Of a DNA stretch of 25,813 nt, positions 1-25,813 are shown piece by piece. Numbering within the stretch: position 1 is the first letter of the stretch; each line of letters begins with the position of its first letter. The stretch is taken from the IMG/VR virus record IMGVR_UViG_3300012974_000005, positions 1 to 25,813 of that record. One strand, 5' to 3'. A model generated the notes under the pieces. That model was not told where the DNA came from, made no database searches, and was given only the letters and a program-made list of their open reading frames with translations. A program made the translations under genes and the position numbers. Origin of the DNA: a virus.

Positions 1-48
1 AAAGCAGAGCGAGAAGAAGTGTTTAGATTATTGAATATTGAAGAATAA
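1..48 (+). CDS. 3' end of the tail assembly chaperone gene (same sequence as 25691..25738)
   Basis: Translates KAEREEVFRLLNIEE then TAA, identical to the C-terminus of ORF 25250..25738. Confidence 0.8.
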   Translation, partial: KAEREEVFRLLNIEE

Positions 49-123
49 GGGGGATTTTAAATGAATTATAATGAACTCTTAAATAAAATATCTTCACAGA
101 TGTTGTCTGCGGCAGGCAAAGCC
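1..123. repeat. Terminal direct repeat copy 1, identical to 25691..25813; overlap from circular assembly
   Basis: Bases 1-123 (aaagcagagcgagaagaagt...gcggcaggcaaagcc) recur exactly at 25691-25813. The repeat lies inside coding sequence (chaperone 3' end plus start of the 56-aa ORF). Confidence 0.95.
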
Positions 124-231
124 AGTGGCTCCCGCACTACCAATGGCGCAGGATTGACATCAAAAGAAGATAATACCTCTATTATGTTAAATAGAATTGG
201 ACTTGAAGTTCAAAGACAAGGAGGATATTGA
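61..231 (+). CDS. 56-aa protein in the position normally held by the tape measure gene (between chaperone and Dit)
   Basis: ATG 61 sits 7 nt after aaggggg. Translation is MNYNELLNKISSQMLSAAGKASGSRTTNGAGLTSKEDNTSIMLNRIGLEVQRQGGY. The TGA stop overlaps the next ATG (TGATG). Function is inferred from synteny only. Confidence 0.55.
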   Translation: MNYNELLNKISSQMLSAAGKASGSRTTNGAGLTSKEDNTSIMLNRIGLEVQRQGGY

Positions 232-3200
232 TGCTAATTAATGGAATTGAATTAAGTAATTTGGGTGTTTAGTTATTTGACCGTGTATTACGTAGTAATT
301 TAATTGATACCGCACAAGAGTGGTTAGATGGCGACATTCAGCCTACTTTTATTCGCCAGCAAGACCGTTTCAAGACTATTGAATTACAGTTTTTAGTTTT
401 AAGTGCTGATGAAGATGAAGCATTTAGACGCATTAGTAAATTAACTGCTATGCTAAAAAAGGCTACTGTAAAATTTGATGACTTGGACCTTATTTTTGAC
501 GTTAGCATTATTAATGTGGGCGAACCCACTCGTTTGAAGAATGGAAACTTCGTTGTGCCTTATACATTATCCAGTGGATATGCGAAAGGTCAGCGTGAGA
601 TTTATACCACAAACGCTAATATGACTAACTCATTTAAATTGACTGTTGCGTATTATAAAAACTCAACAAATTTATTATCAAGTGAAACTGTTATAATTCG
701 TGCTTCTGCTTTCGATAAAGAAAATCTGGGACTTGCGGATTTGGGAATTGATGTAAATAAATATCAACCTCAATACCATAATACCGGAGTAGCAACTAAT
801 CTAAATGGATTAGACCTAACCTATGAAAACTTACAGAGTTTGAAAGTATTGATTATCAATTATGCGCCTATTTCTTATAATCTTACCGTCAATTATTATT
901 TAGATAATGGCGAAGGCTTATATAATGAAATCCTTAACCGCACTGTCTCCTTTACCCAGACGAGTTTGGAAAATTACCAAACCATCGGCCAGTTAGTCGG
1001 TGTAAAAGATTATCGTCCGGATGGATATAAAGGTAGGGTTTCTTATGACGGCGCTCTTACTGTGGAAGAGTTATTGGCTCACGCACCCATTGGAGTGTTC
1101 TACGATAAGATTGAAACCGAGTTAAGTAAGAATATTTTTATTGCGTATAAAGCAGAAAATGATAATGGAGAATTTGACACTATTCAATCTGTTATCATTA
1201 ATATTAGCGAGACCCAATTCTATGATGGCTTGACTTTGAAAGACATTATTAGTATTGATGGTTATAATCCAAATCCCAGTTATTATAATGCTGGTTATAT
1301 TGATGGGTTCGCTTCTAACACTCTAATCTCTTATGAGACAATGGAGACTGCTTATAGTGTCATTTATACCAAGGCAGTAAATACTGTTTATGTAGAGTAT
1401 TACGCAGGCGTTTATCCTGGTTGGTATAGATTATCTACTGCTACATTACAGACAAAGCATTTAGACAGATATGATGAAAGTTTCAATATTCTAACTGATT
1501 TAGGGTTAGATTTGAATAAGTATCATACTGCTCCTTATTACGATGGTGCTTTATATAATCAAGACATTTATCAGACTTATGATGACGTGCTAAATGCCGG
1601 TGTTCTACAAGTCTATTACAATGCTATTGATTATCCTATCACCGTCAATTATTACACCGGAGACCTAACCGCAACTCCTATTACTGAAATAGTAAATATC
1701 AATGCGTTAATGTTCTTCGGCAATCCAATCTTGAGCGACATTATTCCTATTCTGGCACATCGTCCAGAAGGCTATCAATTTAGTGAGAACTTCTCTTATA
1801 ATGGCGAAGTCAGTCTGGAGGCACTGACCCAGGCTTCTCCTATTATGATTGTCTATGAAGAAATTGAAGTAATGCGTTCAAAGAACATCATCGTCCGCTA
1901 TAAGCAAGAGTTATCATCCGCGTATGCTACAATCACAACTAATTTAATTACTGTTAATGAAGCAGATGTGATTGGCGGAGTCCGCCTGAAGGATGTTATT
2001 AGTTTGGATGCTTATCGTCCTGAATATTACGATAGTGGTATTATTGATGGCGCAAGTTCCACTGCTCTAATGACTTTTGACTCTCTTGGCTCATCTTATG
2101 ATGTATTGTATGTCGCAAAGACTTACACAACGCCAGTTCGCTATTATATTGACGAGATTGATGATTTACACTGGATTGGTAGTGCTTCAATTGCTTATAA
2201 GGTAATTGACTTTGAAACTACAACTACTCTATTCGACTTTGGCTTGAATTTGAATGCCTATAAGCCTTCTTATGCGGGCGACGGCGTTCTACAATATACT
2301 GGCCCAGTCAATTTTGCTGCTCTATTGGAATTACAGTCTATTGATATTCTATATCTAACAGAGACTACTCCTCCAGATGATGAAGAAATTGATTATCCAC
2401 ATCGTTTCTTATTCTTACAGCATAATGATTTAGGTGCTTACGAATATCTACATCCTGAATGGACTATGAACCACGCATTTATCAATACTGGTGTATCTGC
2501 CGAAGATATGTCTCGTTTGACTGTGGTTATGGAGTGTGCTCGTGTTGATGAGAATGTGCCAATGTATCAAGTAAATGCGGGATACGCTTATTTATTTGGT
2601 AGCACTGGCGGTCAAGGCACTTTCCATATGAGATATAACAACCAGACAATGTATGGTGAAAACTTGACTGGTGTTGATACTTACGAGGCCAAGGCTGGTA
2701 ATTACAGCAATTCTTTAGTGCTGACCGCAGAAAGCGCCGTAGGATTTAGTGAGAATACTGGTATTTATAGTTCTCCTCAAGAGGGTTATAGTCGTGCTAC
2801 TTTCACTTACAGCAACCTTTTGGCTACTGATGGTGCCCCGATGACTTACCCATTATATTTGTTCGCAAATAATAATTATGGTAGTTATTCTAACGGTATC
2901 GCAGGCGTAGGTATTTATAGTTGTCGTATTTATTATAACGACCAATTAGTCCGTGATTTTATTCCCGTTCAGTTCTATGATAAGATTGGTGATTTAGTCG
3001 CACCAAGCAACTGCTTATATGATAAGATTACCAAGACTTTCTTCGAAGACGGCTCTGGTTAGAACAGTTTCAATATCAGAGACGATGAGCGTTATGAAGA
3101 TGACAACTTACAACATCAAATCGGTCATTGCTATGTAAATTACTACAAGGGCACTGATTTTATGAAGACCATCGCTATTTATTTCCGTGGAGATGAATTC

Positions 3201-6200
3201 GATGATGGCGAATTTGATTTATATGAGCGTTTCGCAGTTGATGAAAATCAACCTCAATATACTTTCTCTGGTGAAATTAAGCACGTTGAAAATATTGTTG
3301 TATCTTTCAATGGCTTAAATAATAAGACCTTTGATGTCTATTATGAGCCAATTGAAACTCAGATTGTCGCCAACTATTATAAGGTTGAAGACAATGGTAA
3401 TAAGACTTTATTAGCAAGTGAAACAATCGCACTGAAAGAGAAAGACTTCTATCAGGTTCCTACTTTTGGCGATTTAGTTCGTCTAAATAAATATAAGCCT
3501 GATGGATATGAAACTAATTTCAAATATACTGGTAGCAAGGTATCTTTGGCTCGTGTTGTTGAGGGTTCTCCATACAACATTGAATATACAAAGATGACCG
3601 AAGATAAAATTCCATATTCTACTACTATTAGATATATTAAAAAAGTCTATGGTGTCCGTGAATATGAAACTATCGGCACTAAAGTATTGACATTAGACCA
3701 GAGCGATTTCCGCGATGGTGAATATATTGATTGGTATATTGATAAGAATCTGATGAAACCTGACAGATTCTATAAAGATGGCACAACTTATCAATGGTAT
3801 GAGATGGATGAGCGTCTAAACAAGCCAGAAGACTTGAAAGAGTCTTACACTATTATGTATGCTCCTGAACGTCAGTATTTAGACGTTAATTATTATACTG
3901 ATGAAGTAGATGAAGAAAACTACATCGCAGGTATGACTTGGAGTCTGGCAATTGATGAGTTAGACCCTCGCTTAACTTATAGTATCGTTGATATCTTCCC
4001 CAATGAATATATCAATAAGTTCAAACCCGTTATTTGTGCGGGCGGTGAATTACAAAACGCAACTACTCAATATACATTTGAAAGCCTGGTTGATTTCGGC
4101 CACGTTGATATTGTATATGAAACTATTGAAGAGCCTAATGACCCAACTGAAGCATATTACGAAAGAAAAGTTTTAGGTTTCGGTCATTTCAGCCAAAGTA
4201 TTCCTGCCGGTGAAGGCGGCTTAGATAGTGATGGAATTATGAACGGAGGAACCATCCCTTATATTGACCTTGGCTACACTCCAAAAGAGTTGAAGCGTTT
4301 AAAGGTTGAAATCAAGGCAGTCGGTCAGAGCGCTGGCTTCCTCGCAAAGAATGGTATTGTAAATGGTGGTTTCCAGGATACTTCTTATTCCAACTTCTTT
4401 GGTTATGTAGTCCCTCGTGATTATCGTCTATTGGGAACTATGCTCCAAGATTTGCCAGACGCCGATGAAATCGTATTAGATGATTTTTATTCTGTAAAGA
4501 TTAGCGACCAGCAAAAGGGACACTTCGCTGTGCGTCCTCGTGTGGCTATCGCTTCTGGATTTGTATATTCTGCTGAAGGCCCACAGTCTCTTGACGGACA
4601 ATTATGGTATTCTGCTTCGGCTGCGGCTGGTGTAATTCCAGGCCAACCCCGAGAATTATATACTGGATATAATTATAAATTCCGTAATGGTTATGCGACC
4701 ATTTTGGATGAAAACTATGAAGAAATTGACTGCTTCCGTGAATATGGCGGTTCTTATGAAACTCGCTATAAAAAAGATGGTTCTACATCTTTGGTAAATT
4801 GGGTCGTGAATAATGAGCGTGTCTCTGGTATTGGTGAAAATTATCTGCCTTTGGCTAATCCAACTACTATTATTATGGATGCTTATAATCATTACCTATT
4901 AACCTATACCGAGGAAGACAGCAATAACGCAATGGCTACTTACTTTGAAGATGTTGATAATGATATCTTTGAAGCACGATTACAGCCACGAGGCTCTCTA
5001 ACTTTATTCCGCACTCGTAATCCATTAGACGGCAATATTAATATTATGCCTATCAATCATATTACCTGTGCTTCTACAAGTGATACAGGCAAACTGTCTT
5101 TAGATGGAAAAACTAATCCATATTTAGGCTCCGCAGGTTCTGTCGAAGTAGAAGTATTGGTTCAGGTTGGTATTGATGCCAATGGCGCACCTATCTTCCA
5201 GACTCAAAAGAAGCAATTGAATATTAAATATGTTGATTTTGAAGTCCCCGTATTTACTTCTCTTGAGGCTTGTGCTATTTGGGGAGTAAAGATTTGGGAT
5301 AGAGGTCGCCTGGTTCGTGATTTGATTCCTGTCGCAGAAGGCGATAAGGTTTATGATTATACTATGCCTGCGAATGGTTTGTTTGACCTGATTACTGAAA
5401 TCTTCTTTGGTAATTCTAATGAGGGTGGCGAGTATAAGCAAGAAGGCTACTTTACCGTGAAAGAAGGACATCTACAGCAAGATGTTAAGACTGTAAAAAT
5501 CTTACCAGAAGAGGTAAAGCCTTTGTGGGTTATTTTAGACCCAGGTTATTATGGTAAAATGACGATGAATTATTATGATTACGATTATAGTTTTATCAAT
5601 AGTCAGTTTATCAATGTCCCAACCTGGTATAGTAAGAGCAATACCACTAAGGCAGAAATCTTAGGTTATAATGACTATAAACCTGATGACTTCCATTTAG
5701 ATGGACTTTTGGATTTAGGCGATGGCGCTGACAGTCCAATTGATGATTTGACTTTATATGAAATCTGGCAGATGAACTCTGCTAATGTTTTTTATAAATT
5801 GAGAACATTTACAAAGACTGTTGTTTATTATCAAGGCAACTATCGTGTAGGTTCAAAAGATATTTTCTACTCTTTGGCAGATATTGAAAATGCTCTAACA
5901 ATGGATGATTTAGGCATTGATGTTGATTTGTATTGGACCGAAGACTTCGCTCACGGACGCATTGTGTTTGATGAGAGTATCATTGCTTCTTCTAATATTC
6001 AGAACTTCATTGACGCACCCTCTCCAATTGTTGTATATGACAAGTTGAGCCAAGAGGAAGCACCTAACCTGTTCTATGTTGAATATTACAGAGGCGGTGC
6101 GAGCGACGACACTCTAATTACATTAGACCCTGATAATCCTAATTATTTAGACTGTGAATTAGATGGCGTTGTATTGAATCCTAATGGTGCGATTAAATAT

Positions 6201-9026
6201 TATAATCACTATCACTCTGCCCTATATGAGGATGAAAAGTTTGATTACTTCATTCCTTACCAGGTAAAAGTGTTAGACCGCTACACTGGTATTCATCGTG
6301 GTCCCGCACGTAGATTCCCAACTCTCGCATTGATTGTTGATAAAGATATTTACACAATCATTGAAGAGCGTAATGGTTGGGGTCGTTTGAAAGAATACCC
6401 TGTCGGTTGGATTATGTTATCTGCGACCGAGCCTATGACTGGCCCAGGACAGAATCCTGATTATGACGCGCCCGGCACAGAGGATACTGCTACACTACCT
6501 TTTGGAAGTGAAGTTCATATCAGTAAATTAACTATTGATAGATTGTGGTGTTATGTGCCAGAAGTAGAAAGTTGGATTAAGGCAGAAGATGTTTCTTATA
6601 ATCAGTCAGGTAAGTTATATAACGCACTTGATATTGATGTAATTCATCTTGATGAATTAGACTTCTCTACTATTACTTCTCTTGATGGAGTAGGTATCTA
6701 CCCACAAAAGAGATTATTATATTTCCACGACCGCGAAGACTATGTATATGACGGCGAATATACTTATGATGCGTTCTCCGCACTTCACGAATTAGAATTC
6801 GTATATCCTGAAACCATTTATAGTTATAATTGTATTTATTACAAAGATAACCTGGGCGAATGGTGGGAAGGCGAAGTAATTACCGAAGGCTCTGCCAATG
6901 GTATTGGAAGTAGTAGCAGTGATTGTGGTCGTATTTATGAACGCCCATCCACAAATAGCACTCGTCTTGAATACTTTATGAAAAATCATACGGGTTCGCT
7001 GATTAGTGCGAAGTTTAATAGTGGTGGATATGAATGGTATAAAATCCGTTATGTATATTCTTCTACTAAGACTTATGAAGGCTATATTAGAGCAGACCAA
7101 TTAACTAATATTGTTGAGCCTGAAACCAATGGCGTATATCACAATAATGAGTTAGGTCGTGCGTCCTTCACTTGTTCTCTTGGAGATTGGAACCCTGACT
7201 GGGATGTTTTCATTGCGTCCTCTTGGCGGGTTGATGAAAATGGTAGGGAAATTAACCCTGACCTATATCGTGATACTGAATTGACTTTGACTTGGGATTA
7301 TTTCGGATTTGAACGTAATTTATTTAAACCCGAGGGTTATTATGATGGTATCTACCTATGGAACCCACGCACTTGGGGCCGTGGAGATGTCAATTTCACA
7401 TTCCGTGAATTAATCCGCGTCGGCACTCAATATGTATTATATCCAACCATCCCAATTGATATGTATAAGATTTTCAATAAGACAAATACAATTACTTTAT
7501 CAAGTGGTATTGACCGCTTCCAGTTAAATAATATCGCTTATCCAGAAGACACTACTCCAAGTGATTTTTACGATATAAATATTGTATTTGACCCTTATAA
7601 AGCAAGTAATTATAATATTGGTGGAGAAATGGTTTATACTCCAGACGCCGGCTATTCCCCCGTCATTATGAGAAATGGATTACAATATTATCCTTCAAGA
7701 GGCGTCGGCGGTAGTGTTGGCGGTGTCATTACTCACTGGTCTATGACTTATACCAGCGGTAATCATCATACTACTTACAGTTGGAAAGATGTATTAACTA
7801 CTTCTAAATATTTGAAGAGTTTAGTATATCAAGAGCCAGGTGATTATTTCACTTTCAATCTATCCAACAAGCGTAAAGGCAATTCTTATGTGTTTGGTAA
7901 GGGTAATTATTTATCTGGTTTAGCCGATGAGTTTTACCTGGCTGATGGCACGAAAGTAATTGATAGCACTAATTTAGAAGGTAATTACGCATTTACTGCG
8001 TTTGACGACCATTACACTGAAACCAAAGGTGGTAAAGGTTGGAGTGGTGGAGCAGAATATCAACACACAACGGTTGTAAGCAGTAATTTTGCTCCTATTT
8101 CAGTTTATTCCAATGCCCTGGGCTCCGCGATGAGTATCGCTACCTATGAGAACTTCTTATTACAGAGATACTGGGTGCCTGTCCCAAAGGGCTTCTGGTA
8201 TAAATGGAATGGAGAGGATTTACGTATCCCTGAAAATGGATGGTTTGACTTGATGACAGGCCACTTTACTAAGTCTCCAGACAGTAAGATTTATTTGTAT
8301 AAACAAACTAACGGAGAAGACATTGGATATGATTATTTTGATAATTGGTTCTATAATACCAGTGAAATTGATTATATCGTTCAAGTGCCCGCAGAAACTG
8401 CGACTTATGAAGAGCCTGATGCTTACGCATTAGGTATCCGTTCCCTTGCTCCTGGATTAGTATTCCCTGTTTCTAAATTGACTGCTGATATTGATAACCG
8501 AGTAATTGGTGAATGGTATTTCAGTTGCGACCAGTGGCTACAATCTTCCAAGGCTTCTATTCACGCCGGCACATTTGATAGAACTAAATTAACTAAATTA
8601 CAACAGTCTTTCTGCTTGGTAAAGCCTGCGGATAAGAATGAAAAGTATTATGTTTATTTAGACCCATCTGCGGTTGCCACAGTTGGTGAAGCCAGTCAGG
8701 CTGTATATGGTTCTGCCTATGAAGATATCGCATTCTATAATTACGTTGATACGAATGGTAATAAGTTCTATTTTGATGGCGCCTATTGGGTCCCTGAAAA
8801 ATACACTTCTTTCAATACTACTGAATGGAATAAGAACTATGCTGTCATCCCTGATAATTTACCATTCTATTCTTTACCTATTGAAGATAATGCTTATGTA
8901 GCAGGTAATTACCATTACGGCGAACGTATTACTGTTCCTTATGTAGCAACTCAAGACTCTGGATGGGGCTATACCGGCATTGGCTGGATTAGAATTAATA
9001 CAGGAACTGTAAGTGAGATTTTGTAA
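231..9026 (+). CDS. Giant (2,931 aa) distal-tail-protein (Dit)-like adhesin, read through TAG 270-272 and TAG 3060-3062
   Basis: ATG 231 (RBS aaggagga 218-225), ORF 450..3062 and ORF 3162..9026 share one frame. The only interruptions are two TAGs. The repeat module ...GHCYVNYYKGTDF starts upstream of the ATG at 3162, so a 3162 start would truncate a domain. The N-terminus MLINGIELSNLGV(TAG)LFDRV...KATVKFDDLDLIFDV fits the Dit/Sipho_tail N-domain pattern. It is followed by at least 14 modules of about 82 aa (xVxYY...KYKPDGY), three jelly-roll-like modules ending LVRDxIPV...LxDxIT..FF, and SH3b-like segments. It ends TAA TAA. Confidence 0.8.
630..2365 (+). repeat. Seven tandem ~82-aa domain repeats with a 3-module super-period (A-B-C-A-B-C-A) inside the giant protein
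   Basis: B modules: ISYNLTVNYYLDNGEG...DYRPDGYKGRVSYDG versus DYPITVNYYTGDL...AHRPEGYQFSENFSYNG. C modules: KNIFIAYKAENDNG...LKDIISIDGYNPNPSYYNAGYIDG versus KNIIVRYKQELSS...LKDVISLDAYRPEYYDSGIIDG. A modules: LGIDVNKYQPQYHNTG, LGLDLNKYHTAPYYDG, FGLNLNAYKPSYAGDG. Confidence 0.8.
3100..4135 (+). repeat. Second array of four related ~85-aa modules inside the giant protein
   Basis: The motifs recur: CYVNYYKGTDF; IVANYYKVEDNGNK...KYKPDGYETNFKYTG; TTIRYIKKVYG...MKPDRFYKDG; YLDVNYYTDEVDEE...KFKPVICAGG. Boundaries are approximate. Confidence 0.65.
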
Positions 9027-9044
9027 TAAAGGAGAATAAGACCT

Positions 9045-9401
9045 ATGGATAATACTCAATATTACCCAATCGTGTTTGATGGTGAGGGCAAAAGTTTCGT
9101 TGTTATCAACAACGGAACTGCCCCTGCTCCTTGTATCCTAACAATTATCCCAAAGGTTGATTTCTTAAAACTGGTGGTGGAGGGTCTCACCGAGACCCCC
9201 ATCACTTTCACTGGACTAAAAGCAAATCAGGCCTTGGTAATTGATGGAGAGAACCGAGAAGTATCTGTTGATGGAGTGAGTGCTTTCGCATCTTATGATG
9301 CCTGGGAGTTTCCTCGCTTACTACCTGGAACAAATCAAATTATGATTGAAAATGGCACTTCTGCTTCAATTTCAATTGAATACAGTGCTAATTATATCTA
9401 A
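9045..9401 (+). CDS. Dit C-terminal (galectin-like) domain encoded as a separate 118-aa protein
   Basis: RBS aaaggag. FVVINNGTAPAPCILTIIP...ALVIDGENREVSVDG...FPRLLPGTNQIMIENG...ISIEYSANYI matches the C-terminal pattern of siphophage tail (Dit) family proteins (f.v.N.Gt.p.P.i.i...l.iD....v...g.n...f..L.pG.N.i). Assigned from memory of the family. Confidence 0.6.
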   Translation: MDNTQYYPIVFDGEGKSFVVINNGTAPAPCILTIIPKVDFLKLVVEGLTETPITFTGLKANQALVIDGENREVSVDGVSAFASYDAWEFPRLLPGTNQIMIENGTSASISIEYSANYI

Positions 9402-9415
9402 CTGGAGGCTAAACA

Positions 9416-10444
9416 ATGATTAAGATTTATGATAGTAATCATAACTTTTTAAAATTGTTGCCTTCTTGTAGAAATATTTATACAACGGAAATGTTAAGCA
9501 CGGGGTTAAAAACCCTGTGCTTCCAAGTTCCTTGTAAAGATGAGTTCTTTGAAATTATCCAAGAGGAGAATTATGTGGAAACCGCAGACTACTCTTACGT
9601 TATAAAAGAACTCATTTTAGAAGACAACGATTTTATGGAAGTTCGTTGCTCTGCGAATATAGAACAATTAACCGGGCGTGTCTTCCAAGTGTTTGACTGC
9701 TTACAGATGAATTTAGAGCAAGCCTACGAGTATTGTTTATCCAAGAGTGATTGGAAATTGGACTATCAAAGCGAAGACCGCAGTATAGCAACTTATCAAT
9801 TACCTTACACTACTGGATATGAAATGATAAAGTAGATTGCTACAGATTACGGGCAGGAATTGTGGTTTGATACCAAGCATAAAGTTTTGCGCGTATATGA
9901 TTCAATGGGTGCCGAGTTTGGTGCTTATTTCTCTAATGAGTTGAATTTGAAGCGCTTAACAAAATAGTCTTCTACTTATGATTATGCTACCGTTATTTTA
10001 CCTCTTGGTAAAAATGGTCTGACTATTACCAATGTTAATGGTGGCAAAGATTATTTAGAAGATTATACTTATACAAATAAGACAATTGAAAAGTATTTTA
10101 TTGATGAAGATATTGATGTTGCTGAAATCTTGAAAATGAAAGCAGAGGAATATTTAGCCAATGCTTGCGTGCCGAGAGCCAGTTATAAACTTCAATTAGC
10201 AAGCCTGGGTGATGGTGTAGGCCTGGGTGATGTTATTTATCTTGTTGATAAAATCAAACGAATTAAGTAGAAGCAAAGAGTCGTAAAGATTGTGCGCTAT
10301 CTACGAGAACCTGAACGCAGTAGCGTAGAAATCTCTAATTTACAGATTGACTTCGCTCGCACATTTATTGAGGGTTAGAAAGAAGTAAAAAAAGAAATTG
10401 CTTATTTGAGAAAGTTATATAAAGAATTGGCTGACGCAGAATAA
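9416..10444 (+). CDS. Tail-associated lysin/tip protein (Tal) N-terminal-type protein, 342 aa, four in-frame TAGs
   Basis: RBS ggagg. MIKIYDSNHNFLKLLP...LKTLCFQVP...YSYVIKE fits the phage minor structural protein N-terminal / Prophage_tail pattern. The frame continues through TAG 9833, 9965, 10268 and 10376 (...ELWFDTKHKVLRVYD..., ...ATVILPLGKNGLTI...) to TAA 10442-10444. Confidence 0.75.
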
Positions 10445-10470
10445 CCGTTCGTCAGGACAAAATTGTTCCA

Positions 10471-10498
10471 TTGATTTCACTTATTTTTTATGTATAGT
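10471..10498 (+). promoter_or_regulatory. Candidate sigma-A promoter (TTGATT, 16-nt spacer, TATAGT)
   Basis: -35 TTGATT at 10471-10476 and -10 TATAGT at 10493-10498, in the AT-rich gap after the tail genes. Confidence 0.4.
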
Positions 10499-10539
10499 GA
10501 GGGCAAAATTTCTTTATTATGTGTATTATGGATTATCAT

Positions 10540-10568
10540 TTGATTTTTTTTAAAAAAAATGATATAAT
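10540..10568 (+). promoter_or_regulatory. Near-consensus early promoter with extended -10 (TTGATT, 17 nt, TGaTATAAT)
   Basis: -35 TTGATT at 10540-10545, a 17-nt spacer containing a T8A8 palindrome, TG at 10560-10561, and TATAAT at 10563-10568. It lies about 40 nt upstream of the RBS of the first early gene. Confidence 0.7.
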
Positions 10569-10608
10569 ATATACATAAAGAATAAGAAAAGAAAAAGGAG
10601 CAAAAATT

Positions 10609-10953
10609 ATGACTAATTTCGTTGAAATGAATTACTCTTATAGTTTGGTTAAGGAAGGCACAAGTGAAAAGGTTATGTTCGTATTTGAACGTCTGATGGA
10701 GGTTGTAGAAGTGCCTCACGGTATTGAGGTTGATAATCTCTATTACTCTACTAATTTTACTGAAATGCTGGGTGGCACAATCCCCGCGCCTATCCTAACA
10801 GCACTCGTTAATCGTGGTATGCTTCATTGTGATGGTAAGGTGAATGGCAAGAATACCTATATGATTACCAAAGAAATCTATGATTATTATAAGAATACTT
10901 ATAAGCCTGGTTTAGATAAGCACGAGGAGCGTATGAACGCAAAGGAGAACTAA
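10609..10953 (+). CDS. Early hypothetical protein (114 aa)
   Basis: RBS aaaaaggag, intact ORF with no TAG. The segment ILTALVNRGMLHCDGK resembles FTALVSDGRLERDK in the next gene, suggesting a weak paralogue or a winged-helix-like domain. Confidence 0.6.
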   Translation: MTNFVEMNYSYSLVKEGTSEKVMFVFERLMEVVEVPHGIEVDNLYYSTNFTEMLGGTIPAPILTALVNRGMLHCDGKVNGKNTYMITKEIYDYYKNTYKPGLDKHEERMNAKEN

Positions 10954-10954
10954 T

Positions 10955-11374
10955 ATGAAAAACGAACTCTATAAGGCTATCAAGACTTACTGCGACGAGA
11001 ACCATTGTTGGAAAGCGCTCAACACTGTAAGTGATTGGAATGCGGTTCTGAATACTTCTTACTCTGCGGCGACCTTCACTGCGTTGGTAAGTGATGGACG
11101 TCTTGAAAGAGATAAGCAATATCGTGAGAAGAGTTATTCTTATCGGCTGGCTCCTACTCCCGAACAACTTCAGAAGCAAGCAGAAGCCAAAAGACAAAAC
11201 GAAATTGAGAGCGCTAAGCGGACAGTTGAACGCTACGATGAGCGAGTGGCTCATATTAAGGAGCGTTATGAAGAACTCATTGCTGAGGCGGAACGCTATT
11301 TGAAAGAAAGAATGGCATTCATTGAAGAGGACACAGCCAAAGCGAAGGAACTCTTAAAACAAGAGGGAGTATAA
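10955..11374 (+). CDS. Early hypothetical protein with a charged coiled-coil-like C-terminus (139 aa)
   Basis: RBS aaaggag, tightly coupled to the upstream gene (TAATATG). The C-terminal half is rich in E/K/R heptad-like sequence. Confidence 0.6.
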   Translation: MKNELYKAIKTYCDENHCWKALNTVSDWNAVLNTSYSAATFTALVSDGRLERDKQYREKSYSYRLAPTPEQLQKQAEAKRQNEIESAKRTVERYDERVAHIKERYEELIAEAERYLKERMAFIEEDTAKAKELLKQEGV

Positions 11375-11375
11375 T

Positions 11376-11576
11376 ATGAAGTTGAAATCACAAATGGAAA
11401 AGCAAAGGGCTTACGCAATGCGTAAGCGCAATGAAGCCAAAAAGATTGGCGATGAAAAGCAAGAGTGGTATTGGCTTGGTGTTATTCACTCTATGAACTG
11501 GGCTCCTGGCTCTCGCGATGAGTGGAAGTATCTTGATGACGAAGTAATGTCAAAAGATGAAAAATTTGATTGGTAA
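11376..11576 (+). CDS. Early hypothetical protein (66 aa)
   Basis: RBS gagggag and an ATG 2 nt after the upstream stop. No recognisable motif. Confidence 0.5.
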   Translation: MKLKSQMEKQRAYAMRKRNEAKKIGDEKQEWYWLGVIHSMNWAPGSRDEWKYLDDEVMSKDEKFDW

Positions 11577-11633
11577 AGAATTGGAGGCTCGGATTTACGA
11601 GCCCTCAAAATAAAATATATGACTTCTCTAAAA

Positions 11634-11666
11634 GGGGGCTCAACGAGTTTGAGCCTCCAATTTTTA
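11634..11666 (+). terminator. Rho-independent terminator-like hairpin
   Basis: gggggctcaa (11634-11643) pairs with ttgagcctcc (11649-11658), giving 10 bp with one G-U. The loop is cgagt and is followed by aattttta. Confidence 0.6.
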
Positions 11667-11686
11667 TACCCAAAAAGGAGACCGGT

Positions 11687-11875
11687 ATGAGAGAAATTAT
11701 TCAAAACTTAAATAAAGCAACTCTCGCCGAGGCAACGGGCATTTCTTATAGTAGATTAAGAAAGTTCTCAACCGGACTTGTAGCAAACCTGACGCCAGAA
11801 GAGCGAGAGAAAATTTATAAATATTTATTGTCTATCGCAGACAAATTTAAAAATGAACTAAAAGGAGATATTTGA
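11687..11875 (+). CDS. Small helix-turn-helix DNA-binding protein (62 aa)
   Basis: RBS aaaaaggag 8 nt upstream of ATG 11687. ATLAEATGISYSRLRKFSTG looks like an HTH. The longer track ORF from 11570 would run through the terminator hairpins. Confidence 0.55.
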   Translation: MREIIQNLNKATLAEATGISYSRLRKFSTGLVANLTPEEREKIYKYLLSIADKFKNELKGDI

Positions 11876-11878
11876 ACT

Positions 11879-12466
11879 ATGGAAAAATATACTACACCAG
11901 AACCAATTTTACCCGCACCAGGAGAAGAAGAAGTGTGGAAGACGCATCCTGTTTATATTGAGTATGAGGTTTCTACTTTTGGCAATGTTCGTCGTAAGAG
12001 CAGTCAATATATGATGACTCCTACTGTAAATGGCAGAGGCTACTTAACCGTTCATTTACGTGCGGGCATTGAAGGTAAAAATGGTAAATATTGTCGCATT
12101 CATAAATTAGTGGCTGATACTTTTTTGGGGGAGGCCCCAGGCCCAGAATATGAGTGCGACCATAAAGACCGCAATCGTTAGAATAACTACGTCGGGAACC
12201 TTCGTTATACAACACATCCCGAAAATGTTGCCAATTGTCGCAAACGTCGTAAATACATTTTTATGGACCGTCCTGCGATTGTTCTTTTGGATAAAAAGAC
12301 TCACGAACCAATTCGTGAATTTCAAAATTTGCGAGAGATTGTAGAAGAGTTGGGGTTGAGCCCTGCCAGTGTGCGAGACAATATTCACGGTTTTAAGCCA
12401 CCATTTAGAATTGGCTATTTTATGACAAAATCGGAATATTTAGAAAAATTGAAGGGAAAAATTTGA
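11879..12466 (+). CDS. HNH homing endonuclease (NUMOD4 + HNH_3 type), one in-frame TAG at 12179-12181
   Basis: EEVWKTHPVYIEYEVSTFGNVRR (NUMOD4-like), RIHKLVADTFLG, and CDHKDRNR(TAG)NNYVGNLRYTTHPEN (HNH_3 H-N-N signature spanning the TAG). The C-terminal LREIVEELGLSPASVRDNI is HTH-like. ORFs 11879..12181 and 12263..12466 are in the same frame. Confidence 0.8.
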
Positions 12467-12491
12467 CAAAAGAAAAATTTTTTGGTATAAT
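12463..12491 (+). promoter_or_regulatory. Consensus sigma-A promoter with extended -10 (TTGACA, 17 nt, TGgTATAAT)
   Basis: TTGACA at 12463-12468, a 17-nt spacer, TG at 12483-12484 and TATAAT at 12486-12491. It overlaps the HNH stop codon and is followed by a ~200-nt T-rich leader before the Rep-like gene. Confidence 0.75.
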
Positions 12492-12696
12492 ATTATCAAC
12501 AGGTAGAAATCAAATAAATTTCGCATCAGCCTGTATTCCTTCCTTTATTAGGCCTTTTGGAGATAACACCCTGACGCTCCTTTTTCTCTTATTTTATTTT
12601 CTTTATTAAAAATAATTGTTGGGAAGTTATCTCCATTAGGTTTTTTTATTTGAACTTACTTTTTATTTTAACACCAATGAATGATGGAGGACCTAA

Positions 12697-13419
12697 ATGA
12701 ATAACTATGTTATTGAACCTCGTCAGGAAACTGCCGGGGATGTTTTATTATTAGAGGGAACAGTCCGCAAACGCAGACTGTCATTAGAGGATAATTTTAT
12801 GAACTATGGAATTGATGATTTATTATTTGGAAGTATGTATTACCTCGCCACATTTCATCCAGAAGTAGGAAAGTTATATTTGACTAAAAAGAATTATGCG
12901 AAGAATCGTAAAAACTTTTATAACTTGGAAGATGGCGGTAATGCTAAAACATTGAAAAGACATCTTGACAAATTGATTGAAAAGGGTCTTGTCGCCGAAG
13001 AAGATATCAAAGTCAATGGTGAAAGTTATCCATCATACATCTTTCCTTATAAATACAATGAGAAATATCAATTGGTTGAAGCAGAGATGCTCTGGTATAT
13101 TATCTCAACCCGCAATCGTCAGGCAGTAAAGATTTATATTCAACTATTGAATTGGTATTTGTGGAAAGAAAAGACTGACGAGCATTTTGTTTTTACTAAT
13201 AAAGACATTATGAAAGTATTGGGTTATAGTCCCGATAATAAAGTAGCCAGTAGTATGGTAAGTAATGTGTTGGAGAGTTTATCTCGTGAAGGCGTTATCA
13301 GATATGAAAATTATTTTGAAGAATACGTTGCTGATAATGGCTGTGTTGTCCCAACTCCAAAGAAAAGATTGTTATTTGTTGCCAAAAGTAAGAATGAATT
13401 ACCTGCGGTTTCTTGTTAA
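12697..13419 (+). CDS. Putative replication initiator / replisome organiser (double winged-helix, RepA_N/DnaD-like)
   Basis: RBS ggagg. Two winged-helix-like segments are present: TLKRHLDKLIEKGLVAEE, and AVKIYIQLLNWYLWKEKTDEHFVFTNKDIMKVLGYS...VLESLSREGVIRYE. It is flanked by an AT-rich leader and by iteron-like repeats. The assignment is an inference. Confidence 0.45.
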   Translation: MNNYVIEPRQETAGDVLLLEGTVRKRRLSLEDNFMNYGIDDLLFGSMYYLATFHPEVGKLYLTKKNYAKNRKNFYNLEDGGNAKTLKRHLDKLIEKGLVAEEDIKVNGESYPSYIFPYKYNEKYQLVEAEMLWYIISTRNRQAVKIYIQLLNWYLWKEKTDEHFVFTNKDIMKVLGYSPDNKVASSMVSNVLESLSREGVIRYENYFEEYVADNGCVVPTPKKRLLFVAKSKNELPAVSC

Positions 13420-13446
13420 ACCGTTCGGCTAAACAAAAACGGACTT

Positions 13447-13543
13447 TTAATTACCCTACGATAGGAAATTTTATATTATTAGCGAAAGGATATTTAATTA
13501 CCCATATCCTAATAGTATTATCTTAATAGTATTATCTTAATAG
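13447..13543. repeat. Iteron-like repeat cluster (candidate ori or pac region)
   Basis: ttaattaccc occurs at 13447-13456 and 13494-13503. An inverted repeat aggatat/atatcct is present. The tandem 14-mer taatagtattatct occurs at 13510-13523 and 13524-13537, with a partial third copy at 13538-13543. Confidence 0.7.
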
Positions 13544-13592
13544 GTAAAGACGAAACCGCAAGCGGTTGTCGCCTTTACGGGGCTGACGCCCC
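13544..13592 (+). other. GC-rich nested hairpins in an AT-rich spacer upstream of the late genes
   Basis: gtaaag (13544-13549) pairs with ctttac (13573-13578), enclosing aaccg-caag-cggtt. This is followed by ggggc-tgac-gcccc (13579-13592). gcccc could alternatively pair with gggg at 13604-13607, which is part of the RBS of the next gene. Confidence 0.45.
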
Positions 13593-13621
13593 AATAGAAA
13601 TTCGGGGAGGAGAAATAAAGG

Positions 13622-13810
13622 ATGAATAAATATTTTTATTGTTATTCATATAAATTAATGAAGTTCTTAAAACTACAAGACGAACATTATATTTTTAAAG
13701 GGAAGCATCCTAACGGAAATACATTCTGGGTCTTCTCTTCAAGTGAAGTATTAAATAAAAAATTAGATAAATGGAACGTCTATAAACAGACATTCAGGGA
13801 GGAGGAGTAA
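13622..13810 (+). CDS. Small hypothetical protein (62 aa), possibly DUF5659-like
   Basis: RBS ggggaggag. YSYKLMKFLKLQDEHYIFKGKHPNGNTFWVFSSSEVLNKKLDKWN resembles small Firmicutes phage proteins I recall as DUF5659. This is a weak assignment. Confidence 0.5.
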   Translation: MNKYFYCYSYKLMKFLKLQDEHYIFKGKHPNGNTFWVFSSSEVLNKKLDKWNVYKQTFREEE

Positions 13811-13811
13811 G

Positions 13812-14186
13812 ATGACCGAGAAACAGAGACTGTTCGCAGAACACTACCTCGCCAACGGCTTTAACGCCAGAGACGCATACTATTCTGCTTTTGGAGAAAA
13901 CGGCAATAAACAGCCATCTTATCCTTATACTCTTTTGAAGAATAAGGAGATTTCAGGCTATATCCAAAAACGTAGAGAAGAAATCTACGACAGTCTAAAC
14001 ATTGACGCTACTCGTGTAATGTAGGAAATCGCTGATATCGCTTTTGAGCCTCGCAATGAGAAGAATATCGCTTCTAAATTGAAGGCTTTGGAGTTATTAA
14101 GTAAGAACCTTTCTCTACAAACCCAGAAGATTGAGAGCAAGGATATAATTGAAGTATCATTAGTGGAGGATGACAACGATGATTAA
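13812..14186 (+). CDS. terS: Terminase small subunit (Terminase_2 type), one in-frame TAG at 14022-14024
   Basis: MTEKQRLFAEHYLANGFNARDAYYSAFG is the classic TerS N-terminus. The frame continues after TAG with EIADIAFEPRNEK...LELLSKNL to TAA 14184-14186. Confidence 0.85.
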
Positions 14187-14418
14187 TTTTGACGAGAAGA
14201 AGTTAGAAATTGATGAGGCATTCAAGAAGGTAGCCGAGAGTGCCCGTGCCTTCAACGCAGATTTGATGGCAATGAGAAGTATTGAACTGCCTGATATTGA
14301 GGGTCTTAATAACGAAGACCGCAATGAACTGATGAAGATTGGACGCGATTTAGATATGCGAACTGCCTTCATTCTTCGTTCTCTTTTGGCTCAACACGGC
14401 AATGTTCTGTGGATGTGA
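14179..14418 (+). CDS. Hypothetical protein (79 aa)
   Basis: The ORF overlaps the terS end. ATG 14179 is 9 nt after ggagg, while ATG 14170 abuts the SD. Stop is TGA. Confidence 0.5.
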   Translation: MINFDEKKLEIDEAFKKVAESARAFNADLMAMRSIELPDIEGLNNEDRNELMKIGRDLDMRTAFILRSLLAQHGNVLWM

Positions 14419-14422
14419 TTAA

Positions 14423-15664
14423 ATGAAGATAAGGGTTCATACGAATATCTTCTGTCCGGTATATCTACCGCACTTGAACCCTGACGGCCACCGCATCTTA
14501 GTGTTTTATGGTGGTGCGGGTTCAGGCAAAAGTTTCTTCGTAGCCCAACGTCTGGTGTATAAAGCCCTGCGTTCCCGCAGAAAAATACTGGTTTTGCGTA
14601 AGGTCAATAGAACTACAAAGGCTTCTACATTCCAACTGCTCCTGGATACACTGGACCAGTTCGGCATTAGAGACCGATGTAGCATCAACCGCACGGACTT
14701 CACAATCACTCTGCCTAATGGCTCAATGTTTTTATGTATGGGTCTTGATGACCCAGAGAAGATTAAATCTATTACTGGTCTCACTGATGCGTGGCTGGAA
14801 GAAGCGACTGAATTTACTCTTGATGATTTTAGCCAGGTCAATCTTCGTATTAGAGACCCGCACGCAGAGGATTAGGAAGTTATTTTATCATTCAACCCAG
14901 TCTCAAAGGCGAATTGGTGTTATTTACAGTTCTTTGCCGAGAACTCAGAGTTGGATGAGTTTCGTAAAACAGTAAAGATAGTCCATACAAATTATCTGGA
15001 TAACCCATTCCTTCCCGCAGAGTATGTGTAGGCATTGTTATTGATGAAAGCAACTAATGAAGTCTATTACAAAATCTATGCTCTTGGAGAGTTCGGTAGT
15101 CTGGATAAATTGGTTTATAATAATTGGCAAAAAATGGATTTTGACCCAATGACTATTAAAGGTCAGTTGTTGTGTGGCCTTGACTTCGGTTATACGAACG
15201 ACCCAACGAGGTTCGTCGCATCTACATTAGTAGAAGCAGAAAGACGTATTTATGTCTTTAGGGAATGGGGCGGAACTGGTTTTCTAAACGACCAAATCGC
15301 AGACCAAATCAAAGCGCTGGGATTTTCTAAAAGTATAATTATGGCTGATAGTGCCGAATAGAAGAGTATAGAAGAGATTAAGCGTAAAGGAATTGCTCGT
15401 ATCAAACCTTGTGTAAAAGGTCAGGGCAGTGTCCTGTAGGGCATACAAAAACTTCAACAGTATGAAATCATCGTTCATCCATCTTGTGAGGGTGTAATTG
15501 AAGAACTTCAAAACTACTCTTGGAAGAAAGATAAGGCGACCAATGAATACATCAATGAACCTATTGATGATTTTAACCATAGCCTTGATGCTCTTCGCTA
15601 TTCATTACAATGTATGGACGCACGAGCACAGTTAGCGTCTATGAATAAAGATTTATTGTTCTAA
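14423..15664 (+). CDS. terL: Terminase large subunit (PBSX/Terminase_3-like), 413 aa, four in-frame TAGs
   Basis: Walker A is VFYGGAGSGKSF and Walker B is DAWLEEATEF. The nuclease half is GLDFGYTNDP...ADSAE(TAG)KSIEEIKRKG...GSVL(TAG)GIQKLQ...DDFNHSLDALRY. Track ORFs 14423..14875 and 15035..15361 plus the remainder share one frame. Breaks are TAG at 14873, 15029, 15359 and 15437. Stop is TAA 15662-15664. Confidence 0.9.
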
Positions 15665-15683
15665 ATTAAAGGAGGACATAAAC

Positions 15684-17051
15684 TTGTTTAGTTTAAATAA
15701 TATTGAAGAATTAACAGATAGAGTAATTCGCAGAATTGTAGAGAACCATCGTAGTTCAGTGCTTCCTCGCTTACAGAACTTGGAGAACTACTACAACGCG
15801 AAGAATGTTATTAATAACAGAATTATGAAAGATAAATCTAAACCTAATAACAAAATCGCAAATGCTTATGCGAGTTATATTACTGATACTTTGGTTGGCT
15901 ATTTTATTGGCGAACCCATTTCTTATACCTCAAATGACGACGTCCTTTTGTAGGATTTAAGTATGATTTTTGAATATAATGACGAGGCTGATGAGAACGC
16001 TGAATTAGCAAAGAATGCTTCTATTTATGGCGTGGCTTATGAGATGTTATATTTGAGCGAAGAGGATAAGATGATTAGATTTAAGGCTCTTAATCCGAAA
16101 GAGATTATCCCTATTTTTGATAAGACTGTGGAGCAGAACCTGATGGCAATCATTCGCTACTACGATGATTATGATGTAGTTGATGATAAGACTTATACAT
16201 TAGTAGAGATTATTGATAACACGATGGTCCGCAGATATAAGATGGATAATTCTTTCTTGCTTCTGGAAGAATACCCTCATTACTTTGGTATGGTGCCTAT
16301 TGCTATTTATAAGAACAATGAGGAAGAGCGAGGCGACTTTGAGGCGGTTATTAGCCTGATTGATGCGTATGATAAGATGGAGTCTGATACTCTAAATGAT
16401 TTTGAATACTTTGTTGATGCTTACTTGGCTTTGTATGGCTTTACCGCAGAACCAGAAGATGTAGCACAGATGAAGGAAAATCGTATCCTACTTATGGATG
16501 AAGGCACCAGTGCTGAATGGCTTATTAAGCAGACCAGCGATACTTATGTTGAGAATATGAAGAACAGATTAGATGCTGATATTCATAAGTTCGCCAAATG
16601 TCCTAATATGGCTGATAAGGAGTTTGCTTCTAATGCTTCTGGCGTGGCTATCAAGTTCAAATTGTTGGGAACAGAAAATCTGGTCTCTATCAAGGAGCGT
16701 AAGTTCAAGCGTGGCTTACAGCAGAGACTGGAACTGATGAGTATGATTAATAGTGTTCTACGCGAAGGTTTTGATTGGCGTGGCATTGATATTATCTTTA
16801 CTCGTAATGTCCCATCCAATGATACTGATATTGCCAATATGGTAAATACTCTACGAGACATCGTTAGTGAAGAAACATTACTGGCTCAAATCCCATTTGT
16901 TGAGGACGTTCAAGATGAGTTAGAGCGTTTGAAGAAAGAACGAGAAGAAAATAAAGAATTAAACCCATTCTTCCAAACAGGATTGTCTTATCAGACAGAG
17001 GCTATGGCTAACGGCACAGAGCAAAAAGATAAAGAGGAGGACGAAGAATAA
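15684..17051 (+). CDS. Portal protein (SPP1 gp6-like), 455 aa, TTG start, one in-frame TAG at 15951-15953
   Basis: RBS aaaggagg. RLQNLENYYNAKNVINNR...KPNNKIANAYASYITDTLVGYFIGEPISY fits the SPP1 gp6 portal pattern. ORF 15684..15953 and ORF 15963..17051 are in the same frame. Confidence 0.85.
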
Positions 17052-17440
17052 TGGAGTTAGAATTATTATTCCAAATTTTTGAGTTGTGTATTATCCCTTT
17101 ATTAGCAGTGCTGACTGGTTATTTAGTTCAGTGGATTAAAGCAAAGACCGCAGAGGCTACTGAAAAGAACCAGCAGGATGTGTTTGATAAATACATCACT
17201 ATGCTGGGTGAAACAATCGCAAAGTGCGTTTCCGCAACTAATCAAACCTATGTTGATGCGCTGAAGAAGGCTGGTTCATTTGATGCCGAGGCCCAGAAGC
17301 ACGCATTTGAAATGACATTGAATGCGGTTATGAATGTTTTAGGTAAGGATGCTATTGAATATCTAACTGCTATTTATGGCGACCTAACCAGTTATTTAAC
17401 TACATTAATTGAGGCCGAGGTAAAGGCACAGAAGGAGTAA
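17051..17440 (+). CDS. Membrane-anchored protein, LL-H-type holin-like (129 aa)
   Basis: A single N-terminal hydrophobic helix (FQIFELCIIPLLAVLTGYLVQWIKAK) is followed by an Ala/Lys/Glu-rich soluble part. This resembles the Holin_LLH family. The position between portal and minor head gene is not a canonical lysis locus. Confidence 0.4.
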   Translation: MELELLFQIFELCIIPLLAVLTGYLVQWIKAKTAEATEKNQQDVFDKYITMLGETIAKCVSATNQTYVDALKKAGSFDAEAQKHAFEMTLNAVMNVLGKDAIEYLTAIYGDLTSYLTTLIEAEVKAQKE

Positions 17441-17441
17441 T

Positions 17442-18350
17442 ATGAGTATCACAACAGTTCCAGTAGTTCCGCATTTCAATCGCTATGTAAAGCCGACTGT
17501 TGAATTAGTCCTTCGACTATTGGCAGAAGCCTATGAAGACCAACATAAATTGGATAAGATACTAAAAGAGATTAGCGATGAAGTATTTGCGGAACTGGCA
17601 AAAGAAATCCAAAAGTTGGCTGATGATGGTAAAATTAATCTTGATGCCAAGATTGATTTATATAATAATCCCGCACTTTATACCGCGTTGAAGCGGATTG
17701 AGGCGAAGCAATTGTAGAAATTTACCGAGTATTGCTGGATAGGAGCATAGGTAATAGGGGAGAGTTTGGTGCGGGCTTATTCTACAACTCTCGCTGAAAC
17801 TTATCAAATGTTTAACTACACAAAGGGGCTTGACCCACATAACCTCTCTTCTGGACCAAAGTCGTATAATGTGTATGTTTAGACAACTGACACCTACATT
17901 CGGGAGAAGGTGCTGAATGTGCCTTGGTGCCAGGATGGTAAGATTTATAGTGATAGACTTTGGGGACACGTGGCTCAATTCCAATAGAAATTGAGTTATG
18001 TTTTAGAAGAGGGGATTGGAAAAGGTAGAGGTATGGAGTGGATGATGGAGGCGTGGCAGAAGTTGGCTGGTGGAACGGCATACAACACTGCCCGCCTGCT
18101 AAAAACAGAGACAATGGCGATGTGGTCTCGTGCGACCAAAGACGCCTACCTCGAAATGGGAATTGAATATGTTGCTATTGTAGGCGACGCAGAATGTGGA
18201 GGCATTTGTTTGGATTATGTTGATGGCGAACCAATCCTTTTAGTAGAGGCGGAGATTGGGGACCTACTCCCTCCTTATCATCCAAACTGTGCTTGTAGTT
18301 TTGTGGCCTGGGAAGAAACAGTTGAAGTCCCATTGGGCGAAGACGTATAA
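17442..18350 (+). CDS. Head morphogenesis / minor capsid protein (SPP1 gp7, Phage_Mu_F family), four in-frame TAGs
   Basis: NVPWCQDGKIYSDRLWGH, ARLLKTETMAMWSRATKDAY and the signature PPYHPNCACSF are present. ORF 17442..17717 and ORF 17991..18350 are in the same frame, joined through TAG 17715, 17748, 17880 and 17985. Confidence 0.85.
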
Positions 18351-18431
18351 ATTCATCGCCACTATTCTTAATAATATTTAGAAGGCTACAACTCCGTGAG
18401 GGGTAGCAAATTAATTGGAGGTTTTATTTTT

Positions 18432-19022
18432 ATGGCTGAAATTGTTAATGATAAGGGTTCTGTTGTTGAGACTTCAACTGTCGGTATTGAGACAGGGGAA
18501 GTTGTTGTTGAGAAAACTTATACTGAAAGCGAAGTCCAAGCATTACTACAACGCGAAGGCGACCGTAGAGTATCAAGCGCTCTTAAGAAGCAACAGAAAG
18601 AGTTCGAAAGACAGACTGCGGAGGCTGACAAGTTGAGAGATATGGACGAAAGTCAGCGTAAGGAGTATGAATATACTCAAAGACTCCAAGAGTTGGAAAA
18701 CAAAGAACGCGAGTTCGCTATCGCCCAGAATAAGTTAGAGGCGACAAAAGTTATGGCGAACAGAGAACTCCCTATTGAGTTCGTTGATTATATTGTAGCA
18801 GAAGACGCAGAGACAATGATGGAAAATATCACTACATTTGAACGAGCATTTAAGAGTGCTGTGGCTGATGCCGTAGCAAAGAAGATTGCGTCTCCCGCAC
18901 CAAAGACTGGGTCCGCAAAGCAGACTGGTATGACAAAAGAAGAGTTTAGAAAGTTATCTGTGGCACAGCAGACTGAAATCTTCCGCAGTAATCCAGAACT
19001 GTATAAGCAGATGACCCGATAA
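18432..19022 (+). CDS. Capsid scaffolding protein (DUF4355-like)
   Basis: RBS ggagg upstream of ATG 18432. The protein is charged and helical: TESEVQALLQREGDRRVSSALKKQQKEFE...ELENKEREFA. It lies immediately upstream of the major capsid gene. Confidence 0.75.
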   Translation: MAEIVNDKGSVVETSTVGIETGEVVVEKTYTESEVQALLQREGDRRVSSALKKQQKEFERQTAEADKLRDMDESQRKEYEYTQRLQELENKEREFAIAQNKLEATKVMANRELPIEFVDYIVAEDAETMMENITTFERAFKSAVADAVAKKIASPAPKTGSAKQTGMTKEEFRKLSVAQQTEIFRSNPELYKQMTR

Positions 19023-19049
19023 TAATGATTATTAAAGGAGATTTATAAT

Positions 19050-19826
19050 ATGGCACATTTGATTTATGAAAACGAGATTTTGAGTAATAAACTGACTGAC
19101 ATTTTGACTACTCAAATTGATATGAACGCCTATATGACCGTTGATACTTCTATGACCGAGCAGGCTGGTATGAAGAAGGTTATCAACACTTACGTTGCTA
19201 CTGGCGATGTTGAAGAGTTGGCAATGGGTGAAGGCAATGAGACTGAAATCAGCGTAAGTTTCACTTCTGCTGAATACGATGTCCTAACTTACCAGGGCTA
19301 CTTCCATTACTACGACGAGCAGGCTATGACTGACCCTATGGTTGTTGATGCTGGCCTTGATGGTTCCGCAAAGACTATGGTTAATAAGTTCGTAGCAAAG
19401 GCTATTGAAGAGTTCGAGAAGGCTACTTTAGAGGCTCCTGCCGCTGCTTGGAGTTTTGAGGCTGTTGTTGATGCTATCGCAAAGATGAACCTGGAGGCAG
19501 AAGAGGGCTTGTTCCTGTTGATTTCTCCTAACGACCAGGCTGCTTTCCGTAAGGCATTGAAGGATGACTTGAAGTATAGCGAAGGCTTCGTTCGCACTGG
19601 CTACATCGGCACTGTTTGTGGCGTGCCTGTCATCGTATCCAAGGCTGTCCCTGCTAACAAGGGCTATTTGGCTACCAAAGAGGCTGTTAGCGTATTCATC
19701 AAGAAGGATACTGAAGTAGAGCAGGACCGCGACCCTGATACCCGTGATAACAAGTTCTGGGTTCGTAAGGTTGCTGTTGTTGCTTTGACTGACGCTACCA
19801 AGGCTGTTAAGATTAATATCGGCTAA
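19050..19826 (+). CDS. Major capsid protein (HK97 fold, small ~258-aa type)
   Basis: Strong RBS aaaggag, position after the scaffold gene, codon usage richer in G/C, and a strong terminator downstream. The sequence pattern resembles N4-gp56-type capsid proteins of Firmicutes phages (from memory). Confidence 0.8.
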   Translation: MAHLIYENEILSNKLTDILTTQIDMNAYMTVDTSMTEQAGMKKVINTYVATGDVEELAMGEGNETEISVSFTSAEYDVLTYQGYFHYYDEQAMTDPMVVDAGLDGSAKTMVNKFVAKAIEEFEKATLEAPAAAWSFEAVVDAIAKMNLEAEEGLFLLISPNDQAAFRKALKDDLKYSEGFVRTGYIGTVCGVPVIVSKAVPANKGYLATKEAVSVFIKKDTEVEQDRDPDTRDNKFWVRKVAVVALTDATKAVKINIG

Positions 19827-19849
19827 TCTAAATAAAGAATGATTGAACT

Positions 19850-19890
19850 GGGCTTGCTTGTTCGTAAGGGCAAGCAAGCCCTTATTTTTG
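19850..19890 (+). terminator. Strong rho-independent terminator after the capsid gene
   Basis: gggcttgcttg (19850-19860) pairs with caagcaagccc (19871-19881), then ttatttttg. Confidence 0.85.
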
Positions 19891-19908
19891 TTATTAAGGA
19901 GGATTTCA

Positions 19909-20202
19909 ATGTTAGAAAGAATCAAACTTCTGTTGAGTAAAACTGATGACGACGCAGATGAACTATTGAATACCCTTATTTCTATGAGTAAAGAAGAGGC
20001 TTATATTTATTGTAATTTACCTGAATATGATAAACGCCTTGATTTTATTGTAGTATCTATGGTAATTGAAAAATATAATCGTATGGGTAGCGAAGGCACT
20101 ACAAGCCAGAGTTCCTCTGGTGTGTCCGCATCCTATGATAGTTTTTACAGCGATAAGATTGTGCGTATGCTAAATAAGTTTAGAAAGGTTAAGATGGTAT
20201 GA
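19909..20202 (+). CDS. Head-tail connector (gp6-like, Phage_connect_1-type)
   Basis: RBS aaggagg. LLSKTDDDADELLNTLISMSKEEAYIYCN fits the gp6-like connector N-terminal pattern. Position follows the capsid gene. Confidence 0.6.
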   Translation: MLERIKLLLSKTDDDADELLNTLISMSKEEAYIYCNLPEYDKRLDFIVVSMVIEKYNRMGSEGTTSQSSSGVSASYDSFYSDKIVRMLNKFRKVKMV

Positions 20203-20516
20203 TTAAAAGAGATACAATTCAGAGATATTCCGCCGTCCTAACCAAGGACGCAATGGGTGGAGATGTTGTTGATTTGAAGCCCGCAGAAAACATGAGAGCA
20301 CACGTTTCCATCAACTCTACTATTGGAGAAATCACCCAGTATGGACTGAAAGAAGAAATGGTTCTTCACGTCATTACTGATGTAGAGTTAGACATTTATA
20401 TTCATACTCGTTATATGTATTCCGGTCGTCTGTTTAGATTGGTCCGCCAGATTAAGCAGGGCAACGAGTATTATTCTACATTGATTGAAGTAAATGGAGG
20501 TAAGGCTAATGCTTAA
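20199..20516 (+). CDS. Head closure / head-tail adaptor (SPP1 gp16-like)
   Basis: The ATGA overlap with the upstream gene, ~105 aa size and synteny support this. Motif support is weak. Confidence 0.5.
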   Translation: MIKRDTIQRYSAVLTKDAMGGDVVDLKPAENMRAHVSINSTIGEITQYGLKEEMVLHVITDVELDIYIHTRYMYSGRLFRLVRQIKQGNEYYSTLIEVNGGKANA

Positions 20517-20838
20517 TTATAATGCTGAAACCCAGACTATTTCTATGATTGCGAAAGATACCGGAGATTTCGTAGTTGCTATTGATAATTATTTACTTGC
20601 CGAAGGCGATAAGGTGTTCTTTACTGTGAATGACGCACTTGAAAAAGAGACCGCACTTATCTCTATCGTCGTAAGCGAGTTTGTTGATAATAAAGCAATA
20701 ATTCGCTTGTCTGCGACCGATACTAATTTGGCTCCTGGTAATTATTACTATGACGTTCAGGTAAATACAGCCGATGGCCGTGTTGATACTGTATTAGGTC
20801 CAGCCAAGTTCAAAATCGCAGGAGGAGTGAAGTTCTAA
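20509..20838 (+). CDS. Small beta-sandwich (Ig-like) virion protein, function unknown
   Basis: ATG 20509 lies after ggagg. DKVFFTV...[22 protein letters not shown]...GPAKFKI is the strand pattern typical of phage Ig-like decoration or fibre-base domains. Confidence 0.45.
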
Positions 20839-21785
20839 TGAGTATTGAAGTTTTAAATAAAATGACAGCAGTGCCCGAAGAAACCCCTGTGATTAATGTG
20901 GCTCTTACCAATCCAACTTATCGTGGCCCCAAAGGAGATAAGGGTGATAAAGGCGATAAGGGAGATATTGGTCCTATTGGATTGACTGGTGCTACTGGCC
21001 CACAGGGCATCCAAGGTATTCCTGGCGAGCCTGGCCCGATTGGCCCACAAGGCATTCCTGGTAAAGTTGGACCATAGGGTCCAAAGGGAGATAAAGGAGA
21101 CCAAGGTGAAGTCGGTCCCCAAGGCCCTATCGGACCACGGGGAGAGCCGGGTCCAGAGGGCCCCGCAGGCGAAGGTGCTGATATTGTAAAATTAACAAAT
21201 ACTGATGTCCCTACCCAAGAGCAATGGGAAAAAATGGTAGCGAATTATAATGCTGAGGCTTTAGTCTATCCAATGACAGTAAATGATTAGCCAGTATTGT
21301 CTTTATATGTATCTGGTTCATTGTCATTAGGGGGCACATTAGTATTATTTACTACATCTCCCGCATTCGATTATAATAATTCTATGGACTATTATTTTAA
21401 TTTGACTGACTATTGGTTCCCAATGTCATCAGGCAAGGGACCACAAAAATGCTCTTCCTCTGGCGCAGCCTTTTTAGAAGCCGGAACAATTTCATTAAAG
21501 GGATATAAAACACCCGGCTCAAAAAAGAATATTTATGATGCGTTAAATTATTTAGACACCAACAAAATTGGTAGCGATGCGTTAGTTGCTTCTGGTATGA
21601 GTTATGATAATACTGAAACACAGATAGAAGCAACCACAGTCCAAGATGCGATAGACCATTTATTTGAGACTGCGATTGATGCGACTTATTTAGAAAACTT
21701 GGGCTATCAAACCGAAGCACAGGTTAATGCGTTGATTACTACTGCTCTTGGTAATATTGGCGTAGCCGAGGAAGGAGCGTATTAA
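20838..21785 (+). CDS. Collagen-like-repeat fibre protein (315 aa), two in-frame TAGs
   Basis: There are 28 uninterrupted G-X-Y triplets (20925..21176), including G-P-(TAG) at 21075-21077. ORF 20838..21077 and ORF 21297..21785 share one frame. The second TAG is at 21288-21290. Confidence 0.85.
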
Positions 21786-21787
21786 TT

Positions 21788-22969
21788 ATGAGTAAAGTAT
21801 TTATTGAAGAAACTACTTTAACTAATATTGGCACCGCCATTCGTGAGAAGACCGGAAAAACTGATTTGATTGCTCCTGGCGATATGCCTGCGGAAATTAG
21901 AGGTATTGTATCTGGCGGTGGCTCTGACGATTGTAACGGATTACACATTCCAGAAGAAGCATTAATTATTACTGGTAATTGTGATTATAGATTTTCCCAA
22001 GGTGGTTGGGATTGGTTTATTAATCAAGTGGGCGATAGGGTTACTACCAAAGACATTTTGAGCGCGCCTTCTATGTTCGCATATAGTAAAGTTGAGAATA
22101 TTCCATTTGATTTAAACTTTACACCAAACCTATATAGCAATAGTCTTACTAACATATTTCAATACTCTAAAATAAAGACAGCGCCACAAGTAAAAAATAT
22201 TATAGTAAGAAATATTGATAAAATGTTTCTTTACTGTCAGGAATTAGTGTCTATTCCAGAGAACTTTACAGAGACTTGGGATTGGACTGATATTGATAAT
22301 CAGACAAGTAGTTATACGGGTAATATGAGTCAAATGTTTAGTAATTGTAACAAATTACGACATATTCCAAGAAACTTTATCAATCACGGAAATCCAAGTT
22401 CCAGTTATTCTTATACTGTTCCTTATAATGGCTTTTTAAGTTGTTATGCGTTAGAAGAGATTGAAGATTTATCTTATTCAACCAATACGACTTTGGCTTC
22501 AAATATGTTTTATCACACCGTGGATGGTTGTTGCCGATTGAAAAGATTAACTTTGATAACCCAAGAGGATGGAACCCCTTACACTTGTAGATTAAAAAAT
22601 CAAACTATTGATTTAACAGTTCAAACTGGTAATTTCAAAGGGACTGCGACGGCTTATGTTAATGCGGGTCTGCCAGAAGATACAGTGATTGACAACGAAG
22701 AAAAGTGGCGTGGTTATATTGATGGCACTTATCCAGATGGATGGACCGCAGACGTTGCTTACAACACTTTTGGCGCAACTGCCGTAAAAGAGTTGATTGC
22801 GACTTTACCTGATACTTCTGCTTATTTAGCCACTACTACTGGAACAAATACTTTAAAGTTATTGAAGAACTCCGCAAGCGCCATCCCAGGAGAACATATT
22901 GAAACTAATTTGACAGAAGAAGATATCGCAGTCGCAACCGCAAAGGGTTGGACCGTTAGTTTAGTTTAA
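21788..22969 (+). CDS. Putative receptor-binding protein with BspA-type leucine-rich repeats (LRR_5-like)
   Basis: The N-terminus is TLTNIGTAIREKTGKTDLIAPGDMPAEIRGI, a motif common at the start of gut Firmicutes phage fibre proteins. Repeated units are MFAYSKVENIP, MFLYCQELVSIPENF, MFSNCNKLRHIPRNF and FLSCYALEEIEDL. Confidence 0.6.
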   Translation: MSKVFIEETTLTNIGTAIREKTGKTDLIAPGDMPAEIRGIVSGGGSDDCNGLHIPEEALIITGNCDYRFSQGGWDWFINQVGDRVTTKDILSAPSMFAYSKVENIPFDLNFTPNLYSNSLTNIFQYSKIKTAPQVKNIIVRNIDKMFLYCQELVSIPENFTETWDWTDIDNQTSSYTGNMSQMFSNCNKLRHIPRNFINHGNPSSSYSYTVPYNGFLSCYALEEIEDLSYSTNTTLASNMFYHTVDGCCRLKRLTLITQEDGTPYTCRLKNQTIDLTVQTGNFKGTATAYVNAGLPEDTVIDNEEKWRGYIDGTYPDGWTADVAYNTFGATAVKELIATLPDTSAYLATTTGTNTLKLLKNSASAIPGEHIETNLTEEDIAVATAKGWTVSLV

Positions 22970-22981
22970 GGAGGACAAATA

Positions 22982-23170
22982 ATGATTAGTAAAGATTTTA
23001 TTTTAACCAGATATGATGCTGATATTGGATGCGTATTTGACTGGAAAGAACCTCATTATATTGAAGATGAGAATGGAAATCAAATCCAGGAACATTTATA
23101 CGTGAAGACTTTATTTATTGGTTCTCACGATAGCATTGATAATTATATTGAGGTCGAAGAAGAGGTATAA
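22982..23170 (+). CDS. Small protein (62 aa), paralogue of 24250..24456
   Basis: RBS aaggagg. It shares EHLYVK(T/Y)LF(I/L)GS(H/N)DSIDNY with the 68-aa protein at 24250. Confidence 0.6.
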   Translation: MISKDFILTRYDADIGCVFDWKEPHYIEDENGNQIQEHLYVKTLFIGSHDSIDNYIEVEEEV

Positions 23171-23173
23171 GTT

Positions 23174-23713
23174 ATGGGCTTATATTGTAAAATAAATCTT
23201 GAAAGCGATTGGGGTCTCCCCAATCGCACTCCTGAATTAGGATTACCTATTGATTATACAGAAGCCATTGGGGTTTTTTCAGATACTTTTATGAGACTTA
23301 GTTAGGAAATGGTGCCAGTAGATACTGGTTTTTTAAAAAGTTCTTTAAGAAGTTTCGGAGACGGAATGACAATAGAAGCAGAAGCAACGGCAGATTATGC
23401 TTAGTATGTGGAGTATGGAACTTGGTGTTGTCCTGCTTAGCCATATTTTAATCCAGCAGTTGAATCTGCCAGTGATGCTGCTTTTGGAGTAGCAAAGCAA
23501 ATATATGATAGAGCGATAGCACAAGAGGCTGAAATGGTGAAGCAACAATTTATCGCTGAGGCTTAGAGTAGAGTTGCTGCCGCAGGCCGAGCAATGGGTG
23601 CTGACGCACTTATCGGTGGCATATTCCCTATGCTTGCTATGATGATTATTGGTAGTATTATGACCTTATTCAACGAATTTTTTTCAAGTATTTTTGGTGA
23701 TAATGACGAATAA
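23174..23713 (+). CDS. HK97 gp10-family tail-completion protein with a hydrophobic C-terminal extension, four in-frame TAGs
   Basis: It is missed by the ORF track because of TAG at 23303, 23402, 23438 and 23564. The translation contains MVPVDTGFLKSSL...ADYA(TAG)YVEYGT...PA(TAG)PYFNPA, the gp10-family core. The C-terminus is ALIGGIFPMLAMMIIGSIMTLFNEFF. Confidence 0.7.
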
Positions 23714-23730
23714 TAAGGAGGACTGATTAA

Positions 23731-24237
23731 ATGGCTACGGTAACTATTGACGGTGTAGAAGTTGTTATATCTGGTGGAAAAGCAAAATTATCGGCTCGAA
23801 GTTGGCAGGCAGCCAACTCAAGTATGTGGAGACCAGGTTCGGCTCAAGCAAACTATGCTTCATCATATAGCGCGAAAGCAAACCGTGTAATTCAATCTCT
23901 TAACTCTACTGGTAGTTATGTAAATTCAAAAGGTATGAGAACTTATATAAATAGAGGAAATGATATACTAAAACACGGTAGCATAATTAGACAGCAAGCA
24001 GACCGAGGAACTGAGGCCTGGGCAGTATAGCAGCGTATTGCGAGTATGGGAGGATTAGAACCTTAGCCCACAGGCGCCAGTATGGCAGATGTGATAGGAG
24101 AGATGGTTGAAGATATGATGGCGGAAGTCGAAAATATTGGAGATGATATCGCGCAAAAAGCACAAGCATACTTCGATAAAGTTTCTGACATAACTTCAAA
24201 CATCGGACAATCAATAGTAGATATATTCACTGATTAA
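23731..24237 (+). CDS. Hypothetical virion-module protein (168 aa), two in-frame TAGs
   Basis: RBS aaggagg. ORF 23731..24030 continues in frame through TAG 24028 and TAG 24064 to TAA 24235-24237. The acidic helical C-terminus is MADVIGEMVEDMMAEVENIGDDIAQKA. Confidence 0.6.
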
Positions 24238-24249
24238 GGAGTGTGAAAA

Positions 24250-24456
24250 ATGTTAGGAAGAAGAATGAAATCTTATAAGGCACCCGCAGGTAAAGTATAT
24301 GATTATGCGTTGCCTCGTATAATTACAGTAATAAATGATGCGGGCGAGCCAGAGCAAAGAGAAGAGCATTTATATGTGAAATATTTATTTTTAGGGTCAA
24401 ATGATTCTATCGATAATTATCGTATCGTTGATGACCCAAAAGGAGAACAAAGATGA
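24250..24456 (+). CDS. Small protein (68 aa), paralogue of 22982..23170
   Basis: RBS aaggag. EEHLYVKYLFLGSNDSIDNYRIVDD matches the 22982 protein. Nucleotide similarity is visible at 23090-23150 versus 24364-24425. Confidence 0.6.
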   Translation: MLGRRMKSYKAPAGKVYDYALPRIITVINDAGEPEQREEHLYVKYLFLGSNDSIDNYRIVDDPKGEQR

Positions 24457-24872
24457 TGTTATATAAATTAAAGACTCAGTTTTATTCTCTACTAAAGGAG
24501 TTAGGTTATAATATAACCGACAGCGCTGAATATAAAGAAAATTTTCCCTGGTTGATGCTAAGAACGGATGGCTATACAGCATTTAGAAGTTTTAACACTA
24601 ATATTTCAAATATCACACTAACACTTGATATTTTTTCAACTTATTGCGGAGAAAAAGAAATTATTGAAATCGCTGACGATATTGAATCACACTTAAGTGA
24701 AATGCGCCAAGACAATCCAGAGGTATTATATTGCTATCAAAAAACTATGAAAATTTTAGATGATAAATCCACTGGACCCGTGAGAAAGCACGGCATTATA
24801 ACTTATGAATTTTTAATGGGTTATGGCGTTGGATTTGATGAGGAGGTGCCTGACGATGGAACCGAGAACTAA
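24453..24872 (+). CDS. Tail terminator / tail completion-like protein (139 aa)
   Basis: Position immediately upstream of the tail tube gene, with ATGATG coupling. ENFPWLMLR...ITLTLDIFS resembles DUF3168-type tail terminator proteins (weak). Confidence 0.45.
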   Translation: MMLYKLKTQFYSLLKELGYNITDSAEYKENFPWLMLRTDGYTAFRSFNTNISNITLTLDIFSTYCGEKEIIEIADDIESHLSEMRQDNPEVLYCYQKTMKILDDKSTGPVRKHGIITYEFLMGYGVGFDEEVPDDGTEN

Positions 24873-25248
24873 CCTTGGCCGCAGCGTTGATATTACTCTT
24901 TATATTGATGGCTTACCTCTTGGAGGCCAGTAGAGCGCGAATCTATCTCGTCAATCCAGACTAATTGACATTACAAATAAAATTAATTCTGAATGGGAAG
25001 AAGTCCTTGGAGGAACAAAGAGTTGGTCGGTCGTGTGCTCTGGTGTATATGTAATAAATGACGAAGCCCTTGCTCTTTTGGAGGATGCGTTTATGAATAA
25101 TAAATTAATAACGGTTTCTTTAAATACAGGGTTTCAACGTTTATAGGGCCAGGCTTTAATTACTGATTTTCCTTTGAGCGCAGTGTTCGACAAAGAGTTT
25201 AAATATACTCTGAACCTCTTGGGGTCAGGTCCATTAGAAAGGGTGTAA
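24856..25248 (+). CDS. Major tail (tube) protein, 130 aa, two in-frame TAGs
   Basis: It is absent from the ORF track because of TAG 24931 and TAG 25144. RBS gaggagg. The translation LGGQ(TAG)SANLSRQSRLIDITNKINSEWEEVLGGTKSWSVVCSGVY...L(TAG)GQALITDFPLS...LLGSGPL fits the siphophage tail tube pattern (GGq.s..l.....id.T.K....w.e...g.ksws....G). Confidence 0.75.
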
Positions 25249-25249
25249 A

Positions 25250-25738
25250 ATGTTTTTACGAACCAATCGCAAAATCTATGAGTTCAAAATTGGTCTCAAA
25301 GGGTTAATTATGATGCGAGAAAACGCAGATTTAGTGATGGCAAATGATAAGAGATTTCTCTTATATTGCGGATTGGTTAGTAAGCAACCAGCAATTACAT
25401 TTCAAGAAATTGATGAAATCATAGAGGAATGCGACCTATCGAAATTTGACATCAATCAAGACATCCTTTCTATCTATGAAGTTGAGGAGTTATATACGAA
25501 AGCCGTAGGCGAAATCGGTATAACTCCTACCGACTTCTATACGATGACGCCTCACGAAATTGACCTTGCTTATGAGGGATATTTAAGAAGAAAAGAGACT
25601 GAGGCGAACTTAACTAAAATGGCTATTATTACAAGCCAAGATAATGAATTAATACGTTTGACCGAAGATAAAGGTTATTTCGTAGGAAGTAAAGCAGAGC
25701 GAGAAGAAGTGTTTAGATTATTGAATATTGAAGAATAA
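25250..25738 (+). CDS. Tail assembly chaperone (Gp15/TAC-like), 162 aa
   Basis: It lies directly after the tube gene. GITPTDFYTMTPHEIDLAYEGYLRRKE is the motif I associate with the Gp15 / gpT-like chaperone family. Confidence 0.6.
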   Translation: MFLRTNRKIYEFKIGLKGLIMMRENADLVMANDKRFLLYCGLVSKQPAITFQEIDEIIEECDLSKFDINQDILSIYEVEELYTKAVGEIGITPTDFYTMTPHEIDLAYEGYLRRKETEANLTKMAIITSQDNELIRLTEDKGYFVGSKAEREEVFRLLNIEE

Positions 25739-25813
25739 GGGGGATTTTAAATGAATTATAATGAACTCTTAAATAAAATATCTTCACAGATGTTGTCTGC
25801 GGCAGGCAAAGCC
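25691..25813. repeat. Terminal direct repeat copy 2, identical to 1..123
   Basis: Exact 123-nt identity with the window start. Confidence 0.95.
25751..25813 (+). CDS. 5' part of the 56-aa ORF (same sequence as 61..123), truncated by the window end
   Basis: Identical to 61..123 because of the terminal overlap. Confidence 0.55.
   Translation, partial: MNYNELLNKISSQMLSAAGKA

Follow-up and report, generated by a model that had tools for sequence, protein, structure and literature searches.

Among phages that reassign stop codons, the crAss-like, Lak, Jade and Agate phages, with genomes of 100-560 kb, reassign TAG (or TGA) in late genes while infecting standard-code hosts, and carry a suppressor tRNA (tRNA-Sup), often RF2/RF1 or a synthetase, and theta ribozymes. 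Phages of hosts that are themselves recoded, the code 4 Mycoplasmatota and code 25 Absconditabacteria, share the host code and need no suppressor tRNA. In the main survey of recoded phages, just 40% of TAG-recoded genomes had a detected TAG suppressor tRNA, and genes for release factors or synthetases were rare (Borges et al., bioRxiv 10.1101/2021.08.26.457843); decoding in the suppressor-less remainder, ~60% of TAG-recoded genomes, is an acknowledged question. The sequence-only reading of the DNA described here had taken a tRNA-Sup to be usual in such phages, and RF2 or a synthetase to be often carried, and on both points the survey figures correct it. The survey also describes Topaz, a clade of temperate TAG-recoded phages of 22±3 kb with mixed codes, a Firmicutes (Oscillospiraceae) host and a TAG-free integrase (bioRxiv 10.1101/2021.08.26.457843). 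For an Egyptian crAss-like phage and a Suoliviridae phage, amber reassignment with no detected tRNA(CUA) has been met with the same three explanations as the sequence-only reading offered (bioRxiv 10.64898/2026.08.21.746148). In RF1-deficient E. coli, near-cognate tRNAs read UAG, with Gln prominent and no suppressor required (PMC4333366; PMC6207430); such strains are engineered, with mixed (Q, Y, K, W) and inefficient insertion.

By described features, rather than by TerL placement, the present genome resembles Topaz: it is small (25.69 kb, at the upper edge of 22±3 kb), its TAG-to-Gln recoding spans structural and lysis genes as one block, its clade mixes codes, and TAG-free integrases are seen in three relatives (L046, L063 and L064). 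Unlike Topaz, it has no integrase (none was found in Pfam domain searches), and has a Rep-like gene and repeats instead. It shares reassignment in late genes with the crAss-like, Lak, Jade and Agate phages, but no tRNA-Sup, release factor, synthetase or Rfam ribozyme match was found in it. The genomes of the Egyptian crAss-like and Suoliviridae phages are ~100 kb long, encode other tRNAs and include large uncharacterised stretches; large genomes leave space for a missed tRNA, whereas a 25.7-kb genome that is ~97% coding and has no tRNA does not, and a hidden decoder is therefore much harder to argue. As suppressor-less recoding is already known for most such phages, this genome is an instance of a known problem and no exception to it; it shows tRNA-less recoding unusually cleanly, in a small genome.

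The window, that is, the whole stretch analysed, is positions 1-25,813 (25,813 nt) of IMG/VR record IMGVR_UViG_3300012974_000005, and is one complete circular siphophage genome, its ends carrying the following feature:

1-123: terminal direct repeat, an exact 123-bp match to 25691-25813

This repeat is the assembly overlap of the termini of a circular or circularly permuted genome of 25,690 bp, and the same genome has been assembled circularly in at least three other samples (other-sample contigs of 25,831 bp (k141) and 25,720 bp). The genes form a single plus-strand block, with the holin inside it, and nearly every gene has a GGAGG-type Shine-Dalgarno site upstream. It is probably a phage of anaerobic gut or rumen Bacillota. 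The nearest cultured-phage homologues of the holin (tblastn) infect Roseburia, Faecalibacterium and Anaeroplasmataceae. Neither a host nor an element donating the decoder was identified, and no contig bearing close homologues of portal and TerL exceeds 32 kb; the lone genome-collection match, a 22-kb contig with 52% TerL identity, was binned with an Alloprevotella MAG, a host that fits poorly with the strong Shine-Dalgarno usage of the phage.

The TAG recoding of this genome is real. ORFs of at least 100 aa cover 79% of it under the standard code, 92% with TGA readthrough and 98% with TAG readthrough; the 31 genes end in TAA (25) or TGA (6) and never in TAG, while 27 in-frame TAG codons are spread over 11 of them (35%), including TerL, portal, tail tube, Tal, TerS and the 2,931-aa tail protein. 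The tail, packaging, head and late genes are arranged as follows:

231-9026, plus strand: giant tail protein of 2,931 aa in the tape-measure position, TAG at 270-272 (codon 14) and 3060-3062
9045-9401: Dit, upstream of Tal
9416-10444, plus strand: Tal (Prophage_tail), TAG at 9833, 9965, 10268 and 10376
13812-14186, plus strand: TerS (PF03592 at 1e-17), one TAG at 14022
14423-15664, plus strand: TerL, four TAG at 14873, 15029, 15359 and 15437
15684-17051, plus strand: SPP1-type portal (PF05133 at 2e-114), one TAG at 15951
17051-17440, plus strand: holin-like protein (phrog_13712 at 1e-30), TAG-free
17442-18350, plus strand: minor head protein, four TAG at 17715, 17748, 17880 and 17985
18432-19022, plus strand: scaffold, TAG-free
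19050-19826, plus strand: major capsid protein (MCP), TAG-free
20838-21785, plus strand: collagen-repeat tail or fibre protein, TAG at 21075 and 21288
within 23174-24237, plus strand: gp10-like protein, four TAG at 23303, 23402, 23438 and 23564
within 23174-24237, plus strand: 168-aa protein, TAG at 24028 and 24064
24856-25248, plus strand: tail tube protein (PF06199 at 1e-15), TAG at 24931 and 25144

Pfam domain matches continue across the in-frame TAGs of TerL (PF04466, Terminase_3, at 1e-57; PF17288, Terminase_3C, at 2e-30), portal (SPP1_portal, residues 19-425), Tal (PF06605 at 8.5e-33, covering three of the four TAGs), tail tube (Phage_tail_2) and TerS (Terminase_2). The base following an in-frame TAG is distributed as after CAA/CAG and unlike that after true stops, a sense-codon context and thus not one of readthrough. 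The giant gene is best read as one: ORFs at 450-3062 and 3162-9026 were rejected as separate genes, the only Shine-Dalgarno site being at ATG231 and the TAGs falling at 270 and 3060, and the public gene call is also 2,931 aa. Its product has no Pfam, PHROG or PDB match, the gene is kept in all relatives, and it is TAG-poor against the rest of the genome (2 TAG vs 82 CAA/CAG, Fisher p=0.004). Within the window alone, the absence of TAG from early genes is not significant (p=0.7).

TAG encodes glutamine (genetic code 15), as alignments and codon swaps among near-identical variants show. Across 215 alignment columns Q is enriched 4.5-fold at TAG, with Y and W depleted (0.4x and 0.6x), and 23 of 28 TAG differences between close variants are swaps of TAG with CAG or CAA. 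In TerL, Q predominates among relatives at the columns of three TAGs, and column 206 (the TAG at 14873) is variable (K/E/D). TAG makes up 10% of the Gln codons of the window.

The clade to which this phage belongs was sampled as ~98-100 related loci (~1.18 Mb, ~38 of them TAG-recoded), labelled here with L-numbers. Its genomes are 23-27 kb, with over 100 portal variants and a variable non-structural region of 1.3-3.3 kb, and its members use the standard code, TAG-to-Gln or TGA-to-Trp. No tRNA gene was found across ~98 of these loci (~1.18 Mb), the TGA-to-Trp relatives included, and Rfam returned nothing on nine recoded relatives. TAG is a true stop in close relatives. Standard-code and recoded genomes are interleaved on the TerL tree, which, with the lack of tRNAs in TGA-to-Trp relatives, fits lineages that track what the cell offers. 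Recoding is far denser in some relatives, with TAG in 80-90% of genes in L033, L034 and L046, including small wHTH regulators and the Rep-like gene. The Rep-like gene of L045 also bears TAG; in the L005/L045 genome, the counterpart of the window's Rep-like gene (a putative homologue by position, with no blastp link) has 2 TAG. TAG reaches 26-33% of Gln codons in L033, L034 and L005, outnumbers CAG in some relatives, and occurs up to 16 times in one protein (2,981 aa) and 11 times in TerL. The holin gene of L005 carries 4 TAG. The heavily recoded L033 and L034 keep both scaffold and MCP TAG-free; in L005 the MCP is TAG-free and the scaffold has 2 TAG. TAG is a full sense codon and needs near-complete decoding, as a cognate tRNA gives.

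The search for a decoder within the genome was negative. ARAGORN, in linear and circular mode, called no tRNA gene in the window, and nor did it with introns allowed or with mitochondrial models; at noise thresholds it returned 125 'genes', two with CTA (6456-6533 and 9802-9886), which were rejected because they folded no better than shuffles. Rfam gave nothing over the window at the gathering score, and relaxing to E<=10 brought no match to a tRNA, tmRNA or ribozyme (the presence of a theta ribozyme model in Rfam 15 being unconfirmed). No consensus T-arm was matched on the plus strand, and a pattern search for an anticodon stem-loop (perfect 5-bp stem, YU-CUA-RN loop) gave one match against 0.58 expected:

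14661-14677, minus strand: sole stem-loop match, inside TerL and antisense to it

This is a chance match; it has no cloverleaf (z=-0.36) and is uncalled by ARAGORN even at a 50% threshold. Two positive controls were recovered, one a supE-type tRNA(CUA) inserted into the window sequence, the other an authentic tRNA(CUA) in an unrelated IMG/VR phage contig (L116, sample of origin unverified). No protein has a Pfam or PHROG match to a release factor or aminoacyl-tRNA synthetase. The early region and its non-coding elements are as follows:

10540-10568, plus strand: early promoter TTGATT-17-TGnTATAAT, in the 10445-10608 spacer
10609-11576, plus strand: three early ORFs of 114, 139 and 66 aa, TAG-free
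11576-11665, plus strand: long hairpin with a T-run, from a terminator scan (-42.6 kcal/mol, z=-7.3)
11687-11875, plus strand: HTH regulator of 62 aa, TAG-free
11879-12466, plus strand: NUMOD4/HNH endonuclease (Pfam), one TAG at 12179
12463-12491, plus strand: sigma-70 promoter, perfect consensus (12/12 match)
within 12492-12696, plus strand: structured leader (~165 nt, including a terminator-like hairpin) that precedes the Rep-like gene
12697-13419, plus strand: Rep/winged-helix-like protein of 240 aa (weak match), TAG-free
13420-13621: spacer with repeats read from the sequence, a tandem 14-nt repeat TAATAGTATTATCT (~2.4 copies) and a repeated TTAATTACCC

The hairpin at 11576-11665 is a terminator or attenuator and is not tRNA-like; the CTCTAAA at 11626-11632, placed by the sequence-only reading in a non-tRNA element, indeed sits in its 27-nt loop. 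The leader (12492-12660, fold z=-3.8) aligns to a counterpart in the standard-code relative L002 and is therefore not specific to recoding, and it is poorly conserved among recoded genomes. The spacer at 13420-13621 is probably an ori or pac region. The three ORFs at 10609-11576 occur only in the closest variants of this phage and are absent from other recoded relatives, and the 62-aa HTH regulator is common to standard-code and recoded relatives. The six non-coding intervals of the sequence-only reading sum to 869 nt, in agreement with its estimate. Its claims that the genome holds no visible tRNA(CUA) and no release factor or synthetase have thus held up, the tRNA searches having covered both strands of the circular unit, CDSs included. 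Essential genes need a TAG decoder that the genome does not encode, and the decoder must therefore act in trans, as had also been proposed. Of the decoder options then put forward, a source in trans is favoured and a non-canonical RNA of the phage itself is now the least likely.

We rate as about even the chances of the fullest account, in which this complete code-15 phage, of a tRNA-less 23-27-kb clade, has its UAG codons read as Gln by a decoder from DNA outside its genome, most likely a suppressor tRNA. The phage would then contribute only recoded genes, and a suppressor tRNA-Gln(CUA), available in certain cells or states of the host and charged via its normal Gln pathway, would do the decoding. 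The recoding, its Gln meaning, the absence of a decoder from the phage genome and the extension of this absence over the clade are shown; the tRNA nature and origin of the decoder are inferred. The tRNA gene may lie on the chromosome of the host, on a prophage or plasmid that it harbours, or in a second recoded phage sharing the cell; tRNA(CUA)-carrying phages are present in IMG/VR, L116 being an example. We are not aware of any natural Bacillota host for which a resident amber suppressor used by such phages has been documented. Reliance on another element for each productive infection would be risky for so abundant a phage. Integrases of the three relatives noted above have no TAG among 13, 10 and 10 Gln codons, although TAG accounts for 19-31% of Gln codons in the remainder of these loci (chance product ~4e-5), a difference which suggests that certain cell states lack the decoder; these integrases, which differ in type and position, could also be recent imports from standard-code phages.

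It is unlikely, in our estimation, that there is no dedicated suppressor tRNA at all, with RF1 either absent (an RF1-less Bacillota host) or disabled (a phage anti-RF1), ordinary tRNA-Gln reading UAG, and RF2 and tRNA-Trp playing the equivalent parts for UGA in sister lineages. Were it true, it would amount to either a novel genetic code in bacteria or recoding achieved by proteins alone, and would explain why phage reassignments are limited to TAG-to-Gln and TGA-to-Trp. Its two forms can be judged separately.

Disabling of RF1 by an early or virion-delivered phage factor, after which host tRNA-Gln would read UAG through a G36·U1 near-cognate pair, with an RF2/tRNA-Trp analogue for UGA in sister lineages, is distinctly unlikely. 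Both reassignments are the expected near-cognate outcomes, RF1-deficient E. coli places Q at UAG (PMC4333366), true stops of TAA and TGA only could be serviced by RF2 alone, and six TAG-free early ORFs of the window are without known function. However, that strain also places Y, K and W there, and near-cognate reading is slow and mixed, yet TAG columns are poor in Y and W, and proteins with 11-16 TAG demand very high per-codon efficiency. No gene family, and hence no candidate factor, is common to all recoded genomes while missing from the standard-code ones; codon 14 of the giant gene is a TAG; and the early and regulatory genes of L033, L034, L046 and L045 themselves contain TAG, so that in these relatives no switch protein is made before TAG is already decoded.

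That the host itself reads UAG as Gln, as an unrecognised RF1-less Bacillota lineage whose code the phage shares, is improbable, and RF1 loss in this host is hypothetical. We know of no bacterium in which UAG means Gln. The heavily recoded relatives, with the reassigned codon in most genes and TAG exceeding CAG, the clade-wide lack of tRNAs and the sense-codon context of TAG all accord with such a host, and the tRNA-less TGA-to-Trp relatives mirror phages of known code-4 hosts. Unlike phages of natively recoded hosts, though, the window has TAG in only about a third of its genes, its MCP and those of L005, L033 and L034 avoid TAG, as do the scaffolds except that of L005, the integrases do likewise, and TAG still terminates genes in close relatives. 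Borges et al. moreover predict standard-code Firmicutes hosts, and report a 23.7-kb TAG-recoded Topaz prophage within a standard-code Oscillospiraceae contig.

Obligate co-infection, in which the tRNA-Sup comes from a larger recoded phage that infects the cell simultaneously and acts as helper, is a slim prospect. Suppressor-bearing phages such as L116 do exist, Borges et al. propose that recoding may sense co-infecting phages of the same code, and the non-structural gene set of the clade is minimal; against this, no helper link was found, the phage owns its packaging, capsid, tail and holin genes, and its high prevalence and diversity would be hard to maintain by chance co-infection. A decoder RNA of non-canonical form concealed in the phage's own sequence (for instance a tRNA that is split, permuted or armless), a possibility raised by Borges et al. 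for recoded phages generally and for which the structured elements at 11576-11665 and 12492-12660 might be considered, is very improbable indeed, because the non-coding DNA consists of promoters, terminators, leader and repeats, no RNA-like element is specific to recoded relatives, and the relaxed searches gave no credible match.

The clade is a natural comparison set: its closely related members cover three codes, all lack tRNAs, and some of them are nearly fully recoded. This comparison points to a decoder that the cell already contains, an answer that can be tested as soon as a host has been assigned. Should the decoder be conditional, recoding would link lytic growth of these phages to host state or to whether other mobile elements are present.

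TAG recoding in the window is real. Under the standard code 79% of it lies in ORFs of 100 aa or longer, rising to 98% when TAG is read through, Pfam domains extend over in-frame TAGs in TerL, portal, Tal, TerS and the tail tube, and the stops of all 31 genes are TAA or TGA. The in-frame TAGs number 27, spread over 11 genes. Three lines of sequence evidence show that they encode Gln. The TAG columns of TerL hold Q in most relatives; in the 215 TAG columns drawn from every orthologue family, enrichment is strongest for Q (4.5-fold), followed by E and K, with Y and W depleted; and among near-identical variants, 23 of the 28 codon differences involving TAG are exchanges with CAG or CAA. The base 3' of in-frame TAGs is distributed as it is after CAA and CAG and differs from the T-rich surroundings of true stops; TAG thus has no special readthrough context, and that candidate was rejected. 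Of the Gln codons, TAG accounts for 10% in the window and 26–33% in three recoded relatives (L033, L034 and L005), where it exceeds CAG. The idea that the early genes shun TAG was rejected, its absence there being insignificant (p=0.7); the giant gene is significantly depleted in TAG (p=0.004).

The window holds a single phage genome of 25,690 bp, whose ends overlap by 123 bp to give the total of 25,813 bases, with a GC content of 38% and the following gene order.

Gene order of the window (all genes on the + strand)
First block: tail tube, chaperone and a giant 2,931-aa protein
Second block: Dit and Tal
Early region, 10445-13811, 3.3 kb: three ORFs annotated without a function, HTH regulator, HNH endonuclease, Rep-like gene and a 62-aa ORF
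Head and packaging block: TerS, TerL, SPP1-type portal, holin-like protein, minor head protein, scaffold and MCP
Last block, after the MCP: connectors and tail genes

At least three other samples also yielded this genome as a 25.7-kb circle, and a JGI sample a fragment of it; samples containing it are SRR7549217, SRR6059975, ERZ27246330 and JGI 3300012979. The contig names of its relatives lead to buffalo or ruminant gut assemblies. One third of the genome is taken up by the giant gene (231-9026), which occupies the usual tape-measure place, encodes many repeated '..V.YY..' segments and is kept in every relative. The sequence-only reading had taken two large ORFs separately; they are best read as this single gene, since ATG231 alone is preceded by a Shine-Dalgarno site and TAGs lie at codon 14 and 3060, and the public gene call is likewise 2,931 aa. 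Neither the giant protein nor the early ORFs matched PDB, Pfam or PHROGs, and the whole genome shows no recognisable endolysin or conventional tape-measure protein. In L041, a close variant with a portal 94% identical to that of the window, an N6/N4 DNA methyltransferase gene (1652-2341) directly follows the portal, where the window has its holin-like gene.

The earlier claim that the window lacks a tRNA(CUA) has held under every search applied. ARAGORN found no tRNA in linear mode and 0 on the circularised genome. Further runs allowed introns, used mitochondrial models and lowered thresholds to 50%; at noise level these gave 125 spurious calls, two with a CTA anticodon (about the chance number), both folding no better than shuffled sequence. 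Rfam returned nothing at gathering score, and at E<=10 it matched no tRNA, tmRNA or ribozyme. A dedicated pattern search of the window for anticodon arms and T-arms, the former defined as a 5-bp stem with a YU-CUA-RN loop, gave one site against 0.58 expected, antisense inside TerL and without a cloverleaf. Both controls, a supE-type tRNA inserted into the window and a genuine tRNA(CUA) in an unrelated phage contig, were detected, demonstrating that the tools work. A hidden tRNA was thus rejected, the matches being at chance level with none folding. Pfam and PHROG searches also bore out that no window protein resembles a release factor or synthetase.

The non-coding DNA, put at about 900 nt from sequence alone, amounts to 869 nt and is explained as promoters, terminators, a leader and repeats.

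Non-coding elements of the window
10540-10568: early promoter
11576-11665: very stable terminator-like hairpin of 90 nt between early ORFs
12463-12491: perfect consensus sigma-70 promoter (12/12 match) with extended -10 element
Within 12463-12696: structured leader of ~165 nt before the Rep-like gene, ending in a terminator-like hairpin
13420-13621: repeat-rich spacer directly after the Rep-like gene
After the capsid gene: terminator

Two of these elements were considered as a decoder RNA and rejected. The hairpin at 11576-11665 (-42.6 kcal/mol, z=-7.3) is terminator-like in structure; its four GC-rich segments allow alternative pairings and give it an attenuator-like look. The region 12463-12696 comprises a promoter and a leader that also occurs in the standard-code relative L002 and is poorly conserved in the recoded L001, and may represent a small RNA or a replication-control leader. 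A similar order of promoter, leader and terminator lies upstream of the HTH gene in L033 (~11240-11470). In the spacer at 13420-13621, a 14-nt unit (TAATAGTATTATCT) is repeated in tandem and TTAATTACCC also recurs; both look like iterons, which would allow for plasmid-like replication of the phage.

Relatives were gathered through TerL, Tal and portal searches of IMG/VR and JGI metagenomes, supplemented by exact-protein look-ups. Among about 100 related loci (1.18 Mb in all) not one tRNA was found, and Rfam gave no match in nine recoded relatives. Around 38 loci are TAG-recoded and many others use the standard code, with TAG a true stop. Three more (L050, L054 and L086) are TGA-recoded, their portal TGA codons aligning to Trp (portal matches at L050:3479-4819, L054:10001-11311 and L086:8446-9252), and these lack tRNAs too. 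Codes 11, 15 and 4 are thus all present in one clade of ~25-kb phages. Recoded and standard-code genomes interleave in the TerL tree. When 253 proteins from 17 loci were clustered all against all, no family proved to be present in recoded and missing from standard genomes, and a code-switch gene common to the recoded genomes was therefore rejected.

The most heavily recoded relatives carry TAG in 16 of 20 genes (L033) and 15 of 19 (L034), small winged-helix regulators included; the sole genes without TAG encode a 64-aa HTH protein, scaffold and capsid protein, along with one or two small ORFs. Their non-structural region spans ~1.3 kb (L033:11022-12324, L034:4537-6029) with three small wHTH/HTH ORFs, and no replication initiator or integrase was recognisable in the 20 of 24 kb examined. 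The Rep-like gene of the L005/L045 genome has two TAGs, and L046 has TAG in all genes except its integrase and one small gene. Because regulators and the Rep-like gene themselves carry TAG, a switch protein cannot be translated in these genomes before TAG decoding is already under way.

Tyrosine integrases, which mark some relatives as temperate, are carried by standard-code relatives (L003/L024 and L004) as well as recoded ones (L046, L063 and L064). The recoded three contain no TAG among 13, 10 and 10 integrase Gln codons (0/33 in total), against 19–31% of Gln codons elsewhere in the same genomes, the product of the chance probabilities being ~4e-5. This reproduces the TAG-free integrases described in Topaz and Garnet (Borges et al., bioRxiv 10.1101/2021.08.26.457843), and suggests that cell states without the decoder exist. 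The integrases could also be recent imports from standard-code phages, as they differ in type and position. That of L046 (17788-18726) lies on the - strand inside the structural module, and the homologous ORFs of L063 and L064 are on the + strand.

GGAGG-type Shine-Dalgarno sites precede nearly every window gene, which fits a Bacillota-type host, not Bacteroidota, and homologues of the holin occur in phages of Roseburia, Faecalibacterium and Anaeroplasmataceae. Taken together, these features point to an anaerobic gut Bacillota as the putative host. The nearest cultured phages, of Clostridium and Bacillus, share 42–48% identity in TerL and portal. A scan of GTDB genomes had as its sole match a 22-kb contig, L022 (JBNMKQ010000023.1), in an Alloprevotella MAG bin (TerL 52% identical). 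It is probably the entire genome of a distant phage that ended up in this bin, and not host evidence for the clade. Contigs with close homologues measure 23–28 kb, none exceeding 32 kb in two large protein searches; the NCBI match is a metagenome contig, and phage and plasmid collections gave no nucleotide match. An IMG/VR pattern scan for a co-occurring suppressor donor yielded, among the tRNA-like matches listed (an unordered sample), at least one tRNA(CUA) carrier: L116 (IMGVR_UViG_3300021256_001812), an unrelated phage contig with the gene at 1810-1885 (-) inside a nine-tRNA array. As evidence of a co-occurring donor, this one carrier among the matches listed is anecdotal, and the candidate was set aside; L116 does show that suppressor donors exist in public viromes.

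The lack of a decoder in the window and the tRNA-less clade support the earlier proposal of a trans-acting decoder, which would act from outside the phage genome. In the most economical account, to which we give about an even chance, the infected cell contains a cognate suppressor tRNA-Gln(CUA), encoded perhaps by the host chromosome, by a prophage or plasmid residing there, or by a different recoded phage. To our knowledge, no other route decodes each codon efficiently enough for proteins with 11-16 TAGs, and such a tRNA is further favoured by the clean Gln signal and the easy gain and loss of recoding. Inactivation of RF1, with a near-cognate tRNA-Gln reading UAG, is attractive in that near-cognate decoding of UAG and UGA would give Gln and Trp, and Q is inserted at UAG in RF1-deficient E. 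coli (PMC4333366). It is nonetheless unlikely, as insertion would be mixed and inefficient and the recoded genomes share no candidate gene for it. A host natively reading UAG as Gln, which relatives with 80–90% of genes recoded would fit, is quite unlikely given TAG-free integrase and capsid genes and a Topaz prophage host that is a standard-code Oscillospiraceae (Borges et al., 10.1101/2021.08.26.457843). An obligate helper phage supplying the decoder is a poor prospect, and a hidden non-canonical RNA in the phage genome, now the least likely reading, is very improbable.

Recoding without a suppressor tRNA is already known, and the window is a very clean case. The expectation that recoded phages usually carry a suppressor tRNA did not stand, since TAG suppressors were found in only 40% of TAG-recoded phage genomes by Borges et al. 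(10.1101/2021.08.26.457843), who raise the same candidate explanations for missing suppressors and describe small recoded clades; other reports of recoded phages without one exist (bioRxiv 10.64898/2026.08.21.746148), and a tRNA-centred view of phage recoding is stated in the theta-ribozyme paper. The closest of the small clades is Topaz (22±3 kb, Firmicutes host, mixed codes, TAG-free integrase), and the window probably belongs to it or to a sister group. What is added here is that tRNA absence is clade-wide and no gene is specific to recoding, that three codes stand side by side within one clade, and that some relatives have essentially everything except the integrase recoded.

Follow-up and report, generated by a model that had tools for sequence, protein, structure and literature searches.

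Does the viral DNA analysed here (IMG/VR record IMGVR_UViG_3300012974_000005; 25,813 nt, hereafter the window) encode two or more tail proteins between positions 231 and 9026, or one giant protein whose gene is crossed by TAG codons, and, if so, do those codons control how much of it is made? A reading-frame check placed ATG 231 and the two open reading frames called at 450..3062 and 3162..9026 in the same frame, which holds no TAA or TGA from 207 to 9026 and only two TAGs, at 270-272 (codon 14) and 3060-3062 (codon 944). The two alternative frames of the same stretch contain 170 and 406 stop codons, so the giant frame is not open by chance. A TAA-TAA pair at 9024-9029 (second TAA, 9027-9029) closes the gene after 2,931 codons, 943 aa of the complete 2,931-aa protein preceding the TAG at 3060.

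The window minus its 123-nt terminal overlap is a complete phage genome of ~25.69 kb, of which the gene therefore occupies 34%. Translation would start at ATG 231, where a strong Shine-Dalgarno sequence lies 6 nt upstream; the same MLING... start and a GGAGG-type Shine-Dalgarno are kept in the nine relatives with a readable start. There is no Shine-Dalgarno sequence at ATG 450 and none at working distance before ATG 3162. The latter is Met978 of the long protein, within the beta-grasp repeat of residues 969-1038, 'VNYYKGTDFMKTIAI'. The main features of the gene are as follows.

218..224, + strand: Shine-Dalgarno sequence AAGGAGG (same-place motif in nine readable relatives).
231..9026, + strand: gene for the giant tail-tip protein, 2,931 aa, a Dit ring domain with an adhesin-like extension (homologous giant open reading frames).
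270..272, + strand: TAG codon 14, probably read as Gln (aligned codons in relatives).
3060..3062, + strand: TAG codon 944, probably read as Gln, in the short linker DGSG-Q-NS (aligned codons; low-pLDDT linker 940-946).

Homologues are continuous across both positions. Related loci encode giant open reading frames of 2,845-3,025 aa, several without any TAG; a word-index search yielded 239 homologues, with >100 member sequences in some of the clusters listed, and among the 120 homologues listed nearly all are uninterrupted and about 2,830-2,970 aa long. The original prediction had joined the three pieces into a single 2,931-aa protein with a TAG as its codon 14, had denied that the ATG at 3162 is a true start and had pointed to the extreme size of a gene filling a third of the genome, and on all of these points it holds. 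Aligned codons and homologues together make it very probable that 231-9026 is one gene in which TAG is read as glutamine and both TAGs are ordinary glutamine codons.

The giant gene appears broken because the phage decodes TAG as glutamine genome-wide. In-frame TAGs number 27 and fall in 11 genes, including those for TerL (four), the portal (one), the Tal-like protein (four) and the major tail protein (two). None of the 31 genes terminates with TAG (25 end in TAA and six in TGA), and reading through TAG brings plus-strand open-frame coverage from 79% up to 98%. Opposite TAG, relatives carry Gln at 32% of positions, a 10.5-fold enrichment, and the commonest two codons there are CAA and CAG, a comparison confined to DNA loci. 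The exchange of TAG, CAG and CAA among close relatives, the lack of any stop at codon 944 in distant ones and the uninterrupted homologues all point to TAG as a glutamine codon, and in all likelihood the phage uses genetic code 15 throughout its genome. The reading predicts the Gln-bearing peptides LSNLGVQLFDR and ...FFEDGSGQNSFNIR. That TAG must also be read through in ten genes besides the giant one had been missed earlier.

Two further sources were set aside. Database homologue proteins were rejected as evidence for glutamine, having been called with a caller aware of TAG=Gln: P0001 reads Q at 14 and 944, yet its contig, L013, has TAG at both. Cultured standard-code TerL homologues (47% identity) are uninformative on the residue at TAG. 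An early/late partition of TAG use was likewise discarded as not significant, the TAG-free early-region genes having 17 Gln codons in total (P(no TAG) ~0.09).

No suppressor tRNA was found by ARAGORN in the window or in 17 related loci (L001-L017), or by Rfam in the window and three loci. Codes differ within this tight family, which has TAG-free (L009), TAG=Gln and TGA=Trp (L006) members, none with a tRNA gene, and the family thus sharpens the question of who supplies the suppressor. Searches of 185,579 species genomes for a host, with the giant-gene junction and TerL as separate queries, gave no match, and GenBank phages gave no DNA match.

Recoding of this kind is already known. As in code 15 gut phages (crAss-like, Lak and the 'Garnet', 'Amethyst' and 'Topaz' clades), in-frame TAGs here occur in structural and packaging genes and align with Gln; code 15 in crAss-like phages has been confirmed by metaproteomics (PMC9523058). 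Gut phage clades with small genomes (22-34 kb) combine codes 11, 15 and 4, the averages given for the small clades being 34, 34 and 22 kb, and a suppressor tRNA is detectable in only 40% of TAG-recoded genomes (bioRxiv 10.1101/2021.08.26.457843). Likened by description, the window resembles these clades in its small genome, in having close relatives with other codes and in the tRNA-less state that is common among them. It differs from other code 15 phages in that no tRNA was found in it or in any of the 17 related loci scanned, and, whereas Garnet and Topaz are temperate with integrases, no integrase was detected in the window.

Both TAG positions of the giant gene vary among relatives. Codon 14 is TAG in L013, L014, L015 and L017, CAG in L016, L001 and L006, CAA in L002 and L008, and AAG or AAA in others. 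Codon 944 is TAG in L013, L014 and L016, CAG in L015 and L003, CAA in L017 and L009, and elsewhere TTA, AAG, AAA, AAT or ATG, so that more distant relatives have Leu, Lys, Asn or Met; neither TAA nor TGA occurs there in any of the relatives' aligned loci. Among close relatives, the codon pair 14/944 is TAG/CAG in L015, CAG/TAG in L016 and TAG/CAA in L017. At the protein level, position 944 is L (87), Q (18), M (10) or K (3) in 118 of the 120 homologues listed, with the Q counts depending on TAG=Gln-aware calls, and it lies between conserved flanks (FFED...NSFNI.DD.RY).

The gene is also poor in TAG, with two against 82 CAA/CAG codons, compared with 25 against 160 in the rest of the genome (Fisher p = 0.004), and the depletion runs in the same direction in seven of eight recoded relatives. 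This shortage of TAG in the longest gene offers a testable sign that suppression is costly or incomplete. Even so, none of the other TAG columns, 26 in all, is shared as widely as TAG14 and TAG944, which occur in five and four of the six genomes of the window's sub-clade. Within this sub-clade, nucleotide identity is 76-99% over codons 1-60 and 65-93% gene-wide, and TAG sharing follows local identity. Both TAGs would have arisen by CAG->TAG changes, synonymous under code 15, and been inherited within the sub-clade. The aligned codons thus argue strongly that TAG14 and TAG944 are not conserved regulatory sites, with weak selection to keep them formally compatible with the same alignments.

The original prediction had instead regarded both TAGs as strategically placed and the one at 3060 as a possible stoichiometry switch. 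With TAG a general sense codon, sites that vary and a gene that is TAG-poor, this proposal finds no support in the comparison with relatives, and position 3060 in relatives, being TAG or a sense codon and never TAA or TGA, is no conserved site of programmed readthrough. Its placing of this TAG at a domain boundary fared better, since the codon lies in a low-confidence linker (DGSGQNS, residues 940-946) followed by a well-predicted module; the jelly-roll fold proposed for the preceding module was left unconfirmed by a model of pLDDT ~30.

Three regulatory readings can be envisioned besides ordinary decoding. Under the first, TAG14 is kept as an early gate: translation of the 8.8-kb message would abort almost immediately as long as amber suppression is lacking, which would be a local instance of the general proposal that recoding times late-gene expression (bioRxiv 10.1101/2021.08.26.457843). 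The wide sharing of TAG14 in the sub-clade fits this reading, as do the early first TAGs of other recoded lineages, at codon 37 (L007) or 44 (L004, L010 and L012). However, the N-terminus is Gln-rich (five Gln in residues 1-44), and an early TAG could readily arise by chance, at a rough estimate of ~0.1-0.8 per lineage; in L016 codon 14 is CAG and no TAG precedes codon 448; the first 60 codons are so unusually conserved in nucleotides that inheritance suffices to explain the sharing; and the TAGs of the window's other genes show no 5' bias. We consider such a gate unlikely.

Under the second, this tRNA-less family depends on the host or on a co-resident element for amber decoding in trans, which stays incomplete, and in the window's lineage TAG944 yields a minor 943-aa form (ring plus repeats) that enters the Dit hexamer and leaves fewer full-length arms. 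This too we judge improbable, to about the same degree; if true, incomplete decoding in trans would explain the purging of TAG from a 2,931-codon gene.

The third goes further and takes TAG944 as a selected site of incomplete or timed amber decoding, at which a 943-aa short form (ring, seven repeats and module A) is made beside the 2,931-aa protein to set how many long arms each Dit hexamer carries. In programmed two-product tail and coat genes, such as the lambda G/GT frameshift and Q-beta A1 readthrough, the sites are single, conserved and tuned. Here as well, a stop within a long frame might in principle lead to two products, one short and one long; the codon sits in a short inter-module linker and is kept in four of the six sub-clade genomes, and, if the TAG-poverty of the gene comes from imperfect suppression, some termination at 944 is unavoidable. 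Unlike in those systems, though, TAG is here a general sense codon at a site that varies among relatives, with CAG in L015, CAA in L017 and non-Gln sense codons in more distant ones. Moreover, the same protein is encoded by relatives whose gene lacks TAG and by others in which 8-33 TAGs are spread over other positions; leakage at the upstream TAG14 would mostly give a 13-aa peptide; and position 944 showed neither a conserved stop nor a conserved signal. A selected short form is accordingly the least credible of the three, and we regard it as quite improbable.

The standard-code reading (two genes that start at ATG 450 and ATG 3162 and encode 870 and 1,954 aa, a pseudogene or an assembly error) is what mechanical table-11 calling puts out and is virtually untenable, given that both internal ATGs lack a suitably spaced ribosome-binding site, that ATG 3162 is inside a repeat, that the independent assemblies L013 and L014 carry the same TAGs, that ten further genes, TerL and portal among them, would be broken and that homologues are continuous. 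For annotation, the 870-aa and 1,954-aa frames should be merged; standard gene callers mis-split this ~25-kb phage family. The family is an abundant one.

Read as one glutamine-decoded gene, the locus encodes a tail-tip protein that begins with a Dit domain. Its first part and its neighbours are as follows.

61..231, + strand: 56-aa open reading frame in the slot normally taken by the tape measure gene (conserved open reading frame).
231..620, + strand: Dit N-terminal ring domain, residues 1-~130 (profile, AF2, Foldseek).
9045..9401, + strand: separate gene of 118 aa, Dit C-terminal domain only (PF22768, PHROG 33 Dit).
9416..10444, + strand: Tal-like baseplate hub gene, 342 aa, with four in-frame TAGs (PF06605, PF18994, PHROG tail proteins).

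A profile of the N-terminal domain reaches canonical Dits of ~230 aa, whose C-terminal halves are PF22768, and the domain shares 39% identity with residues 4-141 of one of them, P0139 (E 4e-31). Its fold prediction returned a Dit ring, as the original prediction implied: the best Foldseek matches are siphophage baseplate entries (TP901-1, p2, NF5 and 80alpha) and a monocin tip, all with probability 1.00 and TMq ~0.5, for a model with a pLDDT of only 70.8. Confidence is low at residues 24-43, where the 'belt' extension of a Dit would be expected. The 118-aa product of the next gene matches the full profile of PF22768, 'Siphovirus-type tail component, C-terminal domain', with 38 bits (cut-off 25), and shares 36% identity (E 6e-25) with residues 131-236 of P0139. 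PDB sequence searches with the N-domain profile, the 118-aa protein and the whole-protein profile gave no matches.

A read-through of the giant gene into 9045-9401 in a shared frame was considered and rejected: the TAA-TAA pair lies between them, the small gene starts from an ATG with a Shine-Dalgarno sequence of its own, and in six of six relatives examined its frame differs from that of the giant gene. Since the Dit C-terminal domain is encoded by this separate 118-aa gene, the Dit is split. Profiles and predicted fold together identify residues 1-~130 as a true Dit ring domain and support a Dit divided over two genes. The 'evolved Dit' of the original prediction was thus right about the Dit domain at the start and the adhesin-like build, and wrong in that the extension comes after the ring domain, with a gene of its own encoding the galectin-type C-terminal domain.

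A major tail protein gene and a chaperone-like gene lie upstream of the giant gene, and the Tal-like gene lies downstream. The TGA (229-231) of the 56-aa frame overlaps ATG 231 by 1 nt, and a frame of 55-56 aa directly precedes the giant gene in L013-L017; it has no Pfam or PHROG match. It alone fills the slot of the tape measure gene, of which no recognisable copy was found in the genome.

By analogy with solved Dits, six copies of the ring domain would form the tail-tip ring above the Tal-like hub (9416-10444), and the separate C-terminal domain (9045-9401) presumably docks back onto it. The remaining ~2,800 residues consist of adhesin-like modules, including 15 beta-grasp repeats.

645..2354, + strand: seven tandem beta-grasp (MucBP/Mub-like) repeats, residues 139-708 (iterated HMM).
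2373..3059, + strand: module A, residues 715-943, ending ...LYDKITKTFFEDGSG (conservation).
3135..4118, + strand: four beta-grasp repeats, residues 969-1296, the first holding the spurious ATG 3162 (iterated HMM, AF2).
4131..5435, + strand: module B, residues ~1301-1735 (sequence reading, conserved columns).
5565..9023, + strand: variable C-terminal region and further repeats, namely two full ones (1779-1936), a single one at 2121-2192 and an incomplete one at 2348-2404 (iterated HMM).

The repeats at 139-708 were each found by iterated HMM at E 1e-14 to 1e-21, and their fold is deduced from the modelled repeats at 947-1125, for which AF2 gave a pLDDT of 80-90. Foldseek matched the latter region to YwfG (7YL4, L. 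lactis), the R. gnavus immunoglobulin-binding protein (7KPJ), a Mub type 2 repeat (3I57, L. reuteri) and polyubiquitin, the three Gram-positive proteins at probabilities of 0.77-0.98. Module A is highly conserved; it did not fold in the AF2 run on residues 712-1125 (pLDDT ~30), but is possibly lectin- or jelly-roll-like, Foldseek having aligned it weakly and at low TM-score with the cell-surface protein YwfG. Module B ends ...LVRDLIPV...GLFDLITEIFFGNSNEGG, much as module A does.

The likeness to Gram-positive adhesins lies in the 15 repeats with larger modules between them. It differs from Mub/MucBP adhesins in the lack of a sequence-family match, in low multi-domain TM-scores and in location, the repeats here forming part of a predicted virion protein and there of cell-wall-anchored bacterial proteins. 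Pfam gave no match for the window's giant protein at E <= 0.1, MucBP included, and PHROGs no usable match; some homologues had faint SH3_3 (PF08239) matches. Homology and fold suggest an adhesin role for the extension and a host that is probably Gram-positive (Bacillota). With 15 beta-grasp repeats, two larger modules and a variable C-terminus on each ring subunit, the tail tip would bear six long host-binding arms. What the data show is the reading frame, the recoding with Gln as the residue, the homology and fold of the Dit ring, its split and the repeat architecture; how the hexamer assembles, the role as an adhesin, the host and the origin of the suppressor tRNA are inferred.

Compared with the Dits of SPP1, TP901-1, p2, 80alpha and T5, the protein is alike in N-terminal ring sequence and fold and in its position upstream of a Tal-like gene, but differs in having its peripheral C-terminal domain on another polypeptide, of 118 aa, in the lack of a tape measure gene upstream and in size, being ~10 times as long as the matched solved chains (241-314 aa). 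In evolved Dits, loops of the galectin domain hold one or two inserted carbohydrate-binding modules (PMC7291167). Such Dits share host-binding decorations, here putative, with the present protein, in which these instead extend the ring domain by ~2,800 aa at its C-terminal end; the 118-aa galectin-type domain has no room for an insertion. A ring domain continued by a ~2,800-aa adhesin arm, with the peripheral domain as a separate small protein, is an architecture not met in the Dit literature consulted, and the split giant Dit is what is new at this locus. Dits form a size series, from the canonical 236-aa protein through forms of ~600-1,050 aa to those of ~2,900 aa, which makes the family useful for studying the growth of tail-tip adhesins.

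The 25,813-nt window, assembled as a circle, represents one complete phage genome (~25.69 kb after removal of a 123-nt terminal overlap; 38% GC), and all genes called lie on its + strand. The frame of the giant gene runs from ATG 231 to a tandem TAA-TAA at 9024-9029 without internal TAA or TGA, and contains exactly two in-frame TAGs, at 270-272 (codon 14) and 3060-3062 (codon 944); the other two frames contain 170 and 406 stops across the same stretch. No ribosome-binding site precedes ATG 450; ATG 3162, which has none at working distance, encodes Met978 within a repeat unit. The original prediction that two ORFs and an upstream start form a single frame was thus borne out in every detail checked (frame, stops and start sites), and the fusion into one gene is real. 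Its surroundings are as follows.

25250-25738, + strand: chaperone-like gene (162 aa)
61-231, + strand: conserved 56-aa ORF, the sole ORF between the chaperone-like and giant genes
231, + strand: giant gene start codon, 6 nt 3' of AAGGAGG
9045-9401, + strand: 118-aa gene, next after the giant gene
9416-10444, + strand: Tal-like gene (baseplate hub)

The TGA of the 56-aa ORF overlaps the ATG of the giant gene, which couples the two translationally. Relatives L013-L017 share this layout, and in a more distant phage (L020) a 51-aa ORF precedes a 679-aa protein with a distal tail protein (Dit) N-terminus.

Related loci L001-L017 (twelve from IMG/VR and five from ENA assemblies; contigs up to ~27 kb, mostly ~25 kb, with the gene order of the window) contain giant ORFs that range from 2,845 to 3,025 aa. 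No TAG occurs in the gene in L002, L003 and L009, or in its partial copies in L001 and L008; in L005 it carries 33 TAGs. The MLING start with its Shine-Dalgarno sequence is present in nine relatives, all those in which it is readable. A protein database search returned 239 homologues; among the 120 matches listed, almost all are ~2,830-2,970 aa long, from contigs of mostly ~25 kb, and the FFED...NSFNI junction is conserved in 118, position 944 being L in 87, Q in 18, M in 10 and K in 3. Independent genes, with TAA or TGA at 3060 and a separate downstream start, were sought in the relatives and not found; codon 944 is neither TAA nor TGA in any relative compared.

Frame interruption is not specific to the giant gene, because TAGs also sit in-frame elsewhere. 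With genes delimited by TAA or TGA, 27 in-frame TAGs fall in 11 of the 31 window genes, including those for the large terminase (4), portal (1), minor head protein (4), Tal-like protein (4), neck protein (4) and major tail protein (2), and the terminators are 25 TAA, 6 TGA and no TAG. Reading through TAG raises open-frame coverage of the + strand from 79% to 98%. ARAGORN found no tRNA genes of any kind in the window or in any of the 17 related loci, and Rfam (E ≤ 1), run on the window plus three of these loci, found none either; up to 33 in-frame TAGs occur in one gene among the tRNA-less loci. A suppressor tRNA is detectable in only 40% of TAG-recoded genomes (bioRxiv 10.1101/2021.08.26.457843). 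The window shares TAG=Gln with gut phages in which this recoding is established (bioRxiv 10.1101/2021.08.26.457843; PMC9523058), among them small clades (22-34 kb) with a mixture of codes 11, 15 and 4 (bioRxiv 10.1101/2021.08.26.457843), and its recoding is therefore an already known phenomenon. L009 has no TAG and L002 almost none. The giant gene of L006 (IMGVR_UViG_3300028591_000955, 7847-12286) contains eight in-frame TGAs, mainly opposite Trp, as in code 4. TAG-using, TAG-free and TGA=Trp members thus represent three coding states within one tight family.

Residues opposite giant-gene TAGs in relatives are Gln in 32% of cases (10.5-fold enriched), and the two codons most often aligned with TAG are CAA and CAG. 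The clearest evidence for TAG=Gln is the TAG/CAG/CAA exchange at codons 14 and 944 themselves. DNA alone was used for this argument, because the protein database writes TAG as Q: the homologue P0001 has Q at both positions, where the DNA of its contig, L013, has TAG. A code-15-aware gene caller (TAG read as Gln) apparently lies behind that collection, so Q in its proteins is not proof of CAA or CAG.

Codons at positions 14 and 944 of the giant gene (codon 14; codon 944)
Window: TAG; TAG
L013 (94.5% aa identity over the giant gene): TAG; TAG
L014 (80% aa identity over the giant gene): TAG; TAG
L015: TAG; CAG
L016: CAG; TAG
L017: TAG; CAA
L001: CAG; TTA
L002: CAA; TTA
L003: AAG; CAG
L009: AAA; CAA
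L012: AAA; AAG
Other loci, codon 944: AAG in L004 and L010; AAT in L005; ATG in L007; AAA in L006 and L008

The two TAGs had been proposed to be strategically placed, with a regulatory switch at 3060. Comparison of the relatives does not support a regulatory reading: both sites are variable or encode Gln and shift between TAG and CAG/CAA, with CAG once at each site (L016 at codon 14, L015 at codon 944) within the six-genome sub-clade of the window and L013-L017. Were suppression incomplete, every TAG in all genes would yield truncated products, and the TAG at codon 14 would stop most giant-gene products after 13 residues. Of the 26 TAG columns in the sub-clade, the two shared by the most genomes are codon 14 (five of six) and codon 944 (four of six). 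Nucleotide identity to the window is 76-99% in the first 60 codons versus 65-93% gene-wide, and pairwise Gln-codon identity is 39-86%; TAG sharing tracks local nucleotide conservation, so that inheritance suffices to explain both sites. The domain boundary suggested at 3060 is reasonable, since codon 944 falls in a short low-confidence linker (DGSGQNS) 5' of a well-folded module in the AF2 model, but strategic placement there is unsupported; a Gly/Ser linker is also just the kind of place with the least constraint on residue identity. The giant gene is poor in TAG (2 TAG versus 82 CAA/CAG, compared with 25 versus 160 in the rest of the genome; Fisher p = 0.004), which makes up 2.4% of its Gln codons versus 13-15% elsewhere, and the bias goes the same way in seven of eight recoded relatives. 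With imperfect suppression, TAG may have been selected against in so long an ORF; recombination with TAG-free relatives is another possible cause.

On the basis of profile matches and fold, residues 1-~130 of the giant protein are a Dit ring domain. When a profile of residues 1-140 was run on 1.84 billion representative proteins, it gave 162 matches, many to ~230-aa proteins aligned over their first ~120 residues; five of seven such proteins tested match PF22768 ('Siphovirus-type tail component, C-terminal domain') in the C-terminal half, and for two of the five the match reaches the Pfam cut-off. The AF2 model of the domain (pLDDT 70.8) is low at residues 24-43, the expected site of the belt extension, and its top Foldseek matches are the TP901-1, p2, NF5 and 80alpha baseplate entries and the monocin tip (probability 1.00). 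The 118-aa protein consists of PF22768 alone. Residues 4-141 of the canonical 236-aa Dit P0139 align to the N-terminus of the giant protein (39% identity, E 4e-31) and residues 131-236 to the 118-aa protein (36%, E 6e-25); the two halves thus lie on two separate genes. The 118-aa gene begins at an ATG of its own with a Shine-Dalgarno sequence, both in the window and in each of the six relatives examined; in all six its frame differs from that of the giant gene. The Dit is split in two, and a large adhesin-coding stretch follows the ring domain, comprising 15 beta-grasp repeats, two larger modules and a variable C-terminus. The modelled repeats are similar to the Mub/MucBP-type adhesin repeats found in surface proteins of Gram-positive bacteria, and SH3_3 gives faint matches in some homologues. 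The label 'evolved Dit' does not apply: published evolved Dits carry carbohydrate-binding modules inserted in galectin-domain loops (PMC7291167), whereas here the extension follows the ring domain and decorates the Dit in a different way. Intermediate Dit forms, ~600-1,050 aa long, carry Flg_new repeats. A text search of the available literature library found no paper that pairs a distal tail protein with MucBP; the ~2,900-aa split Dit-ring adhesin is a new, notable but explicable variant.

In the proposed assembly, six ring domains would form the tail-tip ring above the Tal-like hub, the 118-aa domain would dock at the ring periphery and six ~2,800-aa arms would attach to polymers on the host surface. 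The phage probably infects a member of the Bacillota; the nearest cultured large-terminase homologues are from Bacillus and Clostridium siphophages (47% identity), and scans of 185,579 species genomes with the giant-gene junction and the terminase found no host match.

No tape-measure-sized gene occurs anywhere in the window genome, which makes one ask what fixes the length of the tail, or whether this phage has a very short one; neither endolysin nor integrase was detected there. Other genes are listed below.

17051-17440, + strand: holin-like gene (PHROG 13712, E 1e-30), between the portal and minor head protein genes
20838-21785, + strand: collagen-like (G-X-Y) fibre gene with two TAGs
21788-22969, + strand: gene for a 393-aa protein without family match, directly after the collagen-like gene
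22982-23170 and 24250-24456, + strand: paralogous ORFs (62 and 68 aa; motif EHLYVK.LF.GS.DSIDNY)
23174-23713, + strand: tail-completion (HK97 gp10-like) gene with four TAGs

The collagen-like and 393-aa genes lie between the head-completion and neck genes, and their products could be head or neck fibres; by eye, the 393-aa protein looks like BspA-type leucine-rich repeats. The 62/68-aa paralogues flank the neck and tail-completion genes. The C-terminal extension of the tail-completion protein, ALIGGIFPMLAMMIIGSIMTLF, looks hydrophobic and membrane-span-like by eye, which would be unusual for the HK97 gp10-like family.

Follow-up and report, generated by a model that had tools for sequence, protein, structure and literature searches.

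A complete 25.7-kb siphovirus-like phage genome predicted to use TAG as a glutamine codon, probably decoded in trans

The stretch of DNA analysed here (25,813 nucleotides; the window) is a single complete genome, 25,690 bp long and either circular or circularly permuted, because its first 123 bp (1-123, no strand assigned) recur exactly as a direct repeat at 25691-25813 and further contigs, 25,720 and 25,831 bp in length, span the junction with 100% identity. On the comparative evidence set out below, it very probably belongs to a siphovirus-like phage in which TAG would encode glutamine (genetic code 15), only TAA and TGA would serve as stops, and the means of reading TAG would be supplied in trans. 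The phage is tailed, uncultivated and of gut/rumen type, and its host is probably one of the Bacillota of the gut or rumen: the ribosome-binding sites are of the strong AGGAGG kind, and the nearest prophages reside in Clostridia, although the closest of them is only 56% identical in the terminase large subunit (TerL) among the approximately 185,000 species genomes searched for a host. Prophage relatives at or below 56% TerL identity are neither recoded nor carriers of a suppressor tRNA. No match to the window was obtained by megablast against 50,697 GenBank phages, and a literature search on the run accessions returned no paper.

Amber codons within intact genes

The earlier note had proposed 27 in-frame TAG codons in 11 intact genes and no gene ending at TAG, and a recount bore out both statements exactly. 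All 27 coordinates lie in the frames of 11 long + strand ORFs, an independent tally returned the same 27 with no further ones in credible genes, and the 31 genes end in 25 TAA, 6 TGA and 0 TAG codons. Among 8,208 in-frame codons, TAG occurs 27 times and TAA and TGA 0 times each, the off-frame counts being 259, 554 and 739 for TAG, TAA and TGA, respectively. When genes were re-called (ORFs of at least 100 aa, + strand only), ORF coverage rose from 0.73 under code 11 to 0.92 with TAG as sense, whereas the control reassignments reached just 0.75 (TGA sense) and 0.79 (TAA sense). Code 11 shatters the genes, as had been predicted: the tail tube gene breaks into 25, 70 and 33 aa, the gp10-like gene into 43, 32, 11, 41 and 48 aa, and the TerL gene into 150, 51, 109, 25 and 74 aa. 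In public collections, the genes annotated on the same contig are already full length.

The check for full-length profile matches came out in the same direction, with single Pfam or PHROG matches crossing TAGs in nine genes and alignments to relatives crossing 25 of the 27 sites. The 11 genes with TAG lie on the + strand. The TerL gene (14423-15664; TAG at 14873, 15029, 15359 and 15437) matches Terminase_3 (residues 23-223) and Terminase_3C (residues 254-396), each match crossing two TAGs, and the SPP1-type portal gene (15684-17051; TAG at 15951) matches SPP1_portal over residues 19-425 (E=2e-114), across codon 90. In the minor head (Mu F-like) gene (17442-18350; TAG at 17715, 17748, 17880 and 17985), a PHROG 115 match over residues 35-296 crosses all four TAGs, and relative L006 also has TAG at all four sites. 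The Tal-like tail gene (9416-10444; TAG at 9833, 9965, 10268 and 10376) carries a Prophage_tail match (PF06605, residues 99-316) that crosses three TAGs, and three of the four sites in this gene are occupied by Q or TAG in relatives. The HNH endonuclease gene (NUMOD4 and HNH_3; 11879-12466; TAG at 12179) is matched by HNH_3 over residues 73-117, across codon 101, where relative L096 has Q. In the terminase small subunit gene (13812-14186), the TAG at 14022 is written ATG-TAG, and the Terminase_2 match (residues 1-112) crosses this codon 71, at which relatives have E, Q or T. A further TAG, at 14161, precedes the likely ATG of a 79-aa gene (14179-14418).

The Collagen repeat match (residues 54-112) in the fibre gene (20838-21785; TAG at 21075 and 21288) crosses codon 80, and this TAG site reads GPX inside Gly-X-Y repeats that hold three GPQ; this arrangement, the PPYHPNCACSF motif and the HNH signature, all named in the earlier note as flanking or spanning TAGs, are present. 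The HK97 gp10-like tail completion gene (23174-23713; TAG at 23303, 23402, 23438 and 23564) has both Pfam and PHROG 5 matches, and the Pfam match to Phage_tail_2 in the tail tube gene (24856-25248; TAG at 24931 and 25144) crosses both TAGs (residues 33-139 of a 141-aa ORF starting at 24823); in relatives, the first tube site is Q, L or T, and the second is K, among others.

The remaining two genes lack profile matches. A giant ORF of 2,931 aa (231-9026; TAG at 270 and 3060) occupies the tape-measure/Dit position, has a strong Shine-Dalgarno sequence and begins with an ATG that overlaps the upstream TGA. Its N-terminus (MLING...) is kept in 11 relatives, the alignments of which cross both TAG sites, with K, Q or TAG at 270 and K, L, M or Q at 3060. 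The label of giant Dit that it had been given could not be upheld, as sequence and profile searches returned no Pfam, PHROG or PDB match and the recognisable Dit domain is in the next ORF (9045-9401); its single-sequence structure model is poor (pLDDT 49). The 168-aa ORFan (23731-24237; TAG at 24028 and 24064) had no homologue among the relatives or in the profile libraries, and only ORF continuity and tight gene packing speak for its two TAGs.

Glutamine as the probable residue at TAG

The identification of the amino acid as Gln, also put forward in the earlier note, gained support from the relatives. The Q fraction at columns aligned with TAG was 0.40 against a background of 0.037, an approximately 11-fold enrichment; the corresponding value was 0.52 at the CAA/CAG sites of the window and at most 0.044 for the other residue classes. 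Gln was also the maximum-likelihood class at TAG, with a lead of more than 110 lnL, and of the 104 aligned codons in relatives that are not TAG, 52 are CAA or CAG. Part of this signal could stem from ancestry, because CAG-to-TAG is the easiest mutation whatever residue is inserted, but TAG also stands in columns of invariant Q, which speak against such an origin: none of the 15 close relatives has anything but Q or TAG at TerL codon 339, and the same is true of gp10-like codons 77 and 89 throughout the aligned relatives. TAG makes up approximately 10% of the Gln-type codons (27/269), and the base that follows it does not differ from that following CAA/CAG (p=0.87), so that no 3' context bias indicating competition from release factor 1 (RF1) was found. 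In both 3' context and conservation, TAG behaves as would be expected of an ordinary Gln codon. These comparisons, made at the level of sequence, show TAG to be translated and, by all appearances, equivalent to Gln, and the proposed match to genetic code 15 holds in each respect: TAG as sense, TAA and TGA as stops, Gln at aligned columns and restored density. Several TAG sites are at variable positions, where the residue in relatives is K, S, E or T; these are compatible with Gln without proving it.

Two rival readings of the TAGs themselves have to be set against this one. If the TAGs were real stops, the genome would be that of a decaying or defective phage or would contain assembly or sequencing errors. 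Nothing specific favours this reading, although ORF calling under code 11 does yield many recognisable fragments, and we regard it as effectively refuted, with next to no probability left to it. All 27 breaks are one and the same codon (P ~1e-21 for random nonsense codons), there are no frameshifts, and none of the contrary outcomes set beforehand was encountered: alignments do not stop at the TAGs, and three other assemblies have identical TAGs, with 100% identity at every TAG covered. Moreover, 18 TAG sites recur in divergent relatives from other metagenomes, the sites share no sequence motif, and dN/dS against the closest relatives is 0.08-0.14 after the first TAG vs 0.17-0.22 elsewhere; judged by these ratios, the codons downstream of the TAGs are under purifying selection. 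It is, in turn, highly improbable that a host suppressor inserts a residue other than Gln, such as pyrrolysine, Lys, Glu, Ser or Tyr. Pyrrolysine-decoding Bacillota exist, and some TAG sites align chiefly to K (270 and 25144) or S (17985), but E, S and K fall below Gln by the likelihood margin given above, and columns of invariant Q carry TAG. TGCA-free genomes, furthermore, write 11 of 11 Met-Gln-type dipeptides as ATG-TAG, as expected of a substitute for CAA/CAG.

Decoding of TAG without a recognisable phage decoder

The unusual feature of this phage is the lack, in its own genome and in those of its relatives, of any recognisable means of reading TAG. ARAGORN, relaxed ARAGORN and Rfam detected no tRNA in the window, no translation gene (tRNA, release factor or synthetase) is encoded in the complete genome, the 14 recoded relatives have no tRNA in any stretch examined, and no gene of the window is specific to recoded genomes. 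A holin-like gene (17051-17440), which at first matched recoded relatives only, was considered as a recoding marker and rejected because three further recoded genomes do not have it. Given that translation genes and recoding-specific genes are both lacking, we infer that decoding is therefore probably supplied in trans. The simplest decoder would be a CUA-anticodon tRNA-Gln, charged via the Gln pathway of the host and furnished either by the host itself or by an element resident alongside the phage, and competition from RF1 at UAG would be small.

Over the whole family, with its 14 recoded relatives, the distinct in-frame TAG sites number 311. In the TerL tree, recoded and standard-code relatives are interspersed, members of the two kinds being approximately 80% identical in TerL, and TAG accounts for 7% of stops in close standard-code relatives vs 34% in distant ones, a picture that fits published code-15 phages. 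The putative early/regulatory region of the window (10609-13810, + strand) comprises six small ORFs and the HNH gene and is TAG-free except for the latter, but the contrast in TAG between early and late genes within this genome is not significant (p=0.38), no code-change gene (tRNA, release factor or synthetase) was found in the early module, and the equivalent region is TAG-rich in relatives L110 and L107. In L110, 21 of 27 ORFs contain TAG, including those of the early region.

These observations bear on how the phage might have its TAGs read. It might switch the code without a tRNA, with a small, TAG-free early protein inactivating or sequestering host RF1 and a near-cognate tRNA-Gln of the host reading UAG. 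In E. coli without RF1, Gln is among the main residues that near-cognate decoding inserts at UAG, and the six early ORFs of the window are without known function, but we consider such a switch unlikely: no early gene is common to the recoded genomes, nearly all early-region ORFs of L110 themselves hold TAG, and the ten TAGs in one TerL of relative L005 would need very efficient decoding. An unrecognised, non-canonical suppressor RNA encoded in the genome, of the type suggested for tRNA-less recoded phages by Borges et al. (bioRxiv 10.1101/2021.08.26.457843), appears very unlikely. A Sup-CTA tRNA, frequent and not obligatory, is detectable in just 40-52% of code-15 phages (Borges et al.; Cook et al.), and the window has three intergenic gaps of 160-230 bp; however, ARAGORN at an 80% threshold with intron and mitochondrial models gave no CUA candidate (relaxed hits lie inside coding sequence), an Rfam scan of the window at E<=1 gave no tRNA-like match, and the coding density of the final gene set is 0.96.

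Within the preferred reading, decoding in trans, we can also conceive, although we think it quite unlikely, that constitutive reading of UAG as Gln is a property of an uncultivated Clostridia-type host, or of an element resident there, and that the phage family follows the decoding of its host. Such a host would explain why 14 recoded genomes have neither a tRNA nor a shared recoding-specific gene, why some members have TAG in approximately 80% of their genes, early ones included, and why sister phages differ in code. Phages that share an alternative code with their host are known for code 4 (Mycoplasma/Spiroplasma), code 25 (Absconditabacteria) and the AGG-to-Met code of Bacilli, the phages of which do not have the tRNA (Shulgina & Eddy, PMC8629427), and the present family resembles them in having no phage-encoded decoder and, in relatives such as L110, the reassigned codon in nearly all genes. 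No bacterium is known to read UAG as Gln (PMC8629427); therefore, a matching host would itself be new and, if this reading is true, would represent the first lineage of bacteria in which the amber codon is either reassigned to Gln or efficiently suppressed by its insertion.

Relation to known recoded phages and to TGCA avoidance

TAG recoding as such is already known from crAss-like, Lak, Topaz and Garnet phages; the prediction of code 15 goes back to Ivanova et al. 2014, its validation by metaproteomics to Peters et al. 2022 (PMC9523058), and current gene callers handle this code. Like the crAss-like Crassvirales and the Lak megaphages, the window carries TAG in frame within genes for structure and packaging, ends its genes with TAA or TGA, shows Gln at the aligned positions and regains its coding density under code 15. 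Those phages have genomes of 100-650 kb, Bacteroidota hosts, common Sup-CTA tRNAs and sometimes RF2, whereas the window is 25.7 kb, Bacillota-like and without any translation gene. Small TAG-recoded Firmicutes phages have also been published (Borges et al.; Cook et al.), and Borges et al. describe two clades of small recoded phages, Topaz and Garnet. Compared by description, the Topaz and Garnet clades share with the window genomes of 22-34 kb, TAG recoding across a contiguous structural module, close standard-code relatives and a depletion of TAG stops before recoding, and Topaz hosts are likewise Firmicutes (Oscillospiraceae). They are, however, temperate with a TAG-free integrase, and neither the Pfam and PHROG scans, which covered every ORF of the window, nor the stored annotations revealed an integrase. 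For annotation, code 15 is needed if TerL, tail tube, gp10-like and other genes are not to break up, a need with which virus-aware callers already comply. With complete genomes of approximately 25 kb and neither a tRNA nor a candidate switch gene, the family offers a compact and clean comparative system that may help explain how TAG is decoded in the roughly half of code-15 phages that have no suppressor tRNA.

A further feature concerns short palindromes. That the avoidance of TGCA is linked to the placing of TAG behind NTG codons has, to our knowledge, no earlier description. The genome is wholly without five 4-bp palindromes, its avoidance of TGCA being total, and TAG is used where the ban on TGCA rules out CAA/CAG, which suggests that an additional codon for Gln may be of selective advantage.

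Translation of TAG and the residue inserted

The earlier note had claimed 27 in-frame TAGs, and we confirmed this observation: a TAG triplet occupies each of the 27 coordinates, in frame of long plus-strand ORFs, and with TAA and TGA as the sole stops the counts per gene (giant protein 2, Tal 4, HNH 1, TerS 1, TerL 4, portal 1, minor head 4, collagen fibre 2, gp10-like 4, ORFan 2 and tail tube 2) equal those first listed. Read in this way, the plus strand resolves into one-directional, tightly packed genes; ORFs of 100 aa or longer take up 73% of it under code 11 and 92% once TAG is read as sense, the controls giving 75% (TGA as sense) and 79% (TAA as sense). In the curated set of 31 genes (8,208 codons), TAG occurs in frame 27 times and TAA and TGA not once, and the terminators, as had been stated, are TAA (25) or TGA (6) and never TAG. 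Because TAG makes up only 17% of off-frame stop-like triplets, the chance of 27/27 being TAG is approximately 1e-21. Coding density of the window is 0.96. The TAGs are spread unevenly among the genes (permutation p=0.033): their share of Gln-type codons is 2/84 in the giant gene (231-9026), 4/8 in the gp10-like gene, 4/12 in the minor head gene and 4/16 in Tal, and TAG is absent from the major capsid, scaffold and adaptor genes.

In profile searches (Pfam, PHROG) with TAG translated as X, single matches cross TAGs in Prophage_tail (residues 99-316), HK97-gp10_like and Phage_tail_2 (33-139), and a TAG in HNH_3 (73-117), Terminase_2 (1-112) and Collagen (54-112). TAGs are likewise crossed by the Terminase_3 (23-223) and Terminase_3C (254-396) matches, by SPP1_portal (19-425; E=2e-114) and by the PHROG minor head protein (35-296). 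Measured against the closest relatives, codons downstream of the first TAG have a dN/dS of 0.08-0.14 and the remaining codons one of 0.17-0.22. TAG is translated in the window genome.

The window spans the entire genome: a 123-base stretch at its start recurs exactly at its end, and the unique length is 25,690 bp. Identical sequence is present in a 25,831-bp contig (ENA ERZ27246330) and two 25,720-bp contigs (Logan SRR7549217, SRR6059975), which exceed 25,690 bp by assembly overlaps of 141 bp and 30 bp, respectively; two of the three span the window's junction. They cover 27, 22 and 17 of the TAGs, every one kept at 100% identity, and assembly error is therefore excluded as the source of the TAGs. 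The stored gene calls on the ENA/Logan contigs are already full length (e.g. TerL, 413 aa; giant protein, 2,931 aa).

Two scans of viral contigs, one using TerL and the other the N-terminal third of the giant protein, recovered 27 related loci, and a third scan, with Tal as the query, added one more. Alignments to relatives cross 25 of the 27 TAG sites, the uncovered two lying in the ORFan at 23731-24237. In the TerL alignment, Q otherwise fills the TAG columns and is invariant in several. Genome-wide, the relatives' codons at window TAG sites are CAA (34), CAG (18) and TAG (18), with GAA next (13); conversely, at sites where relatives have TAG, the window codons are CAG (16), CAA (13) and TAG (18). 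The Q fraction in relatives is 0.40 where the window has TAG, 0.52 where it has CAA/CAG and 0.003-0.044 where it encodes other residues, and a likelihood test trained on ordinary codons ranked Gln first (-293.5) and Glu second (-407.7). Distant prophage relatives (TerL identity 35-56%) show an approximately 3-fold Q enrichment, their divergence being too great to decide. As judged from these alignments, the residue at TAG is Gln, which supports the earlier reading of TAG as a sense codon, most likely for Gln.

Recoded relatives and palindrome avoidance

Phages that read TAG as Gln are established in the literature (Borges et al.; Cook et al.; Peters et al.), and code 15 has been validated through metaproteomics (Peters et al.); the window genome therefore belongs to an already known phenomenon, and the novelty of its recoding is modest. 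Re-annotation lifts coding capacity from about 67% to 90% (Cook et al.). The small TAG-recoded clades of Borges et al. are Topaz (22 +/- 3 kb, Oscillospiraceae) and Garnet (34 kb), which have an integrase, whereas the window genome has none; close standard-code relatives were also described.

Among the related loci, L001, L005, L006/L102, L013, L096, L104-L107 and L110-L113 are recoded, and L007-L012, L014 and the contigs behind L002/L103, L003/L108 and L004/L109 use the standard code. Several relatives lie on contigs of 24.4-26.8 kb, in line with the window genome size. Recoded and standard-code members are mixed on a TerL neighbour-joining tree, and the code state thus switched at least two or three times. 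Of orthologous genes, 34% end in TAG in the distant prophage relatives (47% GC) and only 7% among close relatives with the standard code (37% GC); this difference agrees with the published order of events, in which TAG stops are depleted first and recoding follows. In L110 (IMGVR_UViG_3300021254_000014), 21/27 ORFs contain TAG (77 in total), among them almost every small ORF in the Tal-TerS interval, where ORF coverage is 0.39 under code 11 and 0.88 with TAG as sense; this locus holds no standard-code module as a starting point for a code switch.

Five palindromic 4-mers are absent from window 1-25690 (observed/expected: AGCT 0/71, CTAG 0/50, GATC 0/74, GTAC 0/64, TGCA 0/81) and CATG is nearly so (1 observed, 58 expected); this loss is extreme restriction-site avoidance. 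The set of avoided palindromes varies among relatives, with no strict tie to code state, and in L013 hardly any of the 12 G/C-containing 4-bp palindromes occurs.

Palindrome avoidance bears on TAG use. Where TGCA is banned, CAA/CAG cannot stand after a codon ending in TG, and in TGCA-free recoded genomes these codons follow such a codon in 0/1,146 cases, TAG doing so in 27/225 (12%) vs a 5.5% baseline (p=1.4e-4; by alignment column instead of by site, 17/166, p=0.01). The window TAGs at 14022, 15029, 15437, 15951 and 17715 are of this kind, and the over-use extends across the family (L005, L006, L013, L096, L104, L105, L107, L110). Met-Gln is written ATG-TAG in 11/11 cases in TGCA-free recoded genomes, is absent (0) from the TGCA-free standard-code genome, and is ATG-CAA/ATG-CAG in 12/13 cases in TGCA-tolerant genomes. 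Because CTAG is banned, TAG never follows a C-ending codon (0/27 in the window).

Source of the decoder

The missing decoder is the interesting part of the finding. Besides its head, tail and packaging genes, the window has genes for a holin-like protein, an HNH endonuclease and a Rep-like winged-helix protein, as well as small ORFans; neither a tRNA nor a release factor, synthetase or integrase turned up in Pfam/PHROG scans and stored annotations. Searches with ARAGORN (default, relaxed, intron and mitochondrial modes) and with Rfam (E<=1) found 0 tRNAs in the window, where no relaxed ARAGORN hit had a CUA anticodon, and none was found in recoded relatives, including L110 (94% of its 25.7-kb contig covered). 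Suppressor tRNAs occur in only 40% of TAG-recoded genomes (Borges et al.), and a Sup-CTA tRNA in 52% of code-15 phages (Cook et al.).

No window gene was found that is present in all recoded genomes yet missing from the standard-code ones. At 311 distinct family sites, the base 3' of TAG is distributed like that after CAA/CAG (p=0.87). We infer that TAG is probably decoded efficiently in trans, the supplier being either the host or a co-resident element; less likely, a phage-encoded protein disables RF1, or an unrecognised RNA acts as the TAG decoder. UGA is involved in all known bacterial stop reassignments (Shulgina and Eddy).

Giant protein and paralogous ORFs

The giant protein (231-9026; 2,931 aa, 34% of the genome) includes many repeated 'NYY'-type modules and has no match in Pfam, PHROG or PDB. 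Its gene lies where the tape measure and Dit would be; a Dit-like domain (SPP1_Dit) is in a separate ORF (9045-9401) next after it, and no tape-measure gene is recognisable, the interval between the tail tube and the giant gene holding only a 162-aa and a 56-aa ORF. The ATG of the giant gene (231) overlaps the TGA of the 56-aa ORF (61-231) in ATTGATG, with AAGGAGG upstream, which suggests that the two are translationally coupled. The ORFs at 22982-23170 (62 aa) and 24250-24456 (68 aa) have C-termini with a clear paralogous motif in common (EHLYVKTLFIGSHDSIDNY and EHLYVKYLFLGSNDSIDNY).
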